Positions 1 through 64,000 of a stretch of 64,000 bases of DNA are shown here, piece by piece. Below the pieces are notes generated by a model. That model had not been told where the DNA came from. It ran no database searches and was given only the letters and a program-made list of their open reading frames with translations. The stretch lies in the IMG/VR virus record IMGVR_UViG_3300024351_000013, one strand, 5' to 3'. Both the position numbers and the translations under genes were made by a program. Source of the DNA: a virus (Duplodnaviria > Caudoviricetes). Position 1 is the stretch's first letter. Each line of letters starts with the position of its first letter.

Positions 1-720
1 TTTAAATCGGTCTTTTACGAGTTGGTCTGAGTTATAACTAATCAATTGATGCATATTAACACGAAAATCACAATCAGCAGCAAACTTATCATGATCGAAT
101 CCTTTGTGCATTGATCCCTTACGCCCATAGAGATTATCCTTAATATCATAAGGAGGATCGAGATACACAAAAGCAGTAGTGTCTCCATCCAAAAGATAAT
201 CGTATGAATAGTTAGTTATACGCCAATGCTTAATTATCTTAGAATACTCAGGCAGTTTTTCAATCCCACGCAAACTGAAGTTGTTGTTGGATGCCTGTGG
301 TGAAAATGATGAACTCTCCGTGAGACCACTGAAACTACACTTATTGACAACATAGAAAGCCACAGCACGATCAATGCTTGGCAAATCCTTGTCATTTACT
401 TGCTCCTTTGCTTTAAGAAAAAGTTCTTTTGCCAGGACCGGAGTATTATTTGTCGTCTTAAGATCTACAAGTTTATCTTTAATATCCACCCCAAACATCT
501 GGAGTTGTTGCCAGAAGTTTACAAGAGGTTCATATAAATCATTCACCCAAATATCTAGGTTAGGATACTTCTTTGTGATATAAATCGCAACACTTCCACC
601 ACCAAGAAATGGTTCACGGAACTCACGATAATCACGAAGGTCTGGAAAGTATGGTCCCATCTTTTCACATGCGCGGGATTTACCACCAGGATATCTTAGA
701 GGTGTTTTAAGAGATTTCAT
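1..720 (-). CDS. dam: DNA adenine methyltransferase (Dam/D12 class), runs off the window edge
   Basis: Hand translation from ATG at 720 gives MKSLKTPLRYPGGKSRA...EPFLGGGSV (SAM-binding motif) and VYLDPPY (catalytic motif). Absent from the ORF track because it is truncated. Confidence 0.93.
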   Translation of the reverse strand, partial: MKSLKTPLRYPGGKSRACEKMGPYFPDLRDYREFREPFLGGGSVAIYITKKYPNLDIWVNDLYEPLVNFWQQLQMFGVDIKDKLVDLKTTNNTPVLAKELFLKAKEQVNDKDLPSIDRAVAFYVVNKCSFSGLTESSSFSPQASNNNFSLRGIEKLPEYSKIIKHWRITNYSYDYLLDGDTTAFVYLDPPYDIKDNLYGRKGSMHKGFDHDKFAADCDFRVNMHQLISYNSDQLVKDRFK

Positions 721-881
721 TCTACAATACACCTCACAGATATTTGAGTTGTTTTAGTTGCTTCTGCCATCTCACGATATCCAGATCCAACATAAATTTG
801 ACCCCCAACTACAGCAACTGCCATAGCACCCCAAAAGATGTAATACCATTTAGATTTTACTTGATGTTGCTTATTTTCCAT
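717..881 (-). CDS. Small hypothetical membrane protein, 54 aa
   Basis: Hand translation MENKQHQVKSKWYYIFWGAMAVAVVGGQIYVGSGYREMAEATKTTQISVRCIVE*. One hydrophobic stretch; the stop overlaps the dam start (ATGA). Confidence 0.7.
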   Translation of the reverse strand: MENKQHQVKSKWYYIFWGAMAVAVVGGQIYVGSGYREMAEATKTTQISVRCIVE

Positions 882-883
882 TT

Positions 884-1177
884 TCACAACACCAATTTTT
901 TCTCGTCTGGAGTAATGAGTTTACTTCCATAAATCTCATTATATTTTTTCTTAACTCCAGAATCAACTTCTGCAATATAGACAATATGATTCCTAGAAAC
1001 AATAAGTTCAGGATTATCTTTATCAATAACTGTAGCCCAAGGAGCAAATCCAACGCTTTGTCCTGTAGGAAGAACTACTAGACCATTCTTTACGGTTACA
1101 AAGCTATCATCTTCAGAAATAACTTCTGCGATGATTTCTTCGCCAGTTAAAATACGAAACAGTTTTACATTAATCAT
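884..1177 (-). CDS. Conserved T4-like phage hypothetical protein (Sm-like beta fold suspected)
   Basis: VKLFRILTGEEIIAEV N-terminus; overlaps the gp44 stop. Confidence 0.7.
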   Translation of the reverse strand: MINVKLFRILTGEEIIAEVISEDDSFVTVKNGLVVLPTGQSVGFAPWATVIDKDNPELIVSRNHIVYIAEVDSGVKKKYNEIYGSKLITPDEKKLVL

Positions 1178-2118
1178 TTGAATTCACACTCCACCATAAT
1201 TTCAGTAAGGGCAGCAAGAAGATTTATTTCCTGGTCAGCAACGAACGCACATTGGTATTGATACTTAGCAATAACAAGAACGGCAGCAGGGATAGATGCG
1301 GGAACAAGGCAATCGTAAGCGGCGTCATAAACCCTGCGAAGAAGACTAGAAGCATCGTTGTCCAGGTTGGAGACCACCCACTTTCTGACTTCAGGAAAGT
1401 TTTTATCTTTGAGGTTTTTAATAAGTTCATTTACAGAGATGTCTGAGAAAGATGCAAGAATGCCCGAGTCAATTTTTCCTCCTGTAGAATACCTCTGGCA
1501 TTCGTTGAGGACCCTACGAAAATCTGGGAAGTGTTTTGTAACCAATTCTGCAACGACTTTTTCATCATACTCAATCCTTTCAGAATCCAAGATTGATTGA
1601 AGTCGTTGAAAGAAACTTCCCGCAAGTTGAACTCTTTGCTTCCCTTTGATGGTGAAGTCGATGACGGCACATCGGGAGTGAAGAGGTTCGATAATCTTGT
1701 TCTTGTAGTTACAGGTGAAGATGAATCGACAGTTGTTATAAAATGCCTCAATATTCGCCCGTAGTAGGAGTTGAACATCGTTGCCCGTGTTGTCAGCTTC
1801 GTCAATGATGATGACTTTGTGTTTAGAAGATCCCGTAAGTGAGACGGTCGAAGCGAAGTTTTTCGCTTGGTTCCGTACAGTATCCAGGAAACGCCCTTCG
1901 TCGGATCCGTTGATGACATAATAGTCTGCCCCCAATTCATTACATAATGCTTTTGCGATGGTGGTTTTACCAATACCAGGAGGTCCTGCTAGAAGGAGAT
2001 TAGGAATCTCACCTTTTGCCACAAACTCCTTAAATGTTTTTTTAGTTTCATCAGGAAGAATACAATCCTCAATTACTTGAGGACGGTATCGTTCCACGAA
2101 AAGGAAATCACTGCTCAT
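1174..2118 (-). CDS. gp44: Clamp loader large subunit, AAA+ (T4 gp44)
   Basis: VERYRPQ, Walker A GPPGIGKT, Walker B IIIDEAD, SRC motif. Start placed at ATG 2118 (MSSDFL). Confidence 0.96.
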   Translation of the reverse strand: MSSDFLFVERYRPQVIEDCILPDETKKTFKEFVAKGEIPNLLLAGPPGIGKTTIAKALCNELGADYYVINGSDEGRFLDTVRNQAKNFASTVSLTGSSKHKVIIIDEADNTGNDVQLLLRANIEAFYNNCRFIFTCNYKNKIIEPLHSRCAVIDFTIKGKQRVQLAGSFFQRLQSILDSERIEYDEKVVAELVTKHFPDFRRVLNECQRYSTGGKIDSGILASFSDISVNELIKNLKDKNFPEVRKWVVSNLDNDASSLLRRVYDAAYDCLVPASIPAAVLVIAKYQYQCAFVADQEINLLAALTEIMVECEFK

Positions 2119-2120
2119 AA

Positions 2121-2633
2121 TTAAATCCACGAAGGTCGTCTTTCGGGCATACGAAGATAGTTATCAGCAACCCAAGGTTTGGATGCAATATATCTTTTGT
2201 ATGCTTCAAATGTATCAATGGTGTCGTCAAACTTCCATTCCTCAGGCATAGCACGAGCAAATGGAGTCACCTCCGTAATCTTACCCTTGGGAAACAAATA
2301 GTATGCATCCACAAGGGTTTTATAACAGGAGTGAGTTTTATTATACCGCAGGCAGTATTCATCAGACAAGTTCAATCCCCACTTGATTAACCAGTAGGCA
2401 TTATGGATACTCTCCATAGCCCACTTTGTGCAGGGGTGATTGCGGAATGCTCCTTTCTCGGTCTTGTAGGGGGTTCCATCTGCCTTAGGGAGGGTGCCAT
2501 ACCCATATCCCCACTTATCAGATGCCACGATAGAAAGCATCTGACAACACTCTAATGGCATCTTAACAATATGTTTATCGGGGAGACAGATAGCACTTTC
2601 AGCAGGCCATGGTGATGTAACAAATATATTCAT
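2121..2633 (-). CDS. Pyrimidine-dimer DNA glycosylase (DenV-related) family protein
   Basis: MNIFVT...DKHIVKMPLECCQMLS, HPCTKW and TPFARAMP motifs typical of this family. Confidence 0.75.
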   Translation of the reverse strand: MNIFVTSPWPAESAICLPDKHIVKMPLECCQMLSIVASDKWGYGYGTLPKADGTPYKTEKGAFRNHPCTKWAMESIHNAYWLIKWGLNLSDEYCLRYNKTHSCYKTLVDAYYLFPKGKITEVTPFARAMPEEWKFDDTIDTFEAYKRYIASKPWVADNYLRMPERRPSWI

Positions 2634-2635
2634 AA

Positions 2636-3055
2636 TCAAAAACAATACTTTTGAAGTACGTAATTCACTTTATCTGGTTTATCTTCCATCCAGAATGCTT
2701 CATGTTCCATTTGTTCGGAAGCATTAGATAATCCAACAGATTTTTGAACATCTTGAAGTTTTTCTGGCAAAAGTGACATATCTTTTAATGAAATATAAAA
2801 TGGTTTATAACCATTACACATATGGGCAATATGTGTTGCTTCATGATAAACCGTTTCATTTACATAATGTTTTAGATCATAACCACCTTCTTTAATATTT
2901 TTGGTGCAAATAACCAATTTATCAAAGTCACTATAACCAAAATAATTTTTATCTCTACAATATCCAATATTTTCTTTAACTGGATAACCTGCTTTGATTA
3001 CATTATTAATAATTTTATTGGCAGTAGGTGTGAGATAAAGAAGAAATTCCATCAA
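2636..3055 (-). CDS. Hypothetical protein with HEXXH zinc-metallopeptidase-like motif
   Basis: VYHEATHIAH followed by downstream EHEA. Confidence 0.6.
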   Translation of the reverse strand: MMEFLLYLTPTANKIINNVIKAGYPVKENIGYCRDKNYFGYSDFDKLVICTKNIKEGGYDLKHYVNETVYHEATHIAHMCNGYKPFYISLKDMSLLPEKLQDVQKSVGLSNASEQMEHEAFWMEDKPDKVNYVLQKYCF

Positions 3056-3717
3056 CCAAAAGTAGAATCGGGTTCCAAAGCAATATAATAGGTCACATCA
3101 AATCCAGTATTCTTGAATCGTGACAAAAGTTTGGAAGAAATTACAACTTCATAAGCACCAGGAATAATCTTGATGTTTTCTACCTTAAAGTTGAATGTGA
3201 ACACTTCATCAGTTTCACCAACAACAACAGAAAAATCATTGGAGGTATCGTTCTTCTTATCACGAACAACCAGTTTCACCACACCTGCTTCGCCAACCAC
3301 AGACAAGTCAGGAAGTTGATACACAGCAGCAGCTTTAAGGAGTTTATCAAGTTCCTTGGTATCAAGAATGAAACAAACATCTTCGGAAGGAAGAGAAATA
3401 GATTTATCGGGAGGAGTAACGATTACATTAGGGTCTGCAAAGAAATACTTAGAACGAGACCGACCTTCCTTAATAACTACATAACCATCATTCTGGAAAT
3501 CAAGTTCAGCATTCTGATGAAGATTGAGACCATTCAGAAATTGATTGAGATCGTAGATACCAAAATCTTTGGGAAGTTCTTCTTCGATTGTTGCTTCCGC
3601 GAGAATATTCTTCATTACAGAAATAGTACGAAGATTATTTCCTTCTTTAAACAGAATAGACTGGTTAATAGAAGAGAAGTTCTTGAGGAGCGTGAGAGTT
3701 TTATCAGAGAGTTTCAT
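3052..3717 (-). CDS. gp45: Sliding clamp (T4 gp45)
   Basis: MKLSDKTLTLLKNFSSINQSI...YYIALE; position near gp44. Confidence 0.95.
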   Translation of the reverse strand: MKLSDKTLTLLKNFSSINQSILFKEGNNLRTISVMKNILAEATIEEELPKDFGIYDLNQFLNGLNLHQNAELDFQNDGYVVIKEGRSRSKYFFADPNVIVTPPDKSISLPSEDVCFILDTKELDKLLKAAAVYQLPDLSVVGEAGVVKLVVRDKKNDTSNDFSVVVGETDEVFTFNFKVENIKIIPGAYEVVISSKLLSRFKNTGFDVTYYIALEPDSTFG

Positions 3718-3722
3718 AATAA

Positions 3723-4130
3723 TCAGCGAAATTCAGAGAGACCGTTATCTTTACGAGTGTAGTGTCCATCAAAGTGGAGCAGAAGCATAGCATAGTGAAT
3801 CACTTTAAGCAAATCACGCTTATTGCGTCCATCCTTGTCACCGTAGCGACTACCATACTTAATGATGTTTGCTTGACAGAACCCAGCAGCAAGTTCTTTT
3901 GCTGCCATTAGGTCAATTGTCTGAACATCTTTGTAATCTTGTTCATGACCACAGTAGTGACTACCATAAGTGCTGGTTACATAGTCTTGAATATCTTTCA
4001 GAATTTTATCTTCATTGTATTTCCAAAGATGATTAGTAGGTTCGTTCATATTCAAATGCTTTTTTGTGAGTTCAATAATATCTTCACCATCTCTATAAAG
4101 AGTGAAGTTGTTGTAAGGATACTTGTCCAT
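3723..4130 (-). CDS. DUF3310-like hypothetical protein
   Basis: HY...QTID...FCQANIIKYGSRYGDKDG..DLLKVIHYA pattern. Start placed at ATG 4130, downstream of the sigma70 promoter. Confidence 0.65.
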   Translation of the reverse strand: MDKYPYNNFTLYRDGEDIIELTKKHLNMNEPTNHLWKYNEDKILKDIQDYVTSTYGSHYCGHEQDYKDVQTIDLMAAKELAAGFCQANIIKYGSRYGDKDGRNKRDLLKVIHYAMLLLHFDGHYTRKDNGLSEFR

Positions 4131-4165
4131 AATTAAGAAAAGGGAAGGCACAATTACCTTCCCCA

Positions 4166-4194
4166 ATTATATCAAACAGACTGGTATGTGTCAA
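4166..4194 (-). promoter_or_regulatory. Consensus sigma70-type (early) promoter
   Basis: Minus strand TTGACA (4194-4189), 17-nt spacer, TATAAT (4171-4166). Confidence 0.85.
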
Positions 4195-5275
4195 TGGACT
4201 CTTCAACAGGCATCTGGAAGTCAGCATCCACTTTGTCATAAAGTTCAAGGAATGCTTGCTTGGTTTCATCATCAAAGCGGTTCACACACACTTGGATTGC
4301 CTTTGCCTTGTCTTGGAAGATGCTGTAAGCACGGATGATGTGAACCAGACGGCGGGTGCTGATGATTTCCTCAATACCACCATCGTAGAAGGTCTTGCGG
4401 ATGATATCTGCCCAGTCAACCAGGCGCTTGCAGAAATCACGGTCTTCCACGCCAAGGTCCAGAGCGATGCCTTCCAGAATCTTCTGCTCAGTAGCAGGAG
4501 CAGGGTAGGACTGCTCAAAGGTCACAGGGAAACGCTCTAGGAACGCTTCGTTGAGCACATTGGTGCCAATGAAACGTCCGTCATCAGAACCCTTACCCTT
4601 AGTATTAGCGGTGGCAATCACATTAAAACCAGCGGCAGGTTTTACCCAGCGACCAATCTTTTTCAGGAAAACACCTTTACCTTCGAGAATAGATTGCAAA
4701 CAAAGAATCTTGTTAGAAGCAAGGTCAATCTCATCCAACAGAAGAATAGCACCACGCTCAAGTGCTTCAATCACGGGACCGTTGTGCCAAGCAGTATTCC
4801 CATCAACAAGACGGAAACCCCCAATAAGATCGTCTTCATCAGTCTCAATAGTGATATTGACGCGAATCAGTTCACGCTTAAGTTGAGCACACGCTTGCTC
4901 AACAGAGAACGTTTTACCGTTACCCGAAAGACCCGTAATAAACGTAGGATAAAAGAGACGGGACTGAATAATTTTTTTAACATCAGCAAAGTTACCAAAC
5001 TTGACGAAGGTATCATCTTTATCGGGAATAAGGTTTTGTTCCACAGCAGGAATCGCAGCAGGTGCTTGGAAAGTGCGTTCAATTTCTTTTACTTTTTGTT
5101 GCGTAACTTCAAGATTCCATTTACCACGACCCACTTTAAATTGGTCAAGTTTTTTTGTAACAGTTTGATAGTTAGCATCGTTCAGATTACACCAAGCACG
5201 AATATCAGCACCAGTGATAGTGCTACCATACAGGTTTTGAAGAGAAGTGCGGATGTAGTCAGAGGAGAGTGCCAT
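4172..5275 (-). CDS. cobS: CobS-like MoxR AAA+ ATPase
   Basis: GLSGNGKT Walker A, LLLDEID Walker B, TANTKGKG, NEAFLERF, STRRL. Start placed at MALSSDY. Confidence 0.9.
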   Translation of the reverse strand: MALSSDYIRTSLQNLYGSTITGADIRAWCNLNDANYQTVTKKLDQFKVGRGKWNLEVTQQKVKEIERTFQAPAAIPAVEQNLIPDKDDTFVKFGNFADVKKIIQSRLFYPTFITGLSGNGKTFSVEQACAQLKRELIRVNITIETDEDDLIGGFRLVDGNTAWHNGPVIEALERGAILLLDEIDLASNKILCLQSILEGKGVFLKKIGRWVKPAAGFNVIATANTKGKGSDDGRFIGTNVLNEAFLERFPVTFEQSYPAPATEQKILEGIALDLGVEDRDFCKRLVDWADIIRKTFYDGGIEEIISTRRLVHIIRAYSIFQDKAKAIQVCVNRFDDETKQAFLELYDKVDADFQMPVEESIDTYQSV

Positions 5276-5300
5276 TTGTTTGCTTTGTTTCAACATAGTC

Positions 5301-5306
5301 ATTATA
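5301..5306 (-). promoter_or_regulatory. Possible -10 box (TATAAT) upstream of cobS
   Basis: ATTATA on + strand just downstream (minus sense) of the terminator; no clear -35. Confidence 0.45.
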
Positions 5307-5310
5307 GACC

Positions 5311-5334
5311 AAAAAGGGGTCCTCTTGGGACCCC
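5311..5334 (-). terminator. Rho-independent terminator
   Basis: Stem GGGGTCC/GGACCCC (5316-5322, 5328-5334), 5-nt loop, U5 tract on minus strand. Confidence 0.75.
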
Positions 5335-5339
5335 AGTGG

Positions 5340-5525
5340 TCAGTTCTCCAATTGGTTCTTGAGTTCTTTGAGATACTCTTCGCTGGCAATATGTCCAGTA
5401 TATCCTGGATAGTATTTATTAACTAAAGAAGGAATACCAATAGCAGTTGTGCTGCTATTGCATTTAATCCATACTTCTTTAGTATCATATTTTACTACAT
5501 GTTCAAATGGAAATTTAGTTTTCAT
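5340..5525 (-). CDS. Hypothetical protein, 61 aa
   Basis: Operon-consistent ORF overlapping the upstream stop, followed by a terminator. Confidence 0.65.
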   Translation of the reverse strand: MKTKFPFEHVVKYDTKEVWIKCNSSTTAIGIPSLVNKYYPGYTGHIASEEYLKELKNQLEN

Positions 5526-6235
5526 TTTTTATTTCGTTCTTCTTGTTTACGCTTTGCAAATTGCATATAAGTTTCACCTGGTTTTAGGCGATTACTATAA
5601 TCTTGTTTTGTTTGTGCAGATGTATTTTGACCTCTGTTTTCTCGAGCTCTCATCTTGTTGCCAGCGCCACTAATAGCAGCATCTTTTTTGGGATCTGGAT
5701 GCCACCAGTCACCCGCCTCACTCATATTCTGTTCATAAGTAAATGTCTTGTTTTTAACTTTAGTATCAAACTCACCAGTTCTACCTGGATTCATTTTACC
5801 GACTTTAACACGCTTACCCTCTCCTGGCCAAGACTTATTAGTTCCCACCAGTTGAGCAGAACCCTTTGGTTTTTTTTGAATTAAGACAGAATCTTGATTA
5901 TATTTTTTACCAAGTTTAGTGATTGCTTTTTTGAACTTTTTCTTACCCATTTTACCAGAAGAAACTACATGTGATTTCTCACCTACTTTTTTTTCTTGAG
6001 GAGTTCCTGGGTTTTCAGTATATCTACCAGATACCTTAGTAGGTCCTGGAAGACCAGCACCTCTAATATCTTTCTCCAATTGTTTTGAACGCGCTTTATT
6101 TTCTTTCTTTGATTTATCGCCTCTTTGGGCAGACATAATTGCCATACCACCTTTTTCTGATTTTGAGCGAACTCTATTCAAAGATGTTTCTTGAATAGAG
6201 TAACACTCTACCACAAATTCTTGGAATGTTTTCAT
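5522..6235 (-). CDS. Basic protein with T4 internal-protein-like N-terminus (MKTFQEF)
   Basis: MKTFQEFVVE resembles the T4 IP capsid-targeting peptide MKTYQEFIAE; K-rich; late promoter motif just upstream. Confidence 0.7.
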   Translation of the reverse strand: MKTFQEFVVECYSIQETSLNRVRSKSEKGGMAIMSAQRGDKSKKENKARSKQLEKDIRGAGLPGPTKVSGRYTENPGTPQEKKVGEKSHVVSSGKMGKKKFKKAITKLGKKYNQDSVLIQKKPKGSAQLVGTNKSWPGEGKRVKVGKMNPGRTGEFDTKVKNKTFTYEQNMSEAGDWWHPDPKKDAAISGAGNKMRARENRGQNTSAQTKQDYSNRLKPGETYMQFAKRKQEERNKK

Positions 6236-8421
6236 GCTACCAAAGAAATAAATTCTCCTAATACTTTTTTATTTAGTTTTTTAGTCTTCAAAGATTTCAC
6301 AAAAGCAGATTTGATTTGAGATTTGGTTGCATCTTCAGCAATTTCAAATTCAGTATCTTGAGAAAGTGCGGTTGCAGACATTCCAAAGTATGCATCATAT
6401 CCAGAGTTAGTAATAGTGAAACTCTTCAGTTTTTTCCAATCACTCAGGATTTTATCATACACCTTACCATCATTGATAGAGTGATAAAGACCAATAAACC
6501 GACTTGCATTGCGACTTTCAAGAACACGAATACCAATAAAGTTTGTATTAGAAAACTTATCTTTCAAGTTCCTGAGAAGAGCATCAGTAAACTCATGATA
6601 ACCATATCCAATCTTATAGGTAGTTCCAAGTTTGCGGTCACGCAGGAAGGTTAGTTCTGGATTAATATATCCAGTTCCAAGAAATGGTTTCTTTTCCCAC
6701 TGGCGTTTGACTTCTTTGTGATAAACAAGTTGATTTGCCTCACCATCAGTCAAAACAATACACTGCACCTTCTGAAGTTTATTTTCTTTTTGAAACTTAG
6801 GAAGAATTTGGTTAAGAGTAATCAGTGCCTCATTTAGAGGAGTTCCAGAAAGACAAAGACGACTCGGATAGGTATAAGAAGAACTATAAGTCCTACCAAA
6901 ACAATAAGCAAGACGCCAAATGTTGAGCATTTGATTCTCAAGAACTTTACCAGAAACTTTACTAGTAAGAATGTTCATCATCGAGAAAGTTTCATCTACA
7001 ACCAGAAGACCATCTTTCTTTTGATAATGTGGAGTACGGTCTGCAGCGAGATAACGATCATTCTCATAATCATACTCACCGCGACGCCACTCACTAGTAA
7101 AAGCATAAACCTCAAAAGGAATGGAAACTTTCTTACAAAACCAAACAATGTTAAAGAGTTGTTTACAAGTATCAAGCATCACATCGCACATAGAACCACT
7201 CCAGTCCAACACAAATACCAGACCATGATTTTTGCCATCAGGAATCACAGATACTTTCTTGAACAAGTCTTCATTGTACTTGTAAGTATGAAGACGAGTT
7301 GTATCGAGAATACCAGTGCGAGCAGTTGATGCACGAGCATACTGGTCTGCTGCCTTACGGCACTCAAATTCTTTTACAAGGTAATTGACTTCTTTTTGGG
7401 CAGAAGACTTGAACTTCTTGAACTCAGTATCAGATTCTTTATAAAGATTTACTGGAGTATATCCCTTTTCTTGTGCGTGTTCATTATGAATTTTTTGTTG
7501 ATGAGCAAAAGAATCATCAATATCTTTATGAACTTCAGAGTTCTTACCAATAACAGTATCAAGATTTACTTGAGGAACCTCAATATAAACATTTTCATAT
7601 CCATCGTTACCCACAAGGTCACGAATCTTATCTTCCAAAGACTCTGCAGTGCGAACTTCAGGTTCTTCTTTTTCCCCAGAAGATTTTACAGGAGTTTCAT
7701 CACCTTGAGCAGTGCCGCCATAGGACTCAGAAGACTCTTTTTTGGAGGAGTTATCACTCTCACCTTCTTGCTCAGAAGAGGAGTCATTAGTCTCTACAAA
7801 ATCGCTTGCAGGAGACTGCGAGTTCCCTTGAGTTTCTTGCGAATCAAAGTCAGCAACCTTCTGCTGTTGTTCCTTTTCTTTTTTACAATACTTATAAAGT
7901 TCTTCAGCAGCAATCAATGTATCTGCAAAACTTTCACAAGCATCAATGATATTAATGATTTCTTTTTCCTCTGGAGCAAAATCAAGAGTCAAAAAGTTAC
8001 CAACTTTAAAATAAAGGTTAGCACGATCGGCAAGATTAAAAGTAGAAATATCTTCTTCTTTAAGTTGAAAGAAATCTTCTTCGTTCAGTTCCTTATAACC
8101 ATTGAAGAAAGTCTTAGCAAGTCCAGCATACTTACGCTTCATCAGTTTCTCAATGCGGGCATCTTCTACCACATTCACAAACTGCTGAGGAACCTTTGCA
8201 GTCTCAGTCCAATCTTCATCAGGAGTGAAGAGAGCATGACCCACCTCATGACCCACCAGAAGGTCATACACAAGACCACTTGCCTTTTCCCACAAAGGAA
8301 GGGTGAGAACACGAGTATGAACATTGAAGCACGCTGTAGGAACTTTCTTGTGCTCCACTACAAGGTCTTCAGTGGCAAGCAGTTTGGCAAGTTGGGATTT
8401 GATTTCGTGAGAGACTGCCAT
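6232..8421 (-). CDS. cobT: CobT-like protein: N-terminal HEXXH peptidase-like region plus C-terminal vWA domain
   Basis: GHEVGHALFT, NVVEDARIE, vWA MIDAS-like LDWSGSM, SGTPL, LTDGE. Usual partner of CobS. Confidence 0.85.
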   Translation of the reverse strand: MAVSHEIKSQLAKLLATEDLVVEHKKVPTACFNVHTRVLTLPLWEKASGLVYDLLVGHEVGHALFTPDEDWTETAKVPQQFVNVVEDARIEKLMKRKYAGLAKTFFNGYKELNEEDFFQLKEEDISTFNLADRANLYFKVGNFLTLDFAPEEKEIINIIDACESFADTLIAAEELYKYCKKEKEQQQKVADFDSQETQGNSQSPASDFVETNDSSSEQEGESDNSSKKESSESYGGTAQGDETPVKSSGEKEEPEVRTAESLEDKIRDLVGNDGYENVYIEVPQVNLDTVIGKNSEVHKDIDDSFAHQQKIHNEHAQEKGYTPVNLYKESDTEFKKFKSSAQKEVNYLVKEFECRKAADQYARASTARTGILDTTRLHTYKYNEDLFKKVSVIPDGKNHGLVFVLDWSGSMCDVMLDTCKQLFNIVWFCKKVSIPFEVYAFTSEWRRGEYDYENDRYLAADRTPHYQKKDGLLVVDETFSMMNILTSKVSGKVLENQMLNIWRLAYCFGRTYSSSYTYPSRLCLSGTPLNEALITLNQILPKFQKENKLQKVQCIVLTDGEANQLVYHKEVKRQWEKKPFLGTGYINPELTFLRDRKLGTTYKIGYGYHEFTDALLRNLKDKFSNTNFIGIRVLESRNASRFIGLYHSINDGKVYDKILSDWKKLKSFTITNSGYDAYFGMSATALSQDTEFEIAEDATKSQIKSAFVKSLKTKKLNKKVLGEFISLVA
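6270..6276 (-). promoter_or_regulatory. T4-type late promoter motif (CTAAATA)
   Basis: TATTTAG on + strand, 35 nt upstream of the 6235 start, inside the cobT 3' end. Confidence 0.6.
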
Positions 8422-8590
8422 TGGATTTGTTTCGTATGAGACCATCATAAAACGAAAGGTCGCCTTTTGGGCGACCCATGTGACGCTTTTTGAACTGGGC
8501 GAGTCGTGCTTTCGCTTGCCTCAGTGCTTGCGGTTTAAGTTTTCGTTTCTGTTCTTTCTTGGAATGGTGCTTCCAGTTTGGGACTTGCAT
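8369..8590 (-). CDS. Small basic hypothetical protein
   Basis: MQVPNWKHHSKKEQKRKLKPQALRQAKAR, K/R-rich, directly after gp46. The 3' end is uncertain because it overlaps cobT. Confidence 0.55.
   Translation of the reverse strand: MQVPNWKHHSKKEQKRKLKPQALRQAKARLAQFKKRHMGRPKGDLSFYDGLIRNKSNGSLSRNQIPTCQTACH
8450..8476 (-). terminator. Probable rho-independent terminator upstream of cobT
   Basis: Stem GGTCGCC/GGCGACC (8458-8464, 8470-8476) followed on the minus strand by TTTCGTTTT. Confidence 0.6.
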
Positions 8591-8604
8591 TGTTCTTGAG
8601 TGGT

Positions 8605-10317
8605 TCAGACCACCATACGCGAAAAACCTTTTACTTTCTCAAACTTTATGACACTTTCAAATCTGTCCTCAAGACCTGTCTTATGAGAGATAACAAAAAT
8701 GTTTGCGTCTTTAATCACATAACGAATAATCTTAAGGAACTCTTCAGTTCCAAATCCATCAAGTGAAGAATCAAACACCTCATCCATAATCAAAAGATTT
8801 GTATTGACGGAGTTCTTCATTCTTGCAACTTCTCTCCATGTGAAGAGTAGAGCAAGGTCAATTCTCATTTTCTCTCCTTCACTAAAGGAAGCATAAGAGA
8901 AATCTTCGTGAATAGGTGACTGGACGGTTTCGTTAAACTCCTCATCAAGTGTAAAGTTAATGTAGAAGTCCATCATCTGCAAATAGCGATTAACTTGCTG
9001 ATTGATGAGAGGCAAATACTTCTTGATGATTTTGGATTTTACTCCACCGTCTTTAAGTAAACTATACGAAAAATCGTAATAGTTGATTGTGTCTTTTTTA
9101 GAAGCGAGGTCGTCGTATGTAGTTTTTAAGTTGTCTCTGAAGGATTCTAACTTCTCATGTTCAGAATTTCGGTTTGCAAGGTTCTCGGTAAGAACTTGAA
9201 TTTCTGATTCAAGATTTCGGATTTGTCTCCGCAATCCATTAATCTTAATATTGTTTTGAGAAATGCCATTCGTTAATTTTGAAATCTCCTTCGACAGAGT
9301 ATTGAATTGACGCTCTCGCTCCTCTTCCTCTTTAATTGCCTCCTCTAGTTCTTTATACCCAGATTGCAACTCCTTTGCTTTAGATTGAGCGTCGTTAATT
9401 CTATTTATTCTGAAGGTCTCTTCAATGGATTGAGTGCAGGTGGGGCATACCGTATTCTCTGTGAAGAACTTATGCTCTTTAGTAATGGTAGATACTTTTT
9501 GTGAGATTTTACCTTTCAAGTTTCCCAACTTACGAAGTTTATCAGCATATCCAACTAACTTATCTTGCTCTCTAATATACTCATAAAGAGGTTCTTCTAA
9601 AGAACCATTTTCATCCATATGTTGTTGAATTTCTTTATCTAAATCGGAAATTTTCCGATTATTGTTATCAATACTTTCTTTTCCGCGATTCTCAAGTTCT
9701 TCGATAAACTCTTGTTGCATCTTAACCTTATCGAGCAAAGATTCTTTCTTTAAGTCAAGAACTTTAATATCTTCTTTTGCCTGACGAATCTTTTCTTTAA
9801 TTACCGCGTTCATTGAAGAGAAAATCTTAATATCAAGAAGATCTTCAATCACTTCACGACGATGAGCAGCAGAAAGTTGCATGAAAGGAACAAAAGTACT
9901 GGAACCCAAAATTACAATTTGAGTAAAAGACTTGTAGTTCATTTTAAGAACAGTCTGTTCAAACCACTTTTGTTGGTCTAGAGCAGCTGAAGACTGGTCT
10001 AAAGGAGTATCATTTCTCCAAATCTCAAACAGTGCCGGTTTTATTCCTCTTACAACTTTCCAATCAGTGTTTCCAATTGAAAACTCAACTTCAACTCTAC
10101 AATCCTTCTCATTTACAGAGTTGATTAGTTGTGGTTTATTAATCTTACGAAATGGTTTTCCAAATAAAGAAAATGTAAGTGCATCCAAAACGGTGCTTTT
10201 TCCAGCTCCGTTTGTGCCGACGATTAGATTAGTTTTATTTTCAGTAAAATCAACTTCCGTATATTGATTTCCAGTACTTAAGAAGTTTTTCCATCTAATA
10301 GTTTTAAATAAAATCAT
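8605..10317 (-). CDS. gp46: Recombination endonuclease ATPase subunit, SbcC/Rad50-like (T4 gp46)
   Basis: GTNGAGKS Walker A, CPTC zinc hook, FSEGEK signature, IMDEVFDSSLD. Confidence 0.96.
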   Translation of the reverse strand: MILFKTIRWKNFLSTGNQYTEVDFTENKTNLIVGTNGAGKSTVLDALTFSLFGKPFRKINKPQLINSVNEKDCRVEVEFSIGNTDWKVVRGIKPALFEIWRNDTPLDQSSAALDQQKWFEQTVLKMNYKSFTQIVILGSSTFVPFMQLSAAHRREVIEDLLDIKIFSSMNAVIKEKIRQAKEDIKVLDLKKESLLDKVKMQQEFIEELENRGKESIDNNNRKISDLDKEIQQHMDENGSLEEPLYEYIREQDKLVGYADKLRKLGNLKGKISQKVSTITKEHKFFTENTVCPTCTQSIEETFRINRINDAQSKAKELQSGYKELEEAIKEEEERERQFNTLSKEISKLTNGISQNNIKINGLRRQIRNLESEIQVLTENLANRNSEHEKLESFRDNLKTTYDDLASKKDTINYYDFSYSLLKDGGVKSKIIKKYLPLINQQVNRYLQMMDFYINFTLDEEFNETVQSPIHEDFSYASFSEGEKMRIDLALLFTWREVARMKNSVNTNLLIMDEVFDSSLDGFGTEEFLKIIRYVIKDANIFVISHKTGLEDRFESVIKFEKVKGFSRMVV

Positions 10318-10576
10318 GTTCAGTGTTTGGAGGAATTACAATATCATCAGGAGTAATAACAGTATACTGGTATCCATGCATTTCGCAAGTTTTTACCATT
10401 ACTTCATCTTCAATTTCAATTACATGCATTTCTGGAAATCCATCTTCCTCTAGCATCATAGCATATCGAGTAGCATCATCTTCTTCCTGAAAGAGATATA
10501 AAATGTGTTCTCCTTCATCGTCAATTACAGAATATGCACCCTCAGTTTCTTTGCCATTAATTGTTAAGATAAACAT
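10304..10576 (-). CDS. Conserved hypothetical protein (DUF3110-like)
   Basis: LYLFQEEDDATRYAMMLEE motif; position between gp47 and gp46. Confidence 0.7.
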   Translation of the reverse strand: MFILTINGKETEGAYSVIDDEGEHILYLFQEEDDATRYAMMLEEDGFPEMHVIEIEDEVMVKTCEMHGYQYTVITPDDIVIPPNTEHDFI

Positions 10577-11611
10577 TTAAATTAACTCACAAGCCTCTTG
10601 ATATATTTCTTGCATCATTTTTTGAATGATTGATTTATCAAGATTTATTTCAGCCTCCTGAATATATCTATTCAGAATGGAGATAGTGTCTTCACTTTCG
10701 AATGCTTCAAACTCTACAGGTTCCTGAATATCGAAGTTCTCAATAATTTTGAGTTCTGCAATATTTGAAGCGTAAAGTTTATCAACAAATTTTTCAAACT
10801 TCTTAGTGTCTGATTTCTTACGAACAACAACTTTTACAATCTTATTTTCATACTCGCGAGTATCAAATGTTTGATAATTTGTATCCTCATAATAAATGTT
10901 ATGAAACATCTTATAAGGATTATTGATTGGAGTATGTTCTAAAGTTTCTGTATCAAAGATAGTAAATCCACGAGTATCATTTACATCTGTCCAGTAAATC
11001 TCATAAGGATTTCCCAAGTAGAAAACAGTTCCATTATCAGAACGAGTGTGGTAATGACCAGAAAATACCTTAGAGAAGTCCTTAAAAAGATTTGCTTCCA
11101 GTCCATGTTCCATAATGATTTGACGGTTTACACGAAAACCTTGGAACTCAAGATGACCCATGGCAACTTTTGCCTTTGTTTTCTTAATCATTTTAAGTGA
11201 CTGCTCTTCATTTTCCACGCAAATCCAAGGAAGGAGAAGAACATCAAGATTTCCAACCTTGATTTCTGTTGGTGAAGAATATGTTTGAATATTAGGATAA
11301 TCTTTCAACAGAAGTTGAGGTGAATTTGTGTTGTTGGTATTTTTATAATAACTATCATGATTACCAACAATCATATGGACATGATATTTTTTGAGTGGTT
11401 CAAATACTACTCGTTTTGCCCACTCTAAACTTTGATAATCAATTGACTTTCTACTATCAAAAGCATCACCCATGTGAATAACTGTATCAATCCCGTACTG
11501 TTCCAGCGTCGGGAAAAACACATTCTTATAAAAAAGTTCAAAATAATCATGAAAAAGTTTTGAACCTTTTCTTGCACCGTAGTGAGTGTCTGTAATAATA
11601 GCGACTTTCAT
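10577..11611 (-). CDS. gp47: Recombination endonuclease nuclease subunit, Mre11-like (T4 gp47)
   Basis: Metallophosphoesterase motifs DTHYG, GDAFD, GNHD, SGHYH. Confidence 0.96.
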   Translation of the reverse strand: MKVAIITDTHYGARKGSKLFHDYFELFYKNVFFPTLEQYGIDTVIHMGDAFDSRKSIDYQSLEWAKRVVFEPLKKYHVHMIVGNHDSYYKNTNNTNSPQLLLKDYPNIQTYSSPTEIKVGNLDVLLLPWICVENEEQSLKMIKKTKAKVAMGHLEFQGFRVNRQIIMEHGLEANLFKDFSKVFSGHYHTRSDNGTVFYLGNPYEIYWTDVNDTRGFTIFDTETLEHTPINNPYKMFHNIYYEDTNYQTFDTREYENKIVKVVVRKKSDTKKFEKFVDKLYASNIAELKIIENFDIQEPVEFEAFESEDTISILNRYIQEAEINLDKSIIQKMMQEIYQEACELI

Positions 11612-12109
11612 TCAATAACGAAGTTTGGAGTGGACACCATCTTTGATGCTATTATAATCGGAATAGTTCCCGCCGTCAATAGTGTTGTCGTCAGCAAACA
11701 CTTCAGAAAATCCAGAGCGTTCAAGGATTTTGTTTTTGATTTCCAGTTGACGCTTCTCTCTTTGAATACGGCGAAGGAATGCGTAGTGAATGATTTGAGT
11801 AAAGTATGCAAAAGGATTTTGTGATTTCTCTGGATTGAAATTGTGAATGTACTGAACGCAGTTTTCAATACCGTCAGAAATCATATCTTCCTTGAACATG
11901 TAGTTCACGAAGTTTGGTTTGAAGGAAAGATGATTAGCGATCTTCAGAAAACACTCTCCAATGTAGCGAGGAATGGGAGGTTTTGGTTTATTCTGTAGAA
12001 GAGCGATTTCTTTATCTTCTCTATACTTAATGAGAGCAGCAAGAAACTCTTTGTTGTTTACGTAATGCTCTGACCTCTTTCTCTTGGTCATAACTGCTGT
12101 GGTTATCAT
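11612..12109 (-). CDS. gp55: Late-transcription sigma factor (T4 gp55)
   Basis: HYVNNKEFL...PRYIGECFLKIA...NF..YMFKEDMISDGIENC...NPFAYFTQI. Confidence 0.95.
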   Translation of the reverse strand: MITTAVMTKRKRSEHYVNNKEFLAALIKYREDKEIALLQNKPKPPIPRYIGECFLKIANHLSFKPNFVNYMFKEDMISDGIENCVQYIHNFNPEKSQNPFAYFTQIIHYAFLRRIQREKRQLEIKNKILERSGFSEVFADDNTIDGGNYSDYNSIKDGVHSKLRY

Positions 12110-12134
12110 AAGTTTTTATCATTATTATGTATAG

Positions 12135-12163
12135 ATTATACCATTTATGCAAATGCTTGACAA
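12135..12163 (-). promoter_or_regulatory. Sigma70-type promoter driving gp55
   Basis: Minus strand TTGTCA (12163-12158), 17-nt spacer, TATAAT (12140-12135). Confidence 0.75.
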
Positions 12164-12185
12164 GGTATCCAAATACCTGTACAAT
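12157..12185 (+). promoter_or_regulatory. Divergent antisense-oriented sigma70-type promoter with a palindrome in its spacer
   Basis: TTGACA (12157-12162), 17-nt spacer, TACAAT (12180-12185). The spacer holds the inverted repeat AGGTAT-ccaa-ATACCT. Confidence 0.6.
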
Positions 12186-12214
12186 AACCTTTGTCGGGGT
12201 TGATAAGTTATATC

Positions 12215-12607
12215 TTAGCTATTTTTATAAAGCTTCTCTAATATCTCTTTAGCATCGTTGACATTGGCAAGGTATCCCATTCTACGATTAAGTTTTGATT
12301 GATTCGTACCATCCTTACTTGAGTGGCGGACATAGGACTGGTACATCATGATCATTTCAATATCAGAAGATTCTGAAAGAGTGAGTACGTCTTCTAGATT
12401 AATTATAAACATATCTTCTTTGGTTGTTTTCAACCATGGTTCCAGTTTATATCCAACAACACTAGTTCTATTTTTGATTTCACAAATAGTAATTGGATTT
12501 GAAATGATTAATATTGTCCTATCTTCTTCTTCGGAAGCTGCTACTTTGGCAAAGATTTCTTCGCCTGTTTTTAACTTGATTGTGCAGTAAAAATCATCTT
12601 CTATCAT
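12215..12607 (-). CDS. Conserved T4-like phage hypothetical protein following uvsW
   Basis: TIKLKTGEEIFAKV, the same Sm-like start motif as ORF 884-1177. Confidence 0.7.
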   Translation of the reverse strand: MIEDDFYCTIKLKTGEEIFAKVAASEEEDRTILIISNPITICEIKNRTSVVGYKLEPWLKTTKEDMFIINLEDVLTLSESSDIEMIMMYQSYVRHSSKDGTNQSKLNRRMGYLANVNDAKEILEKLYKNS

Positions 12608-14070
12608 TTTTTCTTAAGTTGTATGGTGATTATTTCATAGTTAAAATTTTCTTCATTATAGATTTTAATTCTTTCAATGAGGTGATTCAGAGTATAATTT
12701 TTTCTTGAGTTATAAGTGCAGTCGTCTGAAATATCATAAAGTATTGCTTTTGTTTTGTTAGTTCCTTTTCTTAGTACTCTTCCAATACTTTGTAAATTTC
12801 TAATTCTTGATTTGCTTGGAGAGGCAAATATAACATTATGAAGATTTTTGATATTGATGCCAGTACTGAAAGTTCCGTAGGATGCTACGATTATGGCATT
12901 GTCTTCTCTTTCTGTAATTTCCCTAACTAATTCCCTCTCTTCAGTATCAACTCCACCATGAATAAAAAATACTTTACGATCATTTCGCTTGTTAGTATTT
13001 ATCTTTTCGTATAAAATTGCACCATGAGCTTCTACTCGTGAAAACAGAACAAGAGTGTTACCTTTTAAATCTAAAGAAAGATTTGTAATAAATTTATTTC
13101 TTTGGTCATGAGATATTAAGTATTGTATCTCATCTTCATAGGTTTCAAATTTTTGTGGAGCATGTTTGAGGACAAGGCAGCGAATATCTAATTGAGAAAT
13201 ATGTCCTTGCTGCATCAACTCATAAGTTCTAGTAACTTTATATGAAGGTCCAAAAAGTCCTTCAAGAACCCATTTGTGTGTTTGAGTTCCATCAAGAGTT
13301 CCAGTAAAACCAAAACGATATTTTGCATGATGAAGTTTGGTCATGATATCGACAAGAGATTTGCTCTTGAATAAGTGAGCTTCATCCCCTATGATTACGC
13401 CATAATCTTCAAAGAATGGGCGTTCTAGTTTATAGATAGATTGCCAGGTAGTGATAGTGACAGAATGTTTATTTGTCTTCTCTCTACCAGAATAAATTTT
13501 GTGACAGTATGACTCAGCATCCCAACCATAGTCTTCAAAATCCTTGTACATCTGCTCTACAAGAGATGTCGTTGGAACAACTAAAAGAATTTTTTGTCCT
13601 TTATCTACATAATACCTTACAAGGGAATAAATCATTAAGGATTTACCTGAGGCTGTGGGTGATATCAGCAATTTTCTATTATGCCTTAGAGCATCGTATA
13701 CTCCCTCTATTTGATAGTCTCTTGGAGAATGAGAACAAATAGATTGCATATAATCTTTTACACCTTCATATGAGATGCCCTCGTTAATTTCAAAAGGCAA
13801 TCCATAGAATTTATTTTCTTTAAACTCATAGGTGTAATTATGCAGTTTTAGTTTGTCGATAATTTTATCTAACAAACCAGCATATATTTCTCCAGTATGA
13901 GTACTTAACAATCGAATCTTGCCGTCCCAGTGCCTGCTTCTATACTGGGACATGAATTTCGCAGATTCAACTTCAAAAGTAAAATATGGTTGAAGTTCGT
14001 ACAAAATATGAGGTTCACAATGTAGCTTAATGTAAACCTCATTTTTCTTTTCAATGATTACATCACTCAT
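12604..14070 (-). CDS. uvsW: SF2 RNA-DNA/DNA-DNA helicase UvsW
   Basis: PRDYQ, SPTASGKS, DEAH, TGT, QSIGRVLR. Confidence 0.96.
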   Translation of the reverse strand: MSDVIIEKKNEVYIKLHCEPHILYELQPYFTFEVESAKFMSQYRSRHWDGKIRLLSTHTGEIYAGLLDKIIDKLKLHNYTYEFKENKFYGLPFEINEGISYEGVKDYMQSICSHSPRDYQIEGVYDALRHNRKLLISPTASGKSLMIYSLVRYYVDKGQKILLVVPTTSLVEQMYKDFEDYGWDAESYCHKIYSGREKTNKHSVTITTWQSIYKLERPFFEDYGVIIGDEAHLFKSKSLVDIMTKLHHAKYRFGFTGTLDGTQTHKWVLEGLFGPSYKVTRTYELMQQGHISQLDIRCLVLKHAPQKFETYEDEIQYLISHDQRNKFITNLSLDLKGNTLVLFSRVEAHGAILYEKINTNKRNDRKVFFIHGGVDTEERELVREITEREDNAIIVASYGTFSTGINIKNLHNVIFASPSKSRIRNLQSIGRVLRKGTNKTKAILYDISDDCTYNSRKNYTLNHLIERIKIYNEENFNYEIITIQLKKK

Positions 14071-14090
14071 AGCATTAATATTGCTATGAT

Positions 14091-14097
14091 TATTTAT
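14091..14097 (-). promoter_or_regulatory. Late promoter motif ATAAATA upstream of uvsW
   Basis: TATTTAT on + strand, 21 nt before the ATG. Confidence 0.55.
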
Positions 14098-14535
14098 TTA
14101 CCCAAGTCCAGCGTTAAATCTCATAAATTCAATTGCATTTTTAATTTGATAAGTTCTATTTTGAATCATCTTTAGAATACTTTCAATATAAGTCAACATT
14201 GTATCGTAGTAATCAATCTTCAGGCATACTGTCGAAAGTTTTTCATCAGCATCAAGATACTTTTGCATTGTGTCTTTATCACGAATCTTTTTGGGGAATG
14301 GATTTTCTACATATACCTCTGGATCTGATTTTCCAGAATAGTATTCATATCTTTCGTGACGAATATTTCTTTTCTGTTGCTCTGCTTTTTTTCTTAAAAG
14401 AAATATTGTATTGTATAAATCAAAATATTTTGCATGAAGAACTGGAATATTTGTGGACTCTGTGTGCAAATTATCCATATCAATTTTGGAGTCCTGCTCC
14501 CACATCTTTTGAATCATATCCAGATCAAAACTCAT
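14098..14535 (-). CDS. uvsY: Recombination mediator UvsY
   Basis: WEQDSKID..NLHTES..IPVLHAKY...RTYQIKNAIEF; adjacent to uvsW. Confidence 0.9.
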   Translation of the reverse strand: MSFDLDMIQKMWEQDSKIDMDNLHTESTNIPVLHAKYFDLYNTIFLLRKKAEQQKRNIRHERYEYYSGKSDPEVYVENPFPKKIRDKDTMQKYLDADEKLSTVCLKIDYYDTMLTYIESILKMIQNRTYQIKNAIEFMRFNAGLG

Positions 14536-15083
14536 AAGGGATTTCCACCAAGATCTACTATATTGTAAATAGTATACTTGAAAGATACGTCTGCTGTAAA
14601 GTATTGTACATCAGTTTGTGTTGCATCAAAACTTAAAGTTCCTAATGAGTATGGAAATAAATCTTTAAATGTAATTTGAAAATTTGGAATTGATGAACTT
14701 GTCAGTACTTGTAAAGTTCCATCGGAATATAATCCCATTTGTTTCTGGGATTCAATCTTTGGATTTATGAATCCGGTTTCTTGGAAATCGTAAATTTGTT
14801 CCAAACTTTCTGGATACCCAAGACCCCTCATCCAATTTTGAATTTCCATATAGTTTTGTAGATCTTCATCTACAAGAAATCTAAGAGTCAAATCTCCAAA
14901 TACAATTTTATCTCCTGGGACATCAATATCTTTTAGATACGATGGTTGAGATGCAAGACCAAGAGTTATTTCTGGAATATTTGCTGAATTGCAGAAGAAA
15001 GCAACTTTCGGAGTTCTCTTTAACGTAAATTTAAATCCTGTTGGAGATAGAAAATTCCTATTCTCTGGTTGTCCAATCGTCAT
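14532..15083 (-). CDS. gp3: Tail completion / tube terminator protein (T4 gp3)
   Basis: NRNFLSPTGFKF...FFCNSANIP...F.DLFP.SL. Start placed at ATG 15083 behind the late promoter motif at 15097-15103. Confidence 0.85.
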   Translation of the reverse strand: MTIGQPENRNFLSPTGFKFTLKRTPKVAFFCNSANIPEITLGLASQPSYLKDIDVPGDKIVFGDLTLRFLVDEDLQNYMEIQNWMRGLGYPESLEQIYDFQETGFINPKIESQKQMGLYSDGTLQVLTSSSIPNFQITFKDLFPYSLGTLSFDATQTDVQYFTADVSFKYTIYNIVDLGGNPL

Positions 15084-15099
15084 GGTATTTTTTAAATAT

Positions 15100-15576
15100 T
15101 TAGATAACTCTTTCCCATCTACTGCCAGGACCATTATATTTTATAGACCTGCTTATACTACTTTCCAATACTCCAGTATCTTTCCTTGCTTCTTTCATAG
15201 ACGAATAAACTTTTTCAGTTTTTTTATCTTTGACTGATACAATTCTTGATTGTCTTGTCGCTTCTTTTACATGCTCTGGGCACGAACGACCAAGAGTTCC
15301 TCCGTCTCCTCCTAAAGTGGCATTATACTGTGGTTTTAGTTTATCTATCCAATAAATTTCTCTTTCTCCATTATTATATTCTTCAGTTTGTTCTATTATT
15401 TCCCATGTAAAGTTATCTCTTCCATATTTACGTAAAGCATTTGGAAATGGTGCATTACTATTTTTATTAAAAGCATACCACCAGTGTTTATATTCTCTAT
15501 TTTCAATAGGACCTTTACATCTACCTATATAAAATTTATTATTAATTTTATTAGTTGATTTGTAAATATAAAACAT
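15100..15576 (-). mobile_element. Free-standing GIY-YIG homing endonuclease (Seg-like) with NUMOD-like C-terminus, 158 aa
   Basis: True start at ATG 15576: MFYIYKSTNKINNKFYIGRC...R...E.E..WI...YN, then EHVKEATRQS and VYSSMKEARKDTGV..SSISRS helix motifs. The upstream part of the 272-aa track ORF is an off-frame overlap with gp23. Confidence 0.85.
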
Positions 15577-15599
15577 ATCACGGAAGTTTTTAACTATAG

Positions 15600-15607
15600 T
15601 ATTTATA
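15600..15607 (-). promoter_or_regulatory. Perfect T4 late promoter TATAAATA upstream of the GIY-YIG gene
   Basis: TATTTATA on + strand, 24 nt upstream of ATG 15576. Confidence 0.8.
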
Positions 15608-15634
15608 AAAAAAGAGGACCTTTTTGAGGTCCTC
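15607..15634 (-). terminator. Rho-independent terminator after gp23
   Basis: Stem GAGGACC/GGTCCTC (15614-15620, 15628-15634) with a U7 tract on the minus strand. Confidence 0.85.
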
Positions 15635-15655
15635 CAAGTAATCTCCATATGAGAT

Positions 15656-17101
15656 TTACATGAGATTTTTGACCGCAACTCTACGATAGTAACGGTTAGC
15701 GTTAACGGTAAGACTACCGAGACCCTGGTTCTTGCCTTCAGCGAATGGGTTAGCAACAAGACCGTAGCGGGTCTTAAAGCCAATTTTGGGCTGGAAGCTG
15801 TTCTCACCAACGGCACGAACCATTTGGAGAGGAACATATGGGCAATAGAAGAGACCAGCATCATAAGGTGAAGAACCCTTATAACCAACAACATAGTACT
15901 GGTTACCTGGAGTCTCATTACCTGAAGTCAGGTTAGATGCATATGGGTCAATATATACGCGGAACTTGCCCATTAGAGTACCAGCAAAAGTATTGCCAGT
16001 GTCATCAACGGTTAGGTTAGCGTTGAGTGCAGGGGTGTAATCGAGAACACCAGCCATGGTCAGTGCTGAAGCAACGTCAGCAGAGCACATGATGATGTTG
16101 CCCTTTCCGCGACGAGTTCTTTGTGCGATTGCGTTAGCATCACGCTCGATTTGGAATAGAAGACCCTTGAACTTCTCAACGGACCAACGACCATTTGAGT
16201 CAATGTCGAGGTCGAAGATACCTGGGGTTGCAACGTTTTGTGCAGCACCCTGTTCAGCAACCTTGTAGATGGTACGAATAACTTCGCGGTTGATCTCTGC
16301 AAGAATCTCAGTTGAGAGAATATTTGCGAGTTCCGCTTCAGCATTCAGACCATGGATTGCCTTCAGGTCTTGAGCAAGCTCAAGGCTGTACTCTGCTTTC
16401 AGAGCGCGGCTCTTAGCAGTAACAGTGACCTTCTCGATTGAGAAAGCCATCTGATTGAAGTGATCACCATCTACTCCGTCGCCAAGGGCTTCTGCGTCAT
16501 TAGTACGCATTCCTTGACCGACATTATAAGCAGAAGTGGTTGCACTGCTAACTGGGTTGAGAACAGATGGGTTCGAACCCTTCTGAGTCGTTGTACCCAT
16601 ACCAGCGGCAACATCGCTGAATCCACCGGTAGCATCGAATGCTGAATTGTTTCCGGAGAATCCAGTATCTACTTCATCATAGAAGGTTTCAGAGCCACTC
16701 TGGTTAGTGTAGCGTGAACGCATTGCGAAGATAAGACCAGTAGGACCGCTCATTGGTTGAACGCCAGCGAGGTCATAAGCGACCAGGTTAGGCATTGAAC
16801 GACGAATGAGTGAAATCAGAACTGGATCGAAACCTGCGGTAGGACCACCAGCAGCAGCACCGCCACTGAATCCGTGTGCAGATGCACCAGCAGCTCCGTA
16901 TGAACCGGTAGCGTTGGTTGGTGCTTCCATCAGGTTGGTAATACCACCTGTGTTAAATGCTGATTCCTCTCTTAGGAATTTTTCTTGGTTTTCGAGCAGG
17001 ACAGCGGTTACAGCTCTACGATGAGAATCTCTGATTGGATCAAGACCCTGATAGTCTAAGAGTGGTGCCCACTTTTCCTGCAGATGCTCGGAATGGAACA
17101 T
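15656..17101 (-). CDS. gp23: Major capsid protein (T4 gp23)
   Basis: GFDPVLISLIRR, GVQPMSGPTGLIFAMR, LKAEYSLELAQDLKAIHG, GLFYCPYVPL, KTRYGL. Confidence 0.98.
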   Translation of the reverse strand: MFHSEHLQEKWAPLLDYQGLDPIRDSHRRAVTAVLLENQEKFLREESAFNTGGITNLMEAPTNATGSYGAAGASAHGFSGGAAAGGPTAGFDPVLISLIRRSMPNLVAYDLAGVQPMSGPTGLIFAMRSRYTNQSGSETFYDEVDTGFSGNNSAFDATGGFSDVAAGMGTTTQKGSNPSVLNPVSSATTSAYNVGQGMRTNDAEALGDGVDGDHFNQMAFSIEKVTVTAKSRALKAEYSLELAQDLKAIHGLNAEAELANILSTEILAEINREVIRTIYKVAEQGAAQNVATPGIFDLDIDSNGRWSVEKFKGLLFQIERDANAIAQRTRRGKGNIIMCSADVASALTMAGVLDYTPALNANLTVDDTGNTFAGTLMGKFRVYIDPYASNLTSGNETPGNQYYVVGYKGSSPYDAGLFYCPYVPLQMVRAVGENSFQPKIGFKTRYGLVANPFAEGKNQGLGSLTVNANRYYRRVAVKNLM

Positions 17102-17161
17102 TTGCTTTTACCTTTTTACTAAGTGTTTGTTTTTTTTGGGTTTGAATTATATTAAATTCAA

Positions 17162-18349
17162 TTATTTGCCAAATGCTGAAAGCGTTCTTAGATATGCAGC
17201 CATTGAATCCGAATAAGATTCGGGCGCAACGTCAGCACCTTCGGACAGTGTTTCAGTCTTAGCAGATGGAGATACAACTCTTGAAGGGAAATATGATTCC
17301 TTCAAAGTCTCCAGTTTTTCACGATATTCTTCTTCACTTTCAAACTCAACACTTTCGGCAAGTGAAGCGAGCTTGTCTTTCTGAGTGTCTGCAAGACCAT
17401 CAGCGACCTGTTCAAAGATTCCATCAGCAACCGACTCTGCGAGACGCTTGTTGAGTGAAACGTTCTTCTCAATCTGCTCGTTGAGTTTTGTCTCCATTTC
17501 ATCAAGTTTATCTACCATGCTCTCAAGCACATCATATTTATCTTCAGGGATTGATACATAATGTTCTTCAAAAAGACCCTTCATTCCTTGGAGGAATGAT
17601 TCGGTCATTTCGGTCTTAAGACCTTGCTCAATAACGAGTGCATTTTCTTGCATCCACTCGTCAGCAACATACTCAAGATAAGCGTCTACACGCTCAGCAA
17701 GCTCAGTCTTAATTTCTTCTACTTCCTCTGCAAGTGCAGTGGCATACTGCTCTTCAAGTGCCTCTTGAATATCGGCAACTTTTGAACGAAGAGCTGCTTC
17801 GAAGATAGTGCGTGCTTTCTCTTGGAATTCCTCAGAAAGCTCCTCACCTTCAAGTAGAGCATTGACATCTTCTTCGATATCAAACTCTTCCTTCATGTCT
17901 TCTTCATCCTCATCCTCATCTTCTTCTTCGTCTTCGTCTTCTTCTTTCTTTGCTTTTTTCTTGGGTGTTTCTTCCTCTTCTTCCGCAGCCTCAGCAACTA
18001 CTTCTTCTTCCTCACCCTCTTCAATCTCTTCTTCGATTAAATCTTCATCTTCGAGTTCTTCCTCTTCTTTGTGAAGACCCTTCATTGGATCTGCACCTTT
18101 AGCACCTTTGTTGACAACATCTCTTACTTGCTTAAGAGTTGCGCCAGGTGTCTTAAGTTTTGCAGAATCGTCATCAGGACGATAATTAGAAGGATCGGGA
18201 CCACCAAGATCTTCCCAACCAGCAGTTTGACCATCAGGAATTCCTGTGGTTAGTTTTGGCATCGCTTCCGCCGCTTTAGCATTTGCATTAACAGCGGTTC
18301 GGGATTGCTTTGTGCCTACTTCCATTTCTTGTAAATCTCCACGAGACAT
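17162..18349 (-). CDS. gp22: Prohead core scaffold protein (T4 gp22)
   Basis: Acidic coiled-coil, ELSEEFQEKARTIFEAA, VDAYLEYV..EW; position between gp21 and gp23. Confidence 0.92.
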   Translation of the reverse strand: MSRGDLQEMEVGTKQSRTAVNANAKAAEAMPKLTTGIPDGQTAGWEDLGGPDPSNYRPDDDSAKLKTPGATLKQVRDVVNKGAKGADPMKGLHKEEEELEDEDLIEEEIEEGEEEEVVAEAAEEEEETPKKKAKKEEDEDEEEDEDEDEEDMKEEFDIEEDVNALLEGEELSEEFQEKARTIFEAALRSKVADIQEALEEQYATALAEEVEEIKTELAERVDAYLEYVADEWMQENALVIEQGLKTEMTESFLQGMKGLFEEHYVSIPEDKYDVLESMVDKLDEMETKLNEQIEKNVSLNKRLAESVADGIFEQVADGLADTQKDKLASLAESVEFESEEEYREKLETLKESYFPSRVVSPSAKTETLSEGADVAPESYSDSMAAYLRTLSAFGK

Positions 18350-18382
18350 TTGAACTCTCCGTTTAACCTTAGTTATAAACTA

Positions 18383-18394
18383 TATTTATTTATA
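18383..18394 (-). promoter_or_regulatory. Tandem late promoter motifs (TATAAATAAATA) upstream of gp22
   Basis: TATTTATTTATA on + strand. Confidence 0.75.
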
Positions 18395-18404
18395 AATTAA
18401 CAAA

Positions 18405-19055
18405 TTACAATGAATTTAAAAACTCATCGAACAAGGATAACTTGTATTCTTCAAGGATACCCTGATCAACTAAAGTATTTATTCTACGTTTAGTGTTTTC
18501 CGCTACCTTCTCTCTAAGAATACCACCATCCCAAATCCACTCCTTTCCTTCCATGATTCCTTGAACAAAGGCATCAGGTGCTGAAGGATCTGCTACAATA
18601 TCAGCAGCAGTTGCAAGCATAAAGTCTTCACCAACTTCTCTATAACCTTTTTGATTCTCTCTTAAAGAACCAATACCACGAGAAGAAACGCCAAGGCAAA
18701 CACCTTCTTTAAGAAGAGATTCTGCAATTTTGCCCATTGGAGTTGAAAGGATTTGTGCCTTACCAATGAAATTATTGCCCTCTTGATGGAGTTCAGTAAT
18801 CTTGTGAGAAACTCTATCAAGGTTTACGGTTGGTCCATCTGGGTGCCCAAGTTCACCGAGAGCACGACCTTTTTGAACATAGTTTTCGTTATAACGATTG
18901 ACTTCCCTTTCCATGATTGAAAAAGGATAAAGTCTACCGTTGCGATTTACGCATTCACTTTGAAGGAAAATTCCTTTAATAAACATTGATTTTTTACCGT
19001 TTACATTTTCGGTAATAACTTCAACCTTTTCGATTTCTTCTCTGATTAGTTTCAT
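18405..19055 (-). CDS. gp21: Prohead protease (T4 gp21)
   Basis: GIFLQ..NRNGRLYP, ALGELGHP, GVSSRGIGSL, DIVADPSAPDAFV. Confidence 0.96.
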   Translation of the reverse strand: MKLIREEIEKVEVITENVNGKKSMFIKGIFLQSECVNRNGRLYPFSIMEREVNRYNENYVQKGRALGELGHPDGPTVNLDRVSHKITELHQEGNNFIGKAQILSTPMGKIAESLLKEGVCLGVSSRGIGSLRENQKGYREVGEDFMLATAADIVADPSAPDAFVQGIMEGKEWIWDGGILREKVAENTKRRINTLVDQGILEEYKLSLFDEFLNSL

Positions 19056-19060
19056 TTTTC

Positions 19061-19327
19061 TTAGTTGGTAAATCCTACTTTGGAAGCTTTAATTGCGGAT
19101 GATGTCCAAATAACATCATTTGGAAACTTTTCCAAAAACTCTACGGCGTAACTTGGCATAGTGAAGAAATTTGTTGTTGCTGCACCAACCATTGTGGAAA
19201 CGCCTACCGTAACAAGACTTCCAGTGTCATTACAAAGTCTCACGCAGGTTGCACTACTAATACTTGATGCTGTACCAGCAGTAGTTCCTGTAGTTACTTC
19301 AGATTCAATTATTTTAGTTCTTTGCAT
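19061..19327 (-). CDS. Small hypothetical, probably virion protein
   Basis: T/S-rich beta-type ORF with its own late promoter motif (19352-19358). Confidence 0.7.
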   Translation of the reverse strand: MQRTKIIESEVTTGTTAGTASSISSATCVRLCNDTGSLVTVGVSTMVGAATTNFFTMPSYAVEFLEKFPNDVIWTSSAIKASKVGFTN

Positions 19328-19363
19328 TTGTATAATAAAGACTTTATTAGTTATTTATTATTA

Positions 19364-20947
19364 TTAGTCTTCCACATAAATGAACGAAGCACTAGCAGCA
19401 GTAATATTAGATGTTGATGAAATTACTGCGGTTATAAAATTATTTGGTGGAACATGAAGTCCAATTTCTGATAAATCAACATCAATCGTTGAGTTGTCTG
19501 ATACATGGAAAGCAGCAACAGCAGGAATTGGTTGTGCTGCTAAAGTAAATAATCCAGTACTATCCTGAGTTGCATAAAGTGATGCATTAAAATCACTTTG
19601 AGTAGTCCATCTCAAATAATTTGTAAGAACTGGGTTCCAATATATACGAATAACTGCTGGGTCTCCTGTTGTATTTACTGATGCAGTAAGTCTTCTGGGA
19701 AGTAAATCTCTGGTATTAATCTTACCTTGATAGACTAGTTTATTCTTAAGAGAAATGAGATGATATAAAGAACCAGGAATGTTCATACTATCATTTCTGG
19801 TTGTAGTCACTGAATATGGAAGTTTTGTTCTTTCAACAATACCTTCAATTGCTCCCATAAAAGAAGAACCTCTACAAGTAACAACACCCACACCATTATT
19901 CAAATTTGCAGCAACATATCCAATCTTCATTGATGGATTTGCTAGGTGTGGTAGTTCGTTTCTATTAGAATAGTGCTCGTTATGGAAGAAAATCATATCC
20001 CCATTTAGAGGATTTTCAATCGCATATCTAATCTCACCAGCACCTAACCAACGGAAGTTGATTTGATATACATTTAACTTAGATGGGTCTAGAGTAATAC
20101 CAGAGTATCCAGTTCCATCAAGTTTATCTAAATTAAAATCTTCTTGGAAAGTCCAGTTTTCTGTTTGTACTACACCTGCCTGTTCTATTTGATTTGTAAA
20201 AGATGCTGGTGCGGTGCTTGTGATATTAAAAGTTCCAGTTTGAGGTCCAAGAGATGTTGCTAAAAATCTTAATCTTGATTGATCATACTCAACCAACCAT
20301 AAAGCATTAAAGAGTGCTTGTGCTCTTAATCCTTGTACGAGTTGAGAAAGATTTCCTGCAAGTGTTCCTGAATTTACTGTTACTGCAGTGAAAGATGTTC
20401 CATTGAGAGTGACTGTTACATCTCCATTATCAAGTGTAGTAAAGTCAAATCCTTGAATTCTTGCCTTACCACCATTAGCACGAAGCACACCAAACTTTCC
20501 ATTGGTATGTGCATATCCAATTTGAATTGCTTGTTCTTGATTGAATAGTCCTGCTCTTTGTGTAAATCCTACTGGGTTATTTGAGAACGAACCAGTAAAT
20601 CTGCAAACAACACCTTGTCCTGGACGATATCTGATAAAGTTAGTGCTTCTGATTACACCATAAGAATTTGCAGAAGAACCAGCACCAACTATGAATGTGG
20701 AGTTTGCATGAGTAGCAACTCCTGTTGCACTAAATGTAAATGTCTCAAACTCTCTTGGGTCTAATCCATAGACAGCATCTGCCTGAATTTTTGGTGTGAT
20801 TGTGATTGAAATATTTTCACCAAAGGCAGACTTGGAACAAGCACTCTCATTTAGAATATTTCCATACTCATCAGCACGGAGATAAACCTCATGCAAAGTT
20901 CTTTCTTGATTTAGATAGTCTTGTGTAGTCTTATTCCACTGAGCCAT
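19364..20947 (-). CDS. Hypothetical virion structural protein, 527 aa
   Basis: Long beta-rich ORF (RYRPGQG, YQINFRWLGAG) in the head operon between gp20 and gp21. Confidence 0.7.
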   Translation of the reverse strand: MAQWNKTTQDYLNQERTLHEVYLRADEYGNILNESACSKSAFGENISITITPKIQADAVYGLDPREFETFTFSATGVATHANSTFIVGAGSSANSYGVIRSTNFIRYRPGQGVVCRFTGSFSNNPVGFTQRAGLFNQEQAIQIGYAHTNGKFGVLRANGGKARIQGFDFTTLDNGDVTVTLNGTSFTAVTVNSGTLAGNLSQLVQGLRAQALFNALWLVEYDQSRLRFLATSLGPQTGTFNITSTAPASFTNQIEQAGVVQTENWTFQEDFNLDKLDGTGYSGITLDPSKLNVYQINFRWLGAGEIRYAIENPLNGDMIFFHNEHYSNRNELPHLANPSMKIGYVAANLNNGVGVVTCRGSSFMGAIEGIVERTKLPYSVTTTRNDSMNIPGSLYHLISLKNKLVYQGKINTRDLLPRRLTASVNTTGDPAVIRIYWNPVLTNYLRWTTQSDFNASLYATQDSTGLFTLAAQPIPAVAAFHVSDNSTIDVDLSEIGLHVPPNNFITAVISSTSNITAASASFIYVED

Positions 20948-20950
20948 AAA

Positions 20951-21271
20951 TTAGTCAATCCATTCTAATTTTGATGGGTGATATCGTCTTGCGTTTCTAA
21001 TGTTTAAATTTTTTTCTTCTGTGGGATATATTTGTTGAACTACTGCCCCCGGATAATTACTTTGCAGTTGTTCTCCCAAATCTCTTTTGGATGGAATTCC
21101 ATTTTTAGTCATTAATTCCATCCGATATAAGCTCCCTTGCCACAAAACATCTGCAATATACTCTTCACCAACCTGCTGTGGTTGTTCTGATTGAGAATTA
21201 ATGTAAAGGTTTCCAGTAAAATCACCAGCAATATTAACTGATTCAGATATAAATTGCTTGAATGATTTCAT
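20951..21271 (-). CDS. Hypothetical protein with internal-protein-like N-terminus MKSFKQFISE
   Basis: N-terminus resembles the T4 IP capsid-targeting peptide. Confidence 0.7.
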   Translation of the reverse strand: MKSFKQFISESVNIAGDFTGNLYINSQSEQPQQVGEEYIADVLWQGSLYRMELMTKNGIPSKRDLGEQLQSNYPGAVVQQIYPTEEKNLNIRNARRYHPSKLEWID

Positions 21272-21272
21272 A

Positions 21273-21431
21273 TTATTCCTCTTCTGTTTCGCTATTAAAC
21301 ATTGCGTTTGCTACAGCAGGACGAAAATCGTCAATCTTTTCTGCAGACTTGTTAAAAAGTAGTTCTTTAATTTTATCGCTGATTTGTGAAGGTGACTGAT
21401 CACCCACAATCATATCCATAAGTTCATCCAT
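21273..21431 (-). CDS. Small acidic protein after the portal gene (position of T4 gp67/gp68), 52 aa
   Basis: Hand translation MDELMDMIVGDQSPSQISDKIKELLFNKSAEKIDDFRPAVANAMFNSETEEE*; TATAAATA late promoter at 21458-21465. Below the ORF-track cutoff. Confidence 0.75.
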   Translation of the reverse strand: MDELMDMIVGDQSPSQISDKIKELLFNKSAEKIDDFRPAVANAMFNSETEEE

Positions 21432-21457
21432 TTTAATAACCTATAAGTAATCGTTTT

Positions 21458-21465
21458 TATTTATA
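21458..21465 (-). promoter_or_regulatory. Perfect late promoter TATAAATA
   Basis: TATTTATA on + strand overlapping the gp20 stop. Confidence 0.75.
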
Positions 21466-23149
21466 TTTCGCCCCCCTTGGGCATTTCCATTGCCTTTGTA
21501 CTTGGTTCCATTGGAGCAGCATTAATTTCTGGTTCCATTACTGGTTGACCCAAATCCATTCCAGCAGTTCCTTGCTCCATTCCTGGTTGGATTGGCATTC
21601 CTGTCATAGGATCGACTGGTGCAGATGGATCTGGAATAATCCCATCTTCTATTTCTTTCTTGATAATTTTATCTTGCTCAATAATTTCTTCATCAGTTTG
21701 GCGAAGAATTTTGCGACGAACATAGTCTTGAGAAAAATACTTCCCAACATATGGTTCTGCAATTTGAACCATACCGAGTCTTTCATTTAGCAACTCAGCA
21801 TCCTTAAGTTCTGCAAAGTGGTTATCATATAGGAAGTCATATTGAATATGTTCTTCCATAATATTCCAATCTTCAGGAGTTATAATATTCTTTAAGATTA
21901 ATTGTGTTCTCAGCATATCGTGGAACATGTATGAGAATCTCTTTCTCAAACGAGAAACGAACTTACTGAACTTAACTTCATCTCTTAGAATTTCGGATGA
22001 ACGACCAAGATTAAATCCACCTTCTCCATCCATTCTTGATGGGGGAACATTTAAAGAACGATAGAGTTTTTTCTTGAAGTACTCAATGTCAGTAATTTCT
22101 CCAAGATTTTGCCCACCCGGAAGAGTTGTGATTTCAGTTCCTCTACCACCTTCACGACGAGGGAGCCAAAAATCCTCAAGCATTGCCATGAACTTTTTGT
22201 CATCACGAATTTCGCCTGTATTTGCGTCATAGACAAGTTTGTTACGATAGCGCATCATAACATCACGAAGATATTGTTCCGCTTTTACCTTGGGAAGATT
22301 GCCCACATCAATGTAGAAAATTCTTCTTTCTGGCGCTCTTGATAAACGATAAATTACCAAAGAGTCCTCAATCATTCTTAATTGATTGAGTGATTTAATT
22401 GCTTTATGAAGATATGACAGTGTTGATCCTTTGTTTCTATCGACAAGACCGGAAGTGCAGTATGTGATAGAATCTTTGGACATTTTGATACCCTGAGAAC
22501 CTCCCATAGAAGAAGGATTTCCTGTTGGATATGTCATTTTTGGATTATAAATGAAATATTCCTCAATCTGAGGAAACTCAAAATCCATTGGATTATCTGT
22601 ATTAATATTTGATAATCTATACTTATCTTTCTCAGTTTTTTTCTGCTGTCTTACATACCGCATTTTCATGGGGTCAATATAACGAAGTTCTTGAATTCCT
22701 TCGTGAGGATTCTTCAAATCAATTATTTTATGATAATATAATCTGCCATCAACATACCAATTTCTATAAATTTCATGGGACTTTTTATCAAAGTCGAGCA
22801 ATGATAAAATATGTTTAAATTCTTGCCTTATTTTCTTCTTAATTCCATCACTCGCATTCAGATTGTCTAAGTCAATTTGGATGGGAGTATCATTTGTATC
22901 CGAGACAATCGCTTCATTTACAATATCTTCAATAGCACTATCACACTCTGGATGTAATGCCATCTCACGATATCTTTTAATTAAATCAAACTCTGTTCTA
23001 TAAACACCTTCAATATCAACATAAGAACCAAAAAAACCACTACTCAAGTAGTGGTCAGACGAGTCCTCGTTATTAGGAGGAACTGGACTGACCACTCCCG
23101 GAGACAGTGGTTCTTTATCCTCAATAGAGAATCCAAATAGTCTTGCCAT
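21461..23149 (-). CDS. gp20: Portal vertex protein (T4 gp20)
   Basis: HPECDSAIEDIVNEAI, WYVDGR, EDSLVIYRLSRAPERRIFYIDVGNLP, EDFWLPRREGGRGTEI. Confidence 0.97.
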   Translation of the reverse strand: MARLFGFSIEDKEPLSPGVVSPVPPNNEDSSDHYLSSGFFGSYVDIEGVYRTEFDLIKRYREMALHPECDSAIEDIVNEAIVSDTNDTPIQIDLDNLNASDGIKKKIRQEFKHILSLLDFDKKSHEIYRNWYVDGRLYYHKIIDLKNPHEGIQELRYIDPMKMRYVRQQKKTEKDKYRLSNINTDNPMDFEFPQIEEYFIYNPKMTYPTGNPSSMGGSQGIKMSKDSITYCTSGLVDRNKGSTLSYLHKAIKSLNQLRMIEDSLVIYRLSRAPERRIFYIDVGNLPKVKAEQYLRDVMMRYRNKLVYDANTGEIRDDKKFMAMLEDFWLPRREGGRGTEITTLPGGQNLGEITDIEYFKKKLYRSLNVPPSRMDGEGGFNLGRSSEILRDEVKFSKFVSRLRKRFSYMFHDMLRTQLILKNIITPEDWNIMEEHIQYDFLYDNHFAELKDAELLNERLGMVQIAEPYVGKYFSQDYVRRKILRQTDEEIIEQDKIIKKEIEDGIIPDPSAPVDPMTGMPIQPGMEQGTAGMDLGQPVMEPEINAAPMEPSTKAMEMPKGGEI

Positions 23150-23184
23150 AATTTATTTTTTGTTCTTTGCCTTTTGACTATTTA

Positions 23185-23769
23185 TCAAGCTTTAGATGCG
23201 GTTGCTCCGCTAATAATTTCGTAAGACTGAACTTGGAATTCCACAGTAAATTCTTCAATAGTATCTCCACTATCATATGAAAGATCAATGTTAGAAACAC
23301 TTGTTGGGAAAATGTCAACAAACTTATAAGCAGCTAAGATAGAACTGTCCGAACCTGCGTTAGTGGTACTATTTACTGTAGCACCTCTTCCAAGTTGATA
23401 GACAGTTGCATTGCTCATATAAGCTGCTGGATTTGTCGCTCCAAGGTTATTATCAAGTTTTGCAATAAGTTCACTCCATGCTTCAAATGCTCTTCTAAGT
23501 TTGAAGTCTTCGTCGTTGATGATGGTTACTGTCCAAGCATCAATGCTTCTATCTCCTGCAACTTTAAATGTTCTTCCTCTAAAAGGAACATCAATTGCTG
23601 CAATATTTGATGCCGGTAAAGCGGCTGCTTTACATAGATACTTGAATTTATCTGCGTCCCAAGAAATTCCAGATGGAAAAGTTGTCAATTCAACTTCAAA
23701 TAGATTGGGACGAGCACCACCACCACTTAGAGCACTCTTAAATTGAGAGATTGTCTTGAGTCTTGCCAC
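23185..23769 (-). CDS. gp19: Tail tube protein (T4 gp19)
   Basis: GGARPNLFEV, VPFRGR..KVAGDR, IEEFTVEFQV; late promoter motif at 23791-23797. Confidence 0.96.
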   Translation of the reverse strand: MARLKTISQFKSALSGGGARPNLFEVELTTFPSGISWDADKFKYLCKAAALPASNIAAIDVPFRGRTFKVAGDRSIDAWTVTIINDEDFKLRRAFEAWSELIAKLDNNLGATNPAAYMSNATVYQLGRGATVNSTTNAGSDSSILAAYKFVDIFPTSVSNIDLSYDSGDTIEEFTVEFQVQSYEIISGATASKA

Positions 23770-23807
23770 GGTTCGTTACCTCCTTAAGGTTATTTATTGA
23801 ATAATAA

Positions 23808-26015
23808 TCAAACAGTACCTGCAACTTCTTCAAAACTTACACCTGTGCGTGTAGCAACAAAGGTGAGAGTTACATAATTAATAGACTTAGCTGGTTTCAG
23901 GAAGATATCTGCTCTGAATTCGTTATTGTCAATAACGTCAGGAGTATTGTTTGTTGTATCACAAACAACTAAGAAACCGTACAGACCTCTCTTCGCTTGA
24001 ATATCGCGTAGATATGGTTCTACAATATTCTTAAAGTTTGCTCTTGTCAGTTCATCATTTAATTCGAATAGTTGAGCTTGTGCTGCGCTCTGTAGTGCTT
24101 GTTCAATTGTTAAGAATAAGCGACGAACATTAATTCTATCAAATGCTGATGCATATCCAAGTGCTGTCTTATCTCCAAAGAGAAGAGTTCCGATTCCAGG
24201 TTGAGTAATGACTGCATTAATTCTTGCTGGATATAGTTGGTCTCTTTGTGCTTTACTTGGGTTATATGCCAACTTAATTGCATTATTAATGATTCCTCGT
24301 TGCTGACCAGCAGGTGAGAACCAAGGATATGCAATGATATTAGTGCGACACATTAACCCAGCAATATCAGCGTTGCATGGAATATATACAAACTTATTAT
24401 TAAATCTATCATAAGTGTACTTATATCCACTATCAAATATTGCATATGATGAAGAAGACCCAACAGAGTTAAAGTACTTGATTAGATTTGTTGTCTGAGT
24501 AGTAGAATTGCTTTGTCCAATTAGATTTCCTCTATGAGGTCCAATTACAGCAACACAATCCTTTCTCTGACCTGCAATTGAAATCAGATATTGTGCTTTT
24601 GCGATTGAATCATTTTCATCGGTTAGTCCAGGACCCATGATTAAATAATCAACCTGAACATCGTCTTTGTTTGAGAATAGATTGTACGAAGTTTGCAAGT
24701 CTGCAAGAGTCACTGCCATTGAACCATTGGCACCATAATCTTGTCCGCCATTTAATGCATAAGTTACATTACCTACTGCACTAAATGTTACATCTTGTGC
24801 ATTTTGACCCCAATCACCTTTAGATGGTGAATTCTCTGTTACATTAGGAATAAATGCTTGAGTAGTTCCATCAGCTTTAGTGAATGAAACTGCCCTTGGT
24901 GCTGTTCTCCAATATCCATCGGCAGCAGATGATGGAGATTTGCCTGCATAGATTTGTGACGAGTAATCTGCCAAGAATTGCTTATAGTAAATTCTTTGTG
25001 GCGAATTTACTGCCGAAATAGCATCAAGTGCTTTTGATAGACCAACATGCTTTTCAAGAATAGTCCCTGGATTTTGGGTGATTGTTCCCTTATCATCAAC
25101 AACTACTACGTGAATACCATCACCTTTACCATTTCTGTTTAAAGCGTGAATAGATGTGGTTGGTTTTGGTGCAATTGAACTCCAGAAAATAGTGCTATTT
25201 TCTAGACCAAGTTTTTGTTGATTATACCAATCAGAAACAGATACTGAATTGAGGTTTCCTTGATATGAACCCGAACCGTCAATGAAGTTTAATGTTTGTG
25301 TTCCTTTAAATGCAGCAAATTCGGTCCCTTCTGCATAATCAATTTTTGTTTCTGTTCCTCCACTGGAAACTCTTGAAACAACTTTAACAGTGATGGAGCT
25401 ATTGCTACCAGTTACTGCAGTTGTTACTCCAGTGATAATTCCTTTTAGATATCCGGTAAAAGTTCCAGATCCTGGAATTGAAATGCCATTTAAGTTAGCT
25501 GTCACGCCATATCCAATAGCGACACCATCAGAAGACAAATCTGAGGATGTTACATTGATGACCTGATCTGCTAAATCATCAATTACACAAACTTTCAGAC
25601 CATTTGCCCAAGTTCCTGGATTTTTTGCTGCGTATGTAAAATTCTGAGCTTCTGTATGCTCCGCGTTGTAATCATCATAGTTATCAATGTCTAAAGATGC
25701 AGTGGATCCAATTCCAACTCCAGCGTTAGCATTGTTTAAGTTTGGTGATTTAGTTCTAATAACTTTTAGAACACCACCATATGAAAGATAGGATGATGCA
25801 CTCATCCAATATTCATACTGGTTATCATTTTGTGATGGTTTTCCGAAAGTATTGATTAAATCCTGCTCTGTTGCAATATCAACAGCGTAGTTTACAGGAC
25901 CAATTGGAAAAGGGCCAGCAATCGCACCAATATTATCTAAAACATTATCAGCTCTTCCTACTGTTAAGTCAACCTCTCTGACGAGTACGCCTGGAGATAA
26001 TTGAGGAGTCGCCAT
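23808..26015 (-). CDS. gp18: Tail sheath protein (T4 gp18)
   Basis: SPGVLVREVDLT, PWFSPAG..RG, DRINVRRLF, FRADIFLKPAKSINYVTLTF; late promoter motif at 26051-26057. Confidence 0.97.
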   Translation of the reverse strand: MATPQLSPGVLVREVDLTVGRADNVLDNIGAIAGPFPIGPVNYAVDIATEQDLINTFGKPSQNDNQYEYWMSASSYLSYGGVLKVIRTKSPNLNNANAGVGIGSTASLDIDNYDDYNAEHTEAQNFTYAAKNPGTWANGLKVCVIDDLADQVINVTSSDLSSDGVAIGYGVTANLNGISIPGSGTFTGYLKGIITGVTTAVTGSNSSITVKVVSRVSSGGTETKIDYAEGTEFAAFKGTQTLNFIDGSGSYQGNLNSVSVSDWYNQQKLGLENSTIFWSSIAPKPTTSIHALNRNGKGDGIHVVVVDDKGTITQNPGTILEKHVGLSKALDAISAVNSPQRIYYKQFLADYSSQIYAGKSPSSAADGYWRTAPRAVSFTKADGTTQAFIPNVTENSPSKGDWGQNAQDVTFSAVGNVTYALNGGQDYGANGSMAVTLADLQTSYNLFSNKDDVQVDYLIMGPGLTDENDSIAKAQYLISIAGQRKDCVAVIGPHRGNLIGQSNSTTQTTNLIKYFNSVGSSSSYAIFDSGYKYTYDRFNNKFVYIPCNADIAGLMCRTNIIAYPWFSPAGQQRGIINNAIKLAYNPSKAQRDQLYPARINAVITQPGIGTLLFGDKTALGYASAFDRINVRRLFLTIEQALQSAAQAQLFELNDELTRANFKNIVEPYLRDIQAKRGLYGFLVVCDTTNNTPDVIDNNEFRADIFLKPAKSINYVTLTFVATRTGVSFEEVAGTV

Positions 26016-26099
26016 GTTTTTCTCCGTAAAGTCTCAGTTTATCTAAAAAATATTTATTAAAAATATACTTTACATAGGGGAAACTGGAAGTGAACACAC

Positions 26100-26330
26100 T
26101 TACCAGTCAGGATATTCCCATGGAAGTGGTTTTGGTAATTTTTTTCTTCTATTTTTTATCCTTTTTACGGTACATTCTTTGCATTCATACGAATATGAAG
26201 ATGATACTGGTCCCCTATCTTTACGTGTTCTATAAAAACTATCTACTAAATTTTTTATTTCACCACATGTTCTACATCTTCTATCCGAAAGAAGTAAATG
26301 TCCTAGGTTTAATTGTTTATCTAAGTCCAT
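26100..26330 (-). CDS. Small zinc-finger protein (CxxC...CxxC) between gp17 and gp18
   Basis: RRCRTCGEIK...YECKEC; resembles the N-terminal zinc domain of endonuclease VII-like proteins without the nuclease domain. Confidence 0.7.
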   Translation of the reverse strand: MDLDKQLNLGHLLLSDRRCRTCGEIKNLVDSFYRTRKDRGPVSSSYSYECKECTVKRIKNRRKKLPKPLPWEYPDW

Positions 26331-27979
26331 TACGATAGATAATCCCACATGTAAGAACGATCTCCATACTCATCAACAAACCATCTATCACCGTCATTAT
26401 CAACAAAACTATTGCTATCTAATCCATCGGATATAAATCCAAAAGGAGACATGTCCTGTTCGATTTGATTTTTTTGTTCTTCGTATAATCTTTTTCTTAC
26501 ATCTTGATCGGTCAATTCTTTAAAATAATCCTGAGCAACCAACCAAGCATATATTACCAGACACATTGCAAGGTCGTCGTTGCACCCCTCTTCTGCTTCA
26601 AAAGAGTTGTGTTTCTGAATAAATGTGGTAAGCTCTGAAATAATTTCGTAGTCATTGAGAAAGAGTTTACTTTCTTCAATCATTGTCTTGAGGTTTAGAC
26701 ATCCAACTTTTTTCACAGTTTTGGACATCTTGACGCCAAGTTGAGTTTTCTTTCCAGAAAATCCTTGCCCAACAATTTGACCTGCTCTACCTCTCATAGA
26801 ACACATGAGAAGATTATTATATTCCAAGTCATATTGAAGGATACTTGCTACTTGGTCTCCAACATCATTAACCTCACATAAAATATAGGAATTATTATAT
26901 GCTGTTGCTGCCTCGTGAATTATGCTGGGGAAAAGCATAGGTTTGATTTCATTGTTCCTATATTTGGCAACAACTTTATGGGGAAATTCTGTTATATCAA
27001 TAACAGTAAATGCAGAGTAATCATTCCCTACGCCTCTAGCAACATCCACAGTGATGAGGTAATCATGATTCTCCTCTGGGTCCACATAAACATCCAAACC
27101 CGCACTACGGGTCTTGGGGGCATCGTAGACGAGCGTTCTGAGTTTGGATGGTGCAATAAGAGTATCGACAGAACCTAAGAATTCGCATTCAAACTCAACT
27201 TTGAATTGTTGGTCGGAAGTGTTTGCAATAGTTTGCTTCTTCCACTCCTCATCTCTTCCCGGTACTTCACTCCAATGAACATCTGTAAATACATATTCAT
27301 TCTTACCTTTTTCGGCATCATGCCACATTCGGTAGAAGTGATTCATACCGTGTGGAGTGGATACAATTATAACTTTGGTTTGTTTACCAGAAGTAATAGT
27401 AGGATAAACAGATGCAAAGAAGGAATCTGCGATATGGTTTGGAACGAAAGCGAATTCATCGAGAAAGAGGATATTGAACGACATGCCTCGGACAGCACTT
27501 GCAGATGTAGAAGCTGCCAATATCTTACTGCCATTTTCTAACTCCAATGATCCTTTATTCCAGGATATAATACCTTGCTGCATCCACTTGGGAAGATTCT
27601 CATAAGCAGTTTGTAACCTATCTAAAAGTTCTCTTGCTGTTGCTGCTTTGTTTGCAAGAATGCCAATATTTACATTATCATTAAATACCGCATAATGTAA
27701 TAGAAAAGATACTACAGTGGTTGATTTTCCCGTCTGTCGTGGCATCTTGCAGATATTAAATCTGTGATTGTGGAAGTTATTAATTAACTTCTCTTGAAAA
27801 TGATATGGTTTAAATGTTTGAAGACCATGATCCAGAGTTACAATTTTTACATAATTGTTTGCAAAGTAAACTGGGTCATCTTTACACTTCACAAATTCAA
27901 GAATCTGTTCTTGAGTAAATTCGATAGGGGTATTTGCTTTTTTTAAAAGCGGATTACCAAGATAAACATCATTTGGCAT
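26330..27979 (-). CDS. gp17: Terminase large subunit (T4 gp17)
   Basis: YLGNPLLK, PRQTGKST, LFLDEFAF, VSTPHG, DVARG, DDLAM. Confidence 0.97.
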   Translation of the reverse strand: MPNDVYLGNPLLKKANTPIEFTQEQILEFVKCKDDPVYFANNYVKIVTLDHGLQTFKPYHFQEKLINNFHNHRFNICKMPRQTGKSTTVVSFLLHYAVFNDNVNIGILANKAATARELLDRLQTAYENLPKWMQQGIISWNKGSLELENGSKILAASTSASAVRGMSFNILFLDEFAFVPNHIADSFFASVYPTITSGKQTKVIIVSTPHGMNHFYRMWHDAEKGKNEYVFTDVHWSEVPGRDEEWKKQTIANTSDQQFKVEFECEFLGSVDTLIAPSKLRTLVYDAPKTRSAGLDVYVDPEENHDYLITVDVARGVGNDYSAFTVIDITEFPHKVVAKYRNNEIKPMLFPSIIHEAATAYNNSYILCEVNDVGDQVASILQYDLEYNNLLMCSMRGRAGQIVGQGFSGKKTQLGVKMSKTVKKVGCLNLKTMIEESKLFLNDYEIISELTTFIQKHNSFEAEEGCNDDLAMCLVIYAWLVAQDYFKELTDQDVRKRLYEEQKNQIEQDMSPFGFISDGLDSNSFVDNDGDRWFVDEYGDRSYMWDYLS

Positions 27980-27996
27980 AATAAATCAACTCCAAA

Positions 27997-29481
27997 TTAA
28001 CAGTTCCAAGCTCTAAGAGACTTGTTAATTCTTGAATTAGGATCGTTTGCTGTTTTTGCTGATGTTAGTTTCTTTTTCATTCCGGACATCCGGGCACAGA
28101 ATGACGCTCTGCGAGGATTTCCAACCTCTTTTGAAGGTGCCTTGAGGTCGCTTCCTGGATTTGCCTTTTCATAAGACCTTCTTCCCTTTTCGTTGAGACC
28201 ACCCTTAGAGTTTTTACCTTCCTTATTTTGCCATGCCTCACCTTCTTCCAATTCAACTCCTTCACCCATTGGTTTTACATAATTTTTGTTTGGTCCTGGT
28301 TTTGCAGAACTTCCTCCTTGTGGTCCAACCATTTGAATTAGTGGTTGACCTGGTTGAATTTCTGAGATAGAATGATATACAACTACTGAACCTGGATAAA
28401 CTTTTTGAATCTCATCATTAATTTCTTTTCTTGATGGTGTCTTCACTTGCGGGAAAAACATCTTAAGTGAATAATATTTTCCTCTCCATGAAAGAGTTAC
28501 AGCAATTACATTTCCAGTTTGTGCTTGAAGTCTTGTTGCTTCTTGAATCGGCTTTGATGCAGTTCCTTTAATTGGTTCTGGTTTGATAATGTCAATGACT
28601 TCGGCAAATGTATTTCCATCCAAATCTTCAATAGTTTGCTCTGGCATTACCATTTTTTTAGACTTTACTTTCTTTGGAGAATGTGAGCAACCACAGTCTT
28701 CTAAAATTTTATCAACTAATTTTTTCTCTTCTGACACACAATTTGGAACAGTCTTCTTTCCTTTCTTTTTCATTCCTACTTGTTTATAACCAGACCAACA
28801 AGCTTCGTCAAACTCATGCTCCCCACTATCAAGGTAATCTGCTGCAGTATCAATATAATCCGCTGCCTTTGTAATTTTTGATTGGACCCATGCTTCCAAA
28901 TCACCTTCTCCTTTAGAGAACTTAGTTTGCAATCTTTTTACTGCATTTGCAATTGTTTGGAGTTCTCCACGAGCCATTGAATATTCTTCATCCTTAACAG
29001 AAACTTTATCCCACGCTTTTCCGCCGTAGGAGCATTCTGATCTTGTTTCTCTCTTATCGCATAGAGGACAATATCTTTCTTCTTCGTGCATATGAGTTTC
29101 CTCTGTTTTATTACCCCAGTTTGCAGCACCGACTTTACGACACTTGACAAGTGCTCCGGATGCATATGCACTTGGCCAAACATCATATCTCGATTTTACT
29201 TTATTATAGCAAGCATCTTTTTTGCCACTACCTTTTCCTTTCTTATCAGATTCTTCATTCATTTTTTTCTTCCTTCCTTGGCAATGAGCTCTCTGAGAAA
29301 ATCCTTTGGGGTTGTCACAATCTATAGACTTTTTATATTTATCTGACCACTCCTCTTCTACAGACTTTTTAGGTTTATCTGTAGAAACATATGTTGGTTT
29401 AGACGCACCAGTTTTTTGTTGTTGTCCAGGATCTGCTGCTTTCTTTCTTCTTGCTGCCGAATGTCTTTCTGCTGGCGTCAT
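27997..29481 (-). CDS. Modular K-rich hypothetical protein (C-terminal part of a split gene)
   Basis: Modules WSDKYKKSIDCDNPKGFSQRAHC, DACYNKVKSRYDVWPSAYASGALVKCRK, GGLNEKGR...RRASFCARM...SRINKSLRAWNC. In frame with 29494-29868. Confidence 0.75.
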   Translation of the reverse strand: MTPAERHSAARRKKAADPGQQQKTGASKPTYVSTDKPKKSVEEEWSDKYKKSIDCDNPKGFSQRAHCQGRKKKMNEESDKKGKGSGKKDACYNKVKSRYDVWPSAYASGALVKCRKVGAANWGNKTEETHMHEEERYCPLCDKRETRSECSYGGKAWDKVSVKDEEYSMARGELQTIANAVKRLQTKFSKGEGDLEAWVQSKITKAADYIDTAADYLDSGEHEFDEACWSGYKQVGMKKKGKKTVPNCVSEEKKLVDKILEDCGCSHSPKKVKSKKMVMPEQTIEDLDGNTFAEVIDIIKPEPIKGTASKPIQEATRLQAQTGNVIAVTLSWRGKYYSLKMFFPQVKTPSRKEINDEIQKVYPGSVVVYHSISEIQPGQPLIQMVGPQGGSSAKPGPNKNYVKPMGEGVELEEGEAWQNKEGKNSKGGLNEKGRRSYEKANPGSDLKAPSKEVGNPRRASFCARMSGMKKKLTSAKTANDPNSRINKSLRAWNC

Positions 29482-29493
29482 ACTTGCTCTTTT

Positions 29494-29868
29494 TTATGAA
29501 GAGACGCACTTAGGTACTCCTTCACCTGGTTCATCACTTGCACATGTGCCACCAGTTACAACATTGACCCAACCAGGTTTTCCGTCTTTTGATTTACTTT
29601 TAAACCACTTATGGAGATTGCCTTCAGAAACATCTTTAAATTTTTTATGATGCTTCTTGGCATCTGCCTCCATCTTTTTAAGGCGAGTATAATAATCTGG
29701 AATTTCGTCAAGATGTTGAAGAGCAATATTTCTTGCCAATTCGTGGTCTTGAGTATGCTCGTGCTCAATTGGTTCACCCATGTCAAGTTGCTTTTGTATG
29801 AAAGAAACATTAAGACGATGTTTCTTTGCAATTTGCTCAACTGTTTTATGTGACTTAATCTTGGGCAT
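29494..29868 (-). CDS. N-terminal part of the same modular protein (EHEH...DYYTRL module), ended by an in-frame TAA
   Basis: GEPIEHEHT...ALQHLDEIPDYYTRL. Frame continues CVSS*KRASMTPAER. Late promoter motif CTAAATA at 29884-29890. Confidence 0.7.
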   Translation of the reverse strand: MPKIKSHKTVEQIAKKHRLNVSFIQKQLDMGEPIEHEHTQDHELARNIALQHLDEIPDYYTRLKKMEADAKKHHKKFKDVSEGNLHKWFKSKSKDGKPGWVNVVTGGTCASDEPGEGVPKCVSS

Positions 29869-29882
29869 CAGAAGTTTTATTT

Positions 29883-31232
29883 TTATTTAGGAATTTGGTC
29901 TGCTTTTAATTTAAATCCAGTTTTCTTCCACCATTCTGCAATTTGATGATAAGACCTAATATGAGCTGGACCTTGACCATCTACAATTACCCAATCATCC
30001 TTTAAACCATTAAATTCTTCACTATTGATTATACAAGTATCAAACTTTTTAATTTCTTCAACAAATAGTGGGAATGTATAAACTTTTCCCAATGAGAAAA
30101 CAAGATTTTCTACAATTGGTTGCAGATTAGATTCTGGAATATCAAAATGGAATTCGTCATCATAGTAATAAGTATCAATTATTTTTTGAGCACGCTCTCT
30201 TTTAAGGATATATGCAGTCGCAGACCAGTCATCAAATTGTCTTTCCCTAACTTTAATATCGGTCATTTGATCTCTGACCCACATAAGTTGAACGCATTCC
30301 CAATCTGAGGGTAAATTATCAACAAACTCTCCCCAAGTAAAGTTCCAATTCTTAATAGTTTCTAATGAAAGATCATCCTCACAAAAAAATCCATAAGGTT
30401 CATCTGTTTCATTTAACCACCTCTTAATACATCTCATATGAGAAGTGCAACATCCTTTACTTGCATTGGTCAAAGTGTGAACATATTGACCATGAAGAAT
30501 ATCATTACACTCTATAAATCTTTTGGATACTACTGAGTTAATTTTTTCAATATCATATTCTTTAAATTGATTTTCTAAATGAGTTCTTCTATCAATGGAT
30601 TCTTCTAAACTCAAATAATATATCGAAGGAAATCCTTTTAATTTTGTTTTATCTTCGTCAAGAAGATATGGGAAATCCATACCTAAAACATTAAAATTAT
30701 TTTTAACTGATTTTTTATGAGAATCATTCATTTGATCATAATAATCATCAACCAATATTTTAAACAATCTTCTACACTCTTCAGATTTTCCCCACCAATA
30801 TGAACAAACTGCTTTTTCAAAAATTAACCCATATTTTCCGGGATACTCAACATCGGTTCTTAGTGGTTCTTGATTAAAATCGCAAAAAGTTAAAGCTGTA
30901 TTTGAAAGTGTATATGCTTCAGTATAACTCTTATTCCACTCTTCATATCTTGAAAGAATATAATATGCTTCTGGTCTTCTTGGTAAAACAGTAATTGCAT
31001 GGTTTAGGAGACCTTTGACAGTATACCAACGGTTTCCTTGTTTGTTAAAACAATATGACATTCTAATCAAAGACTCATAAACTAAATTCAAATCATCCGC
31101 TCTATCTGCTGCCCTCAAATAATAAGAAATTGCGGATGCAGTTTGGCCCAATATTTCATATTGTACTGCAAGATTAAAATTGCTTTCAGCATTTTCTGTA
31201 TCTTGAATGTAATTATAAAGTGTATCATCCAT
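29883..31232 (-). CDS. TPR domain fused to a GT25-like glycosyltransferase domain
   Basis: N-terminal helical repeats (PRRPEAYY); C-terminal IYYLSL...DRR...GCCTSH...FFCEDD. Confidence 0.7.
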   Translation of the reverse strand: MDDTLYNYIQDTENAESNFNLAVQYEILGQTASAISYYLRAADRADDLNLVYESLIRMSYCFNKQGNRWYTVKGLLNHAITVLPRRPEAYYILSRYEEWNKSYTEAYTLSNTALTFCDFNQEPLRTDVEYPGKYGLIFEKAVCSYWWGKSEECRRLFKILVDDYYDQMNDSHKKSVKNNFNVLGMDFPYLLDEDKTKLKGFPSIYYLSLEESIDRRTHLENQFKEYDIEKINSVVSKRFIECNDILHGQYVHTLTNASKGCCTSHMRCIKRWLNETDEPYGFFCEDDLSLETIKNWNFTWGEFVDNLPSDWECVQLMWVRDQMTDIKVRERQFDDWSATAYILKRERAQKIIDTYYYDDEFHFDIPESNLQPIVENLVFSLGKVYTFPLFVEEIKKFDTCIINSEEFNGLKDDWVIVDGQGPAHIRSYHQIAEWWKKTGFKLKADQIPK

Positions 31233-32202
31233 TAATAAAATCCTCCAGAAATTGTCCAGGTACTCTTAAAACATATGCGGCATTATCTTGAAAACCAAAA
31301 GTAATCAAGTAATCTTCTTTATACTTTGCCATACCACAAGCAAATTCAATTTTTGCATTAAGGAAAGAAAACTGCTGCGAAATTTTTTGTATATTCCAGT
31401 CCTTATCCCAAAAAGTGAAACGATGCCTGTATGTTGCATCTTTCCTTCCCGCTTCACTTCTATACAAATCGGTTTCGTGATTTAGGGTTAAGTATCCACC
31501 ATTATATGACAGGACTTGAGAACCTCCTCTCAGATCTCTATTATGTTGAACCCAATTTTTAATGATTACACTTTCTGTACTGTTATTCTGGACATCAACT
31601 TTGACTATCTCTGTACCATTTGTCCACTTGACAAAGTGATAGGGCATGTCTAAGATTGGCATCCAGTTTTTATTACAATACTCTTTGTCGGGTGGAGGAC
31701 CTGGGATTCTAAATCTCGATACCTCGTTTACAGAATTTTCATTAATTTCAATTTCCGAAAGTTCCATTCTTCCGGTTCCGATAGTATCTAAATCTCTTCT
31801 AACACCACACAAAAATAATTTGCTGTCCCATTCTATCAATCTTGCATCTTCGAGACCAACAAATTCCCACAACGGTGGTTTATCAAAAGCAGATGTATCT
31901 ACTTTTGAAAAGTATGAAATATTCAAATCATCATCAAGTTCACAGATAAAATTAGTTGTTGTTAGTGTATTGTCGTTATCTGGATTTAGATACACTAAAG
32001 GACCATACGGATGTTCGTAATTTTTTAACTCCGAATGGTATAGAGTATATTGAATGTGCCTCACATTCGCTAAAATTTTATTGTCTTTAACAAGTATGGA
32101 TGGGTTACATAACCCAGTACCATTTGTTTCATTTGATGGTATTATTAATGGTTTTATTTTTCCACCATTATCTAAAACCTGCTTCACAAAGCCTACAGAC
32201 AT
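31225..32202 (-). CDS. Five-bladed beta-propeller glycosidase/phosphorylase-like protein (GH130/GH43 superfamily)
   Basis: CNPSI, GLEDARL, KNWMP, RGGSQ, IEFACG, FGFQD motifs. Confidence 0.65.
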   Translation of the reverse strand: MSVGFVKQVLDNGGKIKPLIIPSNETNGTGLCNPSILVKDNKILANVRHIQYTLYHSELKNYEHPYGPLVYLNPDNDNTLTTTNFICELDDDLNISYFSKVDTSAFDKPPLWEFVGLEDARLIEWDSKLFLCGVRRDLDTIGTGRMELSEIEINENSVNEVSRFRIPGPPPDKEYCNKNWMPILDMPYHFVKWTNGTEIVKVDVQNNSTESVIIKNWVQHNRDLRGGSQVLSYNGGYLTLNHETDLYRSEAGRKDATYRHRFTFWDKDWNIQKISQQFSFLNAKIEFACGMAKYKEDYLITFGFQDNAAYVLRVPGQFLEDFING

Positions 32203-32240
32203 AAGATCACCAGAAAATCAATTGAGATTTTAAAACTGTT

Positions 32241-32603
32241 CTATTTATTGTACATTTTTACCTCCCTATATTCGGAATTGAATTCCTCATCAATTCTTTT
32301 CTTTATGTCTGCTCTTTTATCATTAGTAATATAGACACTTCGGGCAAGTTCAATGAACTTTTTCCCAAAGTCTTTATTTTTTTCTAACTCTCTCAATTCA
32401 TCTTCAATCTTCCAAAGTTTTTGATTAACTTCCCTCAGTTCATTCATGTACTCAAGAGTGAATTGGATAAGAGTATTTTTGATTTGATTTAAGTCCTCAA
32501 GTTCTTTGAGAACATATTCATTGTTAGTAAACATAGACTTAATTTCAAGAATCGAAATTTTATCTAATAGTTCACCTACTGATACTGGAATTGTAATCTT
32601 CAT
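32241..32603 (-). CDS. Conserved hypothetical protein (DUF6165-like) found in glycosylation loci
   Basis: IPVSVGELLDKISILEIK...VNQKLWKIEDELR...ARSVYITNDKRA. Confidence 0.7.
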   Translation of the reverse strand: MKITIPVSVGELLDKISILEIKSMFTNNEYVLKELEDLNQIKNTLIQFTLEYMNELREVNQKLWKIEDELRELEKNKDFGKKFIELARSVYITNDKRADIKKRIDEEFNSEYREVKMYNK

Positions 32604-33895
32604 GCTATTTTCTTATAAGAATCAACAGTCTCTTCTATAAATTCAATCATCTGGTCGTTTATAGTTGGGGAGCATCCAATAAAAAATACATTCTCAAGAA
32701 CTTTCATTGCATTTGGATAATCAAATCCAGAACCAAGATGTCGGTAAGCTGGATGAATCAAAAGATTGCCTGCAAAATAATTTCTTGTTTGTATCTTGTT
32801 ATCTTCCAAGTGCTTAACAAGTTTCTCCTTGTTAGTATTGCATACAATCGGAACACCAAACCAACTTGTTTCAGACTGCGGTAACTCATCAATCACTCTT
32901 ACTCCAGGAATAGATTCGAAGATTTGATGAATTCGTGCCTTATTATATCTGCGAAGATAATGAATTTCATCAAACTTTTTAAGTTGCACTGAACCGATTG
33001 AACCAAGCATATCAATTGGTTTGAGATTATAACCAATTTGTCCGAAGATGTACTTATGGTCTACAACCTTATCATATCCAACTAACCATTTATCAAATCT
33101 CTTACCACAAGTTCCACAAGAAAGAAGATTTTGTGAACCAACGCAATAGCAATCTCTTCCCCACCAAGCAAAACTACGAGCAATATCAATCACTTCTTTA
33201 ATATTAGAAGACACCATACCACCTTCAATCGTTGTAATATGATGTGCTGGATAGAAAGAACAAGAAGATGCAACAGAGTAGTCTGTAAGATACTTACCTT
33301 TCCATTTACTTCCAAGGCTATCGCAGTTATCAGAAATTAACTCAAGTTTATAACGATCACAAATCTCAAGTAGATAATCAAAGTTATATGCATTTCCGAG
33401 AACAGGTGAAGAAAATACTGCTCTTGTTCTTGGGGTTATTTTGGATTTAAGTTCATCCAAATTCCAATTCAAATCAGTATAATCAATATCAACAAAGACT
33501 GGTTTTAGATTGTTTTGAAGGATGGGATTAAGAGTAGTTGGAAATCCACAAACAGATACAATAATTTCATCACCATCTTGCCAATCAAAATATTTCTTGA
33601 GAGCAGCAATCATTACAAGATTTGCTGAGCTCCCAGAATTTACCATTACTGAATGTTGAAAGTTAAACTTCTGTGAGAATTCTTTCTCAAACTTATTCAC
33701 TGCCTCACCGGAAGATAACCACTTTCCAGTCAGGAAGGTTTTCATTGCAACTTGAATTTCTTCGTGATTCCAGTAGGGACCAGAGTAAAAAATATTTGAT
33801 TCTCCCTTCACATAATCATTATTATAGAGATACTTAAAGAAAGATTCATCACTTTCAAAAAGGTCATCAATAAATTGCTTTACTTGTTCTTTCAT
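32600..33895 (-). CDS. rfbH: RfbH/AscC-type CDP-4-keto-6-deoxyglucose 3-dehydrase (DegT/DnrJ superfamily)
   Basis: VNSGSSANL, DNCDSLG, SFYPAHHITTIEGG (His at the usual PLP-Lys position), WGRDCYC...CGTCGKRF Fe-S motif, YDKVVDHKY, RNYFAGNL. Confidence 0.88.
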   Translation of the reverse strand: MKEQVKQFIDDLFESDESFFKYLYNNDYVKGESNIFYSGPYWNHEEIQVAMKTFLTGKWLSSGEAVNKFEKEFSQKFNFQHSVMVNSGSSANLVMIAALKKYFDWQDGDEIIVSVCGFPTTLNPILQNNLKPVFVDIDYTDLNWNLDELKSKITPRTRAVFSSPVLGNAYNFDYLLEICDRYKLELISDNCDSLGSKWKGKYLTDYSVASSCSFYPAHHITTIEGGMVSSNIKEVIDIARSFAWWGRDCYCVGSQNLLSCGTCGKRFDKWLVGYDKVVDHKYIFGQIGYNLKPIDMLGSIGSVQLKKFDEIHYLRRYNKARIHQIFESIPGVRVIDELPQSETSWFGVPIVCNTNKEKLVKHLEDNKIQTRNYFAGNLLIHPAYRHLGSGFDYPNAMKVLENVFFIGCSPTINDQMIEFIEETVDSYKKIA

Positions 33896-33897
33896 TT

Positions 33898-34665
33898 TTA
33901 ATTCACAATATAGGAGAAATTTTCTTCAAGACAACCTTGCCAAGCTAATTGTAAAATTCTTTCAAACCAATGTGCTTCTACGGGATTGTCATTATAATCA
34001 GTATAATACATCATTTTTTTATAAAAGTTTTTGCTGTACTTTAGGATGCAATTTTTTGGTACGGCATAATTTGCTGCGGGAGCAAAACTTATAAATTTGG
34101 GAATTTGGTAATCTTCTATAATAAACAAGTCTTTCATGAATTCCAGAAAATTAGAGATTCTAGGATAAGTTTTTGCTTTTCTAAAATCTTCTTCCGAAAA
34201 AACACACCCCATTGTGTAGTTTTTTAATTCCCACTCTATGGGTAGAGAAAACAAATTGTTATTTAAAATATAAGGAAAATTATTTTGAATATGATTTCCA
34301 CCATCAATAGGAACAAACCAATTCGCTTTTAGAGCATATATAAATCTCTTCTCTGTTGTATATGAAGTTTTTCCATTTGGGGGTTCTTTTTTTAATAGAT
34401 TTCCTTTGATGTGAATCATCATGTCCGGAAGATTGTCATAGTGGTCTACAATAAATCTACCGATATCATAAGGATTTGAACCAACATTAGGTGAAGGTAT
34501 AACTTTTCCTAAGTGACATATCTTCGATTTATTCGGAAAATCGTTAGGCGTTCGATCGTAAATAAGAGTATTTTCTGGAGAAAATCCATAGTCATAAGTC
34601 ATTTTTAGCCACTCTAAGTCATGATTAGAATGATTACTGACTACAAGAATTTTTGATATTGACAT
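33898..34665 (-). CDS. Hypothetical protein (DUF3431-like, glycosyltransferase-associated)
   Basis: LVVS..HDLEWL, PNVG..YD...FIVDHYDNLPD.MIH, F.PAANY.V, HWFERI. Confidence 0.55.
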   Translation of the reverse strand: MSISKILVVSNHSNHDLEWLKMTYDYGFSPENTLIYDRTPNDFPNKSKICHLGKVIPSPNVGSNPYDIGRFIVDHYDNLPDMMIHIKGNLLKKEPPNGKTSYTTEKRFIYALKANWFVPIDGGNHIQNNFPYILNNNLFSLPIEWELKNYTMGCVFSEEDFRKAKTYPRISNFLEFMKDLFIIEDYQIPKFISFAPAANYAVPKNCILKYSKNFYKKMMYYTDYNDNPVEAHWFERILQLAWQGCLEENFSYIVN

Positions 34666-34686
34666 AGTAAATGATTATATGGTTTA

Positions 34687-35511
34687 CTATAACATATTGC
34701 AAAGCATATGCAAACCGTATTTAAAATTAATTTGTGGTTCGAATTTGAGAGACTTTAATTTGTCGATATTCAAAGTCATATTTTTAATTTGAATATATTG
34801 CTGATTAGTTGGTATTGGAACACTAATTAATTTACTATGACTATTTGTAATACTTTTTGCTGTTTCTATAATATATTTAAAGTTATTTGATGTTCCCGAA
34901 GCAATATTATAAATTTCGTTGTGGTGTCCAAATTCCAAAATTATCTCAATTGCTTTACATACATCTTCAACAAACATATAGTCTTTTAAATAATCTCCGT
35001 TATCATAAAGATGAACATCTTCATTTTTCTTCAATTGTTTTATGATATGTGCCAGGACATTTTTCTTCAAAGAAATTGTTTTATCCAATCCATAAACATT
35101 TCCAATTCTTAAAATTCTATATTTAATATTAAAGGTCTTGCAAAAGGAAATTAATAATTGCTCTGCACATCTTTTTGTTACAGAATAAAATCCAGTTGGA
35201 TTGCAATTATCAGTTTCTTTTGCATCTATAATATCATTACCATAAACAAAACATGAACTAATAAAATTAAATGTGATGTCTTTATCTTTGCAATTGGATA
35301 AGACATCCATCAGAAAATTTAGATTAGTGTTTATATCTATATGAAGATCATTAAAAACATTTTGATTTGTGGTGGTGCTTATAAAATATAAAACTTCTTT
35401 GGTATCAAATTCTATACTTTGCTTTGGAATTATATTTACTTTTTGTGAGTATAATCTACAAAATGTTCCTCCAATAAATCCAGTCCCCCCAAAAACTGCT
35501 ATTTTACTCAT
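34687..35511 (-). CDS. NAD-dependent epimerase/dehydratase (extended SDR)
   Basis: GGTGFIG Rossmann motif, YSVTK catalytic YxxxK, LRIGNVYG. Confidence 0.9.
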   Translation of the reverse strand: MSKIAVFGGTGFIGGTFCRLYSQKVNIIPKQSIEFDTKEVLYFISTTTNQNVFNDLHIDINTNLNFLMDVLSNCKDKDITFNFISSCFVYGNDIIDAKETDNCNPTGFYSVTKRCAEQLLISFCKTFNIKYRILRIGNVYGLDKTISLKKNVLAHIIKQLKKNEDVHLYDNGDYLKDYMFVEDVCKAIEIILEFGHHNEIYNIASGTSNNFKYIIETAKSITNSHSKLISVPIPTNQQYIQIKNMTLNIDKLKSLKFEPQINFKYGLHMLCNML

Positions 35512-36479
35512 ACAAAATTCATGTGATTACTATCATAAAGACTCTTTATCGCTTGAGTTCTTTCTGGATAAGTTAAAGTTTCTGGATTAAATCCTGTTGC
35601 AAAGATAATAATATTTGGATTTTGTGTGAGTTTTCCAATTTCTAACAAGTGATTAAATGCTTTTCCTAGAAGTCCTCCACCAAAATTCATTGCTTCACTG
35701 AGTGCATGGAAAGCATAGTTTGCAGACTTTTCTACCTCTTTAAGATTAACTAAACAAATACTACACATGATGAACACATCAATCCTTTGTGGATCAAAAT
35801 ATGCTTTGGAGATATTGAGATATTGTTGACCTACCTCAAGTACTTTATTGAGATTTTTGACCTGATAGTAGTGCTTAAAAATAAACCAAAGATAATAATT
35901 ATTTTCTGGATTATTTTGATATTCTCTCTCGCAGATTGAAAGATAGAAAAGTTCTTTATCAATACTTGGTTGAAGGTTTTTAGTAATCTTAATTGTAGTA
36001 TCTACTGCAACCTCACCAAGATGTTCTTCAGTTGGAAGAAACATTGGAGTTTCGTGAACTGCATTTACCCAAGTATAGTTTTTAGTTCTATGAAAACGAA
36101 CATGTGCAGTTTGACCTAGAGTTGGTTCTTCATCATCAATTTTATCATACCTTTCATGTTTAAATGTTGTAAACTCTTCAGAGATTACTGCAAGACCCTC
36201 TGGGAAAAAATCATCTATTTCTTCATTAAAATCTATAGAAAAAGCCCAATCAGTTTCCACATAAGATAATGCCTGATTTCTTGCTACTGAAAAATCAAAC
36301 TCTGCACGAGTCTGTGGATGCTCGTAGACTTTAATACCAGCATCTTTAAGTAGTTGAATTGTATTGTCTGTACTTCCAGTATCGACTACAACGACATCAT
36401 CAAATTTCTCTGCATTCTTGAGAAACTTTTCAATATTTTTTTCTTCGTTCTTTGCGATTGCGTATAGTGTAACTTTCAT
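35508..36479 (-). CDS. GT2 glycosyltransferase with C-terminal TPR-like helices
   Basis: IAKNEEKNI, VVVDTGSTDNT, DFSVARN, IDFNE, AVHE; helical C-terminus. Confidence 0.85.
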   Translation of the reverse strand: MKVTLYAIAKNEEKNIEKFLKNAEKFDDVVVVDTGSTDNTIQLLKDAGIKVYEHPQTRAEFDFSVARNQALSYVETDWAFSIDFNEEIDDFFPEGLAVISEEFTTFKHERYDKIDDEEPTLGQTAHVRFHRTKNYTWVNAVHETPMFLPTEEHLGEVAVDTTIKITKNLQPSIDKELFYLSICEREYQNNPENNYYLWFIFKHYYQVKNLNKVLEVGQQYLNISKAYFDPQRIDVFIMCSICLVNLKEVEKSANYAFHALSEAMNFGGGLLGKAFNHLLEIGKLTQNPNIIIFATGFNPETLTYPERTQAIKSLYDSNHMNFV

Positions 36480-36487
36480 TTTAATCC

Positions 36488-36839
36488 TCACTTGTTGTTT
36501 TTAATAATTTCTGATTTATTAGGACCCCATCCACTATGAGGATTGATGAAGGTTTGATAGAAGTCGTATGTACCGCGAATTATCAGCAGTGTAATTATTT
36601 TGATTGAATCCTGGATAACCCATTAAAAACAATCCAGGAGGATTTTTAAGTGTAACCATTAAGTTACACTCTACCAATCTTGCCTTAATTCCTTCTTTAT
36701 GTAAAAGTTTAAGTACAATATCACTCATACTCAAACAATATCCAGAACCTGCTTCGGTCATTCCAGATTTATGAAGACCATCTACAACTCCCTTAATAAT
36801 GTTAAAATATTCAGTTTCAACTACAGGATGATTTTTCAT
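36488..36839 (-). pseudogene. Probable internally deleted hypothetical gene
   Basis: The frame starting MKNHPVV ends at 36534. A second frame LIIRGTYDFYQTFINPHSGWGPNKSEIIKNNK* (36586-36488) ends next to the downstream gene start. Confidence 0.45.
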
Positions 36840-36841
36840 AA

Positions 36842-37408
36842 TTATTTTTCCCAAGCATTATCGTAATGATGTAAAGCAGTTGTTTTTTTATAACCAAGAG
36901 TTTTGAAAATATTTTCTATTTCATGTTTTTTATCACCAAGATGTAATTCTTCATATTCAATTCTTTGAATATCATAATTATTCCAATCTGTTGTTAATAA
37001 AATTTCAGAGTCAATTCCTTCAATATCCAATAGTAACCAATCCAATTCCTTGATATCATACTTTTCAAATAATTGATTTATAGTTATACAAGGAACTTCA
37101 AAATATCTAATTCCGTCACTTGGATAATAAATTTCAATATGAGACTTCACACAAGAAGCGACATGGTACATTGGACCATCATTTTGATGATAATAAAGTT
37201 TTAATGTGTCTTCATTGTAAGAAGGAACTTTAATTGCAACATTCTCAATAACAGAATTTTGATATTGAGAATAGCAATTTTTTAAATTTCCAATATGTAG
37301 TGGATTTGCTTCAACAAAAAGTCCAAATTCTAATTCATTATAATTTTCTTTGAGATGTTTAGATAAATCATCATCACCTTTATTAGAACCAATTTGAACT
37401 ACTTTCAT
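36842..37408 (-). CDS. FkbM-family SAM methyltransferase
   Basis: VQIGSNKG, FVEANP, ENVAI, VPCITINQLF, LLLDIEGID. Confidence 0.8.
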   Translation of the reverse strand: MKVVQIGSNKGDDDLSKHLKENYNELEFGLFVEANPLHIGNLKNCYSQYQNSVIENVAIKVPSYNEDTLKLYYHQNDGPMYHVASCVKSHIEIYYPSDGIRYFEVPCITINQLFEKYDIKELDWLLLDIEGIDSEILLTTDWNNYDIQRIEYEELHLGDKKHEIENIFKTLGYKKTTALHHYDNAWEK

Positions 37409-38103
37409 AAAAACTTTTTCCAATCAATACAAGGTGATAATAAATCTGCTTGACAATGTGTAGAATAACCAGGAAGTGATGATATTAAAACTCTTCCTCT
37501 CTGTGCTAACTCCAGAAATTTTTGGTGGTCCGCAGAAGGTTCCACACCTGTAGAATATTTAGTGTGCGTGTAAAAGTCCTCTACAAGAGTTGAATACTTC
37601 ACAGCAAATGTATTGGTTGTTGAAGGAGTTGCCATCCAATGACAAGAATCTGTAAATAAAACTTTAGTTCGGAACTCTGCATAATACTCACCATACTTGT
37701 CTCTGTGGTCGTACAAGGTCGCATAAGAGATGGGAAGGGCGAATGCCTCTAACAGAACTTTATCCCACCCTGGTTGATGAATATAATCATCTTCCAAGAA
37801 GTAAATGATATCATCTTGAGAATGATTTTGTGTTTTAATATACTTCAAAGTTTCTATAAAGCTCTTTGCTTCTCCGCCGCAATTGATCGTATATATATTT
37901 TCTTCATTTGATAGGAAAGTATCTTCTATCTTTCCATAATGTTCGTCATAAATGATTGCGTATTTTGTTGTTTCTGGATTGAGAGTATTTTTGAAGTTTT
38001 GGAATACCTTTTCTTTGTCCCACCAAGAAGGTCTTTGTTTTCCAGGACTCTCTTGAATTTTGGAATAATAGCAATGTCTCAAATAAACATTAATTTTTGT
38101 CAT
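37405..38103 (-). CDS. GT-A fold glycosyltransferase-like protein
   Basis: IIYFLEDDYIH DxD-like motif; STTNTFA. Confidence 0.6.
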   Translation of the reverse strand: MTKINVYLRHCYYSKIQESPGKQRPSWWDKEKVFQNFKNTLNPETTKYAIIYDEHYGKIEDTFLSNEENIYTINCGGEAKSFIETLKYIKTQNHSQDDIIYFLEDDYIHQPGWDKVLLEAFALPISYATLYDHRDKYGEYYAEFRTKVLFTDSCHWMATPSTTNTFAVKYSTLVEDFYTHTKYSTGVEPSADHQKFLELAQRGRVLISSLPGYSTHCQADLLSPCIDWKKFL

Positions 38104-38105
38104 TT

Positions 38106-38786
38106 CTAAAAAGGATAATTGGGTGTTTGTATTGTTGTTTCTCCTGGTTCATCATATGCATAAAATCCATATTGAATAATCGTAAATAGATTAGCGTGCA
38201 TAAACTCATCGTTCATTGTAGTAATACCATCAACCAGAAGACGAGAAACCATTAACTTCGCAACAGCAGGGTCAATTGCATATGCATGTGCCCGACCTAT
38301 TTTACGAGTGAAAGTATCAGGTGATTGCATATGAATTGGAGTTGGTTGAACGGACATCCCATTATACTTCTGTTCCTTACAACCAAGATATGTGATTGCA
38401 TTATAAAAAGGATAGGGACCAAAAAATTTCTCTACCATTATAGCATCGTGCTCTAATATAACGATAGGTCTATCTATTGTGATACAATGAAACCACAAAC
38501 TAAAGTGAGATAAGCAACACCCAATTTGAGATGGTGTCATAAATTTATGATTGACCTTCAACCATTTCAAGTAATCTTTGTCTTGAAGATGTTTCGGTAT
38601 TACAATTTCTCCAGAAGAACCATCAAAACCTTCCCAAAGAGTATAAGGTTGCTCTACTGCAATACAACTCTCTATACATCTTTGAGTTAAGGTCTTTGAA
38701 GTTTCATTATTTGGTAGAGTAATAATATAAGTATTTTCTATAAAAGAATTCTCTGTTGGATAAAAACTTTCTAATGTTCGCTTCAT
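38106..38786 (-). CDS. GT25-like glycosyltransferase
   Basis: YIITL, FDG, QIGCCLSHFSLW, IVILEHDA, AHAYAI. Confidence 0.75.
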   Translation of the reverse strand: MKRTLESFYPTENSFIENTYIITLPNNETSKTLTQRCIESCIAVEQPYTLWEGFDGSSGEIVIPKHLQDKDYLKWLKVNHKFMTPSQIGCCLSHFSLWFHCITIDRPIVILEHDAIMVEKFFGPYPFYNAITYLGCKEQKYNGMSVQPTPIHMQSPDTFTRKIGRAHAYAIDPAVAKLMVSRLLVDGITTMNDEFMHANLFTIIQYGFYAYDEPGETTIQTPNYPF

Positions 38787-39382
38787 TCTAAATTGCCTGA
38801 TATTGAAATTCTATAATCATCACTTGTAGAAAATGGATAGACGCAATGAGATAAATGTGCTGGGAACAATACTATTCTACCACACCAATCCTCATTGACA
38901 TATAAGGTTTCTAAAGTAAGTTGTCCTAAAATATTTGGATAGATGAATTGGAAAGTTGATGCTGCTTTTGCTTTTGTATCTTTTACATGAGCCGCATTCA
39001 ACTCTTCTTCTACTTTGTATGGAATTTTTAACCAGCAAACAAAACTAAAAGTGCTGCTGTGATGGTGAATTGGATTAAACTCATTCTTCTTTTGAAAATT
39101 GACCCACAGATGAGTGAGTTTAAAGTCACTTGGTTTTTTGTAGAAATTCCAATAGTCTGTATATGACTTACACATTTCATTGAGATATGGTTGCAAAACT
39201 AACATAGACTTTTGCAACTCATATTGATTTTCTATATTTCCTGCAAGACCATTATTGTAATTTGAATGAGAATGAAAATCAGAAGAGATTTCATTTACTT
39301 CATTCATTACTTGATTATAAAGTTCTTCTGGAAGAACACCAGATGTGACACCGGGATTTGGTAATGATATATGACTAAACAT
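38783..39382 (-). CDS. 2OG-Fe(II) oxygenase (cyanophage-type)
   Basis: WVNFQKKNEFNPIHHH, LFPAHLSHCVYPF, RISISGN. Confidence 0.85.
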   Translation of the reverse strand: MFSHISLPNPGVTSGVLPEELYNQVMNEVNEISSDFHSHSNYNNGLAGNIENQYELQKSMLVLQPYLNEMCKSYTDYWNFYKKPSDFKLTHLWVNFQKKNEFNPIHHHSSTFSFVCWLKIPYKVEEELNAAHVKDTKAKAASTFQFIYPNILGQLTLETLYVNEDWCGRIVLFPAHLSHCVYPFSTSDDYRISISGNLE

Positions 39383-40178
39383 AGGTTTTTAATTTCTCCA
39401 AATCATATTCATTCCACCAAGACTTCCAATCAATAAAGAAGTCTCTATCATATTCTCCTTGCATATGTAGTGCTAAAGAAGGAATTGGAGTAAAGCAGAA
39501 ATGTCCTCTTTCATAATAAACCCTACAAATACTATCCATTTCCATCGTTTCACTTACCTCACTTGTTCCCATTTTGTGGAACAAGTCCCAGTGCTTTCTA
39601 ATAATATCAACATGAGTCATTAAAGTCACTGCTACATGAAAATTAGTTCTCCAATATCTATCTTTTGATACTACAAGATGACAAGGAACTGCAGTGTTTT
39701 CTGCTTCGTGATACTCTGCTGGCTTATTGAATGGAAAGATACTTGCAGGAGAACCTAGATTACAACTAAACTGATTAATTGCATGTATCATCAGTTCAAC
39801 AGAGTCTTGTTGATGAAGAAAATCATCTTGAACATAATAGACCCAATCTTTTCCATAATCTCTTCCATGTTCGTAGCACCTCAAAATAGATGGCATAATA
39901 CCATAAGTCTCAAGATGGGTTAGATTAACTTTGAACTTTGCAATGCTGATAAGTTTTTCTAAAATATCTAAAAATTCTTTGTCCGAGTGGTCATCAAAGA
40001 TTTGAAGTTCTATTTCATAATCTGGATAATGTTCTTGTGCGTAATTGAGACTATCAATCAAAGAAAAGATACACCTTGAAGAAACTTCGATCTTTGGTGC
40101 TTCACAATATCTTCCAGAATCTTTATCTCGGTTTCCTTTTGAATGAGTCTGGACGACAACTAACAAATGAGTTTTCAT
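39375..40178 (-). CDS. GT-A fold glycosyltransferase-like protein
   Basis: IFDDHS, WVYYVQDDFLH, PIPSLALH. Confidence 0.6.
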   Translation of the reverse strand: MKTHLLVVVQTHSKGNRDKDSGRYCEAPKIEVSSRCIFSLIDSLNYAQEHYPDYEIELQIFDDHSDKEFLDILEKLISIAKFKVNLTHLETYGIMPSILRCYEHGRDYGKDWVYYVQDDFLHQQDSVELMIHAINQFSCNLGSPASIFPFNKPAEYHEAENTAVPCHLVVSKDRYWRTNFHVAVTLMTHVDIIRKHWDLFHKMGTSEVSETMEMDSICRVYYERGHFCFTPIPSLALHMQGEYDRDFFIDWKSWWNEYDLEKLKTYV

Positions 40179-40957
40179 ATATCAAACTTGGAATAAAGTT
40201 TTATATTCTCTTCTCCTATTACTTCAATAGGATTTTGTGAAATTTTGGCAAGATTTGGACGAATATCATGAAGCCCTCTAAGTCCCCATTCTTCGTCCTT
40301 TTGTTCTCCACAAGCATTTTCAATGTTATTGAAAGTATTTGTATGAGATGGAACTTCTAAAAACTCATAGATTTTACTCAGTTCTTCTTCTGGATTATTG
40401 ACTAGAGCATTATATTCAACTAAATGAACCCAATCTGGATATTTGTTGAGTCCATAAACCATACTCTCATAAGAAGGAGCAACATAATATCTCCAAATAT
40501 ATTCTGCACGATTATTATTTGTAATTGGTAGATTATCATTCCTTAAATGATTATCAATGAAATTATCATAGTGCTTTGACCTTTCTATGAGTGAAATATA
40601 AGATGTAAGAACTTCTGGAATAGAACGATAAGTTGCTACAATTTTTGGTTTGTTGGAAAGAAACATTTGAACGGTATCAAGATTCTTTCCCCAAAACCGA
40701 TGCTTATCTAGAATTGTTGATTTTGGAATGTGATTATAAAAGTTTGCAAGAACTGCCTTATAGACATTATACGAAATTGCCTTGCGGTCAAAGGTAAATT
40801 GGATATCTAAAGTATTAAATGATTTCTCAATATCAGTTACTACATCACCTAATGGAGATGTTGGTGATACATAAATGTCTGGATGTTGATTGAGAAGTGA
40901 CCCAAGTAATGTAGAACCACTTCTTGGAAGTCCTCCAAGAAAATATAATGTCTTCAT
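40175..40957 (-). CDS. PAPS-dependent sulfotransferase
   Basis: GLPRSGSTLL 5'-PSB loop, NQHPD, DKHR, RSIPEVLTS, VEYNALVNNPE. Confidence 0.85.
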   Translation of the reverse strand: MKTLYFLGGLPRSGSTLLGSLLNQHPDIYVSPTSPLGDVVTDIEKSFNTLDIQFTFDRKAISYNVYKAVLANFYNHIPKSTILDKHRFWGKNLDTVQMFLSNKPKIVATYRSIPEVLTSYISLIERSKHYDNFIDNHLRNDNLPITNNNRAEYIWRYYVAPSYESMVYGLNKYPDWVHLVEYNALVNNPEEELSKIYEFLEVPSHTNTFNNIENACGEQKDEEWGLRGLHDIRPNLAKISQNPIEVIGEENIKLYSKFDI

Positions 40958-40981
40958 AGTTTATTTCTTTCTTATTATGTA

Positions 40982-42661
40982 TTATATCACAGGATCGATG
41001 TATGTGAGTGCTACCGAAAACCTATCTCCACTAGAAACTTGTTTCCAGTTGGTTCCTCCTGCGAATGTAGTGATTGGAGTTGATTTACTAGTACCAGAAC
41101 CATTGATTCCCTGTTGTCCATTAGAATTATCACCCCAAGTCCATAAAGTTCCATCGGTCTTGATTGCTATTGTAATACGACATATATTAGAACCACTACA
41201 ACCAACTTGTTTCCAGTTGGTTCCTCCTGCGAATGTAGTGACTGGAGTAGATGCATCGTTTCCAGCACCAGATCTAGTGATTCCTAGTTGTCCCTCATAA
41301 TTACGACCCCAAGTCCATAAAGTTCCATCAGTTTTGATTGCTGCTGTATGATAACCACCACCAGAAACTTGTTTCCAGTTGGTTCCTCCTGCGAATGTAG
41401 TGATCGGAGTGGATACATTAGTATTTGAATTGTTTCCTAATTGTGCAGAAGTATTATAACCCCAAGTCCAAAGAGTTCCATCAGTTTTAATTGCTGTAGA
41501 AAAACTACCTCCATTACTTATTTGACTCCAATTAGTCCCTCCAGCAAATGTTGTGACTGGAGTTGATCTATTACCAGTAGCATTAATTCCAAGTCTTCCA
41601 AAAGATCCATCACCCCAAACCCATAAAGTTCCATCAGTTTTGATTGCCGCTATATGGCCTCTTCCGGCAGTAACTTGTTTCCAGTTGGTTCCTCCTGTGA
41701 ATGTAGTGACTGGAGTTGATTTATTATCTGTTGCAGCGTTTCCCATTTGTCCGACAAAACCACGACCCCAAGACCATAAAGTTCCATCAGTTTTAATTGC
41801 TACAGTAGAACGATAACCTCCAGCATTAACTTGTTTCCAGTTGTTTCCTCCTGCGAATGTAGTGACTGGAGTTAATTTATTGGTTGTTGTACTGTCTCCT
41901 AGTTGTCCAGTATTATTACTACCCCAAAGCCATAAAGTTCCATCCGTTTTAATTGCTGCAGTATGAGTGTCTCCACAAGAAAGTTGTTTCCAATTGGTTC
42001 CACCAGCAAATGTTGTGATTGGAGTGAGTTTACCAGTTGTTGTATTGTCTCCTAGTCGTCCATCAGAATTAGTGCCCCAAGTCCATAAGTTTCCTTCACG
42101 AAACAAATCAGCAGGAACAAAAACATTATCAAAACTATAAGTCAATCCATCATTACCTGTTACTATACTTCCATAGGTTGGAACATAAACACCAGCAGAA
42201 GATTTTCTTTCTATTTGAACTCCCCAAAAATCAAGAACAAGATTTGTATTGTTATCAGAATATAAGTCAATAAAACTTTTTGCGGTTGCTGTTGGAACTC
42301 CACTTGTAGTTACTCTTACCCACTGATTAGTAATTAATTGTGATGAGTAATCAACTGAAGGACTTCCATCTGCTAAATCAGTAAATGCACTACCAGTTCC
42401 ACTAATTCTCCTTACAAAAAAACTTGTCGTATAAGTATCAGTTCCGTTGGGAGTGAATGAAGGAAAATTAACTCTTAATAATGCATTAGTTGTATTATTG
42501 CATGTAAATCTAATTGCTGTATTTGTTCCATCAGGTGCAGTTATTCCTGTAGTTATTGTTGCACCTGCGGGAAAATTATTAATCCACGTAACAGTCCCTT
42601 CATAAGTGGAATATGCCACTAAATTTTCTCTATTGTTGATAAAATTATAAAATACTGGCAT
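40982..42661 (-). CDS. RCC1/BLIP-II seven-bladed propeller with an N-terminal carbohydrate-binding-like insert
   Basis: Seven repeats of GTLWxWG...GQLG...STPVTTFAGGTNWKQV...HTAAIKTD. Confidence 0.9.
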   Translation of the reverse strand: MPVFYNFINNRENLVAYSTYEGTVTWINNFPAGATITTGITAPDGTNTAIRFTCNNTTNALLRVNFPSFTPNGTDTYTTSFFVRRISGTGSAFTDLADGSPSVDYSSQLITNQWVRVTTSGVPTATAKSFIDLYSDNNTNLVLDFWGVQIERKSSAGVYVPTYGSIVTGNDGLTYSFDNVFVPADLFREGNLWTWGTNSDGRLGDNTTTGKLTPITTFAGGTNWKQLSCGDTHTAAIKTDGTLWLWGSNNTGQLGDSTTTNKLTPVTTFAGGNNWKQVNAGGYRSTVAIKTDGTLWSWGRGFVGQMGNAATDNKSTPVTTFTGGTNWKQVTAGRGHIAAIKTDGTLWVWGDGSFGRLGINATGNRSTPVTTFAGGTNWSQISNGGSFSTAIKTDGTLWTWGYNTSAQLGNNSNTNVSTPITTFAGGTNWKQVSGGGYHTAAIKTDGTLWTWGRNYEGQLGITRSGAGNDASTPVTTFAGGTNWKQVGCSGSNICRITIAIKTDGTLWTWGDNSNGQQGINGSGTSKSTPITTFAGGTNWKQVSSGDRFSVALTYIDPVI

Positions 42662-42666
42662 TTCTT

Positions 42667-43032
42667 TTATTTTGGAGGAATCTCTACAAAAACAACTGGA
42701 GTATTCATTTTTTCACTCCAGTTTTGAAGATATTGTTTAACTTCAGAATTCATTTCTTTATTATTTATTGGAAGAACTTTTAGATATTGACCATCTCCAC
42801 TTCCCTCAACAGAGACCAGAACATCACACTTATCAGGTCGCATTTCTTCTGGTAGTAAATGCTGCGTCCAAGCACATTGATAGTCTCTACAAGATTCTGG
42901 TCGTGCCTTATGAACTCCACAACCATTACATTCCAGATACTTACAAGACTTTCCTGCACCAAACTCCCAAGCAAAAGCATCACCAATCAACCAAGTACAA
43001 CAAGCAGTACATTCTCCACATTCACGAAACAT
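42667..43032 (-). CDS. Cys-cluster protein (YkgJ/FliB-like, zinc or Fe-S)
   Basis: CGECTACC...C..L...GC.VH..RPESCRDYQCAW. Start placed at ATG 43032. Confidence 0.7.
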   Translation of the reverse strand: MFRECGECTACCTWLIGDAFAWEFGAGKSCKYLECNGCGVHKARPESCRDYQCAWTQHLLPEEMRPDKCDVLVSVEGSGDGQYLKVLPINNKEMNSEVKQYLQNWSEKMNTPVVFVEIPPK

Positions 43033-43678
43033 AATCATCCTCCTTATAATAGTAAGTATATGAATCAAAAATTCCCGGTTGGTATATTGTTTTTGGATTT
43101 GAATTTGGATTACTTCCAATCCAAAGTTCTCTATCTATACGATAATCACTATAAAGAAACTTATGGTCTAGTGTTTGGATATGTTTGGCATTGGACCACC
43201 AAAAATTTCCAGTAAAATTATAAGTTCCTTCTAATGGTTTGGTGGTTGTACCATCAGACCATAAAGTTTCTCCCACAGAATTTAGATTTGAACCAACACA
43301 ATCATATTCATCCAACATTTCCACACACTCTTTCCACCTATCAATTACAAAATACTCCATCATCAATCTCCAAGCATTTGCAATCAAAGTTCCTTTGCTT
43401 GCTCCCTTAGTGTGAAAATACAAAATTTTATAATCCGGATTTTCATGCGCAAAATCTTTTAATGCAATCATCGTTTCCGTTTCTTCTGTCCAATTTTTAT
43501 TGTAAACGACTTTTGCTTTTGTTGGTATATAAAACATTTCTTGGCTGCCATTTACTCCAATATGAAAATGATCTATTTTATTCATTAGACCAGATACAAA
43601 TAATCGATTAATCTGTTGTTGGTAGATAAATGCGGAAATTTCATTTTGAAATGTATGATAAAAAACTGCTAACTTCAT
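43022..43678 (-). CDS. Hypothetical protein, putative glycosyltransferase-like
   Basis: ILYFHTKG, YDCVG, FTGNFWWS, ELWIG motifs. Confidence 0.55.
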   Translation of the reverse strand: MKLAVFYHTFQNEISAFIYQQQINRLFVSGLMNKIDHFHIGVNGSQEMFYIPTKAKVVYNKNWTEETETMIALKDFAHENPDYKILYFHTKGASKGTLIANAWRLMMEYFVIDRWKECVEMLDEYDCVGSNLNSVGETLWSDGTTTKPLEGTYNFTGNFWWSNAKHIQTLDHKFLYSDYRIDRELWIGSNPNSNPKTIYQPGIFDSYTYYYKEDDYVS

Positions 43679-44463
43679 GTATGATACACCCCACCATTTT
43701 CGCCAGACATCCCCTTTACCATTGTAAGACCAAGATTTGGAACACTAATGATATTGTTCTTGTTTATAAATCGATAAAGTGAATGTTCTACATCAGTTCC
43801 AGAAGTAAATTGTATCATTTTTTCCATATAAGTAAATGCCCCTTCAAGAGCCTCAACCGCTTCATTAAATAAAACTCTATCAAAAGACCAAAGACCAGTA
43901 TTCATCATACCTTTTGCACCATATAAGTATGCATAGACATTTTCAAGATTACTTTCATTGAAACTTTCACCTTCTTCCAAAAGATAATCGTATTTTTTTA
44001 CAATATATTTTCCTTCCAGAAACTTACTTTCATAATCTTTAATATCAAAATGATCATTCAATAAGTATCTACCAGTAAGTTTAAAAACTCTTTGACTATC
44101 AGTGAATAGATTGTGCTGTTTAATTTCATAAAGAGTATTGAGTAATCCTCTTGTTTCCAACAATGATTTGCCATAAGTAATCAATTCTGGTCTTTCTTCA
44201 AGATTTTCATAAATTTGCTTTAGTACTGGTTCATCATAAAACTCTAAAAACAAATCTGATTTTTCTTTAAGAATATCTTTTTGTTTCTCATCAATAGGTT
44301 TAGAAGAACACTCAAATAAAACCACATAAGACTCTGAAACTTTCTTACGAATACATTCAATCGTTTCTAATGTTTGATTGAATCTCTGTTCTTCATTATA
44401 AGCACTAAACTCATCCTCTTTAAAATGTTTGAGTGCTGAACCGACTAAAAATAAAAATTTCAT
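43675..44463 (-). CDS. Hypothetical protein, putative glycosyltransferase-like
   Basis: QRFNQTLETI..IRKK, GKSLLE, VFKLTGRYLL, DVEHSLY motifs. Confidence 0.5.
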   Translation of the reverse strand: MKFLFLVGSALKHFKEDEFSAYNEEQRFNQTLETIECIRKKVSESYVVLFECSSKPIDEKQKDILKEKSDLFLEFYDEPVLKQIYENLEERPELITYGKSLLETRGLLNTLYEIKQHNLFTDSQRVFKLTGRYLLNDHFDIKDYESKFLEGKYIVKKYDYLLEEGESFNESNLENVYAYLYGAKGMMNTGLWSFDRVLFNEAVEALEGAFTYMEKMIQFTSGTDVEHSLYRFINKNNIISVPNLGLTMVKGMSGENGGVYHT

Positions 44464-44918
44464 AAGTAATCTGTATTAAAACTAATAATAATTCTTTCTT
44501 CTGTTTCTTCTTCCGTATAATGAACTAAATCACTTGAGAAGATAACCAACAATCCAGGATAAGGTTTAATTGATGTATCTGGAAAAATGAGTGGAGTGCT
44601 TCCAGAAATATAAAATGCTCCACTTATAATACTTTCTCCATGATTATGTGCTTTGAGTTTATTTCCTGGTTGTGAGATATTGAACCAACTATTGATAAAC
44701 TTTAGAGGTGAAATCTCATACTTATTACAATACAGTCTAACATATTGCTTAAGAACATTTCTTAATCCAGTCAGTTCTGAATACATTAAAGTAGGCATTC
44801 CATGATTATAAGTAGAAACACCTTTTGTTATAAGTCCGTGAGAAGCAGTTTCTATTTCAAGAAGTTTGCTCTTGATGGTATTTAGATTTAAAAAAGAAAG
44901 ATTATATTCCTCTATCAT
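44460..44918 (-). CDS. 2OG-Fe(II) oxygenase (cyanophage-type)
   Basis: SWFN...HNH...SGAFYI, LVIFSSDLVH, RIIISFN. Confidence 0.8.
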   Translation of the reverse strand: MIEEYNLSFLNLNTIKSKLLEIETASHGLITKGVSTYNHGMPTLMYSELTGLRNVLKQYVRLYCNKYEISPLKFINSWFNISQPGNKLKAHNHGESIISGAFYISGSTPLIFPDTSIKPYPGLLVIFSSDLVHYTEEETEERIIISFNTDYL

Positions 44919-46251
44919 TCAAAAACTCTCCTAGTTGCTTCAGTGGTTCATCCCAGTTTCTTGGTTTCTTTTGTCGGAACAGATGAATATTATCTCCATA
45001 CCACATACACTTTCCTGTAGAGGAAGTCCAAACATAATATTCCATAATAGGAACAAAGACACAGACTTCTTTACCCATTGATGCTGCTACATGTGCCACA
45101 AAACTACAAGAAGTCACTACCAAATCAAGGTTCTTGATGATTGAGAATGTGTCGGCATATTCTCTATTAGGAACTGATAGTGATTGTTTGATTTCGGGAT
45201 ACTCATTGGCATCCTTATTATCACTGTGAGTTTGAAGTGAATAAAGTGAGTATCCTTTGTTTCCAAGAACACTCATATAGTCTTTGAGTTCTACTGAACG
45301 GAAAGTGTTCTGCTCGAACCCAGAACTAGAAGCCCAGAACATTCCAACCTTATATCCAGTGTCTTCTTTTATCCACTCCCATTTCTTATCGTATTCTGGG
45401 AGTGTTTGGAGATAAGGTTCTCTTCCCATATCTTTGAGTTGCAGATTGAGATAATATGGAAGTGCCAGACCATAAACCCAGAAAGCATCTTTAGGAAACT
45501 CTGGTTTATCCCAAATACAAACAGCATCATATCCATTATGTTTGAAGAGTTCTACAAGTTCTCTGCGAGTAGAACTCCAAATTGGTTTCATTCCCAAGTC
45601 TTTGAGGTGTTTCATAAACCGAATATGAATGACTTCATCACCGGCGCCACATTGATTATCTACAATGATCGTTCTTCCTGGCGTCACTGTTCCATCCCAT
45701 TTTTCAAAATCGGGATGTTTTTGATTCTTATATGCTTCTACTTCCCCTGCTTTGAGAAAGTGTTGAAGTCCCGTATGAATATCATCCTTACGGAAATAAT
45801 GTCCTGATAGATTATGATATGCTTTTCTTTCAATCTCTTCTGGTAGTTTATATTTGAGAAGATTGAAGAGTAGTTTTTCTGACTTCTCTTTTTGATTGAG
45901 TGCAGAATACGCGAAGGTTTCCTCAAGAAGCAATTCAGTATCTTGCGGATTTATCTTCTTGCACTTATCAATTTGGGTAATAGATTTCTCTGGATGATTT
46001 GATTGATTATATGCATTAATCAAATTCATAGAGGTCGTATATTTTTCTTCTTTTGTTTGTGCTAATTTGAGAGACTTTTCTCCATACTCAATTGCCTTGG
46101 AGAAGTTCTTAAGTTCAAAAAATATTTTTGCTACATCATTATATTGAGAAAAAACTTGTGCTTGTTTTCCAAAGGCATCAAGTAATTCGAATGTTAGTTG
46201 CTGTTCTTTAAATGAATATAATGTCTTTGCTACCAATTCAAGTGGGTTCAT
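44902..46251 (-). CDS. TPR protein fused to a GT-B (GT9-like) glycosyltransferase domain
   Basis: N-terminal TPR helices; QCGAGDEVIHIRF, DLVVTSCSFVAHVAASMGKEV, WYGDNIHLFRQ. Late promoter motif CTAAATA at 46274-46280. Confidence 0.8.
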   Translation of the reverse strand: MNPLELVAKTLYSFKEQQLTFELLDAFGKQAQVFSQYNDVAKIFFELKNFSKAIEYGEKSLKLAQTKEEKYTTSMNLINAYNQSNHPEKSITQIDKCKKINPQDTELLLEETFAYSALNQKEKSEKLLFNLLKYKLPEEIERKAYHNLSGHYFRKDDIHTGLQHFLKAGEVEAYKNQKHPDFEKWDGTVTPGRTIIVDNQCGAGDEVIHIRFMKHLKDLGMKPIWSSTRRELVELFKHNGYDAVCIWDKPEFPKDAFWVYGLALPYYLNLQLKDMGREPYLQTLPEYDKKWEWIKEDTGYKVGMFWASSSGFEQNTFRSVELKDYMSVLGNKGYSLYSLQTHSDNKDANEYPEIKQSLSVPNREYADTFSIIKNLDLVVTSCSFVAHVAASMGKEVCVFVPIMEYYVWTSSTGKCMWYGDNIHLFRQKKPRNWDEPLKQLGEFLNDRGI

Positions 46252-46285
46252 ATTGAATAATTTATTTTGTAGGTATTTAGATACC

Positions 46286-47491
46286 TCATAAATTGTCAGA
46301 GCTTTTAATTGTCGCTATATGACCACCTCCAGCTGAAACTTGTTTCCAATTGGTCCCTCCAATAACTGTTGTGACTGGAGTGGATCTAGTAATTGTGTCA
46401 TTAGTTCCAAGTCTTCCACTATTACCACTACCCCAAGTCCATAAAGTCCCATCAGTCTTGGTTGCTACTGTATGACCCTCGCCAGTAGAAACTTGTTTCC
46501 AGCTAGTTCCCCCTGCAAATGTTGTAACTGGAGTTGTAAAATTGCCAGATGTGCCCCCATTTCCGAGTCTTCCAAAACTAGCATAACCCCAAGACCATAA
46601 AGTTCCGTCATTCTTCACTGCCGCTGTATGGGTATCTCCAGCAGAAGCTTGCTTCCAGTTGTTCCCTCCAGCAAATGTTGTAACTGGAGTACATCTGTTG
46701 GTGAATCCACCATCTCCTATTTGCCCCTGTGCTCCGCGTCCAAAAGTCCATAAAGTTCCATCAGTCTTTATTGCGACATTATGATGAAAGAAAGCATGGA
46801 CACTTCTCCAATTAGTTCCTCCAGCAAGTGTTGTGACTGGAGTAGATATTGCAACTGTACTATTAATTCCAAGTTGTCCGTAAGTTCCATCCCCCCAAGT
46901 CCATAAAGTCCCATCAGTCTTGGTTGCTATGACATGACGATATCCGCCACTAACTGTTCTCCAATTAGTTCCTCCTGCAAATGTTGTGACGGGGGTAAGT
47001 TTGTTTGTTGCCGTATTGTCACCAAGTCTACCAAATCCCCCTGGACCCCAAATCCATAAAGTTCCGTCAGTTTTTATTGCCATCGTATTATTGAGTCCTA
47101 CACTCAAATATTTCCAATCAGTTCCTCCTGCAAATGTTGTGACGGGAGTAAGTTTGTTAATTGTTGTATTGTCTCCAAGTCTACCACCACTATTATTGCC
47201 CCAAGTCCACAAAGTTCCATCAGTCTTGGTTGCTACAGTATGAAATCTTCCTGCAAAAACTTGCTTCCAGTTAGATCCTCCTGATAATGTTGTGATTGGG
47301 GTTGATTTATTGGTTGTTGTATTATCTCCCAAAACTCCACTATTACCGTATCCCCAAGACCACAACTCCGGAGTCTTTCCAATTTGTTGAGCAATATTTG
47401 GATAAACACTCATTAAGTATTCTTTGGTAATTAATTTATTACCAAGGTCAGTTCCAAAACTATCCCCAAAATTAGTTACTGGATTTGGCAT
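46286..47491 (-). CDS. RCC1/BLIP-II seven-bladed propeller protein
   Basis: Seven repeats of the same consensus. Confidence 0.9.
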   Translation of the reverse strand: MPNPVTNFGDSFGTDLGNKLITKEYLMSVYPNIAQQIGKTPELWSWGYGNSGVLGDNTTTNKSTPITTLSGGSNWKQVFAGRFHTVATKTDGTLWTWGNNSGGRLGDNTTINKLTPVTTFAGGTDWKYLSVGLNNTMAIKTDGTLWIWGPGGFGRLGDNTATNKLTPVTTFAGGTNWRTVSGGYRHVIATKTDGTLWTWGDGTYGQLGINSTVAISTPVTTLAGGTNWRSVHAFFHHNVAIKTDGTLWTFGRGAQGQIGDGGFTNRCTPVTTFAGGNNWKQASAGDTHTAAVKNDGTLWSWGYASFGRLGNGGTSGNFTTPVTTFAGGTSWKQVSTGEGHTVATKTDGTLWTWGSGNSGRLGTNDTITRSTPVTTVIGGTNWKQVSAGGGHIATIKSSDNL

Positions 47492-47492
47492 A

Positions 47493-48161
47493 TCACTCTA
47501 TTGGTGGTTGAGGAATTTCTGGAAGTTCTCTCACAATCACATCATAAACCTCATCAATTGTCGTGCAAGCATCAATCTCTTGAAGTTTTGCAAGTTCCCA
47601 ATCAAATGCATCTTGAACTACTTTATCAATTTCACTGATAATAGTTTGAAGATTTTCTGTGGTAACTTCTAACCAAGCATTGGCAAACTTATAATTATGA
47701 GGACCTGGTGCTGCACTTAACTTACTTGCTAGCATCAACCTTTCTTCTCTTGAAGTTGATACTTGAACTGAATTACCATTAATATCTAAGGCAATTGTCG
47801 TATTTTCTTTTTCTTTTCTATATGGAGCAACTTCTTGCTTACGAATTACTTTGACTTCTTCTAGACTCTTATCAATAATTGGATAAGTAAATACTACTTT
47901 GATTGGAGTACCATCTTCTTCAATAATTTCCCAAGTAAGATTTCCGATGTTGTGATACTTTGGATCATGTTCTGGAATTACTTTTTCAATTGGCAGAAGA
48001 TGTGTAAGACCATCACTAAAATGAATTGGAAGGTCTGTATAACTTTGTGGAGAAATTCTTTCTTCTACTTCAAGGTCTTCCAAATCGGCATTAATGTATT
48101 TCACATTAAATCCCATTGGGCCAAGTTCTAATGAATTATTATGAATAAGTGCGATTTCCAT
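47493..48161 (-). CDS. DUF4376-like tail-fibre-associated protein
   Basis: PEHDPKYH, R.EKENTTI, helical C-terminus FDWE..KLQEIDACTT.DEV. Confidence 0.6.
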   Translation of the reverse strand: MEIALIHNNSLELGPMGFNVKYINADLEDLEVEERISPQSYTDLPIHFSDGLTHLLPIEKVIPEHDPKYHNIGNLTWEIIEEDGTPIKVVFTYPIIDKSLEEVKVIRKQEVAPYRKEKENTTIALDINGNSVQVSTSREERLMLASKLSAAPGPHNYKFANAWLEVTTENLQTIISEIDKVVQDAFDWELAKLQEIDACTTIDEVYDVIVRELPEIPQPPIE

Positions 48162-48178
48162 AGCAATTTTTTAAGTAT

Positions 48179-49363
48179 TTATGATATTGGTAGGTCTGGT
48201 GTGGTTCCAGAGAAGACTGCTGATGTATGTCGAAATTCTGCAGAAACTTGTTTCCAGTTAGTTCCTCCTGCAAAAGAAGTAACTGGAGTATTTTTTTGAA
48301 TTGAATCATTGGCTCCAAGTTGAGCATAAGCAGATGAACCCCAGATCCATAAGGTTCCATCAGTTTTAATTGCTGCGGTATGAGAATCTCCACCAGAAAT
48401 TTGTTTCCAGTTAGTTCCTCCAGAAAATGTTGTTGATGGAATTGATTTTTTGAGGGTTATCGTATTATCTCCCAATTCACCTCTAGCACCATAACCCCAA
48501 GTCCATAAGGTTCCATTAGTTTTAATTGCTGCTGTATGATATCCTCCAGAAGAAACTTGTTTCCAGTTGGTTCCTCCAGTAAATGTTGTGATTGGAGTGT
48601 TTTTTTGGATTGTTGTATTGTCTCCCAAATTCCCATAATTATTATAACCCCAAAGCCATAAAGTCCCATCGGTTTTAATTGCTGCCGTGAAAACACCGCC
48701 ACCAGAAACTTGTTTCCAGTTGGTTCCTCCGGCGAATGTTGTGACTGGGGTTGATCTATGGACTGTGGTATTATCTCCTATTCCTCCGAATGAATTGCGT
48801 CCCCAAAGCCATAGAGTTCCATCGGTTTTAGTTGCTGCAATATGGCCACCTCCACAAGAAACTTGTTTCCAGTTAGTTCCTCCAGAAAATGTAGTGACTG
48901 GAGTACTTCTGGCACCTGTGGCGTTAATTCCTATTTGTGAATACTGATTCAGTCCCCAACACCACAAAGTTCCATCAGTTTTTATTGCTGCTGCATGATA
49001 TTGTGCAGAAGAAACTTGTCTCCAGTTGGTTCCTCCAGCAAATGTAGTGACTGGGGTTGATTTTGTGACTGATGTATTGTCTCCTAATATTCCAAAGGAA
49101 TTAATTCCCCAAGTCCATAAAGTCCCATCAGTTTTTATTGCTGCTTTATTTTTAAATCCACCGGCAACTTGTTTCCAGTTGGTTCCTCCAGCAAATGTAG
49201 TAACTGGAGTAGATCTATTACCAGTAGCGTTGATTCCCAATTGGCTAACATCATTACGCCCCCAAGTCCATAATTCATCACCAACCCACTGGTCTATCAA
49301 CCAAGATTCAGTGACAAAATAATTTTCCAAATCTCCTTCTGGTGAGAAAAACTGATTAGGCAT
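48179..49363 (-). CDS. RCC1/BLIP-II seven-bladed propeller protein
   Basis: Seven repeats of the same consensus. Confidence 0.9.
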   Translation of the reverse strand: MPNQFFSPEGDLENYFVTESWLIDQWVGDELWTWGRNDVSQLGINATGNRSTPVTTFAGGTNWKQVAGGFKNKAAIKTDGTLWTWGINSFGILGDNTSVTKSTPVTTFAGGTNWRQVSSAQYHAAAIKTDGTLWCWGLNQYSQIGINATGARSTPVTTFSGGTNWKQVSCGGGHIAATKTDGTLWLWGRNSFGGIGDNTTVHRSTPVTTFAGGTNWKQVSGGGVFTAAIKTDGTLWLWGYNNYGNLGDNTTIQKNTPITTFTGGTNWKQVSSGGYHTAAIKTNGTLWTWGYGARGELGDNTITLKKSIPSTTFSGGTNWKQISGGDSHTAAIKTDGTLWIWGSSAYAQLGANDSIQKNTPVTSFAGGTNWKQVSAEFRHTSAVFSGTTPDLPIS

Positions 49364-49436
49364 TTAACTTTTTCTCCAACTCTTCGATACGAACCTGTTG
49401 TTCTTTAATTGCTTCAATCAATACACCCACAAGATT
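49356..49436 (-). pseudogene. Orphan 3' remnant of a tail-fibre chaperone (peptidase S74) gene
   Basis: Reads NLVGVLIEAIKEQQVRIEELEKKLNA*, matching GNIVGVLIEAIKEQQ of the 2068-aa fibre. No start codon; in-frame TAA at 49446-49448. Confidence 0.8.
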
Positions 49437-49466
49437 TATAGGTATTTATCTGAAACTACAAAAAAA

Positions 49467-50675
49467 TTAAACACCAAATCTTCCACGAGTAGCATTAAAG
49501 TTCTGTTGAACTTCTGATGCTGAAAGAACGCGATTATAAAAAACACATGAACTCATAAATCCATCAAAATTTACTCCGTTTGCACTAACGCTCTGTCCAA
49601 TTTTTGCATTATTACCAGTACCAGTATAAGCACCTCCCCCAGTGTGAGAGTTGTCCAAAACACCATTTATATAAATTCTTTTTGCATATGTTGTGTTGTT
49701 TAATGTAAAAACAATATGATACCATGTTCCAGTACTTAAAGTTCTTGTCCCAGATAGATCATCAAAAAACATTCCAAAATAAAGACGACTATTTCTTTGA
49801 TTTAAATGAAGAGCAGTTCTTGTACCAAATGAACCATGTTGCAATAAAACTTTATCACTAGAATCAACGCTAGTTGTGTTTATAGTATCAAAATTTACCC
49901 AAAAACTGATAGTCCAGTTTCCTTGAAAAAAAGAATCAGTTAATCCAGTTGGAACAATGTGATCATTACTGCCATCAAAAACAAGAGTTCCTCCATTAGA
50001 ACCGCTGTAAAATGGGCCATTTGTCAAAGTTCCGGTATTACTATTACCACTCAAGTCTCTAAAAACACTGCCTCCATAATAACTTGATGTAAATGAAGTT
50101 GGTGTAGTTGTTCCTGATGGCACTCTTTCTACTTGAAGACCATCCCACCATATAGTTTGTCCAGTTCCGCCAGTGTCTGGTCCATCTAATCTTACATGAA
50201 TATAAGCAATGGTCGCATCAGCCATTGTTACATAATAATTCACTCTTGTCCATTCTGTAGTAATATTAAAAGTTGTTGATGTTATTGTTAACCATGCACC
50301 ATTAACAAATCCTGTACCTGAACTATTGGCACCAAATATAAAAATTTGTCCAGTTGTTGCAACATCTGCTTTGACATAAACACTTACAACCCAAGTCTGT
50401 CCATTTGCTGCTGGTGCAATATTCCAAGTAGAACTATTGTAAGTTCCTATATGTGGGTCATTTCCAGTTACTGCCATTTTCAGTGGAGTATTGCCAACTG
50501 GAGAACTTATTGTATCTCTTGAAATTGTACAAGCATTTAAACCAGCGGTTGAGCACCAAGTAAAAATATCAGTAGAATATTGAAACTCATTTTGAGAATA
50601 AGATTTCTTATTTGCTGGATCAAGTGCAAGAACCAACCCCGTCTCTGATGTATCTGGACCGCTATAAACTCCCAT
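49467..50675 (-). CDS. LamG/concanavalin-A-like virion protein with an inserted carbohydrate-binding-like module
   Basis: GLVLALDPAN, DLSGNSNTGTLTNGP, FDGSND, WYHIV, YNRVLSASEVQQNFNATRGRF. Confidence 0.82.
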   Translation of the reverse strand: MGVYSGPDTSETGLVLALDPANKKSYSQNEFQYSTDIFTWCSTAGLNACTISRDTISSPVGNTPLKMAVTGNDPHIGTYNSSTWNIAPAANGQTWVVSVYVKADVATTGQIFIFGANSSGTGFVNGAWLTITSTTFNITTEWTRVNYYVTMADATIAYIHVRLDGPDTGGTGQTIWWDGLQVERVPSGTTTPTSFTSSYYGGSVFRDLSGNSNTGTLTNGPFYSGSNGGTLVFDGSNDHIVPTGLTDSFFQGNWTISFWVNFDTINTTSVDSSDKVLLQHGSFGTRTALHLNQRNSRLYFGMFFDDLSGTRTLSTGTWYHIVFTLNNTTYAKRIYINGVLDNSHTGGGAYTGTGNNAKIGQSVSANGVNFDGFMSSCVFYNRVLSASEVQQNFNATRGRFGV

Positions 50676-52204
50676 TAGATTCCAAACCTCCCTCTTAATG
50701 CGTTAAAATTTTGTGAAATTTCATCAGCACTCAATGCAGCATTATACATTTTTACGCATCCAACATTGTTTTCTGAATAGTAATAAAAGGCACCAGTATT
50801 TCCATCTCCCGCACCACCTAATCTTAAATCATCACTAGTTCCAGAAAAAGCAGTAGATGTTAAGGTATCAGTTTTCTTAAGAACTCCATTTAAATATGTC
50901 TTAAAAGTAGTCCCAGATTTTGTTACTGCAACATGAAACCATTGACCTTCAATAATGTCAGTTCCGGATGTTCCTAAAGATAAACTCGTTAGATTTTTTA
51001 TTGTTGGTCCGGTATTATCCCAAATATAATACAACAAAGAACTGGCATTATATAAAAACATACTGTGGTATCCTCGATAAGTGACTAAAACACTTTCTCC
51101 CTCACAAGTATCGTATAGTGTTGGATTTCTATCATTAATTCTTGCCCACACTTCTGTCGTATGGTCATTATACAGATATGTATTGGAAGCAAGAGCACCA
51201 GAAGCAGTTACACTCATATTACCACCAATCTTATATGCACCAGTCATTGCCCTAGAAGTTACGGTTCCCATATTGGCACTTAAGTTATAAGTTCCTGCTC
51301 CACCAGTTCCCGTTCCAAACGATGAAATTGTAAGAGCTGGTGTTAATCCGGTGTATGATAGTGCCATTCCATTTGTAATGGTTCCACTTGAAACTGCAGA
51401 TACTGTAAGAACTGTTCCTGAAATAGATCCAGTAAAGTCTGCAAAGGTTTCATTGCGATCAAATCTTATAGAGTTAGTTGTTGCATCGTAAGAGATATAT
51501 TGTGGTTGATTAATTGTATGAGAATAGTTTGAGATTGTTGATGTTGCTGTTGTTGGTCTTGTGACTGTTGATGCTACTGTTTGAACATATGGTGATGCTG
51601 ATGCTTGCGACCCCCTTTCGACTTGCCATCCCCACACATAAACATTGTGTCCAGAGACATTGGAAGTTCCTTGATCTCTTACATAAACTCTAGAAACCGC
51701 TCCAGTATTATCTCCACTATTATAGGTAACAATTGCTCTATACCAACCATCTGGATATTGAATTAGTTGTGAAGTTGCAGTTGTTCCCGCAGTTGTGGTT
51801 AAATATGTTGTTGGACTGGAACCCCAAGTAATCTCTAAAACTGCCTGCCTAAAAGTTCCTACAGTAAAATATAAATTTATTGTACTTTTTGGACTAGTTC
51901 CAGACTTAAGAAAAACTGAAAATGTATAGTTTGTATTTGTAGTTACTACTAAGTTTTTATCGACATTGCAAGTATTTGAACCTCCATTTGTGGTTGAAGT
52001 TAAAGTATCTGCAGTTAATGTTCCGTTAGGAGAAACAATGCTATTTGTTGTTATTGATACGTCACTTGAGAAACTATTCTGCGATATGTCTTCACTGTAA
52101 GTTATTAAATTTTCACTGCCATTATAGCATTTCTGAATGTTTCCGAAGTCCAAGTTGAGTAACAAATTTCGTGTTACTATCTGTGGCGAATGAGAGAGTC
52201 CCAT
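50675..52204 (-). CDS. LamG-like virion protein with inserted modules
   Basis: LLLNLDFGN, WFHVAVT, YNAALSADEISQNFNALRGRF. Confidence 0.8.
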   Translation of the reverse strand: MGLSHSPQIVTRNLLLNLDFGNIQKCYNGSENLITYSEDISQNSFSSDVSITTNSIVSPNGTLTADTLTSTTNGGSNTCNVDKNLVVTTNTNYTFSVFLKSGTSPKSTINLYFTVGTFRQAVLEITWGSSPTTYLTTTAGTTATSQLIQYPDGWYRAIVTYNSGDNTGAVSRVYVRDQGTSNVSGHNVYVWGWQVERGSQASASPYVQTVASTVTRPTTATSTISNYSHTINQPQYISYDATTNSIRFDRNETFADFTGSISGTVLTVSAVSSGTITNGMALSYTGLTPALTISSFGTGTGGAGTYNLSANMGTVTSRAMTGAYKIGGNMSVTASGALASNTYLYNDHTTEVWARINDRNPTLYDTCEGESVLVTYRGYHSMFLYNASSLLYYIWDNTGPTIKNLTSLSLGTSGTDIIEGQWFHVAVTKSGTTFKTYLNGVLKKTDTLTSTAFSGTSDDLRLGGAGDGNTGAFYYYSENNVGCVKMYNAALSADEISQNFNALRGRFGI

Positions 52205-52974
52205 TAGATTTCAAACCTCCCTCTAAGTGCATTAAAGTTTTGTGAAATTTCTGCTGTTGTTAGAGCTCTATTATAAACTTGAACATTACTTATTGATCCC
52301 TCAAAATTATGATACCCTGTAGATGGTGTATTTAATGATGCAGTATTACCAATATCAATATTGTATATTTGCACTGTAGCAGTTCCAACTGTTAAAGTTG
52401 TTGGTGAAGATGCATTTAGATACCCATAAGCAACAGAACCATTCCAAGTTACTACTGCATTATACCAAGTGTTTGTATTTACTAATGTGTTTGATATTGG
52501 GGTATTTGTGCCCCTAATAGCAGCAACACATTTATTTGTATTTGTGCCATAAACAGTAGATGTTCCAGCAACAAATATTCCAAATGTCGCTCCAGTTGCA
52601 ATACCGCCACTTCTTCCGAAAATATGATAAGAACAATTTCCACCATTCAATGCATCACTTCTTGATTGTGTTGGAGAAACTGGAAATTTAAACCAAGCAG
52701 AAACACTCCAAGATCCATTTGTATCTGCAAAAAGATTATTAGCAATTGTAAAACTGGAATTGCCATTTGTTACATAATCATCAACTCCATCAAAAACAAT
52801 AGATCCACCATTAGAACTATTGTAAGTAGGACCATTAGTTAAAGTTCCAGTATTACTATTACCACTCAAATCGGTCCAAGTCGCTCCACTTCCGGGATAA
52901 CTCTTTGTATTTCCAGCATCAAGTGCTAATACAAGACCATTTGTAACTGTGCCGGGATTATAAGCAACTGCCAT
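52204..52974 (-). CDS. LamG-like virion protein
   Basis: GLVLALDAGNTKSYPGSG.TWTDLSGN, FDGVDDY, YNRALTTAEISQNFNALRGRF. Confidence 0.85.
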   Translation of the reverse strand: MAVAYNPGTVTNGLVLALDAGNTKSYPGSGATWTDLSGNSNTGTLTNGPTYNSSNGGSIVFDGVDDYVTNGNSSFTIANNLFADTNGSWSVSAWFKFPVSPTQSRSDALNGGNCSYHIFGRSGGIATGATFGIFVAGTSTVYGTNTNKCVAAIRGTNTPISNTLVNTNTWYNAVVTWNGSVAYGYLNASSPTTLTVGTATVQIYNIDIGNTASLNTPSTGYHNFEGSISNVQVYNRALTTAEISQNFNALRGRFEI

Positions 52975-55900
52975 TATGAAAAATCCTTTTCCTTCAAACT
53001 CTTAATTTCTTCCTTAAGGATATTTATTTGTTCTTGCTGTTCTTTGATTGCTTCAATCAATACGCCAACAATATTTCCATAAGATACTGACTTAAGACCA
53101 TCTTCGTTTTCTGCAACAACTTCTGGAAGTACCTTCTCAATATCTTGTGCAATCACACCAATTGAAGGTTGACTATTTTCATCTTTCCACTTATATCTTA
53201 CACCCTCAAGTTGAGTTACTAAAGATAGTGCATTTTTAATTGGTTGAATATCAGTTTTTTGTGTCCTATCAGATAGTGACGTAAATACTGTTGCGGATAA
53301 TGTTCCTGTTGATGGATTAAAAGTGCATTTTGTACTTGATACATATGCTGTCGAATAAGTACCAGAAGTTGCATTGGCAAATGTTGGATAATAAGTTGCG
53401 TTTGTTGTTGTATCATTTGAAAGAGTTGCACCACCACTAATCGTAGCCCAAGTCTGGTCTCCTCTCAAATATGTTGTCGCGTTGGCAGTTCCTGAAGCAA
53501 GAACTCCAGTAGGAACCGTTCCCGTAGAAAGGTTTGATGCATTTAAAGAAGTTAAGGATGCTCCAGAACCACTAAAACTAGTGGCAGTGAAAACTCCAGC
53601 ACCAGATAAAGTAGCAATACTGGTAGTTCCAGCATACCATTTGAATTGAGATGATGAATCGGGAACAGAAGACCATAAAGTATTAGATTCAATACCAAAC
53701 GCATAATCAACAGTTGCTCCACCTATACCCGAATATAAAAGTATTTTTGTACCAGCACTTCTTGTAGTAAATGTAGGAGCAGCAACACCATTTGAATTAA
53801 AATCAATTCTATTTCCGGTATTGCCATTCAAATAAATTTGACCACCACCAGTTGTTGTGGAGTTTGCTTGAGTTGATATAATTTGGGAACTAAAAGTTTG
53901 ATTTGCGGACCAAGTATTTGCACCATCTAATAAAGGAATTGTGTTTCCAGATGTTCCGGTGTTCTTTCCATCAAGTAAATCTGCGTTAAGATTAGTTACT
54001 ACTGTAGTAGAAGAAACTGTGAGTGGTGCAGTTCCTGTTGCTACCGTTGATACAAATCTTAGTGATGTTGTTACTCCTGTAATATTAGTATCACCAGTAA
54101 CTTGGAGTTTTGATGTTGTACTTGTCGTTCCTACACCAATGTTGCCACCATAAGGACCAAGTAAAACTGTACCATTTGCGTTTACATCAATACTTGGAAT
54201 ACCAGAAACATCATTAACTGAGAATATGGAACCTGATGTTAGGTTATTTGTAATACTGAATAACTGACCTGCGGAACCTTCCCAAGAAAGAGTACCTGAA
54301 TTTAACTCATATGCCTTTTGAGTAATGTGTTGTCCTGTTGAAGAACCAGCAGCAACAAGAAGATTTCCAAGAACATGAAGGTTTTGTAGTGGATTTGTGG
54401 TTCCGATACCAGTATTACCAGAAACATAAGCACCACCAGTTACTTGTAATCTTTGTGATGCTGTTCCTGTTGATGTTGCTGTTCCAACTAATACTGGTCC
54501 ATTAGTGAATGTAGAAACTCCGGAGACACTTAATTGATTCGTAAATAAAGATGTACCATTAAAAGTAAGATTTGCAGATCCTGTTGGATCATTAGATCCA
54601 TCTTTATAAACAACTTGATTTGCAGATCCTGCTACTGGACCAGCGGTTCCTTGAGTGCCCTGTAATCCCTGAGTACCCTGAAGTCCTTGAGTTCCTTGAG
54701 AACCTCCTAAACCTTGTAATCCCTGAAGTCCTTGGGTTCCTTGAGAACCTCCTAAACCTTGTAATCCCTGAAGACCTTGAGTTCCTTGAGAACCTCCTAA
54801 ACCTTGTAATCCCTGAAGACCTTGAGTTCCTTGAGAACCTCCTAAACCTTGTAATCCTTGAAGTCCCTGAAGACCTTGGGTTCCCTGAATACCAGCAGCA
54901 AATGGAGTAGTCCAACTTACTCCAGCACCAGTTGATACAAGAATAGACCCAGCAGCACCTACATTATTATAAAAATCATTAAGACCAGAACGAATTCTTA
55001 AGTTTCCACCAACATCTAATTTTTCAGTTGGATTTGTGGTTCCTATACCAATATTAAAGTTTTCATCACCAACTAACCAATATTTACTTGGGTTTTCATC
55101 AGTTCTTACACCAACAGCAAATTGAGTGTCTTTGGTGGTGTTTGGTGAATCAAATAAATCAGGACCAGGACCACCCGAACCAATTATAATTTTTCTAGAT
55201 GCTGCTGTGGAAATTCCACTTAGTGGTCCAAGGTAGATATTATAATTTCCACTTTTGTTGCTGTTTCCTGCACGATTGCCAAAGAAGTTGTTGTGGTATC
55301 CATCAATATTATCCTCTCCTGCAAAAACACCGAGGAAATTATTAGCATTTCCATTAATATTATTATATCCTGCAAAAGCATTCAAAAAGATATTACTACT
55401 TCCACTAGTGTTATTATATCCTGCAGATTCTCCTATGAAGATATTAGTACCTCCATCAATATTATTATTTCCTGCAAAACCACCTAAGAATTGGTTCGAA
55501 TATCCAGAAGTAGTATAATTACCAGCACCAATGCCCATAAAAATGTTATTAAATCCATCAGTAATGGAGGAACCAGTAGTATTATCACCTATTCTTATGT
55601 TAGTATTTCCATATTGATCGATGCCAAATCCTAATACTCCATTAATTTGAAGTGCTGTTGTTGGATTTGTGGTTCCTATACCGACATTATAAGAACTATT
55701 ACCATAAATCCAAGCAGTACTTCCTGAACCAATAACTAACTGATTACTTCCATCGGGAATAGGAGGACTAGAAGTTGGACCATAACTATCTGATGGACCA
55801 ATAAGAACATTATTACTACCACTAGATAGATAAACTCCTGCAAATTTGCCAATAGCAACATTATTAGTTCCAGAGGTATTAGCAGCTCCTGCATTATTTC

Positions 55901-58900
55901 CAAAGAAGATATTATTAGATCCTTGATTATTACTTCCTGCACTCTCACCAATAAAGGTATTGTAAGAACCATCAGTATTATTATATCCTGATTGAGGACC
56001 TATAAAGATATTAGAAGTTCCTCCAGCATTATTATATCCCGCATTAGGGCCAATAAATGTACTGTAATCACCACCATTATTAGCATTTCCTGCAGAAGGT
56101 CCAATAAAGGTATTGTAATAACCACCAGTATTATTATATCCTACTTCATAACCCATAAATGCATTGTAAGAACCACCAGTATTAGCATATCCTGCAGAAG
56201 GTCCAATAAAGGTATTGTAATCACCGCCATAGTTATTATATCCTGCACGCTCACCAATAAAGGTATTGTTAAATCCACCATTATTATAAACTCCCGCCCA
56301 TCTACCTATAATGATATTGTAAAATCCATCAGTGTTATCATATCCTGCACCAGGGCCAATAACGGTATTGCTATATCCACCAGTATTAGAAAATCCTGCA
56401 GAACCCCCCATAAAGATATTGCCATTTCCACCATAGTTATTATATCCTGCACGCTCACCAATAAAGGTATTGTAATCACCGCCACTGTCATTAAGTCCTA
56501 CTTCATACCCCAAAAATATATTTTTATTACCTCTATTAGATGTGTCATATAATGTAGTTTTATCCGCTCCGGTAAGGAATATATTATATTTTGCAGAAAC
56601 ATCATCATTAAATTTTAATACTTCATTAATATTAAGATGATAAGAACTATCACCATAAATCCAAGCAGTATTTCCTGAACCAATAACTAACCTATTATTG
56701 TCACTATAACCAACCAAGGCAGGAACTACACCAGGTGTTCCTGATGGTCCTGATGGTCCAATAAGAACATTACCAGTACCATCAGTTAAATAACGTCCTG
56801 CTTCTGTTCCTATAAGAATATTATCGGTCCCACCTGAAATATTTTCACCAGTTATATTATTACCAATTTTTATATTACTACCTGTAAATCCAAGAACACC
56901 ATTAAGTTCAAGTTTTGTTTGTGGATTTGTAGTTCCTATACCAACATTTCCATTTAATCTATAGATATTATCACCAGTTCCAGCAGTCCACCTTGATGCT
57001 ACAAATGGACTTCCGTTTTGATAGAAAGTTCCACTAAAATCAATATCACCACTAACATCAAGTTTATTATCGCTAACTTGAATTGCACCAGCAGCAAGTC
57101 TTACTCCATTAGGAACTTGAGTAGAACCAATACCAACGCCATAGTTAAACAACCAAGCATCAGTAATACCAGCGCCAATATCACCACCCCTAAACCACAT
57201 AATTTTCTTATATGTGTCTGGGTTGGTTTCTCCACCAATCGCAAGACTTACAAGTGGAGTTCCTTCAGTTGATGCAATTGCAATACCACCATGACTCGCT
57301 GTTGCATCGCTTGGTGAGAATGAAGTACCAATACCAAGAACAATGTCAGCATCAACTACTGTAAGTTGTTGAGTGTTGAGTTGTGCTGATGTTCCGCCAA
57401 TTGTAATACTTCCATCAACATTTAAATTGCCGTTGATATCAGTATTGTTGAGAACAGTTAGTGTATGAGTAACTAATTCTGTTCCATTAAAAGTGAGATT
57501 AGCAGAACCTGTTGGATTATTTGAACCATCTTTATAAACAACTTGATTTGCAGATCCTGCTACTGGACCGGAAATACCTTGCGATCCTGTTGTCCCTTGT
57601 AATCCCTGAGTACCCTGAAGTCCTTGAGTTCCTTGAGAACCTCCTAAACCTTGTAATCCCTGAAGTCCTTGAGTACCTTGAGTTCCTTGAGAACCTCCTA
57701 AACCTTGTAATCCCTGAAGTCCTTGAGTACCTTGAGTTCCTTGAGAACCTCCTAAACCTTGTAATCCCTGAAGTCCTTGGGTTCCTTGAGAACCTCCTAA
57801 ACCTTGTAATCCCTGAGTACCCTGAAGTCCTTGGACACCTTGAATACCTGCAGCAAATGGAGCAGTCCAACTTACTCCAGCACCAGTGGAGACAAGAATA
57901 GACCCAGCAGCACCTACATTTCCATAAATGTCTCTTAAAGAACCATCAAGTTCTACTAAACCAATAAAAGTAGATACGCCAGCTATTATTATATCACCCC
58001 TTACATCTAATTTTGATGTCGAACTTGAAGTTCCGATTCCAACATTACCAGTGGCACTAACAACAAAAGGAGTTGCATCTGGATTTGCTTCATCTTCAAC
58101 AACTAAAGCATTGCCAGAACCTGTTTGAGTGATTCTTAATGCATTTGAGGAACTATTAGCTGATATTGATGATGCATCAATTAAATTTACGCTATTGATT
58201 CTTATCGATGCTATTCCTGCAGATGGTTGGGTAACTGAAAAATTCTCATAAAAATCAAATGTTGTTGCAGTTCCATTTCCAACATTACTACCATCCTGTC
58301 TTATAAAAACAGCATCGAGTGTTCCTGCCCCAACATCAGTTACAGGTAACCAAGTCCATGAACCAGATGGACCTCCGGAAGATAAAACATAATTAGCACC
58401 TCCGGGATTATTATTAAAATCATAAATTCTTTCACTAATTTTTACTGAACCCTTAACATCTAAGTTTTGGGTGGGATTTGTGGTTCCTATACCAACATTT
58501 GAGAGAGTATGAATACCAGCATTTGTTGTGGACCATTTTGAAGCAGATACTCCGGATAATCCAGAACCATCTCCATAAAATTGGGATGCAGTTATGATTC
58601 CACTTGCATAAATGTTTGAGAAACTAACCGCTGTTCCTGTTGCAGTTACTCCTTTTTGCCCACTATAAACTGCCCCACTGATATAAACACTCTTTCCGGT
58701 AAAACTAACTCCATTGGGAAGATTTGTTCCAATGAAATTTAAAACTCCCGACTGATAATCAAAGAACCATTCGTCGTTATTACCAGAACCAGTAGCAAAT
58801 ACTTGAGTACCTGAAGCGGCAGCAGTAGCTGCATTTCCAGAGGTATGAATGTAAACTTTTATAAGATATGTTGAACCAATTTCTGGTGGAATCCAATCTG

Positions 58901-59180
58901 TTATATTTGTCTTCCAAGTCCTATTAGAAGATGCTGTAATATCTACAGTGCATTCAACGGGTAAGGATGTTGGATATAAGGTAACTATAGATGTGCTGCT
59001 ACCTGGAATAGTTGTTGGGATTAAATTTGCCTGGGTCCAAACAGTATCTCCCCTTATTAATAGAGGACTTGAAATAGATTCGTTTACGGCGTCCTTTACG
59101 GAAGAAGTATCCGTTTTAGTTCTACCGTAACCAAGTTTTTTCCAGAGATAATCAATCTTCTGATCGTTTGAGATAGTCAT
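52974..59180 (-). CDS. Long tail-fibre-like protein with collagen-like blocks, 14-aa repeats and a C-terminal S74 intramolecular chaperone
   Basis: Repeated GNVGIGTTNP shaft motifs, two Gly-X-Gln blocks, NxFIGxxAG repeats, SDRTQKTDI...GVIAQDIEKVLPE plus coiled-coil end. Confidence 0.88.
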   Translation of the reverse strand: MTISNDQKIDYLWKKLGYGRTKTDTSSVKDAVNESISSPLLIRGDTVWTQANLIPTTIPGSSTSIVTLYPTSLPVECTVDITASSNRTWKTNITDWIPPEIGSTYLIKVYIHTSGNAATAAASGTQVFATGSGNNDEWFFDYQSGVLNFIGTNLPNGVSFTGKSVYISGAVYSGQKGVTATGTAVSFSNIYASGIITASQFYGDGSGLSGVSASKWSTTNAGIHTLSNVGIGTTNPTQNLDVKGSVKISERIYDFNNNPGGANYVLSSGGPSGSWTWLPVTDVGAGTLDAVFIRQDGSNVGNGTATTFDFYENFSVTQPSAGIASIRINSVNLIDASSISANSSSNALRITQTGSGNALVVEDEANPDATPFVVSATGNVGIGTSSSTSKLDVRGDIIIAGVSTFIGLVELDGSLRDIYGNVGAAGSILVSTGAGVSWTAPFAAGIQGVQGLQGTQGLQGLGGSQGTQGLQGLQGLGGSQGTQGTQGLQGLQGLGGSQGTQGTQGLQGLQGLGGSQGTQGLQGTQGLQGTTGSQGISGPVAGSANQVVYKDGSNNPTGSANLTFNGTELVTHTLTVLNNTDINGNLNVDGSITIGGTSAQLNTQQLTVVDADIVLGIGTSFSPSDATASHGGIAIASTEGTPLVSLAIGGETNPDTYKKIMWFRGGDIGAGITDAWLFNYGVGIGSTQVPNGVRLAAGAIQVSDNKLDVSGDIDFSGTFYQNGSPFVASRWTAGTGDNIYRLNGNVGIGTTNPQTKLELNGVLGFTGSNIKIGNNITGENISGGTDNILIGTEAGRYLTDGTGNVLIGPSGPSGTPGVVPALVGYSDNNRLVIGSGNTAWIYGDSSYHLNINEVLKFNDDVSAKYNIFLTGADKTTLYDTSNRGNKNIFLGYEVGLNDSGGDYNTFIGERAGYNNYGGNGNIFMGGSAGFSNTGGYSNTVIGPGAGYDNTDGFYNIIIGRWAGVYNNGGFNNTFIGERAGYNNYGGDYNTFIGPSAGYANTGGSYNAFMGYEVGYNNTGGYYNTFIGPSAGNANNGGDYSTFIGPNAGYNNAGGTSNIFIGPQSGYNNTDGSYNTFIGESAGSNNQGSNNIFFGNNAGAANTSGTNNVAIGKFAGVYLSSGSNNVLIGPSDSYGPTSSPPIPDGSNQLVIGSGSTAWIYGNSSYNVGIGTTNPTTALQINGVLGFGIDQYGNTNIRIGDNTTGSSITDGFNNIFMGIGAGNYTTSGYSNQFLGGFAGNNNIDGGTNIFIGESAGYNNTSGSSNIFLNAFAGYNNINGNANNFLGVFAGEDNIDGYHNNFFGNRAGNSNKSGNYNIYLGPLSGISTAASRKIIIGSGGPGPDLFDSPNTTKDTQFAVGVRTDENPSKYWLVGDENFNIGIGTTNPTEKLDVGGNLRIRSGLNDFYNNVGAAGSILVSTGAGVSWTTPFAAGIQGTQGLQGLQGLQGLGGSQGTQGLQGLQGLGGSQGTQGLQGLQGLGGSQGTQGLQGLQGLGGSQGTQGLQGTQGLQGTQGTAGPVAGSANQVVYKDGSNDPTGSANLTFNGTSLFTNQLSVSGVSTFTNGPVLVGTATSTGTASQRLQVTGGAYVSGNTGIGTTNPLQNLHVLGNLLVAAGSSTGQHITQKAYELNSGTLSWEGSAGQLFSITNNLTSGSIFSVNDVSGIPSIDVNANGTVLLGPYGGNIGVGTTSTTSKLQVTGDTNITGVTTSLRFVSTVATGTAPLTVSSTTVVTNLNADLLDGKNTGTSGNTIPLLDGANTWSANQTFSSQIISTQANSTTTGGGQIYLNGNTGNRIDFNSNGVAAPTFTTRSAGTKILLYSGIGGATVDYAFGIESNTLWSSVPDSSSQFKWYAGTTSIATLSGAGVFTATSFSGSGASLTSLNASNLSTGTVPTGVLASGTANATTYLRGDQTWATISGGATLSNDTTTNATYYPTFANATSGTYSTAYVSSTKCTFNPSTGTLSATVFTSLSDRTQKTDIQPIKNALSLVTQLEGVRYKWKDENSQPSIGVIAQDIEKVLPEVVAENEDGLKSVSYGNIVGVLIEAIKEQQEQINILKEEIKSLKEKDFS
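54646..54900 (-). repeat. Collagen-like tandem repeat block B (~45-nt unit, QGTQGLQGLQGLGGS)
   Basis: Near-identical DNA units such as ccttgagttccttgagaacctcctaaaccttgtaatccctgaag. Confidence 0.9.
55230..56530 (-). repeat. Degenerate 14-aa (42-nt) repeats NxFIGxxAGxxNxx
   Basis: Recurring ccaataaaggtattgtaa; YNTFIGERAGYNNYGG and similar units. Confidence 0.85.
57580..57850 (-). repeat. Collagen-like tandem repeat block A
   Basis: Same units as block B, with the same flanks. Confidence 0.9.
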
Positions 59181-59181
59181 C

Positions 59182-62100
59182 TTATGCAGCAGCTCCTATA
59201 CTAAGACTTGATACTGATTGTCCAGATGTTAAGGCAATTCGAACAAGAACAACATTACCAGTAGCATTACTCATATTTTCACTTCCCAAAGTCATTGTAT
59301 ATCCACCACTGAGAGAAGTTGATGTGAGAATTCTATCCCCACTGGTGAAAGCACATCCATCAGAACCATTTCCACCAGATCCACTTCCAGGAACGCCAGA
59401 ACCTGCATAAGTTGTATCTGCTCTTAACCAACCATTTAATCCACTTGTAGTATCTATACTTGTTCCGGGTGCAGCAATCCAGAGACCCGAAATTCCAGAT
59501 GATGTAATATTAATATCAAAGTTAGCTACAGATTTTCTCCTGAAAGCAAAAGTGAAATACTGAGTTCCAGTATCGCCACTTCTGTTTGGACCAGTAGGTA
59601 GATATCCTGTCGAATAATCTGTTACATCATATTTTAATACGCCCAATCTTACTGTTGCTTCTTTTGTTCCAGCAACTCCTGGATCTGATGATTCACTATA
59701 TGGACTATTTGTATAAAAATTAGTGGCACCACTATAAGATGGAGTGTTTGTAGTTGCAGCATTAAAATCAAATATTCTCTTACCATTATCTGTATAAGTT
59801 CCATCTCCAAGTCCTGAAGGAACTGCTATAGAAATTTCAGATATCCCAGATTGAGCTGCAGTATGAACTTGAATATTAGTTGAAATATCACTTGTGTAAC
59901 TGGCAACTCCATTTACATTTCTTGCTCGAACTTTAACTCTATCAACAGTTCTTACACTTGAAGATGTGATGGGAACTGTTAGATTGCCAATTGCATATGG
60001 AGAAGAAGTACCCGTGTTTACTAAAGGTATTCCTCCGCTTAACATTGTTACTGCACCGTCAATCTGAGCATAAGTATAATCAGTATCATTTGTAGCCGCA
60101 CTTGAAGTTCCTTCTTGGTTTGTTCCAGTGTCAACCTCTACGATATTTGATTGATTGGTGTATGCTTGTCCGACAAGATTTGTAACAGTTACTCCGGATA
60201 ATGTAAGAGTTGGTGAACCTGTATTGTAATAAGGAATACCAGAAATATAGCGTTTTGTTCCTCCAGTTCCTTCCGATAAAGTCGCACCAGCAATACTCAC
60301 CGTTGGTGATGCAGTCATATCATCTTTTACAAATTCAACAATATTTGTATTTCCAGTGGAGCTATGAAGCAACTGCATACTATTAACGCCAGTGCTTAAA
60401 CTTGAAGCGGATTTGGAAACCTTTGCCTTGAATCCTTTATAAGCCCCAGGATAAAAAGTACTTGCTGCAAAAGTAACGGAAGATCCAGAAGAATTTAATA
60501 GTTGATAGTCGCTTTCTTCGGTAATTACCAAGCTCGTATAAGTTCCAGAGTCATCAGCATTTGTAAATGCTTTAGAACCATCTGCAGAACCATTTATGTT
60601 TGCCGTAAGAGTTCCACTACTTGCATTGTAAGCAAATGATGCAGTTGCTGTTGCTTCTGGAGTTCCATTAATTACACGATTGACATCATTTCCTGCAGAT
60701 AAAGTGGTTCCTCCAGTATTATCAGTAAATCCTGAGGCAAGTTTTGGACTTGTTCCAGTACTAGTAACATTCGATAATGTTTTGCTACTTAATCCATCTG
60801 GAGGAACTGGGGCATCATCATAAACTTTAAGTGCTACAGTACCAGTAGCGGGAATAACTGCTGGGTTTGCAGTATTATGTGCGTTTAAAGTTAATGTAAG
60901 TGTATCTGTAGTAGTTGAACTATTCGTTCCTTGACCCCAAGTGTGCTGTAATCTATTGGCACTAACTCCAGCTCCACCATCTGCTGAGTCACTTGCGATA
61001 GAATCATTAGATGATCCATCACCCCAATTCATTGTATAGTTGACGGTTGCACCACTAGTATTTGTTGTATTGTTATCTAAGTATAAAGATTGTCCTTCTA
61101 TAACATATAAGTCATTGCCTGAAAGAGCAGTTCCTCCACTAGAAGCTCTGTAAAGGGCAAATCCAACTACTGGATTTGGTGTATAAAGAGTAATGTAATC
61201 TGTCTTAGAAGTTGTAAATGAACTTCCTGCTCCAACTCCAGTATTATTTTTTGCGGTTAATGTGATTGAATATAATCCGCCACTTGAGTTAGTATATGTG
61301 TGTGGAATAGATGAAGAAGCATAATTAGAAGTTGTATTTCCATCGCCCCAATCAACATCATAACGATTGGCGTTTCCGGAACTTGTAACAGATAAAGTAA
61401 CTGAGAGTGGAGAACCTCCCGCAACTAAATTGGAAGAAAAGTCAACATTAGTAACTGCCGTATTTCTAATAATATTAAATGCCAGTTCATTTAGATCATC
61501 TATACCATTAACTATCTTAGTGCTTGTAGTGAATGTGTTTAATGCTCCTGATGATGTCAGACTCCCATCATCAGATGTGCCTAAAGTTAAATACCCACCA
61601 GTTCCTGAAAATGATGATGCAGTAACAATTCCTGAAATTTTTGCATTTCCAAGAACATCTAATTTTTCTGTTGGATTTGTGGTTCCAATTCCGACATTAG
61701 AAAGAGTGTTAATTCCAACATCACTAGTAACCCAGTTTGAACCAGAAACTCCTAATAATCCTGATCCATCTCCATAAAATTTATATGCAGTGACAATACC
61801 CGCAGCAAGGACTGCTGTATTTTCCGAAGTAACTCTATTATTCGGATTTATTGTACCTACTCCAACAGAACCTGTTGAAGTTATTACAAAAGGAGTTGCA
61901 TCTGGATTCGCTTCATCCTCTACTATAAAGGCGTTACCAGAACCAGTCTGAGTTACTCTTAATGCGTCAGAAGAGCTATTGACTGATATTGTAGTAACGC
62001 CAGTTACAGTTAAATCACTGAATACATTTGGTGAATTTGAGATTGCAGATTCAATCGTCGCTGTTGTTGTAGAGTCTAAAGAAACAATATTCTGAAGTTC

Positions 62101-62220
62101 TCTACCAGAACTAATAACTTGGGTATTCCCAATACTTATAGAACTTACCGTAGTTATCCCAGCATCTGTAATATTTCTACTATCATCAATGATAGTAGAA
62201 CCTTGAATCTTAATTGCCAT
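59182..62220 (-). CDS. Virion structural protein with PKD-like Ig domains
   Basis: YDVDWGDG and YTMNWGDG PKD motifs, S/T/G-rich; late promoter motif at 62254-62260. Confidence 0.8.
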   Translation of the reverse strand: MAIKIQGSTIIDDSRNITDAGITTVSSISIGNTQVISSGRELQNIVSLDSTTTATIESAISNSPNVFSDLTVTGVTTISVNSSSDALRVTQTGSGNAFIVEDEANPDATPFVITSTGSVGVGTINPNNRVTSENTAVLAAGIVTAYKFYGDGSGLLGVSGSNWVTSDVGINTLSNVGIGTTNPTEKLDVLGNAKISGIVTASSFSGTGGYLTLGTSDDGSLTSSGALNTFTTSTKIVNGIDDLNELAFNIIRNTAVTNVDFSSNLVAGGSPLSVTLSVTSSGNANRYDVDWGDGNTTSNYASSSIPHTYTNSSGGLYSITLTAKNNTGVGAGSSFTTSKTDYITLYTPNPVVGFALYRASSGGTALSGNDLYVIEGQSLYLDNNTTNTSGATVNYTMNWGDGSSNDSIASDSADGGAGVSANRLQHTWGQGTNSSTTTDTLTLTLNAHNTANPAVIPATGTVALKVYDDAPVPPDGLSSKTLSNVTSTGTSPKLASGFTDNTGGTTLSAGNDVNRVINGTPEATATASFAYNASSGTLTANINGSADGSKAFTNADDSGTYTSLVITEESDYQLLNSSGSSVTFAASTFYPGAYKGFKAKVSKSASSLSTGVNSMQLLHSSTGNTNIVEFVKDDMTASPTVSIAGATLSEGTGGTKRYISGIPYYNTGSPTLTLSGVTVTNLVGQAYTNQSNIVEVDTGTNQEGTSSAATNDTDYTYAQIDGAVTMLSGGIPLVNTGTSSPYAIGNLTVPITSSSVRTVDRVKVRARNVNGVASYTSDISTNIQVHTAAQSGISEISIAVPSGLGDGTYTDNGKRIFDFNAATTNTPSYSGATNFYTNSPYSESSDPGVAGTKEATVRLGVLKYDVTDYSTGYLPTGPNRSGDTGTQYFTFAFRRKSVANFDINITSSGISGLWIAAPGTSIDTTSGLNGWLRADTTYAGSGVPGSGSGGNGSDGCAFTSGDRILTSTSLSGGYTMTLGSENMSNATGNVVLVRIALTSGQSVSSLSIGAAA

Positions 62221-62267
62221 CTACCGTCCTCGTATACACTGGGTAGTTTTTATTATTTAGTTTATAA

Positions 62268-64000
62268 TTATGCATCCAAACTATTTAATCTATTTTTCAG
62301 AATATTTATTTCATTCTGTTGTTCTTTTACAACTTCAATCAATAATCCAATTAATCCATTATAATTAACAGTCTTTATAGATCCATTGCTAACAAGTTCA
62401 GGAATAACTTTTTCAACATCTTGTGCAATAACACCCATAGATGACTTTTTATTTTCTTTCCAATCAAATGTTACGCCATTCAATTGGAGTACTTTATCAA
62501 CCGGATTTTCTATCAGTTTTACATTTTCCTTCAAGTTAATGTCAGAGGCTGAATTATAATCTGTTGAAGTAATTACTCCAGATATAAATGTGTCTCCAAT
62601 AATATGAAGTTTTGATGTTGGAATCGCAGTCCCCACCCCAATATTTCCATTTAATCGATAAATGTTACTTGTTTCTATATTTGATGTATCTGAGTAAGTC
62701 CATTGCCCACCATCTATATTAATATCAATTGTTTTTGTTGCTGGATTATACGCGAAAGTATTTCCTGCACCAACAAAATTAAACGCTGTTAAAATACCAG
62801 TCGTTATGGTAACTCCACCTGATTGAATACCAATACCCTGAATTCCATCAGTTGCAGTTAAAATTCCGGTTACTATTGCATCACCAATAACATGAAGTTT
62901 TGATGATGGGTTTGTAATTGCTATTCCAACGGAACCAGTTGAAGTAACTACAAATGGAGTTGCATCTGGGTTTGTTTCATCTTCAACAACTAAAGCATTT
63001 CCAGAACCAGTTTGAGTGATTCTTAATGCATTAGAAGAACTATTAACTGATATTGTTGATATGCCAGAAATTGATAGTGCAGCACCCACTAAGTTGTGGA
63101 AAGTTCCTGTAGTACTATCAATATTGACTATAGTACCAATACCAGTATAATTAATATTTGTACCACTTAAATTAGTTACTGTTCCTGTGGTACTGTTTAA
63201 TGTTGTAATAGTACCAACACCACTTGAATTTATATTTGGTACTGTGAGTTGATTTGAATTTAGTAAATCAACCCCATTAATCTTGTAAGATTTGTTTGCA
63301 GCAAGATTTAAATTCTCACTTGACTTCAATGAAGAATTTGTGTAGTCATAAAGGAATGTAACTTCACTTCCTATACCAATGCCAGCACCATCAAGTAAAT
63401 TATTGTTAGGAACCGTTGTTGCAATACCGACAACAAAATCTGCAAGAGTTATTGTTTGAGAATTAACAATAAAATTGGTGCCATCTACATATAAATCACC
63501 CCTAATTCTTACACTTCCGCTGGTTACTCCTACCCCTACTGGGAGTGGATCAATTATAATTTCTGAAGGTCCACTAATGGTATTTGTAGTAAAACCAAGA
63601 TTTCCATTCCCAGTCGTAAATTCCGATGCTGTTATAATACCACTATAGTTAATATTACTTCCACTAAGATTAGTTACAGTTCCTGTAGTGCTGTTCAGAG
63701 TTACAATAGTACCGATACCACTATAATTGATATTAGTTCCTGTTAAGGTTGTAACCACACCAGTAACAATATTACCTGTAGTTGCATTTAAAGTTGATAA
63801 ATTGCCTACAGAGTAATCTATATTAGTTCCACTTAAAGTTGCAACAGTTCCAATGCCATTATAATTTACATTCGTACCATTGAGATTAGTTACTGTTCCA
63901 GTAGTACTGTTCAGTGTAGCAATAGTACCAACACCACTATAGTTAATATCAGTACCATTGAGATTAGTTACTGTTCCAGTAGTACTGTTCAGTGTAGCAA
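62268..64000 (-). CDS. Tail-fibre protein with C-terminal S74 chaperone, 5' end beyond the window
   Basis: The frame stays open to 64000 (ATLNSTTGTVTNLNGTDINYSGVGTI repeats); SDINLKENV...GVIAQDVEKVIPELV...VNYNGLIGLL. Confidence 0.88.
   Translation of the reverse strand, partial: ATLNSTTGTVTNLNGTDINYSGVGTIATLNSTTGTVTNLNGTNVNYNGIGTVATLSGTNIDYSVGNLSTLNATTGNIVTGVVTTLTGTNINYSGIGTIVTLNSTTGTVTNLSGSNINYSGIITASEFTTGNGNLGFTTNTISGPSEIIIDPLPVGVGVTSGSVRIRGDLYVDGTNFIVNSQTITLADFVVGIATTVPNNNLLDGAGIGIGSEVTFLYDYTNSSLKSSENLNLAANKSYKINGVDLLNSNQLTVPNINSSGVGTITTLNSTTGTVTNLSGTNINYTGIGTIVNIDSTTGTFHNLVGAALSISGISTISVNSSSNALRITQTGSGNALVVEDETNPDATPFVVTSTGSVGIAITNPSSKLHVIGDAIVTGILTATDGIQGIGIQSGGVTITTGILTAFNFVGAGNTFAYNPATKTIDINIDGGQWTYSDTSNIETSNIYRLNGNIGVGTAIPTSKLHIIGDTFISGVITSTDYNSASDINLKENVKLIENPVDKVLQLNGVTFDWKENKKSSMGVIAQDVEKVIPELVSNGSIKTVNYNGLIGLLIEVVKEQQNEINILKNRLNSLDA

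Follow-up and report, generated by a model that had tools for sequence, protein, structure and literature searches.

The window analysed here, a 64,000-nucleotide stretch of viral DNA, derives from an S-SRM01-like freshwater cyanomyovirus (a T4-like cyanophage) and carries, inside the late structural block, an island of 20 open reading frames (ORF01 to ORF20; 29883-46251). All 20 are intact, lie on the minus strand and are tightly coupled, with intergenic gaps of -19 to +42 nt, as expected from the original prediction of about 20 packed, co-oriented genes. That prediction had also set the island between the terminase and the fibre/RCC1 genes. This placement holds upstream, where genes for an RCC1 protein (401 aa), a DUF4376 tail-fibre-like protein (222 aa) and a second RCC1 protein (394 aa) directly adjoin the island (46286-49363, minus strand), but needs amending otherwise, as two small genes (DUF5661 and DUF6321) part it from the terminase and another RCC1 gene, ORF06, sits inside it. 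Comparison with the window lineage (22 loci plus S-SRM01) identified a conserved core (ORF01-05, ORF07, ORF11, ORF14 and ORF18) and sugar cassettes that are exchanged between loci.

Two late-promoter-like motifs accompany the island on the minus strand, both at the positions originally given for them. CTAAATA (46280-46274) lies 29 nt upstream of the ORF01 ATG, and AATAAATA (32242-32249), which contains ATAAATA (32248-32242), lies upstream of ORF19. The published cyanomyovirus late promoter, NATAAATA (PMC2984593), was found 21 times, exclusively on the coding strand, and precedes the sheath, tube and portal genes. The CTAAATA preceding ORF01 is retained in nine of 14 distinct orthologous upstream sequences and replaced in four, and part of this conservation is due to coding sequence because the motif and the stop codon of the preceding RCC1 gene overlap. 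Together with gene position, these motifs suggest that the island would be expressed late.

ORF01 (44902-46251), the first gene of the island and its best conserved, encodes a TPR region (about residues 1-175) followed by a compact GT-B domain, and is a candidate FlmG-like protein O-glycosyltransferase. The best AFDB Swiss-Prot structural match to its predicted model (pLDDT 89.2, pTM 0.84) is P21296 'FlbA' of Caulobacter crescentus (E 2.4e-17, TM 0.76, residues 8-446), which we take as FlmG from its length and cited references. PDB fold matches include SPINDLY, OGT and GT9, the first two of which are protein glycosyltransferases, and Atlas assigns ORF01 to GT9 at 0.96. Caulobacter FlmG, a 596-residue TPR plus GT-B enzyme, is both required for O-glycosylation of flagellin in the cytoplasm and sufficient for it, and binds its acceptor through the TPR domain (PMC7591256). 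In its modelled structure, the 449-aa ORF01 shares the full FlmG architecture, with an N-terminal TPR arm and a C-terminal GT-B domain in a soluble cytoplasmic protein that superposes over its whole length, a likeness that is structure-based, between proteins of different size. Unlike Caulobacter, the phage has no flagellin, and the island holds no nonulosonic-acid pathway and no pseudaminic or legionaminic acid genes. Since ORF01 is built like a flagellin-glycosylating enzyme, the island probably decorates particle proteins rather than host lipopolysaccharide. Related loci share ORF01 at 84-93% identity, whereas most of the remaining island genes fall at 40-67% and a few rise to 76-93% in individual loci; the TPR half of ORF01 is better conserved than its GT half (77% vs 66%).

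A candidate partner of ORF01 is ORF05 (42667-43038), a CxxCxxCC metal-binding protein of about 122 aa from an internal ATG, which shares 40% identity (2e-32) with the N-terminal part of P0377, a CxxCxxCC-TPR-GT fusion of 606 aa. At least eight divergent clusters of phage proteins, defined at 50% identity, contain such N-terminal fusions to ORF01 homologues, whereas no such domain has been described for FlmG. The ORF05 family has eight invariant cysteines, and seven of its 13 members match PF03692.

The likeliest targets of the island are the products of the RCC1 propeller and fibre genes that lie within it and next to it. ORF06 (40982-42661) is a candidate virion fibre and acceptor in which an N-terminal phage head-spike-fibre domain (NCBIfam NF048003 73.5 bits, cut-off 36) precedes a seven-repeat RCC1 propeller (Pfam RCC1 3.7e-62); the products of the upstream RCC1/DUF4376/RCC1 trio are candidate acceptors as well. 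This trio also precedes ORF01 homologues in related loci and in L027/L028. Of seven separate contexts examined, five showed the proposed co-occurrence, with RCC1 genes within about 6 kb of ORF01 relatives (the window lineage, marine AG-345-E08 at 23% identity, L027/L028 at 34%, L030 and the P0380 contig), but no RCC1 gene was present among the ORFs examined in L023 and L029. In BUCT-ZZ01, a GT-domain homologue of ORF01 is flanked by tail-fibre and BNR genes. This synteny could partly reflect general conservation of T4-like structural modules. Sulfation genes and a 2OG-oxygenase/GT25 pair often accompany ORF01 relatives as well: L023 and the P0380 contig have sulfotransferases, and L027 has an APS kinase.

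Domain and fold searches bore out the expectation of at least five glycosyltransferase-like genes and two or three weaker ones, yielding five solid (ORF01, ORF08, ORF10, ORF14 and ORF20) and three weaker candidates (ORF03, ORF04 and ORF11), or about eight to ten GT-like genes in total, alongside enzymes for methylation, sulfation and oxidation. ORF08 (39375-40178) is a GT2-like protein of a variable cassette (Pfam GT2 26.1 bits, cut-off 23.3) found in none of the related loci compared; ORF10 (38106-38786) is a GT25 (Pfam 1.2e-13, 52 bits); ORF14 (35508-36491) is a core GT2 (Pfam GT2 3.2e-10, 41 bits; phrog_13126 1e-37) with a C-terminal extension outside assigned families and a weak SunS-type match; and ORF20 (29883-31232) is a variable TPR and GT25 fusion (Pfam GT25 2.8e-8, 34 bits, plus TPR; phrog_2835 5.8e-47). 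Among the weaker candidates, the core protein ORF11 (37405-38103), present in nearly all loci at 64-67% identity, resembles GT-A enzymes around an EDD motif (Pfam GT2 E 0.018). ORF03 (43675-44463), a GT-A-fold nucleotide-sugar transferase-like protein (model pLDDT 79, pTM 0.81), matches glycogenin and alpha-1,3-GalT in the PDB at about 1e-5 and GT8 and NDP-sugar transferases among AFDB clusters, and comes in at least three divergent allelic classes (262, 255 and 243 aa; pairwise identity 41-53%). ORF04 (43022-43678) belongs to the virus-typical family DUF8361 (Atlas 0.98, with a weaker RgpF lead; no match in Pfam and PHROG searches) and is a possible glycosyltransferase.

This repertoire is also what a system acting on the host envelope might contain. 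The infected Synechococcus could have its LPS, O-antigen or sulfated exopolysaccharide altered with the help of its own membrane machinery, possibly to block superinfection, keep progeny off debris or change grazing, and we regard this as a serious rival, if a rather doubtful one. GT9-like, GT25, GT2, RfbH and SDR families are typical of LPS/O-antigen loci, and envelope remodelling is the published reading for clusters rich in glycosyltransferase and NDP-sugar genes in P-SSM2, S-SM2, S-SSM7, S-SCSM1 and S-SCSM2R (PMC3037559, PMC2984593, PMC12801897). Those clusters, whose roles are putative, resemble the island in their many glycosyltransferases, NDP-sugar epimerases and GH130-type gene, and in their T4-like genomes of >200 kb, but they lie near hli/phoH and tRNA genes rather than in a fibre module, and the linkage of TPR-GT-B, CxxCxxCC, sulfotransferase and RCC1 genes has not been described for them (PMC3037559, PMC12801897). 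Family searches of the 20 island proteins gave no match to flippases (Wzx), polymerases (Wzy), ligases (WaaL) or priming transferases, and all 20 lack membrane helices (maximum KD19 1.45), although so do peripheral LPS glycosyltransferases. The protein-glycosyltransferase architecture of ORF01, with a TPR arm more conserved than its GT half, and the position of the island in the late fibre module, beside RCC1 genes across deep divergence, also speak against envelope remodelling, for which late expression would leave little time to rebuild the outer membrane.

The remaining genes supply candidate sugar-synthesis and tailoring functions, and each activity originally named was recovered: rfbH (ORF17), an SDR (ORF15), an FkbM methyltransferase (ORF12), a sulfotransferase (ORF07), two 2OG-Fe(II) oxygenases (ORF02 and ORF09), the Cys-cluster protein (ORF05) and a GH130-like propeller (ORF19). 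ORF07 (40175-40957) is a PAPS-dependent sulfotransferase (Pfam Sulfotransfer_3 4e-15) whose PDB sequence matches are confined to the PAPS loop of TPST, and ORF12 (36842-37423) is a variable FkbM-family methyltransferase (Pfam 8.5e-12). The oxygenases ORF02 (44460-44918; Pfam 1.1e-12, phrog_81 1e-21), which overlaps ORF01 by 17 nt, and ORF09 (38783-39382; Pfam 2.2e-11), which is coupled to ORF10, belong to PF13759, a family for which we know of no characterised substrate. ORF19 (31225-32202) is assigned through its more than 4300 homologues, named GH43/DUF377 by JGI, a few of which carry PF04041; the GH130/DUF377 fold is a five-bladed propeller. ORF16 (33898-34665) is a DUF3431 protein (Pfam 1.6e-7), ORF18 (32241-32603) a DUF6165/DUF4254 core protein present in most loci (Pfam 1.7e-10), and the 106-aa ORF13 (36534-36854) gave no match in family searches and occurs in L018 only among the related loci.

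The ORF09-ORF10 pair recurs in L009, L013 and marine AG-345-E08, in the last of which the 2OG/GT25 adjacency is kept at 39-49% identity, and L030 has a version with Oxy_3 plus a GT25/GT_PLOD protein. This arrangement recalls the logic of collagen lysyl hydroxylases and glycosyltransferases (PLOD/LH3, GT25 collagen galactosyltransferases and Mimivirus L230). However, the island oxygenases are PF13759 proteins, and the G-[L/T/S]-Q collagen-like repeats of a neighbouring 2068-aa fibre contain no Lys or Pro.

ORF17 (32600-33895) is an RfbH/E1-type NDP-4-keto-6-deoxyhexose 3-dehydrase (PDB 3bcx 4e-69) that scores below the NCBIfam RfbH equivalog cut-off (369 vs 423 bits). Its alignment to the 3bcx structure of Yersinia E1 (also represented by 3bb8) reads SFYPAHHIT, with the Schiff-base Lys replaced by His and the Cys cluster retained, as in the CDP-3,6-dideoxyhexose pathway, and the nearby short SDR NDP-sugar epimerase/reductase ORF15 (34687-35511; Pfam Epimerase 1.2e-29; motifs GGTGFIGG and YSVTK) is a possible C4 reductase. 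Unlike that pathway, the island has no cytidylyltransferase, 4,6-dehydratase or E3 reductase: no nucleotidyltransferase or E3 reductase family was matched among its ORFs, and ORF15, its sole SDR, reaches 95 bits against a 365-bit cut-off for dTDP-glucose 4,6-dehydratase. The supposed complete sugar kit therefore does not stand, since the activation, 4,6-dehydration and E3 steps are missing; under envelope remodelling, such a pathway would rely on host sugar metabolism.

The exchangeable cassettes raise a further alternative, that of mixed or other cytoplasmic targets, in which only the core ORF01/05/07 modifies protein, while the RfbH/SDR, GT25 and GH130-like cassettes are metabolic genes gained independently to work on storage sugars or glycans of the host, or partly decaying cargo. 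Cassettes do vary in content and position among close loci (L021 has RfbH and SDR between ORF04 and ORF05), GC drops to 0.285 at 34-36 kb of the window, and ORF19 homologues are very common in cyanophages whatever the context. We consider this improbable in view of the integrity, coupling and shared orientation of all 20 ORFs, the catalytic motifs retained in ORF15 and ORF17, and the 2OG/GT25 adjacency in a marine phage. More improbable still is glycosylation of modified phage DNA bases to evade restriction, which occurs in T-even and other phages and was proposed for cyanophage glycosyltransferases (PMC12801897): the island has no base-hydroxymethylase or related gene, hmC or DNA glycosylation is not known from cyanomyoviruses (PMC2984593), and TPR arms, a sulfotransferase, dideoxyhexose genes and a late fibre-module position are unlike an early replication-coupled function.

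We favour, with roughly even confidence, a system that O-glycosylates virion fibre proteins in the cytoplasm and carries exchangeable sugar cassettes. The ORF01 TPR arm would hold a phage structural protein while the GT-B domain, assisted by ORF05, adds the first sugar, and the GT-A-type ORF03, ORF08, ORF10, ORF11, ORF14, ORF20 and perhaps ORF04 would extend the glycan. ORF17 and ORF15 could use an NDP-4-keto-6-deoxyhexose made by the host to form a 3,6-dideoxyhexose donor, ORF12 may methylate and ORF07 sulfate the glycan, and the 2OG oxygenases may hydroxylate acceptor residues or sugars. Mycobacteriophages encode glycosyltransferases that act on their own capsid and tail proteins, as summarised from Freeman et al. 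2023 in PMC12801897 and PMC12619734, although in another host phylum, and the system described here is a putative one.

The FlmG match, ORF01 conservation, ORF05 fusions, RCC1 linkage, sulfation genes, 2OG/GT25 recurrence, ORF06 domain, late motifs and lack of membrane or export components all suggest virion-directed glycosylation; the classic LPS/O-antigen families, structure-only FlmG likeness, possible general synteny and motif/stop overlap count against it. The particle glycosylation originally proposed is thus plausible and better founded, but not demonstrated, because this support is offset by the incomplete kit, motif-based timing and earlier host-surface readings. If virion fibres are indeed the acceptors, cassette swapping on a conserved core would yield particle 'serotypes'.

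The first gene read in the island, ORF01 (44902-46251, minus strand), has the architecture of a protein O-glycosyltransferase, and its structural model makes it a candidate enzyme of this kind. The model, built with 27 homologues (pLDDT 89.2, pTM 0.84), places ten TPR-type helices at residues 3-173 ahead of a compact, two-lobed Rossmann domain. By sequence, the repeats give sub-threshold Pfam matches and matches of about 1e-4 to consensus-TPR proteins in the PDB. Residues 175-449 are assigned to GT9 with a score of 0.96 in the Atlas feature search and fail the gathering score of the Pfam GT9 family (PF01075; 11.4 bits against a cut-off of 22, E 0.19), and the fold of this domain matches the GT9 enzyme 3tov and WaaC 2h1f (TM by target around 0.5) as well as the catalytic regions of OGT and SPY. 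In the PDB, the leading structure matches of the ORF01 model are two protein glycosyltransferases, SPINDLY and OGT, along with a capsule multienzyme that carries TPRs and GT9 enzymes. Among Swiss-Prot models, the Caulobacter protein P21296, named 'FlbA', is the best match by far (E 2.4e-17, TM 0.76), with residues 8-446 of ORF01 superposing on its residues 132-592 at 16% identity (Foldseek). We take P21296 to be FlmG, since both have 596 residues and the flbA papers are cited for the same gene. FlmG consists of an N-terminal TPR domain, which binds flagellins, and a C-terminal GT-B domain, and it is necessary and sufficient for the cytoplasmic O-glycosylation of flagellins (PMC7591256). It is from the matches to FlmG, SPINDLY, and OGT that we assign ORF01 its architecture.

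In its predicted structure, ORF01 shares with the FlmG-type system the TPR arm, the GT-B domain, and a structural correspondence over the whole length. In contrast, the nonulosonic-acid (Pse/Leg) donor pathway linked to FlmG-type systems was not found, as none of the 20 island ORFs gave a NeuB-, PseI- or PseF-type match in Pfam or NCBIfam. ORF17 scores only 144 and 131 bits on the PseC and LegC aminotransferase models, both far short of the cut-offs (about 420) and lower than what it scores on the RfbH model. In ORF01 relatives, conservation is higher in the TPR half (77%) than in the glycosyltransferase half (66%), which agrees with a fixed acceptor and changing donors. A pattern scan of prokaryote genomes found no ORF01 relatives. 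Separately, P0363 and many other search matches are giant proteins of 1200-3100 residues with three to nine tandem ORF01 matches, so the module has also been multiplied in very large proteins; P0363 (3114 aa), the only one whose source was checked, comes from an Oscillatoriales cyanobacterium MAG.

An exhaustive HMMER search for ORF01 relatives (569 representatives at E < 1e-30) connected this enzyme to a second island gene. In a subset of relatives of 583-606 residues, the alignment to ORF01 begins only at about residue 130. In one of them, P0377, residues 1-140 are 40% identical to ORF05 (2e-32), the small CxxCxxCC protein of the island (42667-43038, minus strand), and seven more representatives start in the same way. 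A sulfotransferase identity for these N-terminal extensions was considered and ruled out, as they are CxxCxxCC domains homologous to ORF05. Judging from orthologues, the true start of ORF05 is an internal ATG near 43038. Its family has eight invariant cysteines, and 7 of 13 relatives match PF03692 (YkgJ/FliB-type), all under the gathering score; the copy in the window gives no match to this family. Because the CxxCxxCC domain is fused to ORF01 homologues, ORF05 and ORF01 are best read, at the level of sequence, as parts of one machine.

The other enzymes of the island had been named in the original prediction nearly as Pfam, NCBIfam, and PHROGs now identify them, the omission being ORF06 (40982-42661), an RCC1 propeller of 559 residues that scores above the cut-off of the NCBIfam 'phage head spike fiber' domain over its N-terminal 170 residues. 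ORF08 and ORF14 are GT2 enzymes, ORF10 and ORF20 (29883-31232) belong to GT25, with TPRs also present in ORF20, and ORF11 has a weak GT2 match at an EDD motif. ORF12 is an FkbM methyltransferase, ORF02 and ORF09 are PF13759 2OG oxygenases, and ORF07 is a sulfotransferase whose PDB sequence match is limited to the PAPS loop. The ORF03 model (pLDDT 79) has the fold of a GT-A nucleotide-sugar transferase, matching glycogenin and alpha-1,3-GalT in the PDB at about 1e-5, and some of its AFDB matches are giant-virus proteins that combine the domain, by fusion, with GT47 or GT1. ORF04 belongs to the virus-typical family DUF8361. Over 4300 homologues of ORF19, previously described as a GH130-like propeller, occur on cyanophage-sized contigs; these homologues carry the JGI name GH43/DUF377 and, in a few cases, PF04041. 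PDB sequence searches with ORF19, ORF20, and ORF09 returned no match, and no membrane helix is predicted in any island protein.

The description of the island as a complete sugar kit was too strong. ORF17 has a DegT fold (PDB 3bcx match, 4e-69), and its alignment with 3bcx keeps both SFYPAHHIT, with histidine at the PLP-binding lysine position, and the Fe-S cysteine cluster RDCYC...C..C, so that its residues mark it as a predicted E1/RfbH 3-dehydrase rather than an aminotransferase; its score is under the NCBIfam equivalog cut-off NF011936 (368.9 vs 423 bits). Neither an E3 reductase partner nor upstream pathway genes for ORF17 were found among the island ORFs in Pfam and NCBIfam, and the same searches gave no nucleotidyltransferase match. 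ORF15, the only island SDR, is a short protein with the motifs GGTGFIGG and YSVTK that reaches 95 bits on the dTDP-glucose 4,6-dehydratase model, far under the cut-off of 365. The part of the island with the SDR and GT2 genes (34001-36000) has a GC content of 0.285, against 0.36-0.38 in the flanks, which suggests that cassettes were recently acquired.

The arrangement of these genes recurs in other phages. S-SRM01, a Synechococcus phage of the Kyanoviridae from a freshwater reservoir (240.8 kb), is the sole near relative found by megablast, with 82% identity over 16% of the island, and a sequencing-run look-up located the window DNA in riverine metagenomes of 2018-2019. Across 22 IMG/VR loci and S-SRM01, the kept order is RCC1, fibre-like protein, RCC1, ORF01, 02, 03, 04, 05, (06), 07, 11, 14, and 18, while ORF08, the ORF09-ORF10 pair, ORF12, ORF13, ORF15 with ORF17, ORF16, ORF19, and ORF20 are present, absent, or relocated. 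ORF01 is 84-93% identical across these loci; the range for most other island genes is 40-67%, and a few reach 76-93% in individual loci. ORF03 has three or more allelic classes, with lengths of 262, 255, and 243 residues.

More distant relatives of ORF01 have similar neighbours. In AG-345-E08, a marine single-virus genome with a counterpart 23% identical to ORF01, one strand carries a giant fibre, two RCC1 genes, the TPR-glycosyltransferase, another RCC1 gene, GT25, two 2OG oxygenases, CxxCxxCC, and DUF8361. In L027 and L028 (34%, fused form), three RCC1 genes and a DUF4376 protein immediately precede the enzyme and an APS kinase (PAPS synthesis) follows it, lying in L027, from another T4-like phage, at 8265-8687 directly behind the fused CxxCxxCC-TPR-GT gene. 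Before the fused enzyme of L030 lie, at 123-2557, a PF13640 2OG oxygenase and then a 621-residue protein with GT25 and GT_PLOD (lysyl-hydroxylase-type glycosyltransferase) matches, together with an RCC1-like protein. The P0380 contig has two large RCC1 proteins, a sulfotransferase, a CxxCxxCC protein with a precomputed, unmarked PF03692 match, and a 182-residue protein with no recorded family before the enzyme; in L023, two sulfotransferases, CxxCxxCC, and a methyltransferase precede it. In BUCT-ZZ01, tail-fibre and BNR genes flank a homologue of the glycosyltransferase domain, and in L029, a 6-kb contig, only a methyltransferase adjoins the enzyme. If the window lineage is taken as one context, and L023 together with the P0380 contig as another, an RCC1 gene lies within about 6 kb of an ORF01 relative in five of seven separate contexts.

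All long ORFs of the window are on the minus strand, in an order that starts with an S74-chaperone fibre, a PKD protein, a 2068-residue giant protein, and three LamG proteins, continues with RCC1 (394 aa), a DUF4376 tail-fibre-like protein, RCC1 (401 aa), and the island (46251 to 29883), and then reaches DUF5661 and DUF6321 proteins, large terminase, sheath, tube, and portal. Gaps between neighbouring ORFs of the 20-gene island range from -19 to +42 nt. A collagen identity for the two genes downstream of the island was ruled out: they encode Lys-rich DUF6321 (494 aa, 13 Cys) and DUF5661 (124 aa) proteins at 27997-29868, a position that one could expect a small terminase subunit to occupy, and the AT skew there is -0.26. 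In the head-gene region, two long ORFs of the minus strand, 15100-15918 and 15656-17101, share 263 nt, which may reflect a mis-called start or a programmed feature.

NATAAATA, which is the reported cyanomyovirus late promoter (PMC2984593), has 21 copies in the window, all of them on the coding strand, and 10 of these lie no more than 60 nt ahead of a start codon; the genes concerned include those for sheath, tube, and portal. CTAAATA, the late motif of phage Aeh1 (PMC1524935), is found 7 times on the coding strand vs 0 on the other; the copy before ORF01 overlaps the RCC1 stop codon. Of 14 distinct upstream sequences from orthologous loci, 9 retain this motif and 4 have a TATAATA-type sequence in its place. 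Strand-biased late motifs and gene position together make late expression of the island likely. Six riverine RNA runs contain 98-99% of the words sampled from 36400-46300, as contigs only and with DNA-like breaks, and are thus silent on transcription and timing. A low-depth contig from one RNA-library run, X12, skips 36479-37419 (939 nt, ORF12-ORF13) and may be a strain variant without the FkbM cassette, weakly supported by a flank of 29 nt on one side only.

The candidate glycan acceptors are the RCC1 proteins, ORF06, and the 2068-residue giant protein (52974-59180, minus strand). In the last, two stretches of G-X-Y triplets (54633-54893 and 57561-57848, both minus; 29 and 32 triplets) form collagen-like G-[L/T/S]-Q tracts, in which X is Leu, Thr, or Ser, Y is almost always Gln, and Lys and Pro are absent. 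The Thr/Ser-rich triple-helix segments of this fibre protein are possible O-glycosylation sites. For RCC1 proteins in the virions of cyanophages, a literature search turned up nothing apart from culture-collection 'RCC' numbers.

What the island enzymes act on can be read in several ways. Glycosylation of virion surface proteins in the cytoplasm is the reading we favour, and put at about an even chance, given the ORF01 architecture, its fusion partner, its persistent neighbours (RCC1 fibres, sulfation genes, and oxygenase and GT25 pairs), the all-soluble proteins, and the late fibre-module position. Remodelling of host LPS or EPS is the published interpretation of cyanophage sugar clusters (PMC3037559, PMC12801897), and, although we consider it rather doubtful here, it keeps an appreciable share of the probability since the families to which the enzymes belong are typical of LPS synthesis. 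Glycosylation of DNA by these enzymes is unlikely. Carrying virion glycosylation further, we tentatively propose, below even chance, that several T4-like cyanophage lineages have a dedicated three-part engine, in which CxxCxxCC domain, TPR arm, and GT-B domain, as separate genes or fused, would prime O-glycosylation of RCC1 propeller receptor-binding fibres. The primed glycan would then be extended, methylated, and sulfated, with attachment perhaps through hydroxylated residues, and the exchange of sugar cassettes would produce virion 'serotypes' through which adsorption, aggregation, or escape from grazers and defences is tuned.

The gene content of the island is of a known sort: it fits the definition of the cyanomyovirus sugar ('LPS'/CWSM) island, with glycosyltransferase and NDP-sugar genes clustered in a large T4-like cyanophage, and its core is already present in the published S-SRM01 genome, where it went unremarked, the genome paper not discussing the island. 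As far as our searches show, the linkage of a FlmG-like enzyme with CxxCxxCC, RCC1, and sulfation genes, and its virion-directed reading, are absent from the literature. The purpose of the large cyanomyovirus sugar-gene clusters has been in question since 2005-2010, and one paper asks whether they are 'stuffer DNA' or functional (PMC3037559). For one lineage, the island offers a concrete and testable answer, with core genes carried by a cultured member, S-SRM01. If the three-part engine is real, at least the fibre-linked cyanophage sugar clusters would be virion-decoration genes rather than host 'LPS genes'. If phage enzymes glycosylate and sulfate the fibres, virion glycosylation would extend from mycobacteriophages to abundant aquatic phages, adding a new layer to host-range and adsorption biology and providing a soluble, modular toolkit for protein glycosylation.
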